Both the position numbers and the translations under genes were made by a program. A stretch of DNA of 63,315 nt, the filler included, from Psammoneis japonica (lineage: Eukaryota), in assembly GCA_008632985.1 (NCBI GenBank). It is 6 parts of 6 records of this genome, joined end to end, with 100 filler letters (N's around TTAATTAATTAA, not from the genome) between each part and the next. Parts side by side here need not be neighbours in the genome. Positions count along the whole stretch, not along the records: positions 1 to 23,413 come from QPGO01000394.1; positions 23,514 to 50,285 come from QPGO01000399.1; positions 50,386 to 56,684 come from QPGO01000416.1; positions 56,785 to 59,302 come from QPGO01000444.1; positions 59,403 to 61,867 come from QPGO01000500.1; positions 61,968 to 63,315 come from QPGO01000515.1. One strand, given 5' to 3'. The notes under the pieces were generated by a model, which saw only the letters and a list, made by a program, of their open reading frames with translations, made no database searches and was not told where the DNA came from. This document shows positions 1 to 63,315 of this stretch, piece by piece; position 1 is the first letter of the stretch, and each line of letters opens with the position of its first letter.

Positions 1-1020
1 TGCTCCTTTTCTTCCGTCGCACGATCTCTTGGAGCAGGCAAGAAAGAATTTTGCGATTCTTTTTCTGTTTGGTATAAACCTGAAGATTTGGTAAAGCTGG
101 ACGATGAAACTCACTCAGAAGATGGCGAGGAACGTAGAATACTAGATGGAAAGTCCAGAACAAGGCGCGAATTCGTGCTCCATTTCGACTGCAATGTTGT
201 ACGCGCACGAAAGGAGTGGGAGACCTCTGTACCATCCAGTGAGCTGCCGGAAACGTCTTGCAAATATGCGACGTGTCTTAGGGGTCACCTGCTTCATTCA
301 AGATGTTTTCAAATGGCGTTAATGAACGGTGGTCGCTGCCCTGAGATGGGATGCAATGAACGGCTGTGGGTGCCAAAGGTTCAGCGTGTGAGAAACGATT
401 GCGTTGACGAAATGGACTGTGGGATTGACCATCAAGCAACTGTGGAGACCCAAGTGGTGCAGGCATCTTCGCAGCTAAGACAAGTAGCAGATGCTGTGGC
501 GCTGAGAGTGCGAGAAGTGGGAAGCATTGGTAACGTAGAGGCAGCACTAGCCACATCAGGGGATCTGAGAATGTGCCCCGCGTGCTTTGCAGGACCCCTG
601 TGTAATTCTGACTGCTCCAATATGACACGCCATCATGGTGAATGCACAGCGGCCTTGTTTCAAGGAGGCATCGGGCAATGTACCCCCAATGGCATCTTTC
701 AATCCTCCCAAGCTGAGATTGCAGCCTCGGTGACGCAACTCTCTGACGCAAAATCTGTACCGGAACTTTTACCACGGTGTCCCACGCATGATGCGATTGT
801 GATGTTTAACGGCTGCATGGCCTGCGGCTATCTGTTTGCAAATATGGACTGGTATGAACTACCTCCATGGGACCCACTGGCAAAGGATCGATTGAAGCTT
901 GACAAGTCGAAAATGCTGGCCACGAGATTGCTGGCACAGCAAGTTCGACAAGAAGCGACACTTTTGGAGTTTGAACGCGATGCTCTAGGGCTATTGGAGC
1001 TGGAGAAGCTCGAGGAATAG
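1..1020 (+). CDS. Cys/His-rich RING/RBR-like zinc-finger protein, 5'-partial (putative E3 ligase)
   Basis: Frame is open from base 1 to TAG at 1020. Motifs: CLRGHLLHSRC..GRCPEMGC (RING-like) and MCPACFAGPLCNSDCSNMTRHHGEC..NGCMACG (RING2/IBR-like). Tyr and TpA content are normal. Confidence 0.6.
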   Translation, partial: CSFSSVARSLGAGKKEFCDSFSVWYKPEDLVKLDDETHSEDGEERRILDGKSRTRREFVLHFDCNVVRARKEWETSVPSSELPETSCKYATCLRGHLLHSRCFQMALMNGGRCPEMGCNERLWVPKVQRVRNDCVDEMDCGIDHQATVETQVVQASSQLRQVADAVALRVREVGSIGNVEAALATSGDLRMCPACFAGPLCNSDCSNMTRHHGECTAALFQGGIGQCTPNGIFQSSQAEIAASVTQLSDAKSVPELLPRCPTHDAIVMFNGCMACGYLFANMDWYELPPWDPLAKDRLKLDKSKMLATRLLAQQVRQEATLLEFERDALGLLELEKLEE

Positions 1021-1074
1021 GGAAAATGACAGAGACCTGAGCTAAATGGCACGACGTCTTATTCGGTTCCTCCC

Positions 1075-1420
1075 TGGCATAAACTCTTGTTGATTGCATA
1101 GCCCAGGAGACCGGTAGAAGTAAAATGAATGCTCTTTGTCATTCTTACTCTTGTCTATTCCCCTCTACTAACTTGTGGATGCAACACTACAATTCCGATT
1201 TGTTTCGCGGACGTGGCCGGGATTACCACAATTCCCGGCCCAGAAACCAACACCGTGTCATTTCCAAAGGCGGTGCATCTGCCTTTTTTGTCCACGTCTT
1301 AAAAGCTTCGAAACCGCGTTTCCTAATCTTCTTCTTCTTCTGTACTATCCACAGGATGTCGGACTCATAAGTTCTATATAGCTGGCTTACCCCGCTTGGT
1401 TTTATCGAAGTTAATACAGT
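1075..1420. repeat. Diverged copy of the 6285-6580 segment
   Basis: Shared co-linear blocks: ctcttgttga, ggtagaa.taaaatgaa, ccctctac, atgcaaca.tacaattc, aaaccaacacc, gcatctgcc, gaaaccgcgt, actatccaca. Confidence 0.55.
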
Positions 1421-1797
1421 CATGATTCTGGAGAAGAAGCAAGCAACCTTGTGCTGTAAAAATGAAATTGTGAGCGCGCCAAAATCTATTATTGCGTAAT
1501 GACGCACGCACGATTCAAACTTATTTAATGTATTCAAAGTTGAATATGATGATTCTTTTGCCTACTTAAAATGAATAATGGAGTTATGAATACGTTTAAA
1601 AAAAAGCCGTTTGCATTTTGCAGAAGACGCACGTAGTTCCCAATACAAATTCTACGTAAGTACTTGAGACATGCCTTCCAACCGCCAAGGATTGCAGCGC
1701 AAAAGCTGACTGAATCTCGCCCACAGCCACAACCCACAACGACAACAGCTCCGTCATTTTCAAACCAGAGAGCAAGTGAGAAGTTAGGATTACTACC

Positions 1798-3752
1798 ATG
1801 GTCGAACAGCAATTGGACTCTTCGTATCCACGTAAGTTGCTCGAGAATATTGCGGCGGACGTCCTAGGCGTGGGAGGGAAGAAGGATCGCGCTGGCCTCA
1901 ACGGCAAGCAGTTGGGTGAATTCTGCGTGGACGAACTCACGGTATTCCGAAACAAGTTCGGTCAGTCTCTGATATTGAGCTACGCTTTTACTTTCACGGG
2001 CGAGAATGGTGATGAGTGTGTGTTGGCAGCGGGAGGAAAGCAAAACGAGAAGAGCAAAGCCAGGGTCTTTGTCGCGAAGGAGATAAAGAAAGACATGTTG
2101 GTTGCCGTCAAGAATGACCCTACAGCATGGGTTCCTGCCGACGACAACGGTTATCTCAAAGCGTTAGAAAGCAGCAGCTACCAAGGAACGTTCGCCTCGT
2201 ATGTTTCATCCCACGTTGCCAATTGCTCAGCTCAAGAAGCTGGAGAGTGGTTTGAAAAGGGTAAATATACGGAGGAAGTGAAAGAACTGGTCGACATCAT
2301 CCGGCGCAGGGAGGAGGAAGTAAGTATACGCGCATATGAATTTGTTCAAATGACATGATACTGTATGTTTCTATGCTTTTCTAACTTGTTGTTTTATCTA
2401 ACGCCTTGTTTTCTTTCCTTGCAACTTGTTCCTCATCTGTAGCGTCGTCCCGCGGCAACTGCTACACAGCAGACAGACGTACCGGCACTGGTACAAGAAC
2501 CTCGTGTACTTCCTGGTACCGACGATGAACAGTTGCCGGTGAGTACATATTGTTATATTGTACTTTAGTATGCACGCCTGTGATACTTTTTGGCGTTCTA
2601 TCCACTTGTGTGATGACTTATTCATTTTGTATTCCGTTTCTCAATTGAACTCTCCGCAGATTGTATCATCTTCCGAGTCGACGGAGGCACAACGCATTGG
2701 TGCTCCTTCCGTAGTGACGGGCGCCGCTTCAAATCAAACTGAGTTACTTGCGTCCTTGCTGGCTGGTGCTGGCCAAGGAACGGGGGTCAACATTACCATT
2801 AATCAAGGCTGTCACTACGAAAACACCTACAACGGCACCGCCGCTCCATCCAGTACTGACGGTCGCAACGCCGCTCCATCCAGCCCTTCTGACGGTGGTG
2901 ATCGCATTGACCGAATCCTGGCGAAACAGGACCAAATCTTGGCGGAACAAGGAACGCCAGGGCCGGGTCTTGGAGGAACTGCGTCGCCAAGGCGAACGAA
3001 TCTTGGCGGGCCAGGACCGCATCTTGGTGGAACAGGAACGCCAAGGCGTGCAGCAAAGCTAGGTGCACAAACAGACGGCTACCAAGAAGACGCCTGCCAT
3101 TGGAAGTCGCTACAACCATCACTCAAACAATCCCGAAGATACTTCGCGGCACCAAAATGACACACCCTCTCCATAGTAAGTTTCCGAGATTTCTTTTTTG
3201 TTGTTTTGCGACTACTGTCATTAATTGTTGTGACTCGCTTGTTTCTCGTGTGTTGCTGGTAGGCGCAAGGAGGAGCCCTCGGTGCCCCATCTGAGCAGCG
3301 TCCGCGAAGACCCGGGCCTTCGGACGAAGCTGGAATACGACGAGAACAAAGTCCCGGAACCGACTAACACAAACGTCAAGCGTGATTGTCAGGGCCGTCC
3401 AAAATCCGACCTTCTTGAATGCGGTGAATCGTATTGTAATTCGCAAATCCACCGTCTCTGCGCCCATGAACAAGAGCTTTGCGGAGCTAATGAGAATGTC
3501 GTGTATTGCTGCATTGAGCACCTTCTCTTCTGCGAGGACGAAGACGCACCGCCAACGCAGGATAAGACTGCCCTTTCTTATTGTTCAATCAATTGTCGGG
3601 GCCGTCCAAAATCCGACCTTCTTGAATGCGGTGAATCGTGTTGTAATAGGCAAATCCACCGTCTCTGCGCCGATAAACAAAAGTTGTGCGGAGCTAATAA
3701 GAATGTCGTGTATTGCTGCATGGAGCACCTTCTCTTCTGCGAAGACAAATAG
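1798..3752 (+). pseudogene. Multi-exon gene of unknown function with C-terminal tandem Cys/His fingers; frameshifted in exon 3
   Basis: accATGg at 1798. Phase-0 introns 2320-2442 (GTAAGT..CTAAC..TAG) and 2539-2659 (GTGAGT..CAG) join in frame. Probable intron ~3176-3261. An extra A near 2949 breaks an ILAxQDxILxEQERQG repeat. Confidence 0.55.
3387..3752 (+). repeat. 207-bp-period duplication encoding a PHD-like Cys/His module twice
   Basis: CxGRPKSDLLECGESxCNxQIHRLCAxxQxLCGANxNVVYCCxEHLLFCED begins at 3387 and again at 3594. Confidence 0.85.
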
Positions 3753-4017
3753 GAACTAACAAGTAGTGCAATGTTGATAACTAACAATAGCAATAGTGCA
3801 ATGACAGTAACTTGTTGTTGTAGTTGTAGCTACCGGTATAGATGATTAGTAGATATATGCGACGATCGAAGAGATACCGGTACGAGTTGTAGATTAGAGA
3901 TTAGAATATCAGTAAATGTGGACCGAAGCACCCCTCTAGCTAGTTGTAGATTTTAGTGCTTTACTACATCAACGTTGACCGAAGCGGTGCTAGTTGTAGA
4001 TTAGTTTGCTGTCGATT

Positions 4018-5357
4018 CTAAATGTCGCATTTCTGTCGACCGGCCTTTTCAATCGTATTGCCAACAGTCGTGTCGTCCTCTTGAGAATCAGTCATGCATT
4101 GAAATTCCAAGGGTATTTTGTGTCTCGTTGGGACTGCACAGTATGAGTCATCCACAACTTCTTTTACAACATCAAACAGGAGTGTGTCGCCCTCCTTTAT
4201 CAACAAGCCTTTGGCTGAACCATCACGGCTCGTCGAGTAGAAGCCTCCAGGTGCATCTTCTCCCTGAAATACAACGTCGTCCACAGCACTCTTAGCCTCG
4301 TCGTTCTCTTCCTCAAGACAGAGCTCAATAGGTGTTGTAAGACACAAAGTCCCCACTGCCGGGTTGCTGCTGTAAGTGGAGCCTGGGGAGGAGGACACCT
4401 TTTGACGACCCCGTGACACCCTCTGCTACCTGTGTGTGAATCAACACACTTCCCTTTGGTAAGAACTTGACAAGCCTCGCACTCACTTTTTCATTTTGCC
4501 CACTACCCTCAGTTACGACAAGGAACTCCATTTCCTGGTCCTCCTCGAGCACAAAATCTTCTCCGTTTTCGTCGTCGTCGGGCAATTTGACATTGGAATA
4601 ATGAAAGTACACTTCCTCTCTATGACGGTTGCTCCTCAAAAATCCAAAATCCTTTTTCAGTGCTTGACAATTCCCTGTTCACTCGTTGCATTGGCAAGTA
4701 ATTCTTGTTCCTTGATCAGTCGCTGTCGCTCCCTTTTTGATTGGATCAACGTGATGGACTTTGCCATTTTCTGCTTTGTACGACGCTCTGTCACGATAAT
4801 AAACTCCACCGAATCACCCCGACCAAGTCTGCCACTATCGGAACGACGAAAGCTCCGACTTTCCCCGCCTTCGCTTTCAGTGGGAATGTATTCGTGACTC
4901 AGAAATCGAACCGCAGGGCCCTTTTGCTGAAGAGCGCTTTCTCCTTCCTCGCCATCATTCACGTTTTCATATACTTCTACGACTCAAATAGTTCCCTCTA
5001 AGCCTTGATCCGATGCTCGAGAGATCATTGGTGGTCGCATTACAGTTCCACGGTATCGCTTCCAGGGTTCTTGTTCTGTTTCCCACACAACCGTTCCAGG
5101 TTACAAGCGACGCACCTGAAAAGCGGCCATTTTCGAAGGATCTCGTTTCGATGGCCGAACACGAAACTCGATCTCATCATCAATGTTTAGAGATTCCCGT
5201 TGATCTGCCAATTGAGGATAGTGAAAGAACAATTCCTCCGGGCGATCTGCACAATAAATGAATCAAAAGGGTTCCTTCAGCGAGGCAACCAAGTCACAGA
5301 AACCGAGCTAGCATTATCGGTGGAGGGAGTGGCATTGGGCGTGCCATTGCCGTTCAT
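4018..5357 (-). pseudogene. CSDE1: Multi cold-shock-domain protein (CSDE1/UNR-like), frameshifted and truncated
   Basis: CSD motifs spread across frames: FIYCADRPEELFFHY, DDEIEFRV, GDSVEFIIVTERRT, EQGIV, RSNRHREEVYFHYS, VKFLPKGSV. Internal stops and frameshifts. Confidence 0.7.
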
Positions 5358-6284
5358 CTTTTCAAGGGGTGAATGAACGGACGTGTCCGTAGAGAGCGAA
5401 GTTGACAAGCTGTTCTCTGCGACCGAGACAAAATAAGGTCGCGTGGACTGGCGTGTTTTAGCACGCTTAGTACGTCATTAATGAAAAATCGACGGACTAC
5501 GGCGTGCCCTTCTTCAATGTTGTTTTCCTACATATCGCGTCGGAGCGTCCTGTTGGATTTCTCTTCGAAATTTGATACCGGGCTCACTCGTTGTTGTATC
5601 TACAGAGGCAACGTGTCTAGCTCGACTGTCGACGTCAAAATTGTGAAGCTATTCGGTGGCTTCTCCCAAGTTGGCCATTTCCGTAGATATATGGAGTCGT
5701 CCATTCCCAGTGGTCGGCGCTTATCGACAGCAAGCCATCGCCCTATTCATCAACGAGAATGACAACATTTCATTGAAACCAAGTTTTCGACCGGAATTGT
5801 CTTCCTCTGTGGGCGCGGACGAGTCAAACCTACGACTCTACTGTTTTTCACGGAAACGCAGCTCATCCTGAGAAGAGCGACCACTTACTTTCAATTCTGC
5901 ATGAAAAGTCTCTCTTACAATCTCAGTGTGACCACATCCACAAGGTCTTTGTGCATCTACTTTACTGCAGAATGGGGTCCCAGCTCGTCGTCTCGTCCAA
6001 GATTTACCATAGTTTTGATGGATTCCACGTAGCCGCAGAGAGCTCTACACGACGATGCCGTGTTTTGTTGTCCACAGGAGACTTGATCGACTTTCGCCTA
6101 TTCAAGTTCATCACGGATTGAATCTTCCCGCTTGGGTCTACGTCGTTCCGCTTCCTGCTCGAGAACTCTCATTGCTCTCCTGCGAAAAATCGATGGCTTT
6201 TGTACGTCGTGGTCTCGTTTTTGTATGGTCCTGAGCTAAATTGCACGAAGTCTCATTCAGTTCCTCCATGAGTCGCAGTCCTGG

Positions 6285-6580
6285 CAAAAGCTCTTGTTGA
6301 CTGCATTGTCCAAGGGATCGGTAGAAATAAAATGAACACCCTCCCTCTACCAACTGTCGGATGCAACATTACAATTCTGATTCATTTCACAGACGCAGCC
6401 GGGCTTGCTGCAAGTCGCGGTCCAAAAACCAACACCATGTGATTTTCCAAGGCGGCATCTGCCACCTTGGTTTTGGGACCATACCTTAAGCTTTGAAACC
6501 GCGTCTTCTCATCCGCTTCTTTTGAACTATCCACATACGAGACCGGCACAGAGTCCGGTTTGTCGAAGTGCATGAGCTTG
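6285..6580. repeat. Diverged copy of the 1075-1420 segment
   Basis: Same co-linear blocks as 1075-1420, same orientation. Confidence 0.55.
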
Positions 6581-6634
6581 CCGACATGTCGATAGAGCTT
6601 GGCTTGTTCTATCATTACTCTCATTTTTTAAAGA

Positions 6635-7730
6635 AACTCAAATGCACATTGACAAAGGACCTGGCAAAGTGATCGGCAACGTCAGAAAACGCCTTGGTTG
6701 CATCGTCTAGAAAGGCATTGAAAATGTCATCAATAAACTCAACATCCGAGTATCCTCTCGGTACAACGTCAGCTTTTTAAAAACAACGTTGCTCATATTA
6801 AGGTTCAATCGAGTCTTGTAAAAACGTAAAGTATCCTCGGAAGGCTTTCCAAGAGTGTCGTCATGGGCGCAGAGATTGCAATTGTTTTGTTGTCGACGTC
6901 CTTCAACGCTCCGACAACTATAGTCCAAAAGGATCCACGATGCATCGTCTAGAAAGGCATTGAAAAATCCAAGTATCCTCTCGGTACAACGTCAGCGTTT
7001 AAAAAAAAACGTTGCGCATAAAAGTTTCAATCGAGTCTTGTAAAAAGATCAGAGTATCTTCGGAAGGCTTACCCAAGACTGTCGTCACGAGCGCAGAGAT
7101 TGCAATGGCTATACGATATCCACGTCCTTCAACGCTCCGACAAGTTAAGTCCAAAAGGATCCATGACGATCCGGCGGAGCTCTCATACAAAGGTGTGCAA
7201 CTTGAGCTAACTCCACCGAGAGAGTATCCGGCGAGAATATCACTCTCTAGTAATGGGAATTCCATCCCGTTTGAATCGATTTGGGTCTTGCTGTATTTTC
7301 CATTGGCGTAATTGACGAAACTCAAATGCAAATTGACGAAGGACCTGGCAAACTGATCGGCAACGTCAGACGACGCCTTGGTTGCATCGTCAGGAAGGCA
7401 TTCAAAAAGTCATCAATAAACTCAACATCCGAGTATCCTCTTGGTACAACGTCAGCTTTTTAAAAACAACGTTGCTCATATTAAGGTTCAATCGAGTCTT
7501 GTAAAAAACGTAAAGTATCCTCGGAAGGCTTTCCAAGAGTGTCGTCATGGGCGCAGAGATTGCAATGGTTTTGTTGTCGACGTCCTTCAACGCTCCGACA
7601 ACTATAGTCCAAAAGGATCCACGATGCCACCAAGAGAGTATCCGGTGACAATCACTCTAGTAATGGGAGTTTCATCCCTTTTGAATCGATTCGACGTCTT
7701 GCTGTATTTTCCATTGACGTACTTGACGAT
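6635..7730. repeat. Tandem partial duplication/triplication of the lipase 3' region
   Basis: The tgcatcgtc..aaaaggatcca block occurs at ~6700, ~6941 and ~7384. aaactcaaatgca starts at ~6635 and ~7318. The GYSLGG block occurs at ~7215 and ~7630. Confidence 0.85.
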
Positions 7731-8420
7731 ATCCGTGGCGTGCTTTTTGAGATAGACATGCCTGCTCATTTCATAATATGCTTTCTGCACATCCCTGCAA
7801 CTTGTTCCATGGCGACACGGAATCAGCATTGACATCGACAATGATATCTTTGATTGTCACTGTCGCTCGGCACACCATAACGAGTGCCGAGCCTGTAATT
7901 ATTCCAACAAATGTGGGAGCATTCAAAGACAGTCGTTCCGATACCAAATCCCGTCCAAACGCGACTCCATTCTGAAAGAAGCGTAACGTCAAGTCTGGAA
8001 ACATGTCTCGGATGTTGGGCAATTCTAAAACCTTTTCAAAGCCTCGCCGCGATGCAGCTTCATAAAAACACCTCTAGCGACCGTGGCACATAGGTGCAGC
8101 ATGTCTTCTTCCACACCAATCATATCTTTGGATGGAAGATGCTTGATTCCCTCAATATCGATTTGAGTAGAAGCGTCTAAAATTTCATCGGCGGTAGCAG
8201 CGCACTCTTCGGCTTCCGATTCTTGCCACGCTTCAATCATGCGAGCGTGTCCTGATAGCGTTTCTCGAGTAAATGGTTCTTGCTTCTTGCTCATTTCCAC
8301 TGCTATTGTAAGTGCTCTTCCTCTTCTCGTATCCATATCATATCCTGCACGTGACATTGTGCTCCCCACTCCCCATCTTGCGCCTTCCGCAACATGTGTG
8401 CAAGCTGTAGACCCCATGGT
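7320..8420 (-). pseudogene. Class 3 lipase-like alpha/beta hydrolase, frameshifted
   Basis: LVMVCRATVTIKDIIVDVNA (resembles RGT..D..D), VQKAYY and VIVTGYSLGG (nucleophile elbow), in different frames. Confidence 0.6.
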
Positions 8421-11400
8421 ATGAAGGTGAGAAGAACCCTAGCATCCACCACACCATCAGCCGGTTGGGCTTCCGGATCGTTTCCTACTAAAACACCCGT
8501 AATTTGCAGCTGCTAGCGACGGTAATTTGTCGGGGAAGTTTCCGGAACGTTTTGAAAACATGCATGGCCCAACCTCTCCTCGTCTTCTTCGTTACTCGCC
8601 ATGGTGTGGAGAGAGTCATTCAGTGTTCAGATGAACTTCCACCTCTTTTCATTGGTTGCTTGGCGTTGCGTTCGCTCTCCACTCACTTGCATGACATGAC
8701 GGTCCATGCAGATTCATTCATGGCCGCCATTGCCGTGCTCTATCGCTTGGCACAACCCACGACAGTGTCAGAAGCGTACACAGTAGCGGCTGGTATGTCT
8801 CTACGTATACGCAAATTTATTACGACCAAATCCTGTAAAATAATTTCCGTTGTGACGCTGACGTGACGTTGCACTCTTCTCCCTCCGACCAAGATGGGGA
8901 ACGTCTTCGGAAGTGAGACTGTCGAAGAAAGTTACGTAGAATTTGTACTAAAACAGTCTGTCAATCAGTGCGATTGGGTTTTGGGATCTCTGGACAGATC
9001 CTACGTGTTTTCTTGTGCGTACAAAATGCACTGGGAAAACCCCCAAACGCACTGGCGATCAGACCGCCTTCGACGATCTCACGCACTTCCAAAGACGCCC
9101 CCCAAAGAAAATTTAGCATGCTGTACAAAACACGAGCCTTTTTCCACAAACCAAAAAATCACCATGGCCACCACCTCGGAACGAAATGCCGTCGCAGCGG
9201 CGGAGTTGTCGGCCCCTGCTTGCCCCCTTCCAGAGAACGTTTCTAAAACACTCTCAAGTGTCTCCTGGCAAAAAGGGGCAAGCAGAGCCCAAGGCTTTGG
9301 AGAGGACATGTGGCTCCAAAGTGGGCTCGCATTTTTTCTGTTGCGGTGGCAACCAACGAACATGAGCAATGTTTCCAAGGTCCAACATGGAAGGCTTTGC
9401 ATGACATGACATTTCTTGGTTAGAATTTGTGACCAAGATGTTGGAAAGAGTGGCATCGCAGTCAGTTCGGGGTTTTTTCTTCTGCCGGCAGAGGTCCTCA
9501 AACAAGAACGAAGTTTGAGCAATGCACCTCCAGCTTCGCAATGATGTGCTTCGTAGATTGGATCCTTCGCACAGTCTGGGATTCACCTGATGCACAAAAG
9601 GACAATGCAAACTGGCAGCATCACAGGCCGCCAATCACAAACAGCGACATTTGGCTCCAAAAAGCAGGTTGGTTCTAGCACACTCGGAACCTGCACTCTG
9701 TTTTCCAACGTTTTCATGTCATTGCTGCAATGGTGAGAATGCAGCTGCAGCCTCAACAATGAGTGCAATGCTCAAGTTGCATGTGTTTGTGCTTCATTGA
9801 GACTTTTGCAGCTGGGAACCAAACAGTGCCGCCTCCAGGAGCAGCTTTCCACAGCAAACTGCAACGAATCGATGCCCCCAATCTTTGCAAATGCAGCTTT
9901 GTCTCAAATGCCTGTCCAAGAGATCCCACTTGGACTGAAGAGTTTGCAAACGCCAACAGCTGACTTGGAGTCAGTTTGCACTGGACAACTGTGCCGAGAT
10001 TGACGTGCACTCACACACTTGCCAGTTGCACCAGCTGTCAGCTTTTAAGAATCAGCAGACCAAAATCTTTGCAACACAGATTTGGTCTCAACTTTCCATC
10101 CAAGAGTTCCCACTGTGGTCTGAAGAGTTAATTCATGTCAATGGACAACTGAGGAACTTGTTTGAATTGGACGTTTGTGCTGAGAATGAAGCTTCACACT
10201 CGAAACAATTGCAGTGTCGTAAACGCACAACCAAAAACCTGCTTCCGTGTTGACCACTGTCCCAAAGAATGGTTGCTGACAGGAGATTGAAACAACAAGA
10301 CATGTGAGCATTGTTGACATTGCAAAAGAGATGGGCCCATCTTAGTTTGTGGTTGAACTCACCTTGAGAGCACTCTTCTGCTCCATCCGCCCCACAAAAA
10401 GATGTGCTCTTGAGCCTTGAGCATCGCGCCCATGTTCTGGCACTGGAGAAAACACCTTGAGGACAAGACGCTGTGAAATGCAAAGGCAGTGAGGGTCATC
10501 TGCGTGTGTTTGAAAGAGAGCGACACCTCCCGTCAGGATCAAATTTACCTCCAGTGCACCCCAACTCCACTGACATTGAAGCACTCCACAACAAGAGTGT
10601 GTGCTGCGACCATGTTTTCTGAAAAGCAAAAATTGCACTGGCTTGCACAGAATTTCAAAGCAAAAGCCCAACCCAATGTCAATGCTGCATGACAAGACTC
10701 GAAAATGGGGGTGTGTTTGCATCCACAGACCAGGCACTGTTGCATTTGTTGCCATTCATCATGGTGATGGTGCATCATGCTGTTGTTGCGTCTTCACCCA
10801 AATTCCAAAATTCTGCTGGGTTATGATGCATGTGCAGCAGAAATCTGCATCAATTTTCTGGCATGTCGAGTTTTGCACCAGAGCTGCGGAGGACCATGAA
10901 CCAACAACGAAACAGATGTGACACAGGAATGGCTTCTGAGCTGACACGCGCCACATCTTCCAATTTCATTCCTGCGCAAGGCGCGCACGATGCAGTCTGG
11001 CCAAGCTCCCATGCATGAACACAATCAAACAACAGGACAGATGGGCCATGTTCAATCAGCGTTGGATTGGTTGCCGGCCGGCCTCCCACTTCCAGTGCAT
11101 TCCTGCAGCCTCTGCGGAGACTTCGAATTGTTGCACGCCAAATTTTACGGGGCGGAGCTTTTCAAAATTTTGATTTTTTCTGAACACCGCAAAGCACACG
11201 ATGATGCTCGACAATCAGCATCAATGCTCACAATGGGAGGGATGCCAACATCGAGTTTGACATTTTATTTGATCCACGTCACACAGTGATGTCTGACACA
11301 CAGGTTGCTTCCAACACAAAAAGGAATGCCAAGAAGACTGAAGATGGCAAGGTCACTTGTCAGCGCATGTTCTGGGCAGAGATTGACAAAGTGGAGGCAG

Positions 11401-12774
11401 AATTGAGTGATTGCTCAATGGCCAAAGACTGCAACGGTTCTGAAAAGAATGCCCCTTGTTTGCACAAGCACCAACCCACCAGTGCACCGTGGATCTGGGG
11501 AAGACAACTTGTTGCCACATTTGTTGGTGTGGACAATGATGAGTTCAAACAATGGGGCCATTTGCATGATGAGGAATTGTGAACAAGTGCAGTTGCAAAA
11601 TGCACACAGCAGGAGAACAAAACAAAATTCTTTTCCTTTCGTTGCTTGCAGATTGTTCTCTTGAGATCACAGCGGCAGGAACTCTGTGGCTCTGACAGCG
11701 ACACTTTGAGTGCAAAAGCAGGTTGAAGGAGTTCACCCGTGCTTGTGGCACCACCTCTTGGAGCTCTCTAGAGAGAGTGCACTGTGGCCAGCAGTGATTG
11801 GAGTCATGAGTGTGGAGAGACGACACTCGACAGGCTCAACCTCGGCACAACCATCTCGCACAATCCTCTTGATGGACCGGCTGCACTCTCATGGTTCGGC
11901 TGGTCAAGTGGTTTGCCTCGCGGGGAGGGACCTGGAGAGGCATCTTGCAGTCACGTGAAAGGCACATGTCAACCAAGCATCATGTGCCCTTCCGGGCCTT
12001 TGAGAAGGAGTCTTTTTTTGGAATTTTGAAAAAATGGGACCTCGTTGGTGGGCAAAAGGAGCAAACGTAGAGTGATTTTTCAAACCGGTTGGATGGGTCT
12101 GATTTTCATGGACCAAGTGTAACACATGAAGATGGACAAGGGAACGATGGTTGCAGGGTTCTGTCTGCGTTGCAATGCATGGAACACCGATGGTGAAGTT
12201 GAGACCAAATTTGAGAAAAAGAGCTCCAGACATGCCACACGATTGCACAAAAGCACAAATGTCTCCAAAATGGTTCTGCAGATTTTTTGTCATTCACTCA
12301 TGTCATGCAGCTGAGCAAAAGAGGTGTTTTGGAAACGAGAAAAGTGGGGGGATTCTGACTCGTTTTTGAGACAGACAGAAGGCATTGAAGTTGTTAAAAA
12401 AACAGCACAAATGACATCACATGTGACATTGACAAATTGCCTTTGTTTCGACATGGCCAATTGCAATTTGTTGTTGCAACAAAAGAAAGAGCATTTCATT
12501 TGTTCTTTTCCTTTGATGAAAAGTTGCAAATCTCAGGAAGAGTTTTCTGATTGGCCAAAACACTCAAATGCAATGACCACTGACAAAACATCACACAAAG
12601 CCCAAAAAAATCACTTGAGCCCCCAAAAACTGGCACAGCACCCATCTGCCTGCGCATGTGTTGTGATCGCAATCAACACAGTCCCTGCCCCACTGCATTT
12701 GCACCAGACGTGTTCCAGCCGCACGTGAACCAAATCGTGCACAAAAACGACATTTGCGCGATTTTTGCGCGGCC

Positions 12775-13230
12775 CCTAACTTACGATCGAACTTTCACCA
12801 CCAAAAGTATAGATTTATACAAATATAAATGTTTTGCAACACTAACAAGACTCGTGTGAGTGTTGCAATATCATTGTTATTGTGCTATCTATGTTTTTCA
12901 TTGCGTTAAAAGATTCGTAACACAACGGATGATTTTCGGCGAAAATATTGCCGTTATTTGGATGTTACCTAAACATATCTTTCTACGATGCTACTTGGTA
13001 GGTTTTCTACCTACAAAAAAATCTCAGTATAAATCTACTGACGTACAATCAGTATTGAGTCTACTGAGGAAGTTTATGATACATATCCCATGAGGATTTG
13101 AATACCCCTCAAAAAAATATTTAAATGTTCATACTCTAGAAGCCTATAAAAGTCAATCCGTCTAAGTATTTTTATTAAAATACTATATACACTCAAATAT
13201 ACATATATTATATTCAAAATCCGATTGTCG
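12775..13230. other. AT-rich, TpA-rich island with several short inverted repeats
   Basis: ~55 TA in ~450 bp between nearly TA-free flanks. Hairpins: ttgcaacact/agtgttgcaa, attttcg/cgaaaat, gtaggt/acctac, ctcagta/tactgag, agtatttt/aaaatact. Confidence 0.85.
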
Positions 13231-13584
13231 TTTTGTGCGTCACTGGGACTGGAACACGTCACCAGCGAAAGACAAAACAATGACAGGTGATGCGATGCCT
13301 GCAGCCAATGGCACAAACATTGGAGTCCTCATCACTTTGTCAGAAGCAAAGCCTGAGATGTCAAGATTGAAGCAGTCCTCCGGCCAGTGCGTCGAAAATG
13401 CAACACACAGAAAAAGAGTTTTGTGCTTGCACACCATGACCATGCTTTGCAGTTTGTTCCCTCACCATTTTGTTCTGTCATGCTTTTCAGTGCCTCACCA
13501 TGATTCATCTGTGTGTGTGTGTGGTTTTAAATTGCACAGCAGGGTCTCTGCTGCTCTGCATTGCCAGAAACTCCTTCACAAAAC

Positions 13585-14548
13585 NNNNNNNNNNNNNNNN
13601 NNNNNNNNNNNNNNNNNNNNNNNNNNNNNNNNNNNNNNNNNNNNNNNNNNNNNNNNNNNNNNNNNNNNNNNNNNNNNNNNNNNNNNNNNNNNNNNNNNNN
13701 NNNNNNNNNNNNNNNNNNNNNNNNNNNNNNNNNNNNNNNNNNNNNNNNNNNNNNNNNNNNNNNNNNNNNNNNNNNNNNNNNNNNNNNNNNNNNNNNNNNN
13801 NNNNNNNNNNNNNNNNNNNNNNNNNNNNNNNNNNNNNNNNNNNNNNNNNNNNNNNNNNNNNNNNNNNNNNNNNNNNNNNNNNNNNNNNNNNNNNNNNNNN
13901 NNNNNNNNNNNNNNNNNNNNNNNNNNNNNNNNNNNNNNNNNNNNNNNNNNNNNNNNNNNNNNNNNNNNNNNNNNNNNNNNNNNNNNNNNNNNNNNNNNNN
14001 NNNNNNNNNNNNNNNNNNNNNNNNNNNNNNNNNNNNNNNNNNNNNNNNNNNNNNNNNNNNNNNNNNNNNNNNNNNNNNNNNNNNNNNNNNNNNNNNNNNN
14101 NNNNNNNNNNNNNNNNNNNNNNNNNNNNNNNNNNNNNNNNNNNNNNNNNNNNNNNNNNNNNNNNNNNNNNNNNNNNNNNNNNNNNNNNNNNNNNNNNNNN
14201 NNNNNNNNNNNNNNNNNNNNNNNNNNNNNNNNNNNNNNNNNNNNNNNNNNNNNNNNNNNNNNNNNNNNNNNNNNNNNNNNNNNNNNNNNNNNNNNNNNNN
14301 NNNNNNNNNNNNNNNNNNNNNNNNNNNNNNNNNNNNNNNNNNNNNNNNNNNNNNNNNNNNNNNNNNNNNNNNNNNNNNNNNNNNNNNNNNNNNNNNNNNN
14401 NNNNNNNNNNNNNNNNNNNNNNNNNNNNNNNNNNNNNNNNNNNNNNNNNNNNNNNNNNNNNNNNNNNNNNNNNNNNNNNNNNNNNNNNNNNNNNNNNNNN
14501 NNNNNNNNNNNNNNNNNNNNNNNNNNNNNNNNNNNNNNNNNNNNNNNC
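13585..14548. other. Assembly gap
   Basis: Run of N. Confidence 0.99.
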
Positions 14549-17500
14549 CCCCCCCCCCCTCCCTTGACTTCAAGCTGCATGCCACAACTCAGGTTGTGCA
14601 CCAAATGTTCCAGATCTCCAGGAGGCATGATGGTGCTGCAGCTGGCACTTGCCTGTTGGGTCCTTCTTTCTGATTTTGTCAACAGCCAACCAGAGTGCCA
14701 ACACTCAACATTTGCTGCACCACAGCAACAAGCCTGCCACCTTGCTCTGCTGCCCCCCTTCTTGCCCACATGATCCCATCACCTTTTTCCATCAATCATG
14801 TGCCCGCCCACCCAGCACCACCTTTCCTCCTTCTGTGGCCGCCCAAGTCTGCGCGCAACTTGATCCGGTGGTGCAATGTCCATGCTCCCGTGATGCTGCA
14901 GCATGATGCTGATGCTGCTGCATGATGCTGATGCCACGGCATTGTGCAATTCACACAGTGTGCTGTGCATGCGTTGTGCTTGCGAGTGACTCTCGCACAG
15001 GCTCAGACACACTGCTGGGCAGGACAGCAGAAAATAACACTTCTGTTTGTCATTTGCAATGACCCTGCTGCAAGATGTGAATGAAAATGTGTGTGACTCA
15101 CTGCATGACAAGCAGTTGCACCTTCCTTCAGCTCGACACACCAAGCAAATGCTGATGAGTCTTGCAGGGGACACTGAGAAGGAGTGAAGAATTCTGTGAA
15201 GACATGGCAGATTTGGTGATGCCAGTGTGCAGAAAATGGGCCAAGGACAACCCCAGCACAAGTGAGGGCTGGACCAGCTTTGCTTTTGCTGTGATCAAAT
15301 GGGCATCAGCACGGGAACAATGCTTGTGACAAAGAGAGACAGCATGTTGCACACTGATGGTGTCATCATGCCGGAGAGCTTTGGCGCAGCTGAGGTTTTC
15401 TTTGAACATTTCATGTTTGAGGCAGTGGGAGAACATGGCATGGGCCTGGCAGAGCAAGGCAAAATGCAGTCAATTCTTCATTGCCAGAGAGAGAGAGACA
15501 GAACACACAGTGCTGCACGTTCAATCCATGAACCCGCGCTGTGACATGTGCTTCGTTGGTGGAACATTCAACAGCAAAACCCCGGCAGCTGGAATGACAG
15601 CAAGTCAAGCAGATGCTGTTGAGATGGGAATGGCAAACCAAGATTGCTGCTTGCAAGTGTCAACTTCCAATTGTGCTGGCGCAAATGTTGGGCGCAATGT
15701 TGTGATGTGCAACATTCCCGCCAGCGATTTCATTCCATCCAATGTTTTGCAATGGCCAGGTCTTGATGGAAATTGCATGGTTGCGCGCAAATCACATGCC
15801 GACGATGAACCAAAGTTTTGTGTTCACGGCCCACCTCACAAGTTGAAGCACTTGACAAATGCAACAAGGAACAAGCAGCTGTGCTGGGGCCTCAATTGTT
15901 CCCATCCAATGTCTGTGAATGTGCTTCAAGAGGCACATGAAGCAACAACGCAGCACACCGATGAAATGGCTCTGATGTTTTCCACCAAGCTGCTGAAAGC
16001 TTGCAATTTCGACTCAAGAATGAACCAAGCTTAGAAACAAAAGGTCCTTCCTGCCACATGTGTGCTGAGCAATGCAATGTGCAGGGCGATCAACAAGGTG
16101 TGCTCAGACAGTTCTGTGGACTTCCCGCTGGCGCCATTTTCACAGCAAGCTGAGGCACTTTCCAAGATTTGAGAACTGTGCAAGAAAGTGAACCGTTGGC
16201 TTGATCTTTGCAATTCAAAGGACCCCGTCATGAAGAAACACTGGAGAGTCAAGATCACATGAAACCATGCTGAAAAGGCAGCAGATGAGTTGCCAGACAT
16301 GTTGAAGTTTTTTCATGATTGGAAAGACTTGCCAACTTGCCCCGATGGCACTGTCCTTGTGGACCATTTTGTCCCAATGGAGACCCATCAAAGCATGGAA
16401 CAGATTTGCCATGGATTTGCTTCCATCATCTGTGACCAGACCACAAAGCGGGGTTGAATGATTGCCTTGCATGTGCATTGCCAGGACAAGTGTGAGAATC
16501 ATTTTTCAAATGTTTGAGTCAACTGCGGCAATGCAAGACACCCATGAAAAGACAGGCCAATGCGTGTGACAAGACGTCCCATCTCAAACGTGCTGTCAAA
16601 GCAGGCAACAAAGGTGATGTCATGCTCTTTGAAGAGCGCCAGGCCAAGCAACTCTGCAGCTTGAAAACTGTGGCATGTTTCTGGGCAACCATTTCTTCAG
16701 TCGCAGCCACTGGCAGAGGAGCGTCTGATGCTTTGCAGATGACAGGCAGAGCGTGTGAGCAACAAAGGCACACAGCACCCAAGTTCTTGCCTCTTCATGA
16801 GTGAGACCCACTTTGAAACGTGTCGGCATCTTGTCGCTTGATTTGTTCACAGGTCGAGACTGCTGCTCGAGACGCAGTGAGTCCGACCCCTTCATTTTTC
16901 CTTGCAGTTTGAAGACCATGCCAAAATGCACCTTCCAAAGCAACTGTCGTGCACTCTCATCAAATGTGTGAGGTGCACATTGCATGAAAAGGTCGTGCAG
17001 TGGAATGCTCATCTTCGTCGCCTTCAGCATCTCTTGCAGAACCCTTCCCCGGTGATGCAAAACCTGAACTGCCGTGAAAGTGGGTTGATCAACAGCAGAT
17101 CAAGAACAAAAAAGGGCAACTTGCCTGATTTCATCCCAAGCTGTGGACTCTTGGAGATGGCATGAAACCCTTTTGGCCACTGCGGCAACCAAGGCAACTG
17201 AAGCCAGCTGCTTTGTGTGCACCCTCACCATTGCTTTGGCATCCACACCAAAGCCTCAATCAGAGAAAAAAGCAATGCTGTGATGCTGCCAAGGCATCAA
17301 CGGTGTGCTCTAAAAATTTCTGATGCAACAAGCAAACAATGAGAAGACAGACATTGTTCATTGGCACGTGATGCCAAGGCATCACATGAAATGCATTCAG
17401 CAACAAATGACAACGCAAGAGATGACAGCGCAACTTGCATTGACACCAAAACAAAAGAGCACCTGCATCTCTTTGCCCCCACCCCCACCCCACATTGATG

Positions 17501-18715
17501 ATTTGCAGCAAGAATGTCTGCAGTCTGCAACAGTGGCAACAACAGCAACCTCATGCATGTGACCCAATTGCCACAGAACAAACAGTGGCAACAACAGCAA
17601 GCATGAATGTGAAAAGAAAAGTGGGGAGGAAATCACCTGTTGGATGCTGGCTCCATGTTGCACGCATCTGTCAGGCGCCACTTGAGTTGCTGCAGCTGTG
17701 CCGGACACATTTGTTCCAGACTCCAGTCCTCTTTGCCTGCTCTGCCTGCTCTGCCTGCTCTGCCCTGGTGGCTGCCAGAACCAGGGCCCCAGAGCAGAGA
17801 GCACCAGCAGGCAGGGCTCCATGTGACATGCACTGGCCCAAGAATTCAACAAACGGATGTGTTTTTGTCTTCAACATCAAAATGAACAAGAGCCAAGTTT
17901 GCACACTGGCAAAATTTTGTCTCTCAAAGCCTGTGCTGGCAGGGTCCAGGTCTACAAAACAGCACATTGACAATCCCAAAGTCACAAAGAAATGCACATG
18001 CACAACACATGAGGCAGATGAAAAGGAGCATCATTGTTGCTGCACAATCCAGCGCAGCAAGGTTCCACACACAGAGAGCTGGAAGGTGTTGCTGGCAGGT
18101 TTTTGTGCACTTGAGTCACTCCTCAAGTGGCAAGATGCAGTGTGTCAGTTGAATCCTCCTCTCTTTGTTGTCTGTGCCCAAGTCACACATGTGCGCACCA
18201 CTGCTGCATCCCTTTTCTTCCCATCACCTCAGATCCCAAAGCAAAAAGAGCAGCAGCAGGCACGTGCTCTTCTTTTGTCGCTGATGGAATCATCTGAGCC
18301 ACAGCCAGAATGAGCGCCAAACTCATTTCTCAACAGATGACACACCTCCTCTGCATCACTGCACAATGGCCCCCCAGGCAGCTTCCCAGCACAGTGCACA
18401 GTTCAAGAATGCCTGTCATTGACAGTGCTGTCTGTGCCAACAGGTGCGAGGTTTAATGTGAAGTTTGCATGTTTCCAATGGGCATGGGAAACAATGAGAA
18501 CCAACACACCACAAGCATTTGCAATCATGCGGTGCAGCACCAGTGCGACAAACACCACTTGCAATGGCAGCAACATGAAGCAGCAAATGGAGTCCCACTT
18601 TGAAAAGAAAACTCCAAATCCTGCTTGAGCTCTTGGCTGCTGACCACCCACTCAAGGACATTGGATTCAGCCCTCCGGCTGAAGCCACTTCAGATGAAAT
18701 GCAACTTTGCCATTT

Positions 18716-19817
18716 TCACCGAGGAGCCTGATGTAAACCCAGACCGCTCAGCTTGACAACAGCTCCAATTTGTCCAATGTGTTTGTGCTTGTTTCCCTCA
18801 ATTTTGTCGTTGATCTTCACAGCATCGTTCTTGTGAAATTTTCGGACTTGACGGGCTTCCAAAGCTTGCATTTGAGCCACACCCAGCTCCTTTTCTTTGA
18901 GAGAGAAGCTGGTGGGAATTTGAGCAACTTCTGAGGCTTGCACTGGAGACATCATTGGCTCTTTTCCTTCAACAGGGAAACCAGTTGGAATCTGAGGAGC
19001 TTCCAGTGTCTGAGCTTTAGCTGCTGTCGCCTTGTTTCCTTCAACGAGAGCTGGCAGTTCCCCGAAAATGCCCCGCTTGAAAGAGAAGCCATCCCCTGAC
19101 ACCATCACCAACTTCAACAAACCAGTGCCCGCCACGCCCTTGTCATCTGCTGTGGCGTCTTCAGACTTGGCTGAAGTGGCAGTTTTGACTCCCCTGTCGG
19201 TGGCTGCTTCTTGATCCAATTCTTTGTCTGCCTTGATGTCTTCAATCGGTTCATCTGCCAGCACCTGAGCTTGAGCCACTGCCGCCTTGTTTTTTTTTTT
19301 TGGCAAGAGCTGGTGGTTCCCTGAAAATTCCCCCCTTGAAAGAGAAGCCACCCCCTGTTGCCGTCACCAACTTCAACGAATGAGCAACCTCCGCGCCCTT
19401 GTCAACTGTTGCAGCCTCTTTAGACTCAGCTGAAGTGGCAGTTTCAACTCCCCTGTCGGTGGCTGCTTCTTGATGCAATTCTTTGTCTGCCTTGGCAACG
19501 TCAATCGGTTCATCTGCTGGCACATTTGTTTTCCGGGACGATTTGTCCACAAGTTTGAGGGCTCCGCAGCAGCTGCACACTCTTGCGTGAGCATTGTTTC
19601 GGATGAGACAGCCATTGCACTTCCAACGTCCAGGCTTGATGGATGCATGGCCCCAAATGTTGGCGCTGTTTGCAGGAGGTGCAGCCTTGCCAAGCACATC
19701 AGCTGGCGGCGGCTCTGGGGCTTCAGCACACAGACGTTTGGTGGCGACCAAGCAAGCAACCTCTTCATCGAAAGCAAGAGGCTTGATCTTCTTCAACACG
19801 TGTCTGGCAAGATCCAC
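18716..19817 (-). pseudogene. RanBP2-type zinc-finger protein remnant with a ~260-bp internal duplication
   Basis: WKCNGCLIRNNAHARVCSCC matches W-x-C-x2-C-x3-N-x6-C-x2-C. DEPI..KADKEL.QEAATDRGV..GFSFKxGIF occurs twice. Frameshift in poly-T at ~19290. Confidence 0.6.
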
Positions 19818-22800
19818 TTGGTGGTGTGATCTGGGTGGAATGTCCGCCAGGTCGAAAGGCCAATCGCAAGTTGCACCACCGGGGTCATCCTGATCAAAAA
19901 AGCACCCAACAATTGTTGCACAAGTGCAGCTTCAATGCTTGCAAATGTGGCGCGGCTCTGCAAAAGCTGGAGCTTTTCCGTGCAAACATCTGAAAGGAAA
20001 TCGTGAAAGAGGTGCTTTTTGCCAGGCAAATGGCTGCCAACATCATGCTTCCACAAAAAGAACAGACCCGCATGGGCAGCCTCTTCTTCAGAGGGTCCAC
20101 AAGGCACTCCTGTTTGAACAAGTTGGCAGCTGCGCCGCTTCCAATGACGATCGTCTTGTTGCAGGATTCAATGAGTTTGAGAGCTTGGTCATTCCAAAAA
20201 GGAAAGTTTCCAGACAGCGCAAGCTGCCAGAGCACCAGATTGTCAGTGCCCATCTGCAGTGCCTGGGACAGTCCTTTGCCATCATCCTGAAGGATGCAGT
20301 CAGTCAACGCAATCTGCCCTGCCATCTTGAGAATTCCGCCTTGCTGCAGAACTGCAAATGCAGCTTGCTTGAACTTGATTGAGTGCTCCAAAGCATTGCA
20401 GCCTGAGAGCTCCATGAGTCTTGAGAATTTCTCTGGTGACAACACCACAGCAGCTGGCTTGTTTCCTTTGGTTGGGAACTTGACTTGGACCAAAGACGGC
20501 ATTTCAATCCCTTGAAGGATGTCACCATGTGCTTGCAAGGGCAATTCGAGTCAAAGCAAAAAGAGTTGTCGCAGAATCCTTCGAGCTGTTGTCACAGACC
20601 AGGCAATGGCAAGCTGGTGTTTGTGGCGGTCATTTGTGTGGACATTTGTTTGGTGGGCAAAACCAGCAATGGGAAGAATCACAGAAAGCAGCCCATGCTT
20701 GTCTTTTTCAAGAATTGCCCCTTCATTGAACATCACGACTTCATCATTCTTGCCAAAGAAGTGCAAAGCTTGAGAAAGTCCCCTGGCAAGCATGTTCCAA
20801 GGCTGGGAAGAATCGAAAGCGTCGCCATCCATCTGGCACTGAGTGAGTCCAGACAGCTCCTTGACAAGGAAGTCAGGGGGTTGTCCTCCATTTCACACAT
20901 GATGCCGCTAATTTTGGACAAATGCACAGTGAAGGAAACTTCCAATGGGTCATTTGGATCTGGATTGTGAGTCTTGCAGTGCCCCACATTCGTTTTAAGG
21001 TTTGGTTCATCAAGGGCATTGCGAACTGTCTGTTCAAGAACAGCAACACCAGCATCTTGCATTGGGGCTTTGCGCCTGCAACAAGTGTGAGAAAGGAGTG
21101 TTGCAACACAACAAACAACATTTGGCACACTTGCTCTGGAGACGAGTCATTGGGTGCAAATGAAGTGGCAAATTATTCCGGATTGTGAGTGCTTTTGAGC
21201 TGGTCAGAAAGATTTGCACCAGCTCGATCATTGTGCTGAAGGATGCGCTGGACAAAAGTGCGGACTTTGTGGTTAGATTGCTCAACTTCTTGAGTGATGC
21301 GTGATTCCTGCTCCTGCACGCGGGCCTCTTGGTTCTGTCCAACAGCTTTGACAGTCTGCACAACACGGGATGCTTCCTTCTGCATCACATGCCCCAGCCC
21401 ACGAATGTCCTCTCTCAGTTGTCCAAGTTGGTTCTTTTCTTCATCCCCGTTGGCGCGGCTCCCATTCCCACCAGTTTTGTTGCCCTGGATGTTGTCGCCG
21501 TGTGCATGCTGACCACCAACATTCAGATTGACATTGAAGGTGGTGTTTGGAGAGGCCCCATCAATTTGCAAAGCAGTGGGTCTGGAGTTGGGTGGAAGTT
21601 GGGCGGTCGCACTGTTTTGGGCGTTGCTGATGGGAGGTTGGAGAGCTTGAGAGACTGGAGTGGCTGTGCCGTTTGCCTGTCCAATTGTTTCCAAACAAAC
21701 ATGATTGCAGGTGAGCAAGTTGAGCATGAGTGGGCAATGCTCCAAAGCGACTCTGAATTACATGCCTGTAGAAAGGGTGGGTGGTGGGCAAGGAGAACAA
21801 TTGCGGTGGATTGAGGGAAGCTGTGGCGTGCTTGAATGAGTCAATGGACACACGTCCTGCTCCAAGACACAAAATTTGCTGCAGACACACTTGACCGTGG
21901 CTTTGAAATTGTCTTTTGGCATTTGCAAGCTGGACTCATTTGACAGATTCCCTGACAAGAGCAACACAAAGAGAGGACGGAGGTCTTTGTTGGGAGGGCT
22001 GGGTTTCTCCCAGCAATGGTGACGCAGTCTTTGTTGTTGAATTTGGTGTGCCAACAGCATTTCAAAAAGTTTTGCCAAGAGCCACCAATGCTGCACCCAA
22101 ACTGCTTGCACAAATCGTCACGCGTTTGCTTGTGATGCTTCATTGCACTGGAGTTGTGTCAAAGTTCACCTCCCTTCTGAGGAATCTTCATGACAAAATC
22201 AAGGACAGCATCATGTCAAAGGCATTCCAGCGTGGCAGTCTTGCGACAGACCAGCTGTTCTGAGCAGTCTGTTCAGCATTCTAGCTTGCACAAGAATTCT
22301 GGGGCATCACAAAGCAAAACCATGGCGGAACTTTTGTCACTGTCCTGGTCTGTCATTGCTGTTGCTCTGCAGGAAAAGTGCTGTTGAGAGGAAAGCAGAG
22401 TGGCAGAAACAAGTTGGGTGGTGTTGCATTCAAGGCAGGAGCAGTGGCTGGTTTTACATGTTGACTCCACACTCCATTGTCCAGAGCAAAGACCGCAAGA
22501 TTGTCCCGGCTCTGTGGCAATGCGTGTGGACCATTCAATCCACTCAACCAATGGTGCGCAAAAGACCCCAAGGATGGGCCTTCCACACTCGACTCACAGT
22601 CAAGCTTGAGTTGTCCTGCAGCAGAGCAAGTTGAGGGAACAACACACCCCATGAAAAGCAAGAGCACAAAAACAGGAACTCACACTCACCTTGCTTGATG
22701 ACACACCAACAGGATGACAATGGAATCTTCATTTTTGGGGACATCTCAATGTGCAGACAGCCCTCAGTGCAACAACAATCCTTGCAAGAGTTGCCTCCAC

Positions 22801-22842
22801 CAGCGTGCTGAGCTTGATCGTGTTGTGTGATGTGAGCTTTGG

Positions 22843-23368
22843 CAAGGGCTTGGATGAGCGCGCGCAAACATGAAGTGGTCAGTCCCACCCACTCGTGACT
22901 CAGCACTTTCCCATGGTGAAAATTGCACAGGAATCTGACGATGACAAAAACAGTCAGACAACTCCACCAACAACAATGTCAGCTGTGTGCAATTTGCATT
23001 CTGTGATTGCAAATGCTCGAACCTGCCATTTTGGGTGTTGGGTGCAGTTGCTTTGACAAATGGGAAGCTCATCCTCCGAGTGAAAGACGAATCGCACGGA
23101 GCACCGTGGATTTGTGCGCAACACAGTTCGCAGCATCATTTTGGCAATGGCCAGCGAAGCAACTGCATTTGATGCTCAAAGTTTTTAATTCATGCATTGA
23201 AGAACAAGGAATGTGCGTTGCATGCAGCAGACGTTGTTGTCAGCGGAAGTCATCTGACCGTTTTTGTCATCATTGGACTCCTGTGCAATTTTCACTGCAG
23301 CAAAGTGCTGAGTCGCGAGCAGGCAGGACTGACCATTTCCTTGAGCCATGTGCTCATCTCAGCCCTTG
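22843..23368. mobile_element. Putative non-autonomous element with ~125-bp imperfect inverted repeats
   Basis: 22843-22965 is the reverse complement of 23246-23368, and many mismatches are CA<->TG swaps. No TSD found. Confidence 0.6.
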
Positions 23369-23413
23369 GATGATGTGCGATGTGCCGGCAGCATTTTTTG
23401 AACTAAAAGAGTG

Positions 23414-23513
23414 NNNNNNNNNNNNNNNNNNNNNNNNNNNNNNNNNNNNNNNNNNNNTTAATTAATTAANNNNNNNNNNNNNNNNNNNNNNNNNNNNNNN
23501 NNNNNNNNNNNNN
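23414..23513. other. Artificial scaffold linker (also 50286-50385, 56685-56784, 59303-59402, 61868-61967)
   Basis: N44-TTAATTAATTAA-N44, a six-frame stop linker, identical at five places. Confidence 0.97.
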
Positions 23514-23519
23514 TAAAAA

Positions 23520-25095
23520 TGAGACGCATTTCCCAGCAAACAACACTGTCGAGAGCAGAGAGCAGTTGACGAGAAACAATGAAACTGCGCTCAGCGAGAT
23601 TGTTGTCACCTGCGCCACCCTGTGGAAGTTGCATCGTTCCGCTCCGATTGTTGTTTGTGGGGTGGAACTTGATGATTTTTGGGGAATGGCTCAATTGTGT
23701 TGCTGCTGTGACGCTGCTCAAGCGAGTTGTGGACGATCCGGAAAATGTTGGTCGTGCTTTGGTTGTTGCCAGAAGTGGTCTTTTCGGGTGTGGGTGGATT
23801 GCTGGCGGACTTGTGTGACAGACGATGGTCCATGATTGTCCTCGATGTGATTGCTTGCCGGCTGCCTGGGAATGATGTAGAAGTGCTTGACAGCCCTTGT
23901 TTCCATGATCTTGGTGCATCTCGTTTCCTTCCAGAAAATGACCACTGGAGCCCTGTGCGAACCTGCGCGGGATCGATCTTCCCCATGTTGCTCGACGATG
24001 CACATGAGCTCAAAAAGGCCGCCGCAAGTGACACACGCCCGCATCAGCAACAGGCCCTGTGCCTGTTTTTTGAATCACTTTTGGCGGCGCTGGGACCGGC
24101 TCTTGGTGGTGCAGCCATCCCAAAAAAAAAAGTGGTGCTTGACAACGCGTTTTGGTGCCTTCGATGTGGGAGCGCCGTCATGTCCAACAAATGTTTTGAA
24201 CTTTGGCTCATCCTTTGCGACACAGTTTTAGACAGTCTGCTGTGTTTCGGAAGTGCGCCATTGAAATGCTTTGTCGTTGGATCTTGGGATCCGTCCGATG
24301 AGGACGACGACACCAGTTGTGCAAGTAGCGAGGATGAAGAAGATGCGGAAGGAAGTGACAGCAGCTCAACAAATGGCGAGGAGGAAGAGGCCGAGGAAGA
24401 AAAGCGAGGCCATCTCCACAAGTTGCGAGGATGAAGAGGCCGAGGAAGAAGAGGACGAAACATCACATGTTGCAGGCGCTACGAAAAATGGCCATGGGTG
24501 GAGTCCAGCATCTCATGCGCAGCTTTTCTGGTCCGTTGGTCTTGCTCAATTGCAGCTCGGCTTTGATTTGCGGGTCCATTGACGTTCTTGAAGTCTCTCT
24601 TTCCGAACAAGGTCCCGACGAGAGCAGAGACAGCTTGCTGCTCGGCACACTGTTTTGTTTGTCTGGCTTGGGCGACTTGCTTGGCACCATCATTGCCGAG
24701 CATTTCATGGACGTCAATGATCCCAGCAATCTGCAACGAGCTTGCGTGCAGTCGTTCTTGTCAATGGCAATTGCTTTTCTCGGCATGGGGATCTTACCTG
24801 CCTTTGTAAGTCCTTGCATTTTAACGGCAGTCGATTCTGCCGGTGCGACCGTGATCGAAAGGTGCGTGCACGCTAAGCTTTGCTTTGGCGCAGACGTTGG
24901 TTCCAAGCTCATTTGTTCCATGCTCTACACACACAGTTGTGCACTCGGCCTAAGATGCTGGGACGCGTGTTGGCGATTGACATCACGTTGAGCACGACAA
25001 CCGAAATTATTTCTGCCATTCTGGCGGGATGGGTGCAGGATGCCTTTCATGTGTCGGCGCAGTCGGTCAGTTTGGGAGCGTCGGCAATGCTTTGA
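23520..25095 (+). pseudogene. Major facilitator superfamily transporter, frameshifted
   Basis: GEWLNCVA, VGGLLADLCDRR (MFS motif A), ALGPALGGA, GLGDLLGTII, MLGRVLAID, across several frames. Confidence 0.8.
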
Positions 25096-25140
25096 GATTA
25101 GGGAGACAGCTCAGCATCATGACTGCCGGAAGAACCATGG

Positions 25141-25725
25141 TTATGACAAAACCGCACGACCAACATTGTTCACCTCGAGGCGCGTCAGAACAGCAAGCAA
25201 GTTTTCTCCGACAAAGGATAAAAACACGGTGCAAACTGCCAGTTGCGTGACGCAGACACAAGCTCTAATGTAAGCCTGAAATTTTGTTCCATCCGCGCAA
25301 TGTCCGACATCAGGATGCGCAATGTTGGCAGATACGGACGTTGCAGTGCCCTCTTCTTCTCCGTCGTTTTGTTCCGGGTTGTCGTCCGCTTGGGTTTGTT
25401 CAATGTATCGCTTAATCTTGACGACGGTCCAGCAGTTGTACGACGTCCAGTGCGACATGGCAAATGTTGCAATGAAGCCTCCCGGCATTCCCAACTGACC
25501 CACAGCCCACGGAAGACTAAGACACCCCGGACCGAGGTGGCCCTTGAGCAAGTGAAGAAAGGTCTCGGTGCAAGTGGTTTGGTGAAGCTCGTCTTCATCA
25601 TTCTCTGCAGAAGTCACGCTGGTTCGTCTGCTTGGGGACAATTCACCCGTGGCGCCATTGCATTCTCTCATGATGTCAATAGAAAGAGGGCACACCTCTC
25701 CCATTTGGGTCATCAATGGACACAA
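25141..25725 (-). pseudogene. AAAP/SLC36-type amino-acid transporter, N-terminal fragment
   Basis: ETFLHLLKGHLGPGCLSLPWA and TQLAVCTVFLSFVGENL; truncated. Confidence 0.8.
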
Positions 25726-25743
25726 GGGAAAAGGGAGAGAGAA

Positions 25744-26735
25744 CTAAGGTACAGTGTACATGGCCTTGACATCATGAGCATGCGGACGTTGCGCATGAGT
25801 CAAGATCCAATTGTTCTTGTGCAGGTGTTTCTCGACACACACAACTCTTGAATCCACCCCACTCGCAAACACACGCGACTCGTCTCGAGTGGTCGCCAAG
25901 CACAATGCGTCTGCATGAGAATCATTCTGATTACAACTCGAAATGAGCGTTCCTGTCTTGCCATTCCAAAACTGAACATGACCCAAGGAATCACCCGACA
26001 CGACGGTGTCGCCACCGTGCAAGGCCAAAAGACTCCACGTCAGGGTTGGAGTGGGTGTTCCCAAGCATTCCAACGTCATGCGTAACGTAGACGACCATTT
26101 CACACTGCTTTCAGCCAAAGATGAAGAATCATAACGCCGAATGGTTCCATCCGCAACTGCCGCGTGCAAGACAGTGCCACTGTCGTTCTTGCCAGGGATG
26201 CGTCTCCATGCAACCGACAATAAAAGATTACAGCATGTCTCATGCTCGTCGTTGTTTTCGGTGTGATTGCAGAGACTCGCCAAGCACTGCACACCACCTC
26301 CCCCATGGAAAACAACGCTGCGGGACACACCCTGCTCCCAATCCAACACAGACAAGGTGCCATCTGAGGAAGCACCAACAAGAGTCTTGTTGTCATTGTT
26401 TGAACAACGAGTCCAGACCATGGCGTTGATTGGATGATTCGACTGACCGTGAATGGTTGACAGCGTGCGCCATTTCTGAGACGGACTTTTTAATTCCACG
26501 TGCCCGTTGCTCCGACTCAATGCGACCACATCTTCTTCCAACAACACGTTGTCGCTACTTCAATCGGGGCAGGCTTGTACTCCAAACAGCGAACACGATG
26601 AACCGCAACATTTGCTTCGTGATCTTGGATCTGTGGCTCGGGATCATCATGACGAGGTTTCTCAGACTTGTTGGATCGCTTTGAAGACTTTTTCTTTTTC
26701 TTCTTCTTTTCACTGGACGACTCTGTTAACGGCAT
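25744..26735 (-). pseudogene. UTP4: U3 snoRNP WD40 protein UTP4/cirhin, N-terminal fragment
   Basis: VHRVRCLEYKP, ALSRSNGHVEL, VSGDSLGHVQFWNGKTGT, FASGVDSRV, HAHDVKA. Frameshift and internal deletion. Confidence 0.8.
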
Positions 26736-26910
26736 GATGCTCACATAGAGGGAGAAATGGGAGATGGTTGATGGTCAGCAGTTGCAAAAGAAGCGATGGT
26801 TGCATGAAATGAATAGCGTGATTTTGATGATTGATTTTGTTGTTTCCCCAGATTCCCAAACCACACACCGTCCGTCCTTCTCCTGTGTCATGACGTCATT
26901 GGAAAAGGAA

Positions 26911-26963
26911 AAGGAACCCGGATCCAACCTTTTTTTGAAAAAAAGGTTGGATCCGGGTTCCTT
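26911..26963. repeat. Perfect 26-bp inverted repeat with 1-nt spacer
   Basis: AAGGAACCCGGATCCAACCTTTTTTT-G-AAAAAAAGGTTGGATCCGGGTTCCTT. Confidence 0.95.
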
Positions 26964-27559
26964 GTTGGGCATGCATGAGCGAGCGAGCGCGACATGCACA
27001 GCGATGATTGACGGGACTCATTCAGTCACGTGTGAACACATTTCCTCAAAACAACACCCACCATGAGAATCGGAAATCGGAGTTGCATTTTAGACTGTTG
27101 GCAATCCTTTCAACAATGTCAATGCCATCTGCTGTTCATCACTGTCAAATGGAATCAATTTGTGTTGCTTGTTTGAAGGCAATCAGCCAATTGTGAGATG
27201 AAAACATCGACTTTGCAGTTGCGCCACGATTCGACACTCATTGTTTTCACTCTTTGCTGCATGTCGCGATCGAATCGTGTTGCACCTTTGTTTCAACATG
27301 TCACTCATTTTCTTTGTTGTGGTCGTCTCTGTCACTCATGTGCAGAGGCTTGTGAGCCAGGTGACAAGAACCCGAGGACAAGTGACAGCTGACATTTTCC
27401 GCCCTGCAAGCACAGCCCCTTTTGAATCAGAACAAGCTTGTCAACAATCATGCCAACAACACTGTTGACAATTTCTTGTGTGCTTGCATTGTCTCTTGAT
27501 GGCAAGTTGCTCATCTGCGAATGAGTCAAAAGAAGCAGATGCGAGGCTGACACCACGAT

Positions 27560-29760
27560 CAACGGTTTGGTTGCAAATGATCATCTGTCTGACGACGCTC
27601 TTTTGGTGCAAATGTTTTTTGACTCATTGCAGGATGTGTTGATTCACATTGGATTTGTGACAGCACTTTTGACTTGTTCGGTGCGTGAATCTCATTTTGG
27701 CATGTGTGGCATGGAGCTCAGCCTTGCTTGGGGCTCTTGCGTCACTCACAGAGATGGCCTCATGTGACACATTGGCACGATGTGTTTGTTTCTTGGCCTT
27801 GGATCGTTTTGGTTGTCATTCTTTAGCAGATGTGAGCAGCGGCAGTGTTGTCACACCCGGCCGTGAGGTGGCAGGGCAGCTCCATTCAATCATTCTCGCA
27901 ATGGCACCCCAGAAAGTTTGGCAACATTGTTTGAGTCTCCTGCCACACATGACGAAGCATCTTGCAGAATGGGGGGTGCGGCTGACAAAGCATCTTACAG
28001 AATGGGAGGTGCGGCGCGCAGCGCCATTGTTGTTTAGACATGCAGCAGCTGTCGTGATGGCAGACACTGCAGAAGGGCATGTGGACATTGTGAGTTGGCT
28101 TGAGAAGGTGTCGCTCGCACTGCTGCTGTCAAGCTGGGAAACAACCAATCAACAGCTGATTTTGCCAGTTGCACTTCTGTCCTTCCATGAAAGCTCTTTA
28201 ATTCCTGCTTCAATGGATTGCTTGTGCATCTCAACGACTGCGCCACGAGTCGCAAGCTAGAACGACTGACCGCATTGCAAGGGATCACGTGCGGGGGAAG
28301 CTGGTCGATGATTTCCTGGCCCCATCTTCAAAAAACACCAGAGATCTGCACATGAAACCAGCACTGTCATTGACCCTTCACCACTTTTGAATCAGATGGC
28401 CAGACAGCAGCAGGTCAGCAGAAGAAGGAACACATCCTTTTCAGGTGCTGGAGCTGTGCTCACAAACATGACTCGCTTGACCTTCGCGCAGTTCGAGCCC
28501 GCACTGCACAAGTTCCTGTCGATTTTCTTTTGGCAAACATTGGTTGCACTGAGTCGGTCGATGACATTGATGTCAATGTTGACAGGCTGCTTTGCGCTGC
28601 GCTGGCTTTGCATCTGCAATCCCCTTGGCCTTGCCTTCTTGATGCAACGTGTCTGCTCTGCAAGGAACTTGGCCTTTTGCTGACTGCAAACGAAAGCCTC
28701 CAACTGCTGCTTCAGTCGTCGTTTGAGACCTGCCAGTCTTTGTTGTGCAATGTGCTGGTTCGATCTCCCTGCTGCACTTGGCTTGTCCGACAAATTGACG
28801 CAATGAATGGAGCTCGAAGCCAGCCCCTTGATTCGGCACAGGAACTCATGTGCCTGTGGAAGGAGTCTTTCAAAAGAACAAGCGCTGCTGTTGATGCAAA
28901 TGAAGATCTCCCACCTCCAGTTGGCATGGAATCAGCGCGGTTGCAAGCCGTGGTGGCAGGGTGCATGCTTCCCTTTGGCAGAAAATCCCTCCCACCGAAG
29001 CTCACCCCAATGATTCCATCACTTGTGACAGCCCTGAAGAATGAGTCAAGCGGATCTCGACAGAGATGGAGATGCTGAAGCTTCTGTCCATTGGAGACCA
29101 TCTGAGGGTGAGGCACAGAGTGACAGAGAATGTCTGTGTCCTGTGGAACATGAGAAATCATCTGCTGGCCTTGATGTCCATGCCAAAGGCTTCATTGTGG
29201 CCGCACATGTTCTCAAGTGACAAGTCCATCAGCTTCCAAGTCACTGCACCACAAATGCCCTCCAATTTGGGCAAGAATGAAGTTGTTGAACAGGTGCAGT
29301 GCAGTCAATCTGCCACAGACAAAGTGACACTGGAGAACTCCTTGCGCATTTTGGGGGTTGTGTCGAAATTGCTGCAACGAGATGCCGATTTATTCGCTTG
29401 CTTGACAGACTTCACGGTCCAATCTCTCGTGCTTCTTGCTTTTGAGTGCCCGTTTCACAGTGCCCGATGCCTTTCCCTGGCAGCGTTTGAGTCGTCATTG
29501 TGAAGAGTCGATGCTTCTAGGACACTCAAAAAAAGGATTGAGGATTTCGGTGAAGCATCTCAGAGACACTGAAAATGACGCACACATGCTGGCGAGTTGT
29601 GTCTTGCTGCAATTGATCATCGAATCTGCCGGGATGGGAACTCGCGAGTTCATCAAGCTTCTTCTGCCCATTGTGATGTCTCTTGTGACTGACTTGTCAG
29701 TTGATTGCCTGACAATGGCTGCTCGGAGTTTTTTGCTGACTCAGTCATGATTGCCCCTCC
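27560..29760 (+). pseudogene. BTAF1: BTAF1/Mot1 N-terminal HEAT region remnant
   Basis: CFLALDRFG..VVTPGREVAGQ (family: LALDRFGD..VVAPVRE), EWEVRR (WEVRH), LPPKLTPMIPSLVTALKNE, LLLPIVMSLVTD. Multiple frameshifts. Confidence 0.7.
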
Positions 29761-30026
29761 AGCGTGAAGGGACCAGTCACATGTTGTTGGAGCAATGGAC
29801 GTCAACGATTCTGCCACAAAGGTGAGAGGACAAGAGCCAGCACACACCACCGAGACATTGTTCCTTTGTGTGAATGCAAACAAAAGGATCCAGCACTGGC
29901 TGGCTTTGATGACAGAGGGGGAAACAGCGTTGCAAGCACCGTGCAGGCAGCACCATGGCCATCGATCTGACGGCAGCATTGTTGTGCACACCGGCAACCC
30001 TGCGTTGAGACTTGCACTCCACGACC

Positions 30027-30358
30027 ATGTCTGATGAAGAGCAAGAACTGCACGACGAATTTGGAAATGAACTGGCCCTGATCTAGACAATGATTCCTCC
30101 TCTTCTTCTTTGGATGAATGTGGCAAGCATCCACAAGCTCCCAACGATGTGTCCGACGTCTCTGAAGAAGGCTGTGGCAGTGGTGCCATGGTGATCCCCT
30201 TGGATCATCAAGAAGAAGCAGAAGCAGAACCTGTTGAGACAAGGAGCATTGTCCTTCTGCCAATGAGGTTGTGGCGAAGAAGTGCGGATGGCTGTTTTAG
30301 ATGAAGACACCATGGATCTTAACGTGCCCTTGGCGGAGCCTGTTCAGACAAAGAAAAA
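30027..30358 (+). pseudogene. EFTUD2: 116-kDa U5 snRNP GTPase (Snu114/EFTUD2), N-terminal fragment
   Basis: MSDEEQELHDEFGN/GPDLD (family: LYDEFGNYIGPDL) and AVLDEDTMDLNVPLAEPVQTKK. Confidence 0.7.
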
Positions 30359-30389
30359 CGCCATTGCTGCTGGTGGTGGTGGTGGAGTT

Positions 30390-30684
30390 TCGGGTGTGTC
30401 TTGCCATTCGCGAAGCCGTCTTGGGTTCAAATCATCCAGACACGGCTGCCAGTTACAACAACATTGCTTTGGTTCTCGAACATCAGGGCAAGCACAAGGA
30501 GGCCTTGATGGAGTGTTGCAAGGCACTTGCCATCTTGGGGACAAATCATTCCGACATGGCTTCAAGGTGCAACAACATTGGTGTGGTTCTCAAACATCAA
30601 GGCAAGTTCGAGGAAGCCTTGCTCGAGTTTCAAAAGGCACTTGACATTCATCAGGCCGTCTTGGGTCTAAATCATCCACATTGA
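30390..30684 (+). pseudogene. Kinesin-light-chain-type TPR repeat fragment
   Basis: LAIREAVLGSNHPDTAASYNNIALVLEHQGKHKEAL followed by a second repeat. Confidence 0.85.
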
Positions 30685-33600
30685 TGATGACAACCACCAC
30701 AAGGAATCATCAGTGATCAGTGCGGGACCAAATGATGGCCATGGGTGAAGGAGAAGTGTGTGGAACCCCATCTGTGGAGCGTCAAAACAGTCTGTTTCAG
30801 GCTGGTGCTCCGGTCCGTGGAGAAGAATTGAGCACTTCTCTTTTGCTTCATCATTTGAGAGGGGTCTCTGACAATGTCGGCGGAGCAACTAAAAGAGGGA
30901 ACTGCTTCAGCTTCAATTTCTTTAACCCGCACGACGTGATTGAACCCTTCCTTGTCCCCAATGCACCTTGAGCTTGATTCCAATGCTGGCAGTTGTCTCT
31001 TGTCAATGGACCATGATGATGACGGTCACAGTGCTTGCGATGTCGTTGCATGCTTTGATGTTGTCCTTTTTGTTTTTGTGCCACATCAAGCAGTCCTGGT
31101 CCGAGCATGGCGAATCCACACATTGATTTACACAAGCAAAGGATCAATGACTGTGAATGTGTGCAGGTGCAGGCTGGTCACGTCAGCTCAGAACGACAGT
31201 GCCAAAAGCTGTGGCAAGAGTGAATTTGACATGGTTTGATGAGTTGTCCCATTTCTGATGACTGTTTCAGCCTTTCATTGAAGGATTCTGTCCATGGATT
31301 CTTGCGCAACAGATCTTGTCAAGGCAGTGAAGAATGTTGACAAAAGCACTGATCTCTTTGTCAGCCTTCACCATGGGAACGTTGCCAGTGCTTTGAACAC
31401 CTGGACATCGTGTGACCATTTTGTTCTCTGAGAGAAGTGGCTGCATGTCTGTTTCATCATTTTCTGCTGGTCTCACGAGATGAAATTGTTTTGCCATGTC
31501 TTGGATCAAACGACGGGAACTTTCTTCTTCTCTCCCTCATCTGCACCAACAAGGACGCCGTCATGCCACAGAAGTGGGCCAACTCGGACCCTCACTTCAT
31601 TCTGAACAGCCAAGAGGTGAAACTTCACAGCTCCACAATGTCGGCAAGTTTGTCTCTGTTTGCTTTCCCTTGAACTGGAGTGATTTTGTGTCCTTGCAAA
31701 CTGGTTTGTCGATTTTAATGATGGCATGTCTCCAGGTGCATGAGGTTGTCTCAATGGTGGCCTGCCAGTGCAAGGAAGCCAATGAGTGGGAGCTGAAGAA
31801 ACTTTGGTTGAGAAAAGGGAAGAGTCATGCTTTGACATTCATTTGACACCGGCTGCTCCAACCTCTTCGACTCTTCCCACAGGGCTCCTGTTCTTGCAGA
31901 GAAAGTGAAGAAGGTGGAGGCCACTCGTGCTGTTCATGACCTCACGGCAGCCGGAAACACTTCTCCAGATGGGAACCAGCTTTCGCAACTCAGAATGAAT
32001 TGAGCGGATCTGTTGTCTGTGGCATTCATTGGGACCTTTTCAGGATGCACAAATCCACTTTTACGAAGGGGATCTGCGGAAGCTGAAGCCGACGACAAGC
32101 CACAAAATGAAAACAAAGCATCTTTCTCCCTCCGATGTTTGCTTGCAAACCTTCAACGAATTGAGCACCGGTGTGGCTCCTGTGTGTGCTCAATCAATGT
32201 GGTTCTTTGTTGCGCTTAAAGGTTTTGGTGACATTGGATTTGACGCTTGCCTGCCGGCATGCAACACCCTTTCTTTGGTGTTTAGAAGCAGTTTTGGCAC
32301 CAGTCTTTTTCTGGGAGAGCAGGTGGACAAACCTTTTTGAGCCTCTGCCGGGGCATCCTTGGTTGTGACAGGTGTTGCCGTCTGCATGTCATCAAGAGAG
32401 GCAGATCATCAGTCACCTTGGCCAGACACAATGAAAGAAGGAGAGCTGTGACGAGAAAGTTGTTTGACTTTCTGCATGAATGGGACTTTTTCCTGTGTGA
32501 AGAACGCATTCACTGTGCACTGCGCCTTGTTTCACAGTGAAGGGTTGAAGGCAGGTTGACAGTCAAATTGGTGCCGGGCACCTCCAGAAAACGCCGGACG
32601 ATTTTGCTCACGCAATGATGACAACATGGTCGCGAATCATGGCCAAAGAGGGAAGAGTCGTTGTGCAGCTTTCCCAGCTGTTTGTGATTCAGTCTTGACT
32701 TGGACCTGCGTGTGCTTCTAAAAACTAGACCGAGTCATCAGGAAACAGCGGTTGTGGCATTGGCTTGGCTCCCACCTTCTCCTCGGCACGTTGCACGATT
32801 GGAGTTTTGAGTTGAAGGTGTCAAACTAGACTGCACCCAAGACTGCAGTGTGGGGGAAGTAGCAAAGACTCTCTGGGAGGAAATTGTAGACTTGGTGGAA
32901 GAGCGAGCGACTGTGGCAGTGGACTTGTTGAGTCAACCGGCAGCTCCATGCAATGCGAGAATCGCTTGACAAGGAGGAGTTTGAGCAAGAGTTGAGAAAG
33001 GAAGCAGGATGCGATGCAAAGGCTCTCATCAAGTGGAGCCTCCGCGTCAACAATGGCGGATTCGGCGGCAACAAAAGCACACGAGACCAAAATTGTTCCA
33101 CTGATGGAAGCCAACAAGAGGGCTGAAGAAAAGCACTCCAGTGAAATGGAAGAAGCTCAGGGGGGAAGTTCAACGGTTGGAGTTGGCAAATGCTGCGTTG
33201 AAGGTGGATCTGGACCAAGCAGAAGCAGAGACAAAATTGATCAAATCAGAGGGGAACACCAAAGAGACATGAATCGACACAGAACGGGAAAAACAGATGA
33301 TGTGATTCTCACCTTGGAAGATGCCATAGATCAGCTTCGACCAGATGAGGATGTCCCCGTCAAAAGTGATCGCGAATGACTCCTGTCTGCGATGGAAACA
33401 GCAGTGCTTGATCATTGACAAGTCAAGCTGTTGCTCATGTTGATCAAGACCACATTGCGGAGTCAGCTTGAGAGTCTGAAGAACGACAATCTCAGCATGA
33501 GCGGGGCTGGACCAAGAGATGCCAACGTCATGGATCATTTGAGTCGATGCAGGCCGAAGGCACTGGACACAGCTCCAGTCAAGACTGCACCATCCGCAGC

Positions 33601-35441
33601 AGCAACACAGGCCACCATCCTCTTTCAAAACGAGCCTTGCCCACCACCCGCAGACACACATTGGAAGACATCCAGGCAACCTTTTCCACCAAATCCAAGG
33701 CCGAATGCAACATGAAATGACTCATCGCTGGGAGTGCCCTGGGTGGCAGGACGGCAATGATTGGGAACAAGAAGTGCGCTGTGCTGCCCTGCCTCAACAG
33801 GACACCATTGGGCACAAAGAACCAATCTGGAGGAAGTGGTGGCCATTGCAGAAACATCCATCATGGAAACCGATTGTCCCGACAATTGGTTTGCAAGCCA
33901 AAATGCCGTCAGGTGGTTCGGACCGGTCAAGGAGGGTGACAGGTCACACTCTTGGGACAAGAGCGGAGCATGCATTGGTTGAATTCAGAGCTTTAAGGAT
34001 TGGGCTTGTGTTGATCACTGCTTTAGAAATGGGCGGAACAACAGGTGCTTTCAAGTTGTCGAAGAGCCCGCAAGTGAGAACAGTGCAGCACTCTCTGCCT
34101 TGAAACCTTGATGACACCACTGAATGGAAGTTTTCTGAGATGTTGTCCTCAGCTTTGTTGTTGCAAAGCCTCTGTTTTCTCTCAATCTAGCTGGGTGTGA
34201 ATGCAGCGAGCTCCAATCTCAACAGCAGGAGCGTCGATTTCAGTGACTCAATGAAGCTTCATTGAACATTCGGTTTGACCGAAACTTGACAAGGTTGTCT
34301 TCTTGGAAACCACATGGTGCAAACGCAACTGGCATCATGTTGCATTCTTTTCACTTTCGCACACTGGCTTGCACAATCTGATGGCACAAGATGGGAATGT
34401 GCCAAAACATTCATCCCACCCTGCACAGCATTCCGACTGCCATGTTGGCCAATGTCAACAAGCCACGCAAGCAGCAAAGGTGGAAAGTTGAAAGCAATCC
34501 GCTGTTGTTCTTGTCATGATGGATGTTGTTCAATGCCATGACCAGTTGAGCTCTTGTGCCAAACACAAAATGCGCATGATGCATGGATGGGCCGGGAATT
34601 GTGTGGATGAAGTGTCCAGCAAATGGTCATGGTTCTTGGTGACAACAAGATTGCACAAGGACCCATTTGATTGAAAAGCTGGAAGCACATGAGTGACAAA
34701 GTTTTGTGTTTGTTCTAGATGCCACGGAATGTTTTCCTTCCTTCATTGCCACAGAGAGGAGCCGCTGTCCTTCCTGGCGCATGAACAAAGCCATTCTGTG
34801 ATGCCAACACTTGCCTTGACATTTCCATTCTTCCACGATTCATTCTCCACATGCAAGGGTTTGGTTCATTGACTGCCGCTGACCTTGAGAAAACACAGAG
34901 TCGTTGTTTCATTGAAGCGCCAATCATGCCTGGCACACATTTTGTTGTAGAAAACACAAGTCGCGGGGTGGGACCCGCTGTCACTTGAACCTTGGTGCTT
35001 CAACAAAAGACTGACTGCCGCATCGTTTCAAGAGTCGGGTGGTCGAACTGGGGCATGAAGGGTGCATTGCTGCATTGACAAGGAAGATGAAAAGCAATGT
35101 CAGCAAACACATCTCGAATGAAAAGAAAAACAGACACGAAATCGACTTACGTTGGGGGTGCATTCGAATGCAACGTAACACAATGAGTGCACCCCATGGC
35201 AGTTTGAATTGCACAACAAACTCATGCAATGTTGGCGAGTCTTTGATGTGCACAAAAGCTGTTTTTTGCCGTGAAATGGAGTTGAGAGATGCCCCCATGC
35301 ATGCTCAATTTCCAGGGCACAAAACAAGCAGTCAATGAGTCTGGCGGTGACTCATGATCCTTGCGGATCTGCGCACAACACGCCCAGCATTGGATGAAAT
35401 GAAGACACTGTCCGTCACTCCACCAAGCCTGGGCGAGCATC

Positions 35442-36446
35442 TCAAAGAGACAGGATGGGCTGCTTTCTCCTCATTCTGTGCAACAACAGCAGCAACATCC
35501 ACAGGATCAACATCTTCAACTCTGCGTTCTCCAAATCTTGACCCTCTCCTTCAAGATCAATGCCATGTTGCAACAGCCCATCATCCACAGGTTCCTCCAA
35601 ATCGTCCATTGGTTCTTCCACATCTGGTGGATCATTCAAGGCATCGTCAGGCGCCTCGTCTGCTGCCAGAACGACTTCCTTGGCAACAGAACTGTCATCA
35701 ACGGCAACAGCAGGATCTGCCAAGGGTTCCTCTTCACCCTCTCCTTCTGGCGTGATGTCATGATGCAACAACCCGTCTTCCAAAGGACAATCTGAATCAT
35801 CCAACGGCACTTCCACGTCCAAGGCATCGTCTGGCTCCTCACGCGCTTCAACGGCTGCGTCCACCTGAACAACTTCCTCCTCGGCAACTGGATCAGCAGC
35901 AGCAGCAACAACAGGATCAGCAATGGGTCCCTCAACCACTGCATCTGCCGGAGCAACAATGGCCTTGACCGGTTCAATTGCCGCTGGAGTCCGCACCCAT
36001 CCATGCCAATGATCACACCTTGGGTGCATTTGACACTCATGAATGTGTCGGCCTGGTTTCCGCTCGTGCTCAAGCAGCGCAGCAGCCTGTTGCTCATCAT
36101 TCAGGATGGGAATGACACGAGTGTAACGTGGTTGTCGAAGAACGCCTTTGGCCACCCTGCCAGTGGGGGCTGGAGGAAGGTCACCGACAAAGACATTCTT
36201 GATCAGTTCTCCGTCCGGCAGCCACTCTAAATGCTGCTGACGACACTGCCAAGCCAGCTTGTCTTGCTCCTTGTCAACTCTGCTCAAGGCAAAGTCCAAC
36301 TTCCGATCAGACAGCACTGGAATCTTGGTTGTGTGCTTTGGATCTTGAAGAACGTTTGGAGCAGCCACGCCGGTTGGGACGGCATGATTGCGAACACCGC
36401 ACAGGTTCTGCTTCAGTCCAGTGGGTCTCCATCTGACACTCCGCAC
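35442..36446 (-). pseudogene. Uncharacterised acidic low-complexity ORF remnant
   Basis: 334-codon frame with a protein-like acidic/Pro/Ala-rich tract. No domain recognised. Confidence 0.3.
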
Positions 36447-38439
36447 CGGCGAAGCCCACAGAAAAGCCGACAGTCAGCCATGCTTTTCAAGTTTTGACGT
36501 GATGTTGCGGCACGTTTGCACTCGGTTGCTCGCAGGCTCTAAGGTGGAAACAATCAGAGGCCGGGATTGATGTTGGATGTGTCCACAATGAGCATTGTCT
36601 GTTTTAGAGCTTTTCTCTGCAATGAAATTCAGTGTTGCTGCAACAGAGCCCATTTTTCTTGGGCCCACTGCAAGTGCAGTGTGCTTCAGACCCAGAAGTG
36701 GCGTGCAGATTCTGGTGCTTGCTCCCGTGACACGCCACAAATCAAACCAGTTGAACGATCCTCCTGATGACAACATGGCAACTGACAATGAATGCATTCT
36801 TGATTGAAGACGTTGACAGGGCAAGACTGTCCTTGTCATTGAGGAGCAACCTGGCTGGGTCTGAGCTCGACGGAAACGGTCCCACAATCCAACAAAGTGA
36901 GAGCCGAACTGACAGCATTGTCTGATTTCTTTTTGCTTTGTTTTGGCAACATGAGTGCCAACACTTCACTCAGAAGCAAGTCACTGAGAAGTGCAGTTGA
37001 TTTTTTCAAACAATGCAATTCAAGTGACTCCATTGTGCACACCATGCGCGATGCCACGAAGGTCCCAATTCCAGCATTGTTTGAAGGGAGCATTGCCGTG
37101 CATCATGTGAAAAAAGTTTCGTAAAAAGGGACGACAGAGGATGATTCCAATTTAAGGCACACAGCGGGCACTGCACCAGATCCTCTTTTCTCCGAAAAGG
37201 CATTCTCTCAAAGCCACAGGCTCATTCCCAAGCGCCATCCAAAAATGATGACAAACAATTGTTGTTTTGCAGAGTGATCTAATGATGGCAAGTGTGAGCT
37301 TGCAGGCAGCCCACTCTTTTGCTTGATGAAACTCATTTGTGAGGATCCTCAGCATCCAGAGCGAATCCATGTGGGCGGCACATGGCCAGGAGAGCAGAGT
37401 GACAAGAGCAAGATCTGCCCTTTGGGCAAGGGCAAGATCAGCGACTGTTGGTGTTAAAAGCGATGAGAAACGTCACAAGCAAGTGGCAGAGATGCCAATT
37501 TGTGAAAGCCTCCTTCCTGCTTGCTTCTGGTCCATGCCTGCATGTGGTCATTGTTCTGCCCATGCAAAGGCATGGGAGACACGGGCATCAAAATGGCTTC
37601 TCAAAAAGTCTCGTTCACAAGCGTGCCAACATGTGATTTGTTTGAATCATTTGGCGTTTCACAGGATGAACATTTCGGCCCACATCTGGAGAACATCCAC
37701 AATTGTGATGAGAAGCAACACGCTTCTTGCAGGAAAATGCTTCTTTGCAACGCTGCACTGCAGTGTGTTTGACGTCCGATGCCACGTTGACACAATGTTG
37801 GTGGATGTGGACGTTGCAGTGCCCTCATGTTCAGAATCCTGTGGCTTTGATGTGCATTTTTGGCTGCTGGGGGAAGCTCAGCCATGCAGCTTTTTTTGCT
37901 CTCTCCACACAATGGTCTCTTTCTGGTGCTCTTGATCTCTCTGAAGACCTCACAGTGTCATCAATCCTTGTGGCACAAGTGGAGAATCAACAAAGTAAAA
38001 GTCATCATGTGGCCAAGCTGCCAGCATTTGATCCCCATCTTGTCATTGGCACCAGTGATTCGTCAAGGCTGGACAACTTTGGACTTTGAAGATGAACCCT
38101 TCAACATGTCCTTGACGCTCAACTGTTCTCCTGTGCCCCAATGGCATGTTTGCATGTTGTCGTCACCATGTGTCATTGACACAAGCAAAATGCCGTGAAT
38201 GGACGTTGCTTCACACCATGCTGAAACCATGTCAAGAGTCAAGAGTCGTGGCCATTGTGACGTTGTCAGTTGGACAGAGATTGGCGCAATTCGATGCATG
38301 CCATGGCAAACGTGGAGTGAGAATGTGGCATTTGAGTGTTTTTAGGATGAAGAACATTGGATGTGAGCCCACAAGTCTAGCTCACCCATCCTTTTCTGAA
38401 TGCATCGCTGTTTTTTGTTTGGCTTTCCACTTGCATTGC

Positions 38440-38850
38440 TCTCGTGTCTTTTGTTCTCAACCAATTGCACCAGGAATCTTTGTCTTGAGCATTGTCGTGC
38501 AGATGTCCTCTTGCTTTTGCGGGTGTCCGAGATGGCATGTTAGACATGCAAAAGCTGTCACCCGCCAAGAGAAGCGACGTGATGCTGAGTTGATTGACCG
38601 CTGCACTCCTGTTGGGCGTGACTGGCTTGGCGCTGGTTGTGACAGATCTCAAGCAGTTGCTTGCCTTGGCAGGTGCTGCGTGGGGGGGATGCCATCATTT
38701 GTCTGTTCCCAACCCACACGCACATTCAAAACAGCAAGGAGTCAGAAGAACCAATCAATGTGGCACTTGGCACTTGCCGTTGCTGCCGGCATTGTGGGTC
38801 TCATCATTGGAATCATTGGGACAACCATGGCTCTCAAGGGACCAAAAGCA
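38440..38850 (+). pseudogene. AAAP amino-acid transporter, C-terminal fragment
   Basis: CPLAFAGVRDGMLD (family: YPL..RD), GVTGLALVVTDLKQLLALAGA, and a final TM segment GIVGLIIGIIGT. Confidence 0.6.
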
Positions 38851-39169
38851 TGTGTTCAAAATGGATGCCACCCCAATTTCAAGAAGAAAACTTTGCCAAA
38901 AACGTTCTTTTGGCATAAAACGACTTGACAAGAACGTTGGTCCTGTGAGTCAAAGCTGTGCTGGGATGTCTGCCACCACGGTGCGGGAGGTTGGATTGGA
39001 GTGTCAGTCAGGAGCACAACCTTTGTGATTGCAGCAGAGCAATGTGTTGTGAGAGCAACTCCAAAGGTGGTGTCTAAATGCAATGGGAAGTTCGGAGCGT
39101 GACCATCGTCATCATCAATTTCATGGATTTCCTTGTTGTGCAGGTGGAAATTCAATGCCTCCCCACAAA

Positions 39170-40150
39170 TGAATGTTTGTCCAACGCTTTTGCTGTTGTT
39201 TGTTGAACATCGACAATGCCCGCAATTTGCCAATCAATGCCCAAGCTCAATGCATTCTTCCTCCAACTGGGCATTGACTCAATGCCTCCCTTCAAACAAA
39301 CATTTGTCCAATGCTTTTGCTGCAATTTGTTGAAATGCAAAAAACAGCTTTCCGACATCAATGCCCACAAAAACATCAACAATGCCCACAATTTGCCGAT
39401 CAATGCCCAAGCTCAACACATTCTTCCTCTAATTGGGCATTGACTCAACACCACATTAAATGAATGTTTGTCCAATGCTTTTGCTGCAATTTGTTGAATT
39501 GTGAAAAAACAGCTTTCCGACGTCAATGCCCACAAAAACATTGGCAGTGCCCACAATTCGCCAATCAATGCCCAAGCTCAACGCATTCTTCCCATGGCAA
39601 AAGCGTTGGATGAATGTTTGTTCAAAGGGTCCCCAAAGAGAAAAAAGTTCATCAATGTTTGCTTCGTGCGATCGTGGGATGGCGCGGAGAGACTTTTGTC
39701 TGGAGTGCGGATTCGACTCAATGCCTCCCTTCAAACAAACATTTGTCCAATGCTTTTGCTGCAATTTGTTGAAATGCAAAAAACAGCTTTCCGACGTCAA
39801 TGCCCACAAAAACATCAACAATGCCCACAATTTGCCGATCAATGCCCAAGCTCAACACATTCTTCCTCTAATTGGGCATTGACTCAACGCCACATTAAAT
39901 GAATGTTTGTCCAACGCTTTTGCTGCAATTTGTTGAATTGTGAAAAAACAGCTTTCCGACGTCAATGCCCACAAAAACATTGGCAGTGCCCACAATTCGC
40001 CAATCAATGCCCAAGCTCAACGCATTCTTCCCATGGCAAAAGCGTTGGATGAATGTTTGTTCAAAGGGTCCCCAAAGAGAAAAAAGTTCATCAATGTTTG
40101 CTTCGTGCGATCGTGGGATGGCGCGGAGAGACTTTTGTCTGGAGTGCGGA
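39170..40150. repeat. 439-bp tandem duplication built from shorter sub-repeats
   Basis: Near-identical blocks at 39461 and 39900. The atcaatgcccaagctcaa motif recurs at ~39233, 39400, 39565, 39840 and 40005. Confidence 0.9.
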
Positions 40151-40299
40151 TTTGTGTTTTTGGAGTTTGGAGATGACGCACGCCGACACCCATGCTTGGC
40201 CTTGTTTGAGCTGTTCTTCATCATCTTCATTCATGGAGGACACAGACATCACTTTTGGGAGGTCGACGGGTCATGCAAGAGCCTTGGTTTGGAGAGAAA

Positions 40300-42295
40300 C
40301 AGTTGTCGTTGCAAACATCACGCTCAAGGTTCAAGGCAAAGCGGAGTCAACAGTTTGGGCATGAACGACGTAATCTCACCACATCCTCCAAACCGAGTCG
40401 TCGTAGATGGCCACTCAACATGTTGCCGATGGCAAGTTGACACTGTGAGAACAACCAGCACTTTCTTGATTTTTCATGAGACATTTTCAATCACACCCAT
40501 GCTGTTTGTGCTTGTTGTTCATGCATCGAAAATTGCGTCAAATGCTTCTGTCGGCAGTGGAACAAAAGATGAATCTCCGGCTCGTCTAGAACAAGCCAGA
40601 TTGGACTTGCATTTGCGTGCCAAAAGTCGGGTTCAACCTGCAGAAGCTTGGTGCTGTACGACCTGCACCGGCAGTTTCGCGTCATTCCCATTGTCACTGG
40701 AGATGATTTTGCGGTGCAATTTGAAGCGCTCATTTCGAACATCTTGAAAATTTGCAAAGCTCGCAGTCTCTCCAAAGGGTGGATGTGGTTCCCAGGTTGC
40801 ATCTAGATCAGCCTGACCACCTGGATCCCAAACCACATCACGGATGGCCCACGCTTGTGAAGTCTGCAAACCTCTCAAGGAATTGATTCAAAACAATCGA
40901 AAACTTCATCCAAAACCAGGCATGCGTTTCCATGCAATTGAACCCACCCTGCACCCAAAAATGTCTCAGACACCTTGGCGGATGTTAGAGAGCACAATGT
41001 CCCCCATTGGCTCACATTTGTGTCAACTTGAACATTTGTGCCGGAGCGTGGCACACTGTGATGCCCACAATGCGCACAATGCGGGCATCGCACGTGCGAT
41101 CAAGATGCCAAAACCAAGGCCAATCCATCCTTTCTGGCCTTTGATGTTGAGTGCCCGATGTGATGGCAGATTCCTTCTTTGTGATTTTGTGCATGGTCAA
41201 TGAACAAGGACATCTGCTTTTGTCTCGTGGTGTCGTGTCACAGGATGTGACTGACTTTTGGCACACGCCCAAGCCGTCGCATTCCGGGCCATTTGCCATT
41301 TTCAATGAAGAGTCGGAAGAAGCACTCTTGAAACAATTCTTTGCAGAATGCCAACAACACCGTAAGCAAATTGTCATGACCAACGCATGGCTGGGACTTT
41401 TTCAATTGACCCTTTGTGCAAAAGCGCGCTGCCTTTTGTGGACTGGATGTTCACAATGAAATGGATGTGCAGTGAAGTGGGGACAGCAAGTGCCGGGGGA
41501 GCAGATGCAGGAGCAATGTGTTTCTTGGGTGCAACCGGATTCCTGCTTTTTAAAGGGCACCCCAGGTCTCAAGGCACTGTGACAAAATGCAAGCTTGGGC
41601 ATGTGATCCTGTGGGAACCTGTTCATCTTTTGACTGTGCACCATCATTCCCATGAGATCCGAAGATGCCTTGCACAAAGGGAGCATGGCACTCTTTGTGA
41701 AACGCAAACAAAAATGTCATTTGTCCCAACAAGCCAGTTGATGGCATGGCCAACATTCACAATGGGCATTTGCTGGAAGGTGAGACGTTTGTTGTCAGCA
41801 AGGTGGACATTGTCTCAAGACGGGTGCCCACCACTTGGACGTGGTTTGCATGTTTGATTTGAAACTGAGCACGTTTCAATGTTTGATTGACGATGTTGAT
41901 CGGGATCTTAACATTGTGATTGAAGTGGAGGGTGGCATGGATTGGACCAAGATTTGCAACTGTGACTGGGCAAGTTCTTGTTGTTGATTGATGTTCTGCA
42001 GTTTCAGTGTTGCACTCATGCTGTTCTCTTCTCTTTTCTCCATCAGATTTGTTGTCAGATTGTCAAGCAGGTCAAGATGCTTCAGGATCAACCCAACCAG
42101 GTGGAAAGCCATGTGTTTGCCATTTGGACGTTGGTGCCATGCACCTTGACATCATTCTGACCAACCACCTGCAACCGGAAGCCATTGTGGATGACGCCAC
42201 CTGTGCTTTGTGTGCCTTTGATCAATCCAAGAATGACTGCAAACACAAGATGGACTGGGTGTGGCATGGTGAATGCAACCCTGCCAAAGACCTGA
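40300..42295 (+). pseudogene. POLE: DNA polymerase epsilon catalytic subunit, decayed N-terminal half
   Basis: LAFDVEC, CMVNEQGHLLLSRGVVSQDVTDFWHTPKPSHSGPFAIFNEESE, GTLCET, NGHLLEGETF, CHLDVGAMHLDIILTNHLQPEAIVDDATCA. Confidence 0.9.
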
Positions 42296-42319
42296 TCTCT
42301 TCACCCACCTCCAAACCCG

Positions 42320-43173
42320 ACAGGCCATGATGTTTTTGCAAAGCACAAGGATGGCAGTCATGGATGAAGTTGATTGGTTGCTCAACATTCAAAAGTCACG
42401 CGCGGCATCCTCCCAAAAGAAACTGCACGAAAAGCCAGCAGCCATCATCACATCAGCCGTGATTTGACTGACGCTGGGTCAGTGTCAAGTGGTTTGTGTC
42501 AGTGCCACCATGGGTCGGCCGCTGCAATGAGAAGTGGTGCTGGTCTTGGGATTGCCGGCACAAGATTGTCCACAAGTTGTTCCCAGCTCTGTTGAGAATG
42601 TTGTTCTTGCTGTTGGAAAGCTCTTGACGTCGGCATTTCATGTCAAAAAGTTGCTGCCCAAGGATTCATCGAGAATGAACATTGCTGGCATTGACGCGGG
42701 GTTGCGGCGTCAATGCTCAAAACGCCATTGGTGCACTGAGGCATTTTGGCTGCAAACACAATCCACAGTCCTTGTTGGATTTGCTTGAAGTGGATGGAAT
42801 GGACAATGTGATTGAAGTGCATCATCAAGTGTTGGGTGCCACAGGTGTGGGTGACTCACACCTCAACAACAACAATGGACAGTCTGAAGTTGCAGACAGC
42901 AATGATGCCAAGGAGCGTGCATTCGTGATGGAAGAAGATGCCGTTCGGGGATTGCATTTGGATGGGCTCGACATGGTGATTGTTGTGGGACGTCTCAATG
43001 GACCAGATGAGTGCACTCATGTTGCTGGAAGAACAGGATGGGCTGGACGGCGTGGCAAGGTTATTGCTGTGGTTTCAGAAGACAATGCGGCAGCTTTGAA
43101 GTCATGGGAACGCATGCTGAGTGTGAACTTTGAACGGCTTGACATGGACAATGCAGCAACAAGCTTGACGTGA
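42320..43173 (+). pseudogene. DEAD-box RNA helicase, C-terminal fragment
   Basis: VMDEVD (motif II), VSAT (III), VRGLHL (V), ECTHVAGRTGWAGRRG (VI). Confidence 0.8.
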
Positions 43174-43841
43174 AGTTTTAGAAATGACATGAAACAAAAG
43201 TCTTGCTTTGATGTTGGAGCTTTGTTTGCCAGAGAGAGCGTGCGCACCAGCTGACAATCATGCTGACACTGATCCAACACTGTTGAGTTTCAATGATGGC
43301 TGTTTTCAATGCCATGTGTTGCCAGTGGACATGAGTTTTGATCGATGAAGAACAATGCAAGGAGGCAGATGCACCCGTGATGCGACGAACGTGGAGTTGC
43401 AATTCAGTTGCTTTGTGATTGGAAAGTGCTTGAAAAGGAAGGATCCATGTTTGACGCTGGTCCCTGTGTTCGCTCTGCCACACTCTTGAGACAGCTGCAG
43501 CATGACTGTGCCGGCACAGAGTGCAGCCCTCTGGAGCAGGGCTGCAACCACAACTGCACAGAGAGCTTTGGGATGGCAAACGATCCTGACTGGCATGTTG
43601 TGCTGCACTTTCTGCTTGAAGCCAACTGATGACATGCATCCCCTCTGTGCTGTTCAAGACTCACTGACGTCTTGATTGCATTCTCTTCCACCTGATGTCC
43701 AATGCTTCCACGTGTCTAAACAATGATTTGAAAGGCGAGCCTGATTTGTTTCAAAATCGTGACCCAACTTCCAACGGCAGGTTCGGGCACCTCAGCAGCG
43801 TTCTCGGGTTCTTTCCATGGTTTAAAAAATGGCAGAGAATC

Positions 43842-45165
43842 TTAAAGAACGTTCATCAAATGCGTTGATGCATCAAACACTTTCTTTTCCCAATGTTTGG
43901 CCTTCCACTCAATCGCAGAGCAACAGTCAGACAGAATTGGGTCCAGAAACGAGACCTTTTCGAAAAGAAGGTTCGTCTGAGTCTTTGCCAGCGTAGCAAA
44001 GCATGTCGACAACTCCAAAACTCTCTTCCCCCAATGTCCAACACTTGATTTGATCTCAGAGAGATGGTCAGACAAGACTGGGTTCCAAAAAAATGGCAAA
44101 AAATCATCGCGTTCCTGAAGAACGAGTGCCTGAGTTTGGATTTGTGCGATGACGTCATTCGAAAGTGCGTCTGCAAGTTTCCACCAAAGCTGAAACGCTT
44201 CCAACTTGACATCCAAAAAGACAGACTAGATCTCCAAAAATGTCGTGAACGTGTCTTGGAACGGGACTGACTTGGTCTCAGCCATGCTGTCGGGAGCAGT
44301 GTGGTGAAAGAGTTGCTGGAGGCTGCCGTTGGAGTCACCATTGTTGTCCTGAACAAAACATTCATGGACACAATGCTCGTTGTCATCTTCTGCTGGTGCA
44401 ATCGTGGGCGTGGCATTGTGCAGGAGGTCTTGGACGCAACTCGGAGACTTGTCGCCGTCGTCAAAACAAACACAAAAGCTGGAAATGATGATGGCGTTTT
44501 CGAAGGGAATGGTGCTGGGAGCGGCATTGGAGATGACAGCACGGCAGCAGCTGGAGGCAGTGTCGATGTCTGAGCAACTGGTGTTGTCCAAAAACTTGCG
44601 CAGGAGCTCTTGGCTGATCGTGGTGACACTGTCGGTTGCCGTGGCGGCCTTGATCGAAAAGGTGCTAACGGAGCGCTTTGCCGCATCAACAAACAAGGCA
44701 GGACGCGTTCCAGCCCCAGGTGGGACTCTGTGTGACATTGGGCCCGTAGAATTCTACGTGCGAGCTCCGCAGTGCGAGAATTTAATTGATGGATGCATTT
44801 GTCTTCAACATCAAATAAACGGCCAAGTTTGTGGCACAATTGTGCCTCTTGCCACTCGACGTTTTTGCAAGTGCGCCTGCCCCACGCGATTCTTAAGACA
44901 TCATAGAATCGCGCTGTAACAAAAAATGTCAAAAGTTGTTGGACGGATCGCTCAACAAGTGTGCCGTAAAATGACACAAAACATCGAAAAAATCACGTAG
45001 AAATCTACGTGCACGACACACGACGTGATTCAAAAAACTGTCAATGTCACAGTTCAGCAGTGCGAGGTCCCACCTAGACCTGGAACGTGTCGCAGAGAGA
45101 GGACTGATGATGGCACCAGTGCCCATGGCGGCAATGATGGCAAGGACAAAGTTCATGATTTTCAT
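43842..45165 (-). pseudogene. Putative secreted protein interrupted by a MITE
   Basis: Removing 44702-45091 plus one TSD restores the in-frame signal-peptide-like MKIMNFVLAIIAAMGTGAIISPLSALFVDA. One internal stop remains at ~44226. Confidence 0.5.
44702..45091 (+). mobile_element. MITE family A (390 bp), TSD GCAG
   Basis: Imperfect ~25-bp TIRs GAC(G/A)CGTTCCAG....AGGTGGGAC. GCAG at 44698-44701 and 45092-45095. Internal palindromes cgtagaattctacg and cacgtagaaatctacgtg. Confidence 0.9.
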
Positions 45166-46029
45166 GATGGACTGTGAACTGACGAGCAATTCAGAAATTG
45201 TGAGAGCACTCGAACGAGAAGAGATTCTGTCTGCAATGGAGGCACCGTGGTGCAAGACATGTGGAAATCTACATGGCATGGGCCGTTTCCCAGCTGCATT
45301 GAAGTTCGAAGAAAGTTTTTCGACAGTTGTTTTGGCGGAGTTGGTGCGTGCATTGATCTCAGCCGATCGTTCCATTCCACACAGCCTGCTCCACGCACAC
45401 GCACACCACGCACACGCATCACGGCATCATCGATCATCGGCATCGCAACTCGCAACGCATCATGGCACCAAACACCGCATGAACTTGGTGGTGGCCAGCA
45501 TGACGAGCAACGGGAGCGGGACAGTGCAAATGAAGAGAATGTGTCTCGTCCAATGCCACCAAGATTTGTCGTGTCAAAGTTTGTGTGATGGCGACAACTT
45601 TCGTCAGACTTGCAGTGTTTGTTTTGGAAAGCGCCATCTTTTTTGGTTTGCCACACACTGCTTTCTGATGAGACACCCTCTTTGCACATCAGTCTCTCAT
45701 CATTCAGCCCAACAAAACTCTTGAGCATGCAATGGAGGGCCATGCGATCCAACAACTGTCAATGGAAAATGTGCTTCAAGATGCTTGCAACAGATCTCAT
45801 CTGCATCTTCCACCACGCGCATGTGGTGCTGAGGCAATGCTGCTTTGTTCTCTGGATCAATGGACTTTGGATTTGATGTGGGGTTCATTTTTGCTTGTTG
45901 TTGACTTTTTGTTGCTCATGAGTTAGAAAAAATGGGATTGAATCTTTTAAAGAGATGATTGACAAACGAGAAGAAAGCTTGCAGGAGCGAAGAATGCCTG
46001 CCACCACAAACCACCACGTGCTCAAATCT

Positions 46030-47820
46030 GCTTGATGATTGGTGGACAGATTGTCACTTCATCAAAGGCCTTGGCAATCATTCCTTCCAAGGCCTTGGTG
46101 TTGGCAATTCCAGATTCCATCAAGGCATTGGCGACTCATGTTTCATGTCGGGAACTTGCGCCATCTGCTCAGTCTCCGTTCGAGGTGCATCTTCTCATGT
46201 GGGCACTTGTGATTGCTCTTGCCTTGCTTGTCAGAACTGTTTGGTGTCAAAATGTGCCCAGCAACACTGAAGGAAAGGCTCAACATGCTCTTCACGATGG
46301 TGACAAGGTGGCATGGATCAAAGACGCAACCAAAGACAATGACATCCTGACCAAAGCATGATTTTTGCTCTCGCTGATTTGTGTTTTCTGTGATGTTGGT
46401 TTGTTGGCCTTCCTCATTTGGTGCCATGCCACTGCTCCTGCCACAACAAGTTGTTTTGTTGGATCCTCAATTCCCAGTTGCGGCTCAGTGGCTGTTGCGG
46501 CATGACCTTCTGGCGAGCTGGTGTTTGCACCATCTAAAGCCACAATGACAGTTCCTTCAAAGGCTTTGGTTGTTCCTTCCAAGGTGGTTGCTCCATTCAC
46601 CCTGGACTCTTGCAAGGCTTTGGAAATTCATGTTCCGTCATGGAAGTGTTTGACATCGAAAGCCTTGGCAATGGTTTCAAGTGTGGGACTTTCAACATTG
46701 GATGCATTCACGGCCTGTGTTCTCCCATTCAGATGAGACTTGCACCTGAGGATGCCATGGTGGCTCATGTTCCGAGTCAAGAGACTGCAATGTTGGTGGC
46801 TTTTTCATTTGCTTGAGGGCCTCTGGCATGGATGCTTGCCACAGTTGGGCCTGCCTCAATTCAAGCCATGATCAAACAGCGCAGAAACAATGAGGAAGAA
46901 CCCAAACCAATTGTGAAGTGGTGGCCAGTGTTCTTCTCTCTTGTCCTCTTTGTTCTCTGCATCATGATGACTGGTTTCTGTTGCTTGCACTCTTTGCCTT
47001 GAACAATGAATGAATCTGTCTTCTGACTGCCTTCATGTTCCCAGTTGATGGCATTGGTGATTCGCCCTCTTGGTGCATTGATGCTTGCGCCATCCAAGAA
47101 CTTGACCGTCATTCCTTCCAAGGCATTGGCATTGGCATTTCTGGATTCCAGCAAGGCATTGGTGATTCAAGTCTCTGATTGGAGTCACAACGCCGCTGAG
47201 TCTGTGTCAGAAGCCACAGCAGTTCATGTTCCACGTCGGGAAATCGTTTTGTCTGTTCAGTCTCCTTTCAAGGTGCATCTTCTGACATGGGCACTTGTGG
47301 TTGTGCTTGCCTTGATTGTTGGAGTCATCTGGAATCAAACTGTGCCCAATGATCAACGTGTTCTTCATGATGGGGACGTGGGTTGCAGCTGCTGTGGACC
47401 AAAGATGCCAAGAAAGACAAAGAAATGAAACTCCAAGCACAACTTTTGCTCTTGTTAATTTGTCTTTTCCGTCTTGTTGGTTTGTCGGGTCTCCTCATCT
47501 GGTGCCATTCCTCTTCTCCTGCATTTGTGAGCGATTTGGCTGGCTTGCTGCCATGTCACTCAGGATTGGCTGCATTGGTGATTCGTCCCATTGGCGAGTT
47601 TCAATGATTGCTCCATCAAAATCTTTTGTGACCACACCATCCCAAATTGGCATGGTTGCCCCTTCCAAAGCACTGGTGCCAAGCACTCTGAATGGTTGCA
47701 AGGCCTTGACGATGCATGTCCAGCTTTTGAAACTGGCGTTGTCAAAGGCCTTGGCGGTTGTTGCATGTTGGGACCTTGCAGTGCTGGAGGCAGTCACAAC
47801 TTGCACCCCAACTTGAAAGT
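46030..47820 (+). repeat. Degenerate coding-like repeat units
   Basis: IPSKAL..LDSxKAL..HV-type motifs recur near 46060, 46530, 47100 and 47650. QSPFxVHLLxWALV plus a hydrophobic segment occurs twice. Confidence 0.5.
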
Positions 47821-50800
47821 TTGTTGCATCGAATGACAACGTGCTTCATGTTCCAAGTCGAGGTGTTGTGCTGTTGATGGCCTCTCCATGTGGCTTTGAG
47901 GGCTCATTTTTTTTTCTTGCAATGATGGGGCTTTTTTGGATTTTACTTCAAAACTGCATGGGTTCTTTGATGACAGCAAAGAACCTTTTCCAAATCCTTG
48001 CTCTCTTGCCCGAGATGCATTTTGTCAGCAAGACCGGATCCCACCCCCTCTGACATCACACCTCTGGATCATCTGATTCCACCTCAAATCCTGGCCCCTC
48101 TTGTGTTCAAGACAATGACATCTTTCCACCGCAAGATGCTCCGGTTCCTGTTGAAGACCCAGTCCTTCCCCTTCAGCTCTGGTTCCTCCACAAGATCCAG
48201 TCCCTCCCCTTCAAGGCATGGACAATCCTCCTCCAACCCCTCCTCAATTCCTGTGCCAAGTCGCCAATGATGAACGACGAGTGCTGCAGCATTCTCCCCA
48301 TCTCAGCAGTGCTGCAGGAAGCATTTGCCTCTGCTCTGAGAATGTCAGATTTGTTTGTCAATCTGCAAGGCTGGCATGCCAAGCATGCTTTTGCATTCTT
48401 GTTTGTGCTTTTGTGTTTTCTGCACCAAATCATTGCATTGTCATCTTTTGCTCAGCTTTTGTTGCTTTGTGTGCTTTCAATGCATTGCATCTGAGTGTTC
48501 TGCACAGTCGTTGTTGTTCTCTTGACTTTGTTGTGTTCAGTGTTTGCCGGTTCCTCGTGTTTGTTTTGAATTTGCTGGTGGTGGAGTTGCATTGTTTTGT
48601 GCTGCTTTGTTGTTGAACCCACGCAGTTTGTCAACTCTCGTCACTGTTGCGTTGCTTCATGTGCGCATGTGGGTTCCAGTTTTTTGTTTTAATTTGAGAA
48701 GTTGTGGTGCTTTGTCATTTGCATCAACGTTTGTTGATGCTGTCATTGTTTTTGCTGCTGTCATTTTAGTGCCATGTGTCACAAAACTGTTGTCATCTTT
48801 TTGTTTGTTCTGGTTTGTTTTGCTGTTTGCCATTGTTTGCTCAAGTCCATTTTTGCTTCATTTCATTGTTGGCGATGTTCTTGTTGCTTGATCATGGCAC
48901 TGTGTTTGCGCTTTTGTCATTGCACTTGTTTTGTTTTGCTTTGAACTGCATTGTCTTGCAGGCTTCAAGCATTTTTCTTGGCTGCTCAACCCCCCCCCCT
49001 GTCAGTGTCACTGCTTTGGTGAGATGACATCTTGCTCGACTGGCTTTCGAAAGGCAGCACCAAAGGCGCGCGCTCATGTTCACATGCTTGTGTGCTTGTG
49101 CTTCTTTCTCCTTTTGCCACTTGCATTCACAAGACTGTCGTGGCCTCCACCGCCACAAGTTCATCCTCAAGACCTGGCCCTTCTTGTTGTCCATCATCAT
49201 GCCCTGTGTCCATTTTGCCACTTGAATTGCCTTCAATTCTGTCTCCTCCAAATTGTCTGTTTGGTCTCCATGTCACCCCCAAATCATTGGCATTTCATGC
49301 AACCCACCCCACCACCTCCAACCTCACTTCATTTGTGTCTCCACCCTTTTGAACTTCCCCCCATCTGTTGACACATCACCACCTCGTCCACGTTGTCTGA
49401 CTCGTCACCTCAGCACCTCCAAATTGTTCGTTTGTGTGCAATGCAATCCACCCGCCTCCTCCAACACCTCCAGTTCATCATTTCCATTTGTTTCTCCACC
49501 ACCTCCAACTTCCCTCCATCTCACAACATGTCACTCCCTTCACAATGTTGGATTCGTTGCCGCCACATCTCCAAACCATTCCCTCGCATGCCACGCAATC
49601 CACCCTGCCGCCTGCAATGTCGTCAGCTCGTCTTCCATGCTTTGTTCCATCTCCCTTTGCTTCCATCTCCACCACCTTCAAATTCCTCCGTGACTCCCTC
49701 CACAGTGTTGGATTCAGGCCACAACACCTCCAGATTGTTCATTTGCGCAATTGCGTGCCACGAGCAATCTGCCCTGCTGCCTCCAATGCCTCCAGTTTGT
49801 CTTGTTCGCCCTGTCCTTCATTTCCGTCTCCTCCACCTCAAATGCCTTTGTTTGTCTCACCTCTCCTGTGTTGCCATCCAAACCACTGACTCTGTCTGCC
49901 CGCGGTTTGGGTTTTGCTTCACAGCGATGCTCAAGGTGAGCACAGTGTGCTTTTGTGCTTTCATTGCCTTGGCATTTCTTCACTTGTTTTGCCAATCCTT
50001 GCTGTTGATTTGGTTTGGAGAGTGATCTTTTTTCAAATTGATTGCACTCCAAACCATCCCCCCCCCCCCCCCAAAAAAAAACAAAGAGATCTCCTTCCCT
50101 TGTTCGAATTGGGCCGGAGCAGTCATGCCGATGCACAAGGGTGAGCAACAGCGGGCCCACCCCGCAACTTGTGTTTTTCAAACAAAGTGTGGACCAGGAG
50201 TGTCATTGGCGTGTGGCTGTGCAACTTTGGTTGCTCTTGAAAGCCTGTGCCTCACCTTTTGCACCAGTGCATTGACGAGCTTTTGNNNNNNNNNNNNNNN
50301 NNNNNNNNNNNNNNNNNNNNNNNNNNNNNTTAATTAATTAANNNNNNNNNNNNNNNNNNNNNNNNNNNNNNNNNNNNNNNNNNNNGTTCTGAGTGGTTGT
50401 GAGTCTTTGCGCTTCCTGAGGTCGCTGGCTCGAATCGGCCTCAAATCCAAGCCTCCTTTTCTTTCTCGGCCTGCCCCTTTCCAACCCCATCCGGGGTGGG
50501 CGGCTGGGCTTCGAACCCACTCCTCCCTTGGCCAGATGCACCACATGGCACCAACCCATCCTGCCTGACAGAGGGAGTGCATGGTCAAATTTGCAAGTCC
50601 GCTGTGCAGATGCACCACATGGCAACAACCCAGAGTTGGACAAATGCTGTGCGATGATGCTGTGCACAACACACGCATCAGAGTGCACGAACGTTAAAAA
50701 TGTGTGGATTTGCATGATGGCAATTTGTCAAAATGTTGCAGAAAAATTGTTGTCACACAATGACAGGCCAACCTCTGGTTGCAAGTTTGCTGTGCCAATG

Positions 50801-51613
50801 TCACGACAACTTGTTGAGAATCATGTGCGCCATTTTTCACTGTGCCCACATCGCCATTTCTGCCTCCACCTTGTTGCCATGTGCCAATCCATGATTGCAT
50901 TGCCGCACAATCCTTGGTTTGTCAATTTTTGCAAACAGGGGTGTGATCACAGAACCACTTGCATGCCTGCTTGTTCCTTGTTTGCTGCCAGCGACAGTGT
51001 CTGGGCCAAGCGGATCCCATGTCGGCACAATCGGGATGTCTTTCTTTTCGTTCTTGTCACGGCTTGACTTTTTCCTGCCTTGCTTTTTCCTCTTGACTGC
51101 CGCCTTGAGTTTCTTTTCTTTTTCCTTTCCCTCTTCCTTGGCAACAACGCCTGCACAGACAAAGCATCACCGTCATCTTCTTGCGAGATGCGCGCAACTC
51201 TCGAGTCACACACATTGGTCACCCAACTTGCGGGCCATTGCCTCCACCCCAACAGCCGAACACACCGTGTTTCTGAGATTGTCAACTTGCCTTTTTGCCG
51301 CCTCTTTTGCCCATTCCTCCCAAGTTCCTGACCAATTTGAAGTGTCCATGTTGCCACCAGCAATCTGTTTCTTGACAAACATTGAGATGCTCCCATTGCT
51401 TGCCAGTTCTGATGGACTGAGAAACTTCACCTGTGAAAAGAGATCATTTCCAGCCACCTTCTCCACTTCTGGTTTCAGCGCACCATGCGCTGCCTGCACG
51501 CCCATTCTCTTCAACACTGCCTGAAGTCTCAGGCTCATTGGCTCAACAGTCTCATTTTTCTTTCTCTTCTTTGCCGGTGGTGCTGGAGACGACATCTTGA
51601 TCTTTTCACAGCA

Positions 51614-51874
51614 GGCCTGTTCCAGCTCCAGGTGCTCCGCGCGGGTTCGATTCCCATCATTTGGAAATTTGTGCATTTGGCGCAATTGACTTTTTCCAAA
51701 TCCGTTTTTTGGCAAATCAAAGGGTGAGTGTGCACTTTGCATGCATTTTTGGGTGTACACTCACCTTTCGATTTTCGAAACGATCAAAAATTGAAGGAGT
51801 CAATTGCGCCAAACTGCGCAGAAAATCGGCCTCTCGCGTGATGAAAAGCAGAGCACCTGGAGCTGGAACAGGCC
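51614..51874. mobile_element. MITE family B (261 bp), TSD AGCA
   Basis: Perfect 24-bp TIR GGCCTGTTCCAGCTCCAGGTGCTC. AGCA on both sides. Internal IR ttggcgcaattgact/agtcaattgcgccaa. Confidence 0.9.
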
Positions 51875-53152
51875 AGCAACAATGAGAGGAGCATTGCTGT
51901 TCGACAGTGCAGCCGTCATTTGGGTCGTGTTGAGACAGCCAGCCACTCCATTTTTCTCCACAACGTTGAACAAATTGTTGTCAGCAACCACGCTGCTGCA
52001 GTGCATCCTTGCTCCAAAGAGTGCGCACCAATGAGGAATGTCCCCATTTGCGTGGCTGCTGCCATGTGGGTTGATCCAGCCAATGGACAGCCGCGCCCAC
52101 TGCCAGCCCACAAGGCTGTGTTTTTCAGGGAAAGAATGACTGACACCCCTGCTGTGCCCCAGCCAACTGTGAGCAAGTGAGCTGACTGTCCACGACACCC
52201 CTCGCCAGTTTGACCCCAACAGCGCGCACTCTGTTGTTTTCCCTGACTTGAAAATCAGGGTGCTTTTGCGCGCGCAAGGTGAGTTGAGTGCCAGAGCGGG
52301 ACTTGGGCCTGTCTGCAGAGAAGACTTCAATGTCAAGGTCAAACAAACATGTCTTGAAAACAAACATGTCGTTTCAAGGAAAACAAACATGTCGCTTCAA
52401 GGGAAAAAAAATGTCTTTTCAAGGAAAACAAATGCGGCGTTTCAAGGAAAACAAACATGTGGTTTCAATGAAAACAACCATGTCTTTTCTGGGAAAACAA
52501 GTGTGGCGTTTCAAGGAAAACAAACATGTCTTTTCAAGGAAAACAAACATTTCGTTTCAAGGAAAACAAACATGTCTTTTCAAGGAAAACAAACGTGTCG
52601 TTTCAAGGAAAACAAACATGTCTTTTCAACGAAAACAAACGTGTCATTTCAAAGAAAACAAACATGTGGTTTCAAGGAATGCAAACATGTCTTTTCAAGG
52701 AAAACAAACATGTCTTTTCAAGGAAAACAAATGTGTCATTTCAAGAAAAACAATCGCGTCGTTTCAAGGAAAACAAACATGTCTTTTCAGGGAAAACAAA
52801 CATGTCTTTTCGGTGAAAACAAACATGTCGTTTCAAGGAAAACAAACATGTCTTGAAAACAAAACATGTCTTTTCAAGGAAAACAAACATGTCATTTCAA
52901 GGAAAACAAACATGTCGTTTCAAGGGGGAAAATGGATGTCTTTTCAAGGACAACAAACGTGTCGTTTCAAGGAAAACAAACATGTGTTTTCAAGGAAAAC
53001 GTTAGATTGGACATTGGATGTTTGCCGCTCGAGACAGCACAGAGCCAACAGAGACAAAATTTGCCAGGGGCCGCACTCAAGATGGCGCCTGCCACTCAAG
53101 ACTGGATGTTGGGCACTCGAGACACTGCAGTTCACCACTTGAGATGATGACA

Positions 53153-53542
53153 GACGCGCCCCAGGTCCAGGTGGGACCTCGCACTGCTGAACTGTGACAT
53201 CGACAGTTTTTTGAATCACGTCGCATGTTGCGCACGCAGATTTCTGCGTGATTTTTTTGACATTTTTTGTCATTTTATGGTGCATTCATTGAGCGATCCA
53301 TCCAACAACTTTTGACATTTTTTGTTGCAGCGCGATTCTACAATGTCTTGAGAGTCGCGCAGGGCAGGTGCACCTGCAAAAACGTCGAGTGGCAAGAGGC
53401 ACAATTGCACCACAAACTTGGCAGCTCATTTGATGTTGAAGACAAACACACCCATTGGTCAAATTCTTGCACTGCGGAGCTCGCACGCAGAATTCTGTGG
53501 GCCCAATGTCACACGGAGTCCCATCCAGGACTGGAGCCCATC
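53153..53542 (-). mobile_element. MITE family A copy, inverted and more mutated
   Basis: Reverse complement aligns full length to 44702-45091. TSD is not intact. Confidence 0.85.
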
Positions 53543-53624
53543 GTTTTCAAGTGAAACAAATGTGTGGTTTCAAGGAAAACAAACATGCAAACAAACATGT
53601 GGCTTCAAGGAAAACAAACATGTC

Positions 53625-54010
53625 AACGGGTTCCAGCCCCAGGTGGGACTTTTTGTGACATTTGCCCCGTGGAATTCTGCGAGCTCTGCAGTTCGCACTC
53701 TGGTTGATGGACACATTTGTCTTCAACATGAAAAAAACGACCAAGTTTGTGGCACATCTGTCCATGCAGGTGCTCGAAGTTTTGGACAACATGCATGCCC
53801 TGCACCATTCTCAAGACACTCGAGAATGGCACAGAAGAAAAAAAATGTCAAAAGTTGGTCAATGCATGGCCTGACAATTGCACTGCAAAATCACACAAAA
53901 TTTTGCCACAATCACGTAGAAATGTGCGTGCGCGACATGCGACGTGATTCAAAAAACTGTCAATGTCACAGTTCAGCAGTGCGAGGTCCCACCTGGACCT
54001 GGAACGTGTC
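53625..54010 (+). mobile_element. MITE family A copy inserted in a satellite unit, TSD TGTC
   Basis: aaaca-TGTC-[element]-TGTC-gtttcaagg restores one satellite monomer. Confidence 0.9.
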
Positions 54011-54208
54011 TGTCGTTTCAAGGAAAACAAACATGTCTTTTAATGGAAAACAAACATGTCATTTCAAGGAAAACAAACACGTCTTTTCAAGGAAAACAAA
54101 CGTGTTGTTTCAAGGAAAACAAACATGTCTTTTCACAGAAAACAAACATGTCATTTCAAGGAAAACAAACCTGTGGTTTCAAAAAAAACAAACATGCCTT
54201 TTCAAGGA

Positions 54209-54398
54209 GCGAGAATGGCGCAGAAGAAAAAAATGTCAAAAGTTGATCAATGCATGGCCTGACAATTGCGCTGTAAAATCACACAAAATTTTGCCACAGT
54301 CGCGCAGAAATGTGCGTGCACGACACACGACGCGATTCAAAAAACTGTCGATGTCACAGTTCAGCAGTGTGAGGTCCCACCCAGACCTGGAACGCGTC
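54209..54398 (+). mobile_element. 3' half of MITE family A, co-duplicated with the satellite
   Basis: Matches 53820-54010, including the TGTC right flank. Confidence 0.85.
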
Positions 54399-55589
54399 TG
54401 TCGTTTCAAGGAAAACAAATGTGTGTTTTCAAGGAAAACAAACATGTCATTTCAAGGAAAACAAACACGCCATTTCAAGGAAAACAAACATGTTGTTTCA
54501 AGGAAAACAAATGTGTCTTTTCAAGGAAAACAAACATGTCGTTTCAAGGAAATCAAACATGTCTTTTCAATGAAAACAAACATGTCGTTTCAAGGAAAAC
54601 AAACGTGTGGTTTCAAAGAAAACAAACATGTCTTTTCAAGGAAAACAAGCATTTTGTTTCAAAGAAAACAAACATGTCTTTTCAATGAAAACAAACATGT
54701 CGTTTCAAGGAAAACAAACATGTCATTTCAAGGAAAACAAACATGTGGTTTCAAGGAAAACAAACATGTCGTTTCAAGAAAAACAAACATGCCATTTCAA
54801 GGAAAACAAACATGTTGTTTCAAGGAAAACAAATTTGTCTTTTCAAGGAAAACAAACATGTCATTTCAAGGAAAACAAACATGTCGTTTCAAGAAAATCA
54901 AACATGTCGTTTCAAGGAAAACAAACATGTGGTTTCAAAGAAAACAAACATGTCTTTTCAAGGAAAACAAACATGTCTTTTCAAGGAAAACAAACATTTC
55001 GTTTCAAAGAAAACAAACATGTCTTTTCAATGAAAACAAACATGTCGTTTCAAGGAAAACAAGCGTGTCATTTCAAGGAAAACACACATGTGGTTTCAAG
55101 GAAAACAAACATGTCGTTTCAAGGAAAACAAACATGCCATTTCAGAGAAAACAAACATGTTGTTTCAAGGAAAACAAGTGTGTCTTTTCAAGGAAAACAA
55201 ACATGTCGTTTCAAGGAAAACAAACATGTTGTTTCAAGGAAAACAAACATGTCGTTTCAAAGAAAACAAACATGTCTTTTCAAGGAAAACAAACATGTCT
55301 TTTCAAGGAAAACAAACATTTCGTTTGAAAGAAAACAAACATGTCTTTTTAATGAAAACAAACGTGTCGTTTCAAGGAAAACAAACGTGTCATTTTAAGG
55401 AAAACAAACATGTGGTTTCAAGGAAAACAAACATGTCTTTTCAAGGAAAACAAACATGTCGTTTCAAGGAAAACAAACACGTCGTTTCAAAGAAAACAAA
55501 CACGCCATTTCAAGGAAAACAATCATGTTGTTTCAAGGAAAACAAATGTGTGTTTTCAAGGAAAACAAACATGTCGTTTCAAGGAAAAC

Positions 55590-56234
55590 NNNNNNNNNNN
55601 NNNNNNNNNNNNNNNNNNNNNNNNNNNNNNNNNNNNNNNNNNNNNNNNNNNNNNNNNNNNNNNNNNNNNNNNNNNNNNNNNNNNNNNNNNNNNNNNNNNN
55701 NNNNNNNNNNNNNNNNNNNNNNNNNNNNNNNNNNNNNNNNNNNNNNNNNNNNNNNNNNNNNNNNNNNNNNNNNNNNNNNNNNNNNNNNNNNNNNNNNNNN
55801 NNNNNNNNNNNNNNNNNNNNNNNNNNNNNNNNNNNNNNNNNNNNNNNNNNNNNNNNNNNNNNNNNNNNNNNNNNNNNNNNNNNNNNNNNNNNNNNNNNNN
55901 NNNNNNNNNNNNNNNNNNNNNNNNNNNNNNNNNNNNNNNNNNNNNNNNNNNNNNNNNNNNNNNNNNNNNNNNNNNNNNNNNNNNNNNNNNNNNNNNNNNN
56001 NNNNNNNNNNNNNNNNNNNNNNNNNNNNNNNNNNNNNNNNNNNNNNNNNNNNNNNNNNNNNNNNNNNNNNNNNNNNNNNNNNNNNNNNNNNNNNNNNNNN
56101 NNNNNNNNNNNNNNNNNNNNNNNNNNNNNNNNNNNNNNNNNNNNNNNNNNNNNNNNNNNNNNNNNNNNNNNNNNNNNNNNNNNNNNNNNNNNNNNNNNNN
56201 NNNNNNNNNNNNNNNNNNNNNNNNNNNNNNNNNN
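55590..56234. other. Assembly gap within the satellite
   Basis: Run of N. Confidence 0.99.
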
Positions 56235-56784
56235 GAAAACAAACATGTCTTTTCAAGGAAAACAAACATTTTGTTTCAAAGAAAACAAATGTGTCTTTTC
56301 CATGAAAACAAACATGTCGTTTCAAGGAAAACAAACATGTCATTTCAAGGAAAACAAACACGTGGTTTCAAGGAAAACAAACATGTCGTTTCAAGAAAAA
56401 CAAACATGCCATTTCAAGGAAAACAAACATGTTGTTTCAAGGAAAACAAATGTGTCTTTTCAAGGAAAACAAACATGTCGTTTCAAGAAAATCAAACATG
56501 TCGTTTCAAAGAAAACAAACATGTTGTTTCAAGGAAAACAAACATGTGGTTTCAAAGAAAACAAACATGTCTTTTCAAGGAAAACAAACATGTCTTTTCA
56601 AGGAAAACAAACATTTCGTTTCAAAGAAAACAAACATGTCTTTTCAATGAAAACAAACATGTCGTTTCAAGGAAAACAAGCGTGNNNNNNNNNNNNNNNN
56701 NNNNNNNNNNNNNNNNNNNNNNNNNNNNTTAATTAATTAANNNNNNNNNNNNNNNNNNNNNNNNNNNNNNNNNNNNNNNNNNNN

Positions 56785-58375
56785 CGATTTCCGAGTGTCG
56801 ACTGCAGCCACTCCCCTTTTTGCATCCAGCAGCAGTCCATGCAGATCTGAACAAAGCCACTTTTCTTAAAATCAATCACTGTTCCAAACCGCGTCTTGAC
56901 CCTTTGGGCAAAATTCTTGGCGGACATGTTGCAATTCAAGTGACAAGCGGGGCTGCCATCCTGCAGGGACACAGTGCATGCACGAACATTTGAGTTCGTG
57001 TGGAGATCCTGAACGACTTGACACCTTGCCTCATCTCTTCTTTGCTGAGTGGATCGGACAGCCTCCACGCCACGGTCCGAACATCTCATCTAATGTCAGG
57101 TTTCCGGCCATGACGGGCCTCGTCATGCAAAGCCACAGGACATTTGCACCTCCGTCTTGTCTGGGGATGACATGACAATGTGAAACAAAAGCACAGGAGG
57201 AGTCATGTTGCGGGTTGAGATTTGTGAAAAACATGACACCAAACAATTGCAGGAGTTCTTCGGCTGTTGACAGACTTGCACTCAAAAATGGCATTCACAT
57301 GTTTGTCCATGTCAAAATCTTGCACTTGTAAAAGGACCGGTGGCTCGGGTCGATCGTACGCGGTTGCATTGCTTGTGTCATCTTCATCGGATTCTTGATC
57401 CTGCGACTGAAGGACAACAGAATCTGCTGTGACAATTGGAACGCGGCAGTCAGAATCAGGACACGAGCAGTCCTCCGACAACACAGACTCCTCCAAAGAC
57501 AATGAGCTGAGTTCATTGTCTGCNNNNNNNNNNNNNNNNNNNNNNNNNNNNNNNNNNNNNNNNNNNNNNNNNNNNNNNNNNNNNNNNNNNNNNNNNNNNN
57601 NNNNNNNNNNNNNNNNNNNNNNNNNNNNNNNNNNNNGCAGACAATGAACTCAGCTCATTGTCTTTGGAGGAGTCTGTGTTGTCGGAGGACTGCTCGTGTC
57701 CTGATTCTGACTGCCGCGTTCCAATTGTCACGGTAGATTCTGTTGTCCTTCAGTCGCAGGATCAAGAATCCGATGAAGATGACACAAGTAATGCAACCGC
57801 GTACGATCGACCCGAGCCACCGGTCCTTTTACAAGTGCAAGATTTTGACATGGACAAACATGTGAATGCCATTTTTGAGCAAGTCTGTCAACAGCCGAAG
57901 AACTCCTGCAATTGTTTGGTGTCATGTTTTTCACAAATCTCAACCCGCAACATGACTCCTCCTGTGCTTTTGTTTCACATTGTCATGTCATCCCCAGACA
58001 AGACGGAGGTGCAAATGTCCTGTGGCTTTGCATGACGAGGCCCGTCATGGCCGGAAACCTGACATTGGATGAGACATGTTCGGACCGTGGCGTGGAGGCT
58101 GTCCGATCCACTCAGCAAAGAAGAGATGAGGCAAGGTGTCAAGTCGTTCAGGATCTCCACACGAACTCAAATGTTCGTGCATGCACTGTGTCCCTGCAGG
58201 ATGGCAGCCCCGCTTGTCACTTGAATTGCAACATGTCCGCCAAGAATTTTGCCCAAAGGGTCAAGACGCGGTTTGGAACAGTGATTGATTTTAAGAAAAG
58301 TGGCTTTGTTCAGATCTGCATGGACTGCTGCTGGATGCAAAAAGGGGAGTGGCTGCAGTCGACACTCGGAAATTG
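56785..58375. repeat. ~740-bp near-identical inverted duplication around a gap
   Basis: 56785-57523 is the reverse complement of 57638-58375, with a few substitutions and two 2-bp indels. Confidence 0.9.
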
Positions 58376-59452
58376 CTTCTTTGGCAAGAACCCAAGGGAT
58401 GTGATGGAAACGTTGTTTCATCCAAAGCTCCAGAGGTGCCGCATCATAATCCCGTGCACCATTTGGTCACTGACCCAAACCGTGCGCAATTTGGATGACA
58501 TTTTGGAGTGCGCACTGGTGCAGGCCATGACACAGGACATGGCACATGAAACAGTGACGCTCCCAGGCTTCCCAGGAGATTGGAGGAGCACGTGTGGATT
58601 GGCTGGGAAAACCATCTGACCAGGAAGCATTGCATTTGGGAGTCACGGAACAGGAAATTTGGGAAACGCTGCCACATGAAGAAGCCAATTCAGTCCTGGA
58701 GTTCCTGCGAGAGTGTGGAAATTACAACCCGAAGGAACCATTCCCGTTCCTGTCCTTCGACAGGAGAATTCCCGATTTTAGGGATGAGTTAAGGAAATGG
58801 CCTGGAGTTGTTTGCTGTGCTAGTTCCCAGTCGGATTTGTGAGTGATTGTCAAAGCAGGTGAGTGAACGTTGTCTCTGTTGTCCTTGTCGTCCCAATTAA
58901 GTTTTCTGCTGCTGTTGTCGGATGCTCACATGCTTTTCACCTGCTTTTGTGAAACAGCTCTCCCCATGCATTTCTGTGGTCTTGAACTGCCCAAACATGC
59001 TTTGTCCTGTCGTGTGTCTCAGCAATGCCGGTTGCTCCTCATGCACAACAATTTGTCGCCAACAGCGTCGATGGGCACCAAGAAAAGCTTGGGTGAGCAC
59101 ACTGTTTGTTCAGCAGAGGACAAGTTGTTGTTCTTCACTTGGTCCAATTGCCAGCGACTGACCAGGTCGGTGTGTTGCATTCGTTCAACCATGGTGCGCT
59201 TGTCAGGCTGGCACGTGCAAGGGTGAACGACCGCATGCAAGTCACCGTCGCTTTCCCTTTGGAAGAAACAGTGAAGTCTTGACGGGAAGCACAATTCCCC
59301 CCNNNNNNNNNNNNNNNNNNNNNNNNNNNNNNNNNNNNNNNNNNNNTTAATTAATTAANNNNNNNNNNNNNNNNNNNNNNNNNNNNNNNNNNNNNNNNNN
59401 NNAGATGCTCCATTGCAATCCTGCATCTGTGCGGCACGCAGGACCTTGTCAA

Positions 59453-61860
59453 TTAGACCGGGTTGAGTGAGTAGAAATCGACCCTCGGAGAGCTTTTCGA
59501 TCTTGATCCGAGAAAGTGCCCGACTTCTCCTTCGTCTCTAAGTTCAAATGCGTGGCGATGTTCGTCGTCGGAGACTCCTGACTTGCGAATTTCGGCTTCT
59601 AGAGCTTCAGCTGAAGCTCCAGCAAAAACGGTGTCGTCGACGTGCACCACACACATCATGCCCTCTTTGAAATACAAACAGGGATCTGTGGCTGAAGGTG
59701 CCCATCCGCGCTCGGTTAAACCAGCTCGTAACTTCTCGCAGAAGCCCTTGGGAGACTGTTTTAGGCCGCACAGTCCTTTCAAAAGTTTGAGAACCACATT
59801 GAGTCCCGACCTTGGCGCAAATCCCTTCGGCGGTGTCGCACAAACTTCCTCGGCGACATCAGCTTGGCAAAAGGCTGTGGTGCAGTCCACCTGTCGTGCA
59901 GTCCATCCCTCCTTTAACACCGCAGTGAGCATGAGTCGGACACTGGACCATTGCACAACCGGCGCGCAGGTTTCGAAGTGGTCGACTCCTTCTTTCTGCA
60001 AATCACCGCGGACGCAGTGTCGGGCCTTATACTTGAGAGGGGTTCCATCTGGGAGTCTCTTGAGCTTTAGTGCCCATGTGCCTGGAAGCACATTCATGTG
60101 CAGCTGACGCTCGACTGCTTTCCAGGCTCGACGATGTGTGAGTGCGTTGACTTCAATTTTCATCGCCTCAATCCATTCGTCGGCGTCCGGACCTTTCAGA
60201 GCATTGTGCAACGAAGGCACATCAGGGTCCTTGGTTTTCTTGCTAGCTGCGTAGGCTCGTGGATCGCTGACATTGATGGCACCACTGTCCAAATCCGTCT
60301 CGAGAGTCGCCAGATACGCCAGTTGAGCCTCGTGTCCGATCGGTGGCGGCATTTCCTCGACGGAGCTGAAGTGGACCTCATCTACAAACTTGGCAGAGTT
60401 GAACTGTCCCTTGGTTGACCGTGAAGACCGTCGCAGCCCTGGCACTCCCTCTGGATTCGTCAGAGGAGGTGTCTCGACTGGGGGAGGAGCTGTTGGTTCC
60501 GTCGGTGCTTCGGGTGGCAGAAGTCCATCACCATCTTGAGGTTCAGGTGGCTGAATTGGCGCAGAGTCCATAGAGTCTGTAGGAGTTTGAGTCACAGGTG
60601 GGACTGGTGGCGTTGGCTGCTGAGTCGTAGGTGCGACTCGATCGGTGACGTCGTCGCGAGAAATGGGTGAATCCGGCGCAGCAATCGATGGAGCAGGCTC
60701 AAAATGCCCGCGAATGCGTGTTGCTCTGGCTAGTTCTCGTTCTTTACGTTGACGCTCTGGAGGGGTAAGCCACTCATCGTGTAAATGAACTGCCTGATCC
60801 TTCTCCAGAGGGATGCACATCGATTGGTTGAGGCACAAGTGTTCCCAGTGATCAGGTGGATCCGTCTCCCTCTCGATTGATGGCACGGCAGTGAAGAGAT
60901 CGTCAAAGACCACATGACACTGAGGTGCAACACTTCCAGTTTGAAGATTGAGGACCAAAGGAACCTCACTGGAATGGATGGCACTGAGTCCCACGAACAA
61001 AGCGCGACGAGTGCGAGGCTCCCAACGCGGGAGCTTCTTCCCGGAAGCGAGGGTCGGGTCAAGTGCGCACGCTGGACATCCCCATGTGTGAATGTCGCGC
61101 AACCGATGTCTTGGCACTGTCGAACCGGTGAAAATGTCCGCTGGGCAATGTCCTTTGGAATTTGGGGTGACATTGTAGATGTGCGTGGCACAAGAAACTG
61201 CCATGGGCCATAGGGAGCTGTCAATTCCCCCCTTCCAGTGCATTGATGCATGAAGCAACATCGCTCTCGCCATGTTGGAGATGCTGCGGATGCCCCGCTC
61301 TGCGACGCCGTTCTGATGATGGGCGTTGGTTCCACAAAAACGGAGACGTTGTTCATGATCTCGTGTGTGTTGTACAAAAGCGTTGGCCTTGAAAGCGCCA
61401 CTGTCGGTAAGAAATTCTTGGACGATGACCCCGTGGTCCAAAGCATGTTTCTCAAACGCTTGCTTCGCGTGCATCGTCTCAACAGCGGAGAAACCCAGTT
61501 GATGCTCGACCTGGACATGGCCAGAGGCGTGGTCGACAAAGACACAACCGCCCTTGAATTGCTTGGACATGGCTTTGCCATAAGAGTCGAAGGTGCGGCC
61601 GAAAAGGCGCGACTCAAAATGATCAACGCTGACAGCCTGACCCGGTCGAAGATGGTCAGCTCGAAGGGCCCCGTCGCGTTCAGGGACTGTCGACTTGTGA
61701 GTAGATCCAAGAGAGCATCTGTGACCTTAGCATGTTCGCATGCCTCGCATCTTGGGTGGTCCACACTTCGCTGCGGACTTGAAACGGTTCGAAAGGAATG
61801 GAACTGCGCGGAGAAGTGCTTGGACGCAGCCAAAGTTCAAATGGCCAAAACGGGCATGCA
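59453..61860 (-). mobile_element. Ty1/copia LTR retrotransposon pol fragment (GAG-pre-integrase, integrase, RT), inactivated
   Basis: CEACEHAK, VFVDHASG, TDSG, AHHQNGVAER, HVVFDD, KYKARHCVRGD, LCGLKQSP, VVHVDD (catalytic YVDD). Integrase precedes RT. Confidence 0.95.
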
Positions 61861-61967
61861 TTTCGAGNNNNNNNNNNNNNNNNNNNNNNNNNNNNNNNNN
61901 NNNNNNNNNNNTTAATTAATTAANNNNNNNNNNNNNNNNNNNNNNNNNNNNNNNNNNNNNNNNNNNN

Positions 61968-62405
61968 AGCAAATCGAAGCCTTGCCGCTGCAAGCTTCGG
62001 ATGCTCAGAATCCCATGGATGGGGCCACTGATGTTTTCTGTGACAATGAAGCTGTCTTCAAGAACTCAACTGAACCGGAGTCCACTTTGAAGAAGAAGCA
62101 CAATGCAGCTGCCTGTCACAGGACTCGCGAGGCACAAGCCGCTGGAACAGCGCGCATTGCTTGGGAAGACGGGCGCACGAATCTGGCAGACGTGCTGACC
62201 AAGTTGTTGCCTGGACCGAAGCTCCAGGAAATCACAAGTCATGTCCTGTGGTGAGCCCCAAAAGGGGACAAACCAAACGGGTTTGCCGCGCAGGTGCGGC
62301 ACTTCCCACCCCCAAAATGTGGCTGCTGCCCTGGAGTGGGGCAGCGTCAGGTTGCATTTTTCTGTCGATCTGACCCAAGCGGAGCCAGCGTCAGTTCAAG
62401 GGGGC
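61968..62405 (+). mobile_element. Ty1/copia RNase H C-terminus, 3' UTR and possible polypurine tract
   Basis: VFCDNEAV..ESTLKKKHNAAACHRTRE..NLADVLTK, stop at 62254. AAGGGGG followed by CTG at ~62398-62407. Confidence 0.85.
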
Positions 62406-62589
62406 TGAATGAATGCTGATGTGCTGTCACAAACACAGGCAGTTTGTGTGCCATTGGCGATTGGTTCACTGTTGCTCAGTCAGCGGCCCCAGCAGCACAA
62501 CATCCCACAATTCTAGAACCTGTTGATGCTGTTCAACGATCTCTGTCTTGTCTTGCACCCATTCTCAGCTGTCATGGCAGTGTTTGGTC

Positions 62590-63315
62590 AGTTTCAAGGA
62601 AAACAAACATGTGTTTTCAAAGAAAACAAACACGTGGTTTCAAGGAAAACAAACATGTTGTTTCAGGGAAAACAAACATGTCTTTCAAGAAAAAAAACAT
62701 GTCTTTCAGGAAAACAAACATGTTTTTTCAAAGAAAACAAACATGTTCTTTTCAAGGAAAACAAATGTGTCATTTCAGGGAAAACAAACATGTGGTTTCA
62801 GGGAAAACAATCATGTCTTTTCAAGGAAAACAAATGTGCATTTTCAAGAAAAACAAACATGTCATTTCAAAGAAAACAAACATGTCTCTTCAAGGAAAAC
62901 AAATGTGTCATTTCAAGGAAAACAAACATGTGGTTTCAAGGAAAACAAACATGTTGTTTAAAAAAAAAAAACACATGTCATTTCAAGGAAAACAAACATG
63001 AAACAAACGTGTCGTTTCAAGGAAAACAAACGTGTCTTTTCAAGAAAAACAAACATGTCGTTTCAAGGAAAACAAATGTGTCCTTTCAAGGAAAACAAAC
63101 GTGTCCTTTCAGGGAAAACAAACATGTGCTTTCACAAAAAACAAACATGTTTTTTCCAGAAAAACAAACATGTCTTTTCAAGAAAAACAAACATGTTGTT
63201 TCAAAGAAAACAAACATGTCTTTTCAAGGAAAACAACATGTGGTTTCAAGGAAAACAAACATGTGGTTTCAAGGAAACAAACATGTCGTTTCAAGGAATA
63301 AAAACATGTTTTCAA
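62590..63315. repeat. 23-bp satellite array, same family, more diverged
   Basis: TTTCAAGGAAAACAAACATGT units continue to the window end. Confidence 0.95.

Follow-up and report, generated by a model that had tools for sequence, protein, structure and literature searches.

The 63,315-nt stretch of Psammoneis japonica DNA analysed here (the window) raises the question of how nearly all TA dinucleotides came to be missing from most of its length. A first-pass annotation had proposed a regional two-strand process converting TpA to TpG or CpA, confined to repeat-rich DNA and destructive of transposon catalytic motifs.

Extent and boundary of the TA depletion

By pooled count, bases 1-9130 contained 369 TA (40.4 per kb, observed/expected (o/e) 0.59), a normal-TA baseline of only 9.1 kb, whereas the part from 9131 to the window end contained 235 in 51,593 bases (4.55 per kb, o/e 0.07), where approximately 2,080 would be expected at the flank frequency. 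Setting aside the five artificial linkers and the TIR-bounded element at 12707-13260 left 218 TA in 51,410 bases (4.24 per kb). The collapse reported in the first-pass annotation is thus confirmed by count, at 40 versus 4.2-4.6 per kb. In 1-kb bins, 28-55 TA per kb were found over 1-9000 and mostly 0-8 per kb from 9001 to the end; higher counts came from bins containing a TA-rich element (12.7-13.3 kb) and from stretches where purging is less complete (24-27, 44-45 and 59-62 kb; 9-16 per kb). The switch was abrupt, at approximately 9130, and the contig spanning 1-13584 carries normal and purged DNA together. Because the window is made of contigs joined by artificial linkers, the approximately 54 kb are unproven as one contiguous domain; no single purged contig exceeds 26.8 kb (Table 1).

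Raw reads with TA at the depleted sites had been named as evidence that would contradict the depletion. Logan contigs from a public run, which may be the assembly's own data, gave the same TA-poor sequence as the assembly at a depth of 52-61, similar to that of the single-copy flank, with those at 9371-9931, 10440-11037 and 11753-12043 differing from the window at 8, 1 and 2 letters, respectively.

From flank to purged part, TG o/e rose from 1.16 to 1.63 and CA o/e from 1.10 to 1.61, while CpG o/e was approximately halved (1.04 versus 0.57). No other dinucleotide showed a comparable shift in pooled o/e: AA went from 1.23 to 1.33 and AG from 0.93 to 0.91, with no depletion of AA/TT and no enrichment of AG/CT. 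The dinucleotide balance of the purged part was -1850 for TA and -1303 for CG, against +1610 for TG and +1564 for CA.

The region from approximately 9131 is repeat-rich and probably silenced DNA, holding satellite, DNA-transposon and Copia copies along with fragments of duplicated host genes. The proposed restriction to repeat-rich DNA, here also CpG-decayed, was upheld, the adjacent 9 kb being spared. However, the two elements of highest copy number within or next to the domain were unpurged. One is the repeat just before the boundary, where Logan word depth reaches 5790 (bin 8608-9060) and loose ends fall at 8895 and 9082, and the other is the TIR-bounded element (Logan depth 22,660; core TA o/e 1.03), which is a later insertion, some contigs joining 12689 to 13260 without it. 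Their survival argues against simple repeat-induction, and implies that the process is now off or is slower than their insertion.

Table 1. Features of the window, with positions counted along its whole length
Feature	Position	Strand	Evidence or composition
Unaffected flank, internal control, ordinary ORFs	1-9130		TA 40.4/kb, o/e 0.59; CpG o/e 1.04
Cold-shock-domain gene in flank	4328-4983	-	CSD Pfam matches
High-copy repeat, normal TA, ending ~50 bp before purge start	8895-9082		Logan depth, sequence
First TA-purged stretch, same contig as normal flank	9131-12706		0-2 TA per 200 bp
TIR-bounded element; TA-rich, very high-copy core 12780-13210, 31% GC	12707-13260		Inverted repeat
Fully purged contig	14548-23413		TA o/e 0.032, CpG o/e 0.37
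RanBP-type zinc-finger fragment in contig 14548-23413	19254-19931	-	Pfam match
Longest purged contig: patchwork of unrecognisable DNA and pieces of host genes	23514-50285		TA o/e 0.072, CpG o/e 0.58
Amino-acid transporter, N-terminal fragment, adjoining UTP4 fragment	25144-25743	-	Pfam Aa_trans, E 2e-14
UTP4 (nucleolar WD40) internal fragment, in less-purged sub-stretch	25747-26559	-	Homologue matches
Kinesin-light-chain-type TPR fragment, Tyr>His	30301-30681	+	Pfam TPR_10/12; PDB alignment gkY>gkH
DNA polymerase epsilon fragment, exonuclease domain	41151-41456	+	PDB 9ne9_A residues 260-335, E 9e-15
DNA polymerase epsilon fragment with motif A	41992-42327	+	PDB 9ne9_A residues 594-653, E 2e-17
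DEAD-box helicase C-terminal fragment	42679-43170	+	PDB 1hv8_A, E 1.4e-4
TIR (MITE-like) element, less-mutated copy, 11 TA left	44688-45091	+	Copy alignment
Same TIR (MITE-like) element, two older copies, 2 and 1 TA left	53153-53535 (reversed), 53613-54010		Copy alignment
TA-free 23-bp satellite, largest array	54399-55589		TRF
23-bp satellite, other arrays	52356-53000, 54011-54208, 56235-56679, 62591-63315		TRF
Near-identical inverted arms flanking N run	56787-58373		Arm comparison
Copia-type integrase-RT ORF, own contig, partly purged	59456-61726	-	Pfam RVT_2

Direction of change in coding fragments and repeat copies

All eleven motifs in which the first-pass annotation had read the loss of a conserved Tyr were located in the window. 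Compared with human POLE, five of five Tyr positions in the polymerase epsilon fragments were Cys or His: C, H and H in the exonuclease-domain fragment, and C and H in the motif A fragment, where two Arg had also become His by CpG decay. Alignment with PDB sequences displayed Tyr to Cys in the DEAD-box helicase (which also carries Arg>Trp in motif VI) and the Tyr to His change in the kinesin-light-chain-type TPR fragment, while a 25-aa query from the EFTUD2 piece gave no match in PDB. The less-purged UTP4 fragment, which aligns with residues ~135-440 of UTP4 proteins of ~810 aa, served for taxon placement: its organism-named matches were all diatoms (9/9), and by homology the window belongs to that group. 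The fragment had 3 of 11 inferred transitions at TpA, and its sole conserved Tyr was intact.

The Copia ORF provided the largest comparison. Tyr made up 0.92% of its residues, whereas the median for 120 homologues was 2.9%, and alignment with 45 homologues bore out the Tyr conversion: conserved Tyr was altered at 12 of 15 columns (six C, one H, four F and one W) and conserved Ile at 9 of 10, compared with 36 of 334 for other residues pooled. When single-step changes were polarised against homologues, 15.3 of 21.7 inferred transitions fell at TpA (10.3 TpA>TpG and 5.0 TpA>CpA), with 4 other A>G or T>C and 2.3 C>T or G>A, so that A:T transitions at TpA exceed those elsewhere, the comparison that had been named as a test. 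The claim that catalytic motifs are destroyed also held, conserved RT residues reading LCGLKQ and HVDD where the homologue consensus has LYGLRQ and YVDD. This contig, with TA o/e of 0.237 (about two thirds lost) and CpG o/e still 0.93, looks to have been caught midway through purging, and from these values TA loss is much faster than CpG decay on the same DNA. No purging was seen at any of 79 related Copia loci from metagenomes, whose lowest TA o/e over a whole locus was 0.40; relatives of this element are therefore not generally subject to the process.

Repeat copies in the window were consistent with the same direction. Where the less-mutated TIR copy retains its 11 TA, the older copies have TG 9 times, CA 6, TA 3 and something else 4, giving TG or CA in 15 of 22 states, and at no site of the three-copy alignment did an older copy have TA where the less-mutated one has TG or CA; one site read TA, CA and TG across the three copies. 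The 500-bp bin at 44501, covering the less-mutated copy, had a TA o/e of 0.34 and a CpG o/e of 1.02. Discordance between CA and TG accounted for 40 of 58 double-transition sites between copies, at which ancestral TA and CG are not separable; in the three-copy alignment, such sites had a CG witness 14 times and a TA witness 7 times. Three of the four substitutions between the inverted arms at 56787-58373 were TA<->TG/CA, and all three differences in a recent tandem duplicate were at CpG, such that the seven substitutions in these two near-identical pairs comprised 3 TA<->TG/CA, 4 CpG<->TG/CA and nothing else. Variants of the 23-bp satellite had G>A at TpG in 0 of 78 cases versus 19 of 156 elsewhere. 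The Copia, POLE, TIR-copy and duplicate comparisons thus support the proposed direction, A:T to G:C at TpA.

Changes on both strands, as the first-pass annotation had held, were evident within a single gene, since the Copia ORF has both Tyr to Cys and Tyr to His. TG and CA were also equal in number (TG fraction 0.50-0.53) and interspersed at the level of single sites (z of -0.4 to -2.1 in a runs test). As a cut-and-paste-type TIR element and a satellite are affected, the process acts on DNA and not on retroelement RNA. TA survival depended on context, from 0 (ATAT) to 0.41 (TTAA), and an additive per-strand model of 5'-T-A-N with T>C>G>A gave an R2 of 0.96, although 5'-N-T-A with A>G>C>T is an equally good reading of it, and its rate baseline is the 9-kb flank, which is of a different sequence type.

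A candidate DNA-editing process and its alternatives

The comparisons show that the purged DNA has undergone, in place, a mutational process at the DNA level which turns 5'-TA-3' into TG or CA independently on each strand, the base 3' of the adenine setting the rate (T > C > G > A), and which leaves neighbouring genes and the newest insertions alone. The best explanation, and in our judgement the probable one, is enzyme-driven editing of the same kind as in Bigelowiella natans. The likeliest chemistry, and our leading guess, would be that a deaminase recognising 5'-T-A and directed to silenced or duplicated DNA converts adenine in the DNA to inosine. The outcome would be inactivation of mobile or duplicated sequence through the loss of Tyr, Ile, Leu and Val codons and of TA-containing signals.

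The modified base could instead be thymine, if a TET/JBP-type dioxygenase or other thymine-modifying enzyme marked the T of 5'-TA-3' in silenced DNA and the product, 5-hydroxymethyluracil (5hmU) or a derivative, mispaired with G or was repaired wrongly, so that TpA on either strand underwent T>C. Sequence alone does not reveal whether A>G occurred on one strand or T>C on its complement, the context model is equally readable from the thymine, and base J and 5hmU are found where T precedes A, in kinetoplastid telomere repeats and in dinoflagellate DNA. However, 5hmU pairs well with A, and a rate that erases >90% of TA would therefore be unexpected. We regard this reading as unlikely: our searches gave no sign of such modification in diatoms, and the sole paper on the signature favours adenine deamination in its main text (bioRxiv 10.64898/2026.01.13.699255). 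Improbable, in our view, is a repair by-product resembling the A:T phase of antibody hypermutation, in which T:G mismatches from heavy CpG methylation trigger long-patch repair and an error-prone, Pol eta-type polymerase introduces A>G at nearby WA. Pol eta prefers WA motifs, TA and CpG o/e co-vary (rho 0.49, 104 bins), and of the three A>G changes inferred outside TpA in Copia, two were at ApA. Against this, the undepleted AA/TT and unenriched AG/CT of the purged part point to TA rather than WA as the target, the loss of most TA from the Copia contig with CpG intact means that prior CpG decay is not needed, and the GC-biased mutations in two B. natans viral regions, as given in the preprint, were all at TpA.

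A technical artefact, in which sequencing or polishing calls G or C for a modified base that lies at TpA in this chromatin, or DNA of mixed source was assembled, might be suspected of artificially linked contigs supported by a run whose platform is unrecorded and which is possibly the assembly's own data. We hold it to be very improbable: normal and purged DNA share contig 1-13584, ordinary-depth Logan contigs repeat the purged sequence, purged DNA carries truncations, frameshifts and CpG decay as well, and element copies disagree on TG versus CA at a site as independent mutation predicts. ADAR-like A-to-I hyperediting of double-stranded retroelement RNA, fixed by reverse transcription, would suit a Copia target and the 5' U favoured by ADARs according to the preprint (bioRxiv 10.64898/2026.01.13.699255), yet can be given hardly any credence. 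Both strands are changed in the single Copia ORF, a TIR-type DNA transposon, satellite and unrelated spacer DNA are purged too, and duplicates diverge at TA in place. Moreover, TA before G survives better than TA before T or C, the opposite of the 3'-G preference of ADARs. Dinucleotide avoidance is known in phages, and foreign DNA, or selection against TA (by a TA-cutting nuclease or TA-targeting transposons), would require no mutator at all; we find this scarcely tenable, given that diatom-type host-gene fragments are purged with conserved Tyr codons converted, that the purged DNA is non-coding junk on which selection is implausible, and that purging is graded with age proxies.

Comparison with known systems

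Decay of methylated CpG likewise yields TG and CA and is active in the same DNA (CpG o/e 0.57), but is slower here than TA loss. It cannot remove TA, as the first-pass annotation noted in setting it aside, but part of the TG/CA excess stems from it. RIP in ascomycete fungi resembles the pattern here in making regional, strand-symmetric, dinucleotide-specific transitions in repeated or foreign DNA, leaving a dinucleotide footprint and ruined coding capacity, and requires duplication and a sexual cycle. Its direction is opposite, since it converts CpA to TpA and raises TpA (PMC2621366), where here TpA is erased. Also unlike RIP, the highest-copy elements here are untouched, and the preprint describes a single-copy B. 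natans target (bioRxiv 10.64898/2026.01.13.699255). The animal ADAR and APOBEC enzymes share deaminase-type hypermutation against repeats and viruses, with a 5'-U preference in ADAR, a metazoan family (bioRxiv 10.64898/2026.01.13.699255), but act on RNA or single-stranded reverse-transcription intermediates, on one strand and on retro-copies only, whereas both strands, DNA transposons and satellite are affected here.

The first-pass annotation knew of no named system with this signature, but one has been described since then. Working with mutation-accumulation lines of B. natans, Mettrop et al. documented TpA-specific hypermutation of integrated viral DNA, in which A>G or T>C accounted for 230 of the 231 new mutations across two viral regions, those that were GC-biased all lay at TpA, and an ADAT2-type enzyme was named as a candidate (bioRxiv 10.64898/2026.01.13.699255). 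From the preprint's main text, the likenesses include a two-strand change of TpA into TpG or CpA, regional action (an approximately 1000-fold contrast with the rest of the genome is reported there), a long-term footprint of scarce TpA with abundant CpA+TpG, clustered there in 1-kb windows, and TpA-poor genes enriched for transposon domains. That text contains no flanking-base context, CpG co-decay or diatoms (bioRxiv 10.64898/2026.01.13.699255), and our literature search found no report of a TpA-erasing signature for diatoms. The differences are that B. natans is a chlorarachniophyte (Rhizaria) and the present species a diatom; that the active targets described there are a giant-virus and a virophage insertion, still TpA-rich (3.3% and 9.2% of dinucleotides, versus 0.4-0.5% TA here); and that evidence there came from mutation-accumulation lines and here from sequence comparison. 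Genome defence would be the putative role in both organisms. The present locus is a real addition, being from a second lineage, distant from B. natans, with a far more complete purge, and it suggests that RIP-like genome defence in the chemically opposite direction is more widespread than known.

Extent of TA loss and authenticity of the sequence

The first-pass annotation had placed a collapse of TA from about position 9250 onward, and our counts confirmed this. In 1-kb bins we found 28–55 TA per kb up to position 9000 and 0–8 per kb in most later bins, with an abrupt switch near 9130 (at 200-bp resolution) inside one contig; the normal DNA visible amounts to 9 kb. Since contig 1–13584 holds both normal and purged DNA, the boundary at 9130 is not a join. 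The flank (1–9130) contained 369 TA in 9130 bases (40.4 per kb; observed/expected ratio, o/e, 0.59), whereas the purged DNA (9131–63315, minus the TA-rich core of one inserted element) contained 235 in 51,593 bases (4.55 per kb, o/e 0.07). Fifteen of these 235 fell in the five artificial linkers, three in each, and after dropping the linkers and the whole inserted element, 218 TA were left in 51,410 bases, against approximately 2,080 expected at the flank frequency. Three plain N gaps are present in the window besides the linkers. The window is a scaffold with a provisional contig order; contig by contig, the TA o/e values were 0.032, 0.072 (the 26.8-kb contig), 0.024, 0.0, 0.085, 0.107, 0.237 (the contig carrying a Copia open reading frame, ORF) and 0.027.

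Depletion was limited to TA and CG, with AA, AT and TT undepleted. In the purged DNA, o/e reached 1.63 for TG and 1.61 for CA, while that of CpG went from 1.04 in the flank to 0.57. Relative to flank frequencies, 1850 TA and 1303 CG had been lost and 1610 TG and 1564 CA gained, such that the pooled totals were nearly equal (3153 lost vs. 3174 gained). Every transition keeps a pyrimidine-purine step, and together with this balance between loss and gain, this indicates a transition-only redistribution, the direction of which needs other evidence. As a consequence for annotation, TAA and TAG are nearly absent from 9131–63315, leaving TGA as the only common stop, and TA-free DNA lacking those stops yields long spurious ORFs in all six frames. 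We counted 89 stop-to-stop frames of at least 150 aa in the whole window, some of which span N runs; gene callers will over-predict in TA-purged DNA.

A base-calling artefact is an unlikely source of this pattern. Logan contigs (independent contigs from a public sequencing run) covering 9371–9931, 10440–11037 and 11753–12043 differed from the window by 8, 1 and 2 letters, respectively, at a depth of 52–61, which is within the flank range; none of those listed spans 9130, as the contigs break at a high-copy repeat. This support comes from one public run, which may be the assembly's own data, its platform being off record; of the two other runs of that sample, one covered nothing past roughly 9.5 kb and the other gave no cover. 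Against an artefact, the purged DNA is also truncated, frameshifted and CpG-decayed, and the choice between TG and CA differs copy by copy.

Contents of the purged DNA and spared elements

The targets of TA loss comprised a Copia element, an element with terminal inverted repeats (TIRs), a satellite and host-gene fragments (see table). Among the latter we recognized part of the interior of UTP4, the beginning of an amino-acid transporter, a TPR fragment of kinesin-light-chain type, a RanBP zinc finger, and two pieces of DNA polymerase epsilon (POLE) followed by a DEAD-box helicase tail within 900 bp. Fragments of unrelated essential genes lie head to tail, with UTP4 neighbouring the transporter and POLE neighbouring the helicase, and this host-gene mosaic suggests capture or filler DNA. 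The nine UTP4 matches that carried an organism name, among 120 listed, were all to diatoms, with pennates the closest (39–42%), and both named Copia matches among those listed were to Fragilaria crotonensis. These matches assign the window to a diatom and speak against Bigelowiella as its source. When Pfam was run on 298 ORF translations, the remaining purged DNA gave no match, being mostly unrecognizable, and no viral hallmarks were seen among the ORFs scanned; Rfam and tRNA scans of the window returned zero matches. Matches of the translated satellite to a Pfam family of ice-binding beta-rolls were spurious. The inverted arms could represent a genuine palindrome, or else an artefact of the assembly folding back on itself.

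Coordinates of features in the window
Feature	Positions	Description
Cys-rich ORF	1–1017	Open at window start
High-copy repeat	8895–9082	Normal TA
Spared TIR element	12707–13260	TA-rich core at 12780–13210, 31% GC
Host-gene fragments, head to tail	25144–26559, 30009–30681, 41151–43170	
MITE-like family	44688–45091; 53153–53535 (reversed); 53613–54010	~400 bp, ~25-bp terminal inverted repeats
23-bp satellite	52356–53000, 54011–54208, 54399–55589, 56235–56679, 62591–63315	TA-free consensus
Inverted arms	56787–57523 and 57637–58373	737 bp, 98.9% identity, 113-N gap between
Copia integrase-RT ORF	59456–61726 (−)	Pfam
Artificial linkers	23414–23513, 50286–50385, 56685–56784, 59303–59402, 61868–61967	44 N + 12-letter all-frame stop word + 44 N

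The terminal words of the MITE-like family also bound the spared TIR element, the core of which had a Logan word depth of 22,660, several hundred times that of the flank. Its flanks were found elsewhere without the core, which indicates that it was inserted later and is unpurged; the element may represent an active MITE, and an origin from organelle DNA is also conceivable. The high-copy repeat (word depth ~5,800–12,000) ends 50 bp before the purge, and since it abuts purged DNA, the boundary may be a point of insertion or rearrangement. That the highest-copy elements were spared makes simple repeat induction doubtful. Related Copia loci in metagenomes were purged in 0 of 79 cases, which means that not all carriers of this element undergo the process. 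At the start of the normal DNA, the Cys-rich ORF had two distant homologues (41% identity), one with Pfam PF06701; its nearest protein-atlas clusters were giant-virus proteins, with scores below 0.9 that are too low for trust.

Direction and strand symmetry of the changes

To assess direction in coding sequence, the Copia ORF was aligned with 45 homologues; conservation reached at least 70% in 359 columns, and the window differed in 57 of them. Of 15 conserved Tyr columns, 12 were altered (to Cys in 6, Phe in 4, His in 1 and Trp in 1), as were 9 of 10 conserved Ile columns, compared with 36 of 334 for all remaining residues pooled. The single-step changes inferred from window codons were TpA>TpG (10.3) and TpA>CpA (5.0), along with 3 further A>G, 1 further T>C, 2 CpG transitions and 0.3 other C>T. 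Thus, A>G or T>C made up 19.3 of 21.7 inferred single-step transitions, with 15.3 at TpA vs. 4 at other A/T positions. A further 19.3 transversions and 16 multi-step columns match the 43–50% divergence from the homologues. Tyr content in the Copia ORF was 0.92%, compared with a median of 2.9% and a minimum of 1.71% among 120 homologues listed.

Host-gene fragments were altered in similar fashion. In two pieces aligned with human POLE, five of five Tyr had become Cys or His, and two Arg had become His, which corresponds to CpG decay; the DEAD-box helicase fragment displayed Tyr>Cys and Arg>Trp, and the TPR fragment Tyr>His. The UTP4 fragment was weak in this respect, with 3 of 11 inferred transitions at TpA and its sole conserved Tyr unchanged. 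For the putative EFTUD2/Snu114 piece beside the TPR fragment, the motif was located and a PDB search gave no match.

Repeat copies were also compared. The MITE-like copy at 44688–45091 lies in a less-purged bin and retained 11 TA; in the two older copies, these sites read TG (9), CA (6), TA (3) or other/gap (4). Wherever an older copy still has TA (three cases), the younger copy has it too, with zero reverse cases, and one site reads TA, CA and TG across the three copies, which is simply explained by ancestral TA alone. Among sites at which copies differed by a double transition, most were discordances of CA vs. TG (30 of 50 and 40 of 58); as such discordance arises from ancestral CpG as well, we treat it as consistent evidence only. 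Variable sites in the three-copy alignment had a CG witness in 14 cases, a TA witness in 7 and neither in 12. Across 78 units of the satellite, which are not independent of one another, G>A at TpG (which would make TA) was seen at 0 of 78 positions, compared with 19 of the 156 remaining G positions outside CpG. Since the TIR-type element and the satellite were purged though not RNA-copied, the process operates at the level of DNA.

Signs of recent activity came from two near-identical duplicate pairs, in which 7 substitutions comprised three TA<->TG/CA, four CpG<->TG/CA and no others; TA accounts for less than 1% of the dinucleotides in these duplicates, yet 3 of the 7 substitutions fell there. 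In one of these pairs, the inverted arms, 3 of 4 substitutions were at TA. The o/e values of TA and CpG co-varied across 104 bins (rho 0.49), standing at 0.237 and 0.93, respectively, in the Copia contig and at 0.03 and 0.37 in the oldest contigs. The fact that TA was mostly gone from the Copia contig while CpG stood at 0.93 indicates that TA loss precedes CpG loss.

Individual genes carried both A>G and T>C on their coding strand. TG and CA, followed in order along the sequence, formed no strand-coordinated runs (TG fraction 0.50–0.53; runs test z −0.4 to −2.1), with modest over-dispersion at 500 bp. It had been proposed from a first reading that Tyr is converted to Cys or His in unrelated genes, and the Copia, POLE, helicase and TPR alignments bear this out; the proposed A:T to G:C direction at TpA is supported by the Copia spectrum and the TIR copies. 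Action on both strands, claimed in the same annotation, agrees with the gains in TG (1610) and CA (1564), with the joint presence of Tyr>Cys and Tyr>His within genes and with the intermixing in the runs test. Judged from base composition and alignments, these results show that the DNA here is subject to a TpA-specific, strand-independent A:T>G:C process that is faster than CpG decay.

Flanking-base rule, candidate mechanisms and precedent

Survival of TA depended on its neighbours. Measured against the 9-kb flank as baseline, and with some surviving TA being new or within young DNA, survival was lowest for ATAT (0), ATAC (0.016), ATAG (0.032), GTAC (0.061) and ATAA (0.086), and higher for CTAC (0.093), GTAA (0.115), CTAG (0.21), CTAA (0.27) and TTAA (0.41). 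An additive model, in which the 5′-T-A-N of each strand decays independently, fitted the ten classes with an R2 of 0.96 and rates of 2.71, 1.48, 0.81 and 0.39 for N = T, C, G and A. This points to an agent that would act on one strand at a time, and any candidate enzyme must reproduce the rule T-A-T > T-A-C > T-A-G > T-A-A, additive per strand.

Several familiar processes were rejected. Fungal RIP, which is C>T at CpA, is the opposite of a TA o/e of 0.07 with CA and TG at 1.6. CpG decay alone falls short, as the CpG lost are less than half of the TG and CA gained and TA supplies the rest, and GC-biased gene conversion does not fit a GC content of 0.476 in the flank vs. 0.485 in the purged part. 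ADAR editing of RNA followed by retrotransposition is contradicted by coding-strand T>C in Copia and by the DNA transposon and satellite being affected; ADARs moreover have a 3′-G preference, opposite to the rule here. Foreign origin and selection against TA both failed direct tests, and APOBEC editing was likewise considered and rejected. Repair synthesis of the Pol eta type, with its WA motif, should deplete ApA as well and is disfavoured, as AA/TT o/e was up instead of down and AG/CT was not raised. Adenine deamination to inosine is the leading candidate chemistry, probably carried out by an enzyme directed to silenced or duplicated DNA; tRNA A34 deaminases always meet U33 5′ of their target. 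Modification of thymine at TpA is equally compatible on sequence grounds.

To our knowledge, fungal RIP was before 2026 the sole dinucleotide-specific hypermutation defence in eukaryotic genomes. Our search of PubMed Central Creative Commons articles and bioRxiv for the present signature returned a single preprint, on Bigelowiella natans, and nothing for diatoms. The first-pass annotation had known of no named system of this kind; the preprint now provides a precedent (bioRxiv 10.64898/2026.01.13.699255). According to its main text, 231 of 302 new mutations lay in giant-virus and virophage insertions; 230 of those 231 were A>G or T>C, with all GC-biased ones on TpA; 124 clusters of TpA-poor, CpA- and TpG-rich windows were found; and an ADAT2-type protein was the named candidate (bioRxiv 10.64898/2026.01.13.699255).

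It is quite possible, if a little short of probable, that TpA-directed DNA editing is an enzyme-based genome defence shared by distantly related eukaryotic algae of the Rhizaria and Stramenopila, reading single strands as 5′-T-A-Y, working with CpG methylation on silenced DNA, and near completion over tens of kb in this diatom. If true, comparing genomes that bear the footprint with others that lack it could uncover a natural eukaryotic editor of DNA adenine (or thymine), the first of its kind, with a comparative handle in the genes common to both affected lineages and missing from footprint-free diatoms. A natural A:T>G:C DNA editor would interest base-editing research. Diatoms belong to a different supergroup from chlorarachniophytes and are ecologically dominant, and with a second case in a diatom the process looks wider than a one-strain curiosity.

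Compared with the B. natans process, of which fungal RIP is the mirror image, the present case shares the A>G/T>C excess, the location at TpA and both products described in the preprint's main text. The two active targets reported there are viral insertions; the DNA purged in the diatom includes host-gene fragments, a DNA transposon, a satellite and Copia, and the diatom footprint is much stronger, with more than 90% of TA erased. Trinucleotide context, CpG and diatoms are absent from that main text. The diatom provides another instance, phylogenetically distant and carried far closer to completion, of a process with one earlier description, from 2026. New in it are the dependence of TA survival on flanking bases, the link to CpG decay and targets that include host-gene fragments, a DNA transposon and a satellite.

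Follow-up and report, generated by a model that had tools for sequence, protein, structure and literature searches.

We analysed a 63,315-nt window of DNA from Psammoneis japonica (GCA_008632985.1), in which six records are joined end to end with filler. Its features are collected in Table 1. Positions 1-9124 are host-like, with rho TpA of 0.40-1.03, matches to the cold-shock domain (CSD/CSDE1), and an ORF with two protein matches at 41% identity in a length-limited search. Past about 9.2-9.5 kb, rho TpA is 0-0.1 in most 500-nt windows (0.16 for the whole window), and rho TG and CA lie at 1.6-1.9, with 1.5-2.1 in the TpA-depleted 500-nt windows. Over positions 9501-63315, deficits of 3161 TA and 1287 CG are roughly matched by excesses of 2039 TG and 1934 CA. 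Across 115 windows, rho TpA correlates positively with rho CpG (Spearman 0.63) and negatively with rho TG/CA (-0.71). Searches of the window with Rfam and for tRNAs returned no matches.

Table 1. Features of the analysed window, with positions counted from its first letter.
Feature	Position	Strand	Description
Composition border	9124-9244	.	One contig, no gap; TpA-normal and CpG-normal host-like DNA gives way to TpA-depleted DNA (rho 0-0.1)
Related non-autonomous element, pristine	12707-13260	+	554 nt; 55 TpA (rho 0.95), 25 CpG (rho 1.47)
Degenerate fragment of MITE-A	17839-17924	+	73% identity to element positions 74-149
Candidate secreted-protein gene	44229-45166	-	Belongs to a multi-copy family; translated with copy A removed
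MITE-A copy A	44702-45091	+	390 nt; 11 TpA (rho 0.42), 26 CpG (rho 1.16)
23-nt satellite arrays, unit GAAAACAAACATGTCGTTTCAAG	52356-55589	.	Hold copies B, C and D; almost no TpA
MITE-A copy B	53149-53542	-	Full length; 86% identity to A; 2 TpA (rho 0.08), 20 CpG (rho 0.82)
MITE-A copy C	53629-54014	+	Full length, centre divergent; 78% identity to A; 1 TpA (rho 0.04), 14 CpG (rho 0.64)
MITE-A copy D	54212-54402	+	3' half only; 1 TpA (rho 0.08), rho CpG 1.11
Ty1/copia integrase and reverse-transcriptase fragment	59456-61726	-	rho TpA 0.16-0.30

The MITE-A family

MITE-A, about 390 nt long, belongs to the non-autonomous class II (TIR) transposons and is present in many copies; its terminal inverted repeats span 25 nt and its target-site duplications 4 bp. 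It shows each of the features by which a class II MITE is recognized: (i) terminal inverted repeats; (ii) a target-site duplication together with an empty site; and (iii) a small, non-coding sequence at high copy number. In copy A, the two 25-nt arms (44702-44726 and 45067-45091) are 84% complementary, and the duplicated target GCAG, identified by eye, lies at 44698-44701 and 45092-45095. One paralogous contig joins 44700 directly to 45092 with the element absent, and a second paralogue carries GCAG once only (by eye). These repeats, duplications and the empty paralogous site bear out the view of the initial annotation that MITE-A has no RNA intermediate. Copy A was inserted into the candidate secreted-protein gene about 25 codons past a signal-peptide-like start, the N-terminus being judged by eye.

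Copy B is adjoined by the 23-nt satellite, and copy C sits inside it with TGTC on either side, a target-site duplication read by eye from C and D. The 3' half of C, satellite units and D all fall within a 388-nt tandem duplication (53821-54596, 90% matches). D is hence a duplicate of C, and the four copies amount to three independent insertions. Six element ends in the window carry a 12-nt terminus of the MITE-A type. A protein search with an open frame through copy C found no relatives.

We compared the family and the paralogues of the flanking gene using the genome's own reads. From run X1, which may be the source data of the window assembly, 3420 read contigs aligned to a 1.2-kb stretch covering the element and its flanks (44300-45500). 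Summed depth over MITE-A was 110,000-490,000 versus 35.7 in unique flank, which is a rough guide and not a copy number; depth over the candidate gene flanking copy A was 236-3232 against the same 35.7. A 19-mer query of public collections for further MITE copies gave six metagenome, two genome and no viral matches, all of them chance matches of 19-24 nt.

TpA differences among the window copies

The initial annotation had argued from the four copies that TA is ancestral at sites now TG or CA, and that both strands were hit, and had described the element as non-coding and without an RNA intermediate. Every string it quoted was found in the sequence. cacgTAgaaatcTAcgtg in copy A (44994-45011) is set against cacgCAgaaatcTGcgtg in copy B (minus strand), and in aligned pairs A has gctgTAac and ttcTAcg where B has gctgCAac and ttcTGcg. 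Nine of A's 11 TpA sites are TpG (five) or CpA (four) in B, and the converse was found at none (9:0, binomial p = 0.004). The two copies differ by 55 transitions and 7 transversions, with 12 changes on the branch of A and 32 on that of B. AT-to-GC differences affect 9/22 positions within A's TpA versus 23/186 other A/T positions (p = 0.002). The TG and CA outcomes in the A-B comparison form four runs among the nine sites by hand count, no departure from a random order along the strand.

TG and CA are also the products of CpG decay, and we considered whether the sites were once CpG, with methyl-C deamination giving TG and CA and a double hit giving TA in A. CpG is depleted in the same DNA (rho 0.15-0.6), A and B have 12 CG versus TG/CA differences, and the satellite mixes CG, CA and TG. 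However, CG stands at A's TA sites in none of B, C or D, even though B retains 16 of the 24 aligned CpG of A; the initial annotation had named CG at these sites as the state from which TA, TG and CA would all derive by CpG decay. Copy A is the CpG-richest copy, a poor fit to double hits at 9-11 CpG. From CpG retention, about 1 of the 10 TG/CA flips between A and B would be expected, and about 7 of the 22 in duplicates. The deficit of 3161 TpA is left unexplained. We regard CpG decay as the sole process as close to refuted and its probability as minimal.

The four copies are equivocal as to direction. When C/D serves as the outgroup, TA is the more parsimonious ancestor at 44747 and 44967, but a TA gain in A is preferred at 44783/44784, 44894 and 45006/45007; the latter sites count against loss of TA. 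So does the 5' inverted-repeat partner of accTAgacc, which is CA or TG and never TA. The site accTAgacc itself (45072-45080 in A) had been presented as one site resolving both ways. Its states are as described, with accTGgacc in C (~53990) and B and accCAgacc in D (~54378), but TA ancestry does not follow from them, because parsimony is tied at three steps for TA or TG. We therefore rejected four-copy parsimony as proof of direction: its outcomes are mixed, C and D are not independent, and TG and CA can come from CpG, so that the original argument was insufficient. We also set aside two other candidate tests. Satellite units were tried as a polarity test, and site 10-11 reads CA in 104, TG in 14, CG in 12 and TA in none; the consensus is without TA and array homogenisation confounds the comparison, which shows CpG-type TG/CA polymorphism only. 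The sequence context of surviving TpA was uninterpretable, as the artificial TTAATTAATTAA linkers and the pristine element are counted with the rest.

Direction of change at TpA

The direction is fixed by the pristine element, the paralogue majority in the flanking gene, family copies with more TA and more CpG, the loss of Tyr from the copia fragment, and the restriction of flips to depleted DNA. The pristine element has perfectly matching 12-nt termini GACGTGTTCCAG, of the same type as those of MITE-A, and the target-site duplication ACCA/ACCA. Both of its flanks have rho TpA of 0.04 and rho CpG of 0.29-0.33, and the composition step coincides exactly with the ends of the element. Arranged as an age series, the pristine element is followed by copies A, D, B and C, with the values of rho TpA and rho CpG given in Table 1, and finally by the flanks (0.04 and 0.3). 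The direction of CpG decay is known and TpA declines in the same order, which supports loss of TpA with age. In duplicated sequence, TG/CA flips occur at 32/181 sites in depleted duplicates versus 0/72 in TpA-normal duplicates (p = 1e-5). Judged by the flip excess, the ancestral DNA had 0.042 TpA per nt, and the host-like region has 0.041. TpA decay is about four times faster than CpG decay.

We next weigh the reading that TA and TG/CA were fixed in separate master elements before transposition, as subfamily differences with no decay in place. Copy A is a minor variant that departs from the family majority at at least eight of the places listed, about 1% of depth carries its letter at 45019, and C and D have a divergent centre. 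Against these points, C and D stem from a duplication in place, and the TA lost by one is retained by the other (the equivalent of 44967 lost in C, that of 44998 in D), the same changes are found in flanking non-transposon DNA and in local tandem duplicates, and the composition step at the pristine element falls exactly at its ends. Subfamily differences alone are thus a very unlikely account.

In the comparison with family copies in the reads, 40 of 153 variable places were listed, none of them at the TA sites of the initial annotation, and several TA calls in other copies rest on the adjacent letter being unchanged. On that assumption, the TG or CA of copy A is matched by TA in other copies at 44788 (39% of depth), 44795 (40%), 44801 (23%), 45040 (12%) and 45058 (8%). 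At 44835, 44883, 44902, 44982 and 45019, which read CA in A and TG in B, the family majority is T (83-99%). In the small run X3, differences relative to A are C>T at 8, G>A at 9, A>G at 4 and T>C at 1, and the CpA of A at 45013 and 45043 is CpG in this run. In the flanking gene, 26 flank positions were listed. Set against the paralogue majority there (2-12 contigs, 75-100% of depth), the window reads TG (six) or CA (two) in place of the majority's TA, and CA or TG in place of its CG (seven). Window TA opposite TG/CA in paralogues was found at none of these positions.

Some of these data would fit the opposite polarity, in which RIP- or APOBEC-like C-to-T change at ancestral CpA/TpG made the TA of copy A and other TA-rich copies. 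TA-bearing copies are in the minority at 44801, 45040 and 45058, where the four window copies share a non-TA state and majority rule makes TA derived. Parsimony gives the three TA gains on A's branch noted above, and the other copies relative to A have C>T/G>A at 72 places versus A>G/T>C at 51. Yet the footprint is the reverse of RIP, with TpA near-absent and CpA/TpG in excess, the copies rich in TA are also rich in CpG, and all eight differences of this kind in the flanking gene run the other way. The copia fragment adds a further objection, since its conserved Tyr codons have been lost and conserved His or Cys has become Tyr in 0/24 columns. We consider opposite polarity highly improbable.

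The best match of the copia fragment is a diatom protein with 57% identity (length-limited search). Tyr makes up 0.92% of its residues versus 3.17% in homologues, and its catalytic motif is HVDD where relatives have YVDD. Conserved Tyr was replaced in 12/15 columns versus 52/364 other conserved columns (p = 6e-8); the replacements are six Cys (TGY), one His (CAC), one Trp (TGG) and four Phe. First-position A-to-G changes were preceded by T in 6/9 cases, and second-position T-to-C changes resulted in NCA in 4/5. The loss of Tyr codons suggests that mobile elements adapt to TpA loss. Polarised cases of TpA to TpG or CpA comprise eight in the flanking gene, eight Tyr codons changed to TGY, CAC or TGG, and 44967 in copy C. 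Ancestral TA, hits on both strands and loss at the DNA level are supported, by more evidence than the initial annotation had offered.

A proposed process and its relation to known systems

We think it probable that a DNA-level TpA to TpG/CpA transition process acts on MITE-A copies and their surroundings in one compartment. The change is directional and specific to the dinucleotide, has both outcomes, is accompanied by CpG decay, stops at a regional border and progresses with age. A class II element without an RNA intermediate and a satellite are affected, so the change must occur in genomic DNA. In the process we propose, MITE-A would insert into a particular compartment, in which its copies and everything else would mutate at the DNA level. 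TpA would become TpG, or CpA if the opposite strand is hit, outpacing the accompanying decay of CpG to TpG/CpA by about fourfold. Recent insertions would still be rich in TA and old insertions nearly free of it, and duplicates that lost one ancestral TA independently would now differ as TG versus CA. The chemistry is most likely enzymatic deamination of adenine after T in DNA. The natural substrate of ADAT/TadA deaminases, U33-A34, is compatible with deamination of A after T. Targeting may make use of a silencing mark shared with cytosine methylation.

The same direction could be produced by another chemistry, such as modification of the thymine in TpA (e.g., to 5-hydroxymethyluracil), which would mispair with G and give T-to-C, or by selection against TA. 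TpA is self-complementary, so A-to-G on one strand equals T-to-C on the other by sequence, and thymine-modifying enzymes are described in protists in the accessible portions of papers on dinoflagellate 5hmU. Selection, on the other hand, would need to work against each TA of the satellites, pseudogenes and MITEs, and in Bigelowiella natans the process appears as new mutations in mutation-accumulation lines, according to the accessible text of a preprint (Mettrop et al., bioRxiv 10.64898/2026.01.13.699255). We judge these alternatives to adenine deamination unlikely.

A bolder interpretation, which we offer tentatively and consider doubtful, is a mirror image of RIP in a eukaryote that is possibly not Bigelowiella. 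A TpA-directed DNA adenine deaminase, targeted jointly with cytosine methylation to one bounded compartment, would erase TpA from transposons, satellites and duplicated genes faster than CpG decays. Retrotransposons would purge Tyr codons in response, including by conservative Tyr-to-Phe changes that are beyond the reach of the mutation itself, and this would speak for a long arms race and a system widespread among protists.

In the literature searched, TpA-directed genomic hypermutation has been reported once, in the 2026 preprint, and there for integrated viral DNA only. The window extends the footprint to an ordinary DNA transposon, a satellite, a copia element and a duplicated gene, and the copia Tyr codons are an example of a TpA process reshaping proteins. 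The elements, which range between a pristine insertion and complete conversion, form a natural time series in which the rate relative to CpG, strand symmetry and borders can be measured without experiments, and the thousands of MITE copies are ready reporters for the enzyme and the targeting signal.

A literature search for other TpA-loss systems returned the B. natans preprint and fungal RIP papers only. Fungal RIP resembles the window in being regional, transition-only, dinucleotide-specific and sharp-bordered, with a footprint in repeated or foreign DNA. RIP, however, creates TpA from CpA/TpG, leaving repeats with a TpA excess and a CpA/TpG deficit, whereas the window has lost TpA and gained CpA/TpG, the opposite footprint. 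Methyl-CpG decay in vertebrates and plants likewise gives TpG/CpA products and a depletion that grows with age, and it also takes place in the window. It differs in that TpA is the main substrate here, lost about four times faster than CpG, and that the CpG expected at the homologous site in less-decayed copies is absent from B, C and D. APOBEC3, on retroelements, and ADAR, on repeat RNA, share with the proposed process the deaminase hypermutation of mobile or foreign sequence, but they act on cDNA or RNA, whereas the targets in the window are a class II element and a satellite. For ADAR, the B. natans preprint (bioRxiv 10.64898/2026.01.13.699255) cites a preference for U on the 5' side of the edited A.

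On sequence grounds, the signature of the window matches the TpA to TpG/CpA hypermutation of B. natans. In the accessible text of that preprint (bioRxiv 10.64898/2026.01.13.699255), mutations in hypermutable regions of mutation-accumulation lines fall at TpA and give TpG or CpA, new mutations are confined to some of the lines, at a rate of ~1e-7 to 1e-6 per site and generation, and adenine deamination after T is proposed for the signature. The new mutations lie there in integrated giant-virus/virophage DNA, whereas the window, judged from its sequence, holds a MITE, a satellite, a copia element and a multi-copy host-like gene. In the window, TpA loss is accompanied by CpG decay; that text mentions CpG, MITE and satellite zero times each. 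By composition cut-offs for hypermutated windows taken from the same source, most 500-nt windows past 9.5 kb are of the B. natans type (rho TpA 0-0.1, TG/CA 1.5-2.1). Residual TpA is comparable, with a frequency of 0.0018 in the low-TpA subset of B. natans coding sequences and about 0-2 TpA per 500 nt in the window. The two systems, as far as that text describes the first, also share the TpA target, the TpG/CpA outcomes, sharply limited clusters depleted of TpA and enriched in CpA and TpG, and an enrichment of transposon-related sequences.

Structure and copy number of MITE-A

The four stretches of MITE-A, a non-autonomous DNA transposon of about 390 nt, are referred to as copies A to D. The initial annotation had counted four copies, and every string that it quoted is found in the window sequence. 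All four stretches do belong to one family, but C and D share a 388-nt tandem duplication (53821-54596), of which the half copy D is the product, and there are therefore three independent insertions. Three of the four copies are housed in a 23-nt satellite. We note that one CpA site of this satellite is strongly polymorphic, while two further CpA sites hardly vary.

Coordinates of repeats, duplicates, linkers and the composition border in the window
Feature	Position	Strand	Remarks
MITE-A copy A	44702-45091	+	
MITE-A copy B	53149-53542	-	86% identity to A
MITE-A copy C	53629-54014	+	
MITE-A copy D	54212-54402	+	3' half only
Fragment of MITE-A family	17839-17924		73% identity
Pristine element, 554 nt	12707-13260	+	GACGTGTTCCAG at both ends; ACCA/ACCA target-site duplication
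Copia fragment	59456-61726	-	RT motif HVDD (relatives YVDD)
23-nt satellite	52356-53000, 54011-55589, 56235-56679, 62592-63309		132 units found, several contigs
Local duplicates in depleted DNA	19032-19523, 35536-35819, 39206-39536, 46039-47348		mostly transitions (94:46), 22 flips
TpA-normal duplicates	3385-3756, 6628-7684		no flips; transversions at least as many as transitions
TpA/CpG-normal to nearly TpA-free border	9124-9244		sharp, within one ungapped contig
N44-TTAATTAATTAA-N44 linkers	23414-23513, 50286-50385, 56685-56784, 59303-59402, 61868-61967		artificial

MITE-A has 25-nt terminal inverted repeats, and the cgTAga...tcTAcg motifs quoted in the initial annotation sit in its two subterminal palindromes. 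Inspection by eye places GCAG on both sides of copy A and TGTC beside C and D. Copy A splits a multi-copy minus-strand gene (flank depth 236-3232), by eye about 25 codons past a signal-peptide-like start. Contigs of run X1, one of the genome's own read sets and possibly the very data behind the window assembly, include one paralogue of this gene that runs from 44700 to 45092 without MITE-A. In total, 3420 contigs match the 1.2-kb stretch 44300-45500 at a likeness of at least 80%, and summed depth, which is not a copy number, is 110,000-490,000 over MITE-A versus 35.7 in unique flank, which suggests that the family numbers roughly in the thousands. Based on the inverted repeats, the flanking tetranucleotides, the empty paralogous site and the high summed depth, MITE-A is a MITE-like class II element, and the earlier statement that it has no RNA intermediate holds.

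Direction of change at TpA sites

Copies A, B, C and D contain 11, 2, 1 and 1 TpA, respectively. At the 11 sites of A, B has TpG at five, CpA at four and a shared TpA at two, and there are zero sites with TA in B against TG or CA in A (p = 0.004). Differences between the two copies comprise 55 transitions and 7 transversions. The initial annotation had taken TA to be ancestral, pointing to a site that resolves both ways (45075). Parsimony with C and D as outgroup is tied at that site, whose counterpart in the 5' repeat is CA in A as well as in C but TG in B, and also at 44998. It prefers a TA ancestor at 44747 (CA in B, TG in C) and 44967 (TA in A, B and D, CA in C), but at 44783, 44894 and 45006 it has A acquire its TA. 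A competing origin, in which TA, TG and CA all derive from decayed CpG, gains from the fact that TG/CA polymorphism can arise around CpG, as at satellite site 10-11 (CA 104, TG 14, CG 12, TA 0); none of the window copies has CG at A's TA sites, so the refuting condition set by the initial annotation does not overturn its reading here. Copy A is the most CpG-rich copy, and B retains 16 of its 24 aligned CpG. On their own, the four copies do not fix the direction of change; the four-copy argument is insufficient, and evidence from outside it is therefore needed.

A first line comes from the pristine element, a related non-autonomous element whose 12-nt termini are flawless versions of those of MITE-A and whose ACCA/ACCA duplication is intact. 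Its interior is AT-rich and unrelated to MITE-A, with 55 TpA and 25 CpG. Its dinucleotide ratios (rho TpA 0.95, rho CpG 1.47) compare with 0.04 and about 0.3 in the adjoining flanks, and it probably inserted very recently, moved by the same transposase as MITE-A. Along the series from the pristine element to A, then D and B, then C and finally the flanks, both TpA and CpG fall; because the direction of CpG decay is known, TpA loss goes the same way, about four times faster.

Other MITE-A copies in the reads exceed copy A in TA. The letter that makes TA accounts for 39% of depth at 44788, 40% at 44795, 23% at 44801, 12% at 45040 and 8% at 45058, and most of the depth (83-99%) is T at 44835, 44883, 44902, 44982 and 45019, all of which are CA in A and TG in B. 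Contigs of the small run X3, which, we infer, probably assembles abundant repeats only, differ from A by C>T or G>A at 17 places and by A>G or T>C at 5, so at most two of those five T-majority sites can be TG in them. These copies also carry CpG at 45013 and 45043, two places that are CpA in A. The letters at 44794-44797 are TGCA in A, TGTG in B and CACA in C; an X3 contig carries G>A and C>T there, giving TATA if the neighbouring letters are unchanged. For the gene flanking copy A, 26 of the 40 listed variable places (of 153 in 44300-45500) lie in the flanks. Among these 26, the paralogue majority is TA against TG (6) or CA (2) in the window and CG against CA or TG (7), two are flips (TG in one duplicate, CA in the other), and none has TA in the window copy against TG or CA elsewhere.

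Local duplicates in depleted DNA show 22 flips versus 96 conserved TG/CA sites, and the A-B pair shows 10 versus 53; none of 72 sites in three pairs of TpA-normal duplicates is flipped (p = 1e-5). Transitions to transversions stand at 33:51 in TpA-normal duplicates and 168:55 in depleted DNA. From CpG retention, about 7 of the 22 and about 1 of the 10 flips would be expected; an ancestral TpA density of 0.042 per nt follows from the excess and equals that of the host-like region (0.041).

An alignment of the copia fragment with the best 26 of 298 matches shows conserved Tyr replaced at 12 of 15 columns (6 Cys TGY, 1 His CAC, which turns YVDD into HVDD, 1 Trp TGG, 4 Phe), compared with 52 of 364 other conserved columns (p = 6e-8), and Tyr occurs in none of its 24 conserved His/Cys columns. 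Tyr content is 0.92% versus 2.36-3.85% in relatives. T precedes six of nine first-position A-to-G changes, and four of five second-position T-to-C changes give NCA. Tyr-to-Phe requires a transversion, which TpA hypermutation does not make, and selection in the copia lineage for codons free of TA may therefore lie behind the four such changes.

The observation of the initial annotation is confirmed, and its reading of TA as ancestral and lost is supported by this independent evidence: change runs away from TpA specifically, to both TG and CA, together with CpG decay.

Extent and composition of the depleted DNA

Artificial linkers chain the six contigs, which also contain three plain N gaps; distances and neighbourhood across contig joins are therefore meaningless, and the linkers contribute 15 artificial TpA. 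The window appears eukaryotic: it contains a Ty1/copia fragment, cold-shock-domain exons and an amino-acid transporter exon, and tRNA and Rfam searches of it gave no match. Over positions 1-9124, which carry host-like genes, both TpA (rho 0.40-1.03) and CpG are at normal levels; beyond about 9244, the ratios are 0-0.1 for TpA and 0.15-0.6 for CpG. The depleted compartment is bounded, and depletion progresses with age. Across its 51.6 kb, the deficits of TA (3161) and CG (1287) approximate the excesses of TG (2039) and CA (1934). GC-biased conversion does not account for this, because the remaining A/T dinucleotides are undepleted (AA 1.32, TT 1.28, AT 0.84).

Several local features were also seen. 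The cold-shock-domain exons (about 4.0-5.0 kb, minus strand) lie on the TpA-normal side of the border. Positions 24501-27000, with the transporter exon and a WD40-like ORF, are partially depleted (rho TpA 0.14-0.34, rho CpG about 0.9), intermediate between host-like and converted DNA. At 56787-58373, the N gap 57524-57636 lies within nested perfect inverted repeats, 200-300 nt long and 98-100% complementary; a large palindrome or an artefact of assembly could each explain them. At 39276-40152, in depleted DNA, two copies of a 439-nt tandem repeat of 165-nt subrepeats are 99% identical; this very recent duplication could date the latest conversion round.

Candidate mechanism and known systems

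ADAT/TadA enzymes naturally edit A34 after an invariant U33. The mechanism that we favour is deamination of adenine at TpA in DNA by a putative enzyme. Thymine modification causing T-to-C would leave the same footprint: TpA is self-complementary, so A-to-G and T-to-C chemistry look alike in sequence. A silencing mark common to this process and cytosine methylation may direct the targeting, as suggested by the correlation of rho TpA with rho CpG (0.63).

Our literature search for further TpA-loss systems returned none besides Bigelowiella natans; the one other process that it turned up was fungal RIP, whose direction is opposite to the loss seen here. In B. natans mutation-accumulation lines, according to a 2026 preprint, mutation in two integrated viral regions proceeds at about 6e-7 per site per generation, with new mutations almost only at TpA, to TpG or CpA; 124 TpA-depleted, CpA+TpG-enriched clusters and 324 coding sequences with a TpA frequency of 0.0018 are described, and an ADAT2-like DNA adenine deaminase is proposed (Mettrop et al., bioRxiv 10.64898/2026.01.13.699255). 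The words MITE, satellite and CpG are absent from the preprint. The B. natans footprint matches that of the window, which is a new instance of this very recently described hypermutation and extends it to transposons, satellites and duplicated genes.

Follow-up and report, generated by a model that had tools for sequence, protein, structure and literature searches.

A repeat-rich domain in the genome of Psammoneis japonica has lost nearly all of its TpA dinucleotides. The loss is restricted to TpA and depends on the flanking bases, and duplicates have continued to diverge at such sites after they were copied at the DNA level. To our judgement, the explanation that follows is evenly poised between right and wrong: a process converting TpA into TpG or CpA in place, within a silenced repeat domain, through two strand events on T-A-Y, most likely by adenine deamination. 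The base of the pair that would be attacked, and the enzyme that would attack it, we infer from the patterns described below.

A TpA-depleted domain with sharp boundaries

The window, that is, the whole stretch of DNA that was analysed (63,315 nucleotides, filler included), is eukaryotic DNA with three compositional features:

1 to 9000, no strand: flank of ordinary composition, used as baseline (TA observed/expected ratio, o/e, 0.59; CG o/e 1.04; 365 TAs).
9100 to 63315, no strand: domain depleted in TA, enriched in CA and TG, poor in CpG and rich in repeats, recognized by dinucleotide composition and reaching the window end.
12771 to 13220, no strand: TA-rich island with sharp edges inside the domain (10–16 TAs per 100 bp versus 0–2 on either side).

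Beyond ~9.1 kb, the overall o/e is 0.07 for TA and 0.56 for CG, and in 1.5-kb windows TA o/e lies between 0.01 and 0.24 in the domain versus 0.49–0.70 in 1–9000. The TA-poor tract runs up to the window end and is at least 54 kb long. Its boundary is sharp, within ~100 bp, and the island was spared by the TA-depleting process. TA density drops ninefold from flank to domain (40.6 to 4.5 per kb) and CG density from 58.7 to 34.6 per kb, and the densities of CA and of TG both climb from 70.3 to 101.8 per kb; the joint loss of TA (36.1 per kb) and CG (24.1 per kb) is balanced by a CA plus TG gain of 63 per kb. In the same flank/domain comparison AA/TT is untouched (80.0 versus 80.3 per kb), AG/CT (60.0 versus 58.6 per kb) and AC/GT are almost unchanged while TA drops, and AT goes down slightly from 61.7 to 55.6 per kb. 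The GC dinucleotide goes up from 57.5 in the flank to 71.6 per kb in the domain, in line with TAC>TGC, and the trinucleotides TAA and TAG fall from 9.0 to 1.9 and from 8.9 to 1.3 per kb, respectively. Strand skew between TG and CA is slight, never exceeding 0.17 in size, and the normal flank shows much the same; we claim no strand asymmetry.

CpG loss varied together with TA loss across windows (Spearman 0.72, n = 25), a co-variation that at most suggests action on methylated DNA. CpG survival was 0.50 at ACG, 0.55 at TCG, 0.59 at CCG and 0.76 at GCG. A dual A-and-C deaminase acting at TCG was considered as the cause of the CpG loss and rejected, since CpG survival shows no specificity for TCG.

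Most of the domain belongs to no recognizable family. Copia fragments, a 23-bp satellite and multi-copy DNA that has paralogues lie in it, and an ORF domain scan also revealed gene fragments (Aa_trans, WD40 and TPR). The satellite arrays are almost TA-free (o/e about 0.03), although a TA-free unit may simply have been amplified; apart from the satellite, there are few dispersed repeats in the window. No Rfam family and no tRNA were found in the window. Among the ORFs of at least 180 aa, 49 of 57 lie wholly inside the domain. The flank ORF at 1–1017 gave protein matches at 41–43% identity, with none above 43% in the searched collection. Atlas matches stayed below 0.9 and were to giant-virus clusters, which is a weak lead. 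The sequencing data comprised three runs of one sample. Exact matches to deeply depleted stretches occur among the contigs of run X1 at a depth of 30–41, so the depletion is not an assembly error, with the proviso that X1 may be the assembly's own source.

TpA loss depends on the flanking bases

The sequence-only reading had claimed that YTAR tends to survive, and this is borne out by the survival per base in the domain relative to the flank, which was 0.29 for YTAR, 0.086 for YTAY/RTAR and 0.026 for RTAY. The counts cover the whole depleted part, with linkers and the TA-rich island masked, against a baseline of 9 kb of unrelated flank: the domain retains 111 YTAR, 93 YTAY/RTAR and 16 RTAY, compared with 67, 189 and 109 in the flank (chi2 81.8, p = 1.7e-18). 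The sequence-only reading had likewise reported no RTAY among the surviving TAs of 9.3–12.8 kb; indeed, the 15 TAs left in 9300–12770 comprise seven YTAR, eight one-sided sites and no RTAY. When loss was tabulated over all 16 NTAN contexts, equal loss was rejected (chi2 203, 15 df), and the rule also stands when the depleted DNA itself supplies the baseline (chi2 48.9, p = 2e-11). It is seen in four separate segments and is weaker in the copia contig. As TA o/e drops, the YTAR share of survivors climbs stepwise (0.18, 0.27, 0.45, 0.60, 0.61), and the RTAY share takes the values 0.30, 0.23, 0.08, 0.01 and 0.04.

Survival of the middle class (0.086) is close to the geometric mean of the outer classes (0.087). 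Per-strand survival fitted by the 3' base was 0.62 for A, 0.45 for G, 0.22 for C and 0.09 for T, that is, T-A-T is lost first, followed by T-A-C, T-A-G and T-A-A, and a two-strand model gave chi2 21.2 on 12 df versus 203 on 15 df without context. The +2 base also has an effect: loss is fastest at T-A-Y-Y (survival 0.013–0.03) and slowest at T-A-R-A (0.27). The survival pattern fits two independent strand events, each on the A in 5'-T-A-Y, plus this next-base effect. YTAY and RTAR would be targeted on one strand and RTAY on both, which accounts for the slow loss of YTAR, the intermediate loss of the one-sided classes and the fastest loss of RTAY.

Direction of the change

Survivor counts are the same whether the process attacks an A with a 3' pyrimidine, an A with a purine two bases 5' or a T with a 5' purine, so any separation of these attack models can come only from direction data. 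Lost YTAY sites reappear as YTGY in 75% of cases (bootstrap CI 0.53–1.07), on the assumption that CpG decays equally to TG and CA. Run X1 contains numerous paralogous contigs with 90–99% identity to window stretches, and these still show TA at sites that read TG or CA in the window; at 13 of 16 TA-versus-TG/CA sites, a small sample from 40 of 633 differences, the change implies an edited A with a 3' pyrimidine (p = 0.034). The favoured direction was found at 10 of 13 one-sided sites (p = 0.046). The direction data are modest as a whole, and outside copia they give moderate support to the earlier proposal that the flanks set a TAY-to-TGY direction.

Products and survivors do not match in every respect. 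The gain of NTGC was above, and that of NTGT below, the prediction from the fitted rates, so the order of TAT and TAC may partly reflect an unsuitable baseline. The correlation between tetranucleotide product accounting and the fitted model was weak (r = 0.50, p = 0.051, versus r = 0.36 for a 50:50 split). In old internal repeats the favoured flank was seen in 14 of 28 TA-versus-TG/CA differences, as would be the case if both copies had already run out of fast sites; we judge this comparison to be survivorship-biased and to support neither side.

Tyrosine codons of a copia element

The end of the window carries the following copia features:

59453 to 61726, minus strand: open ORF of 757 aa encoding a Ty1/copia integrase-reverse transcriptase (RVT_2 match, E=1.3e-26), with many TA-type missense changes.
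59642 to 59644, minus strand: CAC (His) codon that opens the Y-x-D-D box of the reverse transcriptase (RT), now H-V-D-D (column 695, Tyr in 36 of 38 homologues).
61727 to 61867, minus strand: GAG-pre-integrase fragment that belongs to the same copia but lies in a different frame and is cut by a scaffold joint; in an alignment with 32 homologues it is identical at 14 conserved columns.
61970 to 62251, plus strand: C-terminal fragment of a second, more diverged copia, placed by homologue alignment.

With an integrase ahead of an RVT_2-type RT and a GAG-pre-integrase fragment, the element at 59453–61867 is of the Ty1/copia type; LTRs were not seen in this contig, which is cut by scaffold joints. 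The closest homologue of the ORF is a diatom (Fragilaria) protein with 57% identity, and homologues carry PF13976 and PF07727. The contig has a TA o/e of 0.24 and a CG o/e of 0.93. At 365 conserved columns the ORF shows 59 differences, and the 34 unambiguous single-step changes include 13 A>G (10 at T-A) and five T>C (four at T-A), so that 14 of these 18 lie at TA.

The sequence-only reading had listed copia Tyr codons turned into Cys or His, which we judged against 45 homologues of the ORF at 59453–61726. The changes are real at Tyr-majority columns, namely ACC TGC, GAC TGC, GTT TGT, TCT TGT and GTG CAC, the last of them in the RT box (GTG CAC GTC GAC GAC), together with GCC TGT of the second fragment (62111–62116, Tyr in 19 of 21 homologues). 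The list does not hold in full: TTC TGC, GAC CAC and CGA CAC are at Phe/Tyr-mixed columns, and the column of AAA CAT has Tyr in none of 35 homologues. It had further been proposed that the preceding base sets the direction within copia, pyrimidines favouring TGY and purines CAY. Six codons were absent from that account, four of them purine-preceded TGY (GCG TGC, CTG TGC, CAG TGT and ATG TGC) and two pyrimidine-preceded CAY (GGC CAT and GTC CAC). Tyr-majority columns give eight TGY versus two CAY, with five versus one after a pyrimidine. In the full tally, a pyrimidine precedes six TGY and three CAY and a purine four TGY and three CAY (Fisher p = 1.0); copia by itself therefore fails to establish that direction is set by the preceding base, and this part of the proposal is the weaker one.

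Divergence after duplication

An inverted duplicate allows changes between two DNA copies to be read directly:

56787 to 58373, no strand: inverted duplicate, 56787–57523 versus 57637–58373, 98.9% identical, around a 113-N gap.

Four substitutions between its arms were classified, two as TA/TG, one as TA/CA and one as CG/TG. Tandem and inverted duplicates alike diverge at TA/TG, TA/CA and CA-versus-TG sites, and this divergence followed duplication at the DNA level.

Proposed adenine deamination and its alternatives

In the mechanism that we propose, a mutational process would act on DNA in place, within a silenced repeat-rich domain, and turn TpA into TpG or CpA on each strand independently. 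The target A would be preceded by T and, preferentially, followed by pyrimidines. The likely chemistry would be deamination of adenine to hypoxanthine in DNA, to be copied as G, while CpG would decay in parallel and more slowly in the same DNA. Such a process would make no stop codon, with TAA and TAG removed or TAA turned into TGA, so elements would be disabled by missense (Tyr to Cys or His) while their frames stay open. A deaminase-like reading of these sequence patterns seems reasonable; no deaminase domain was found among the 176 scanned window ORFs of at least 110 aa, and thus none of the CDA fold with its HxE-PCxxC motif that a TadA/ADAT2-like enzyme would have. The natural target of TadA and ADAT2 is A34, which always follows U33 and thus forms a U-A step, and bacterial TadA reads U-A-C-G. 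The T-A-Y rule resembles this U-A(-C-G) target, although, unlike at the TadA target (UAC), TAT is lost here at least as fast as TAC.

An attack on thymine would leave the same traces. If a modification of the T in 5'-R-T-A, such as hydroxylation or glycosylation, led to its being copied or repaired as C, strand symmetry would give survivors and products identical to those of A in T-A-Y, so sequence gives the two models the same pattern. We nevertheless consider this unlikely: 5-hydroxymethyluracil and other modified thymines mainly pair with A, we know of no system with a TA-only T>C spectrum, and no thymine-modifying gene was seen among the scanned window ORFs.

The joint loss of TA and CpG is also what two marks of one silent chromatin state would produce, and the flank preference could be that of an adenine methyltransferase that marks T-A-Y in silenced DNA, with N6-methyladenine then turning into hypoxanthine as the adenine counterpart of 5-methylcytosine CpG decay. 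This methyl-directed route appears improbable. Eukaryotic 6mA is known at ApT, not TpA, and AT barely changed; moreover, the required rate would exceed that of the accompanying CpG decay several-fold, and the copia contig is down to a TA o/e of 0.24 while CG still stands at 0.93.

We regard as equally improbable that error-prone repair synthesis, by polymerase eta (at WA) or an iota-like enzyme recruited to methylated or damaged repeats, puts G opposite T at TA. Polymerase eta does produce A>G at WA, and mismatch repair could be drawn in by the accompanying CpG decay. However, the polymerase eta alternative raised by the sequence-only reading finds no support in the composition: A>G is not shared between TA and AA, and with AA/TT and AG/CT unchanged there is no rise of AA-to-AG change, so the W of WA would have to be strictly T. 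In the copia ORF, too, 10 of the 13 A>G changes are at T-A, and a TA survival of 0.026–0.29 implies almost saturated loss, an extent that patch repair would hardly attain.

Far less credible is ADAR-like editing of double-stranded transposon RNA followed by reverse transcription into the genome. The flagged element is a retrotransposon, and clusters of A>G in repeats, preceded preferentially by U, recall ADAR hyper-editing; ADARs favour U but tolerate A as the 5' neighbour, and favour G as the 3' neighbour. Here, on the contrary, AA is untouched and the 3' preference (T and C over G and A) is the opposite, and the changes lie on tandem and inverted DNA duplicates that diverged at TA-type sites after duplication, so the ADAR signature as generally known (5' U or A, 3' G, on RNA) is not what we see. 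Gene fragments in the domain are also depleted, the 23-bp satellites are almost TA-free and the domain is continuous and sharp-edged. That no context mutator was at work, and that the pattern stems from ancestral composition of inserted DNA, selection or a sequencing or assembly artefact, is very hard to believe: the baseline is only 9 kb of unrelated DNA and the run supporting the assembly may be its own source, but a TA o/e of 0.01–0.1 is, to our knowledge, far below any natural genome signature, TG or CA in the window is matched by TA in paralogues, Cys or His occupies conserved Tyr columns, survivor classes move stepwise with depletion depth, the in-domain baseline still gives p = 2e-11, and new TAs from the CA/TG pool would be ~24% YTAR and ~24% RTAY versus the observed 50% and 7%.

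Comparison with known systems

In the literature covered, the single report of foreign DNA hypermutated at TpA only is a 2026 preprint, which describes this for integrated viral and other foreign DNA of Bigelowiella natans (Mettrop et al., bioRxiv 10.64898/2026.01.13.699255). According to the preprint, 230 of 231 mutations in two viral insertions of mutation-accumulation lines were A>G or T>C, placed on TpA, the mutation rate was up about 1000-fold in living lines, and the candidate enzyme is an ADAT2 homologue. Its main text gives no flanking context, the words 'context', 'flanking', 'trinucleotide' and 'tetranucleotide' having 0 occurrences. As in B. natans, A:T>G:C changes are confined to TpA here and give TpG or CpA; the enrichment reported there is for reverse-transcriptase and transposase sequences, and here we find copia. 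The mean TpA of the low-TpA coding sequences of B. natans (0.0018) is also similar to that of our deepest windows (~1.5 per kb). When the B. natans thresholds were applied to 1.5-kb windows from 9001 on, 29 of 37 passed both and 36 of 37 passed the TpA threshold. Unlike in B. natans, the depleted tract is at least 54 kb long, and CpG decay proceeds alongside as an additional feature, whereas the preprint reports almost no G:C>A:T (a single one of the 231 mutations fell outside A>G and T>C). The organism is probably distinct from B. natans, on the basis of the flank ORF identity of at most 43%. Thus, as far as the preprint's main text goes, TpA-only hypermutation is already described in B. natans and the flank rule is probably a new detail.

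Amphioxus ADAT2, described as the sole ADAT2 shown to edit DNA, prefers GAA for adenine and TCG (PMC10354150); unlike for that enzyme, the adenine context here is TA rather than GAA, and CpG loss is not TCG-specific.

Fungal repeat-induced point mutation (RIP) shares with the present process dinucleotide-specific transitions, repeated or foreign DNA as the target, sharp edges and a possible role in genome defence. Its chemistry runs the other way: RIP converts CpA to TpA, raising AT content and introducing stops, whereas here TpA becomes CpA or TpG, GC dinucleotides go up and TAA and TAG go down. Hence the CpA mutation raising TpA that marks RIP is not found, TpA being depleted and CpA/TpG enriched.

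Implications

We tentatively propose, with somewhat more doubt than belief, that P. japonica, as an organism distinct from B. natans, has a natural adenine deaminase of chromosomal DNA that acts on silenced repeats at 5'-T-A-Y-Y of each strand, a RIP-like defence in reverse chemistry. If this is true, elements would be disabled by missense without any stop codon, and the flank rule would be a deaminase fingerprint that should recur in the B. natans de novo mutations. Being quantitative (T-A-Y(-Y) fast, T-A-R-A slow, strands independent), the rule is a direct test for candidate enzymes and can be checked against those published mutations; it argues against polymerase eta and ADAR-type signatures and mismatches the only ADAT2 with a reported DNA context (PMC10354150).

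With TAA and TAG lost, such domains fill with long spurious ORFs in all six frames, which is a hazard for annotation, and the elements in them look intact though key residues are altered, as in Y-V-D-D read as H-V-D-D. A natural A:T>G:C editor of chromosomal DNA would be of interest for both genome-defence and base-editing research.

Composition of the depleted domain

The DNA is a eukaryotic scaffold of contigs joined end to end, and its composition switches sharply at ~9.1 kb. Positions 1-9000, of ordinary composition, served as the flank, against which we compared the TA-depleted remainder (the domain). Composition figures were obtained with satellites, linkers and one island masked. In each 100-base joint, a 12-base six-frame stop linker sits between two runs of 44 N and adds three artificial TTAA sites; linkers were masked in all counts. 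Two of the five joints cut off the copia ORF.

23414-23513, joint
50286-50385, joint
56685-56784, joint
59303-59402, joint
61868-61967, joint
1-1017, + strand, open frame of 339 aa

The flank open frame had no relative above 43% identity in the protein collection searched; its relatives lie at 41-43%, one bearing MIB_HERC2, and the Atlas clusters closest to it consist of giant-virus proteins (scores 0.84-0.86, too weak to trust).

Observed/expected (o/e) dinucleotide ratios
Dinucleotide; 1-9000; 9001 to end
TA; 0.59; 0.07
CG; 1.04; 0.56
CA/TG; 1.13; 1.63

The depletion is deep and long, with TA o/e of 0.01-0.02 in the lowest windows. Per kb, the domain differs from the flank by -36.1 TA, -24.1 CG and +63 CA+TG, so that the losses match the gain. 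AA/TT (80.0 vs 80.3 per kb) and AG/CT (60.0 vs 58.6) were static, which confines the A:T>G:C change to TA, and the GC dinucleotide stood at 71.6 per kb against 57.5 in the flank, a rise that TAC>TGC predicts. Stop triplets fell from 9.0 to 1.9 per kb (TAA) and from 8.9 to 1.3 (TAG). Because both are nearly gone, the domain is crowded with long ORFs: 49 of the 57 of at least 180 aa lie wholly within 9001-63315, with all six frames represented. CpG loss covaried with TA loss (Spearman 0.72, n=25) but proceeded more slowly, the copia contig having already fallen to TA o/e 0.24 with CG o/e still at 0.93. The loss of CpG was not specific to TCG.

Survival of TA depends on both flanking bases

The sequence-only reading held that YTAR (Y, pyrimidine; R, purine) tends to survive, and the 220 TAs remaining in the domain bear this out (domain vs flank χ2 81.8, p=1.7e-18). 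Its remark that RTAY is absent at 9.3-12.8 kb was exact, the 15 TAs in 9300-12770 comprising 7 YTAR, 8 one-sided and 0 RTAY.

TA sites by flanking class
Class; domain; flank; per-base survival
YTAR; 111; 67; 0.29
One-sided (YTAY/RTAR); 93; 189; 0.086
RTAY; 16; 109; 0.026

One-sided survival matches the geometric mean of the YTAR and RTAY values (0.087), as predicted by two independent strand events, either alone destroying TA. Fitting per-strand survival to the 3' neighbour of A with four parameters returned 0.62 for A, 0.45 for G, 0.22 for C and 0.09 for T, with χ2 21.2 on 12 df, compared with 203 on 15 df under equal loss; uniform loss over NTAN contexts is thus rejected. The +2 base also had an effect, survival being 0.013-0.03 for T-A-Y-Y and 0.27 for T-A-R-A. 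The rule stands with a baseline drawn within the domain (χ2 48.9, p=2e-11) and was repeated in all four separate segments, more weakly in the copia contig. With deepening depletion, the YTAR share of surviving TAs was 0.18, 0.27, 0.45, 0.60 and 0.61 and the RTAY share 0.30, 0.23, 0.08, 0.01 and 0.04; sites with 3' T were lost first, then those with C. This stepwise dose-response argues more strongly than any other result that rates rather than ancestry underlie the rule.

Duplicates, repeats and an island

12771-13220, TA-rich island, 450 bp, 10-16 TAs per 100 bp vs 0-2 in the surrounding DNA, sharp edges
25144-26559 (- strand) and 30301-30681 (+ strand), host-gene-like fragments (amino-acid transporter, WD40, TPR_10/12) within the domain
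52356-53000, 54011-55589, 56235-56679 and 62591-63315, 23-bp satellite arrays, 77-86% matches
56787-57523 and 57637-58373, inverted duplicate, 737 bp, 98.9% identity, around a 113-N gap

Most differences between tandem or inverted duplicates in the domain fall at TA/TG, TA/CA, CG/TG, CG/CA and CA-vs-TG sites (53 CA-against-TG differences), indicating that the changes arose on DNA after duplication. In the 737-bp inverted pair, which could represent either a genuine palindrome or a fold-back in the assembly, three of four classified substitutions were at TA. A 438-bp tandem duplication in perfect register (39276-40152, 99.3% identity) has all 3 differences at CpG. The satellite arrays are almost TA-free though only ~33% GC, which amplification of a TA-free unit could also explain; their unit variants are mostly CpG-type transitions around a central CATGTC. 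At 24.2-26.9 kb, multi-copy paralogues of 90-95% identity occur in X1 and X2, two sequencing runs of one sample, so the gene-like fragments there belong to a repeated unit and are not single-copy genes. The island is either a young insertion or unique sequence spared by the process; a 963-N gap directly follows it.

Direction of change

Run X1 contains exact copies of deeply depleted stretches (depth 30-41) and many paralogous contigs of 90-99% identity, with 474 transitions and 91 transversions relative to the window. Among 40 of 633 paralogue differences that we classified, 16 had TA in the paralogue and TG/CA in the window; the rest include 3 CA/TG pairs, 11 CpG transitions, 4 other transitions and 3 transversions. 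With TA taken as ancestral, a pyrimidine followed the edited A at 13 of these 16 sites (p=0.034 vs 0.56), and the one-sided sites in the same subset gave 5 fits and 2 misfits. Pooled with copia, 10/13 one-sided sites fit (p=0.046). By composition, lost YTAY was recovered as YTGY rather than YCAY in 75% (CI from a block bootstrap 0.53-1.07, with P(0.5 or less)=0.012), presuming equal CpG decay to TG and CA. Product gains of NTGC were above the fit's prediction and those of NTGT below, which makes the order of TAT and TAC uncertain. Old internal repeats had no direction bias (14/28), which we attribute to exhaustion of fast sites in both copies.

59453-61726, - strand, Ty1/copia integrase-reverse transcriptase ORF, 757 aa without stop, RVT_2 match E=1.3e-26
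61970-62251, + strand, C-terminal piece of a second copia

The closest homologue of the copia ORF is a protein of the diatom Fragilaria (57% identity). Compared with 45 homologues, it differs from the family at 59 of 365 conserved columns (>=70%). The 34 unambiguous single-step changes include 13 A>G (10 at T-A), all 13 with a pyrimidine following the A, and 5 T>C (4 at T-A). The 18 columns where Tyr is commonest (>=50%) hold Tyr 4, Cys 6, His 2, Phe 4, Trp 1 and Val 1, and His (59642-59644) takes the place of the Tyr in the Y-x-D-D box of the reverse transcriptase.

Products at copia Tyr columns by preceding base
Columns; after pyrimidine; after purine; Fisher p
Tyr in >=15% of homologues; 6 TGY, 3 CAY; 4 TGY, 3 CAY; 1.0
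Tyr-majority, second fragment included; 5 TGY, 1 CAY; 3 TGY, 1 CAY; 1.0

Neither column set of copia alone shows a dependence of TGY/CAY direction on the preceding base, and Cys exceeded His at Tyr-majority columns by 8 to 2 (p=0.11). A mirror model, placing a decisive purine two bases 5' of A, was rejected by 5/6 TGY after pyrimidine (p=0.005). Most of the Tyr codons cited in the sequence-only reading are real, but AAA CAT falls in a column without Tyr in the family, and four purine-preceded TGY and two pyrimidine-preceded CAY codons had been omitted; that evidence is too thin and selectively listed. The proposed direction, TAY to TGY (RTA to RCA), nevertheless draws moderate support from the paralogue sites and the YTGY excess. 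For survival the flank rule is confirmed; for direction its support is moderate.

Discussion

Two mechanisms had been proposed, a DNA adenine deaminase and repair-coupled polymerase eta. The best reading, to which we give about an even chance, is the former: A in 5'-T-A-Y(-Y) would be deaminated on DNA, on either strand. The sequence by itself is also compatible with a thymine-directed or a methyl-directed route. Polymerase eta follows a WA rule, and the confinement of A:T>G:C change to TA, with AA/TT and AG/CT static, is evidence against its signature. ADARs have their own neighbour rules, and an ADAR-type signature is not supported. tRNA deaminases act in a U33-A34 context, and the TadA site is U-A-C-G.

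The closest parallel is Bigelowiella natans, for which the main text of a 2026 preprint (10.64898/2026.01.13.699255) describes mutation-accumulation lines where two viral insertions take 231 of 302 nuclear mutations, 230 of the 231 being A>G or T>C and assigned to TpA; it proposes an ADAT2 homologue as candidate enzyme and gives no flanking context for these mutations. Unlike the flank rule here, amphioxus ADAT2, a DNA editor, is described as preferring GAA and TCG (PMC10354150). Our literature search for other systems of TpA loss in transposons gave only RIP papers and the B. natans preprint.

Taken together, the phenomenon is real and of a kind described once before. Gene finders would over-call ORFs across 9001-63315, and Psammoneis japonica is probably, besides B. 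natans, a second organism with TpA-type loss.
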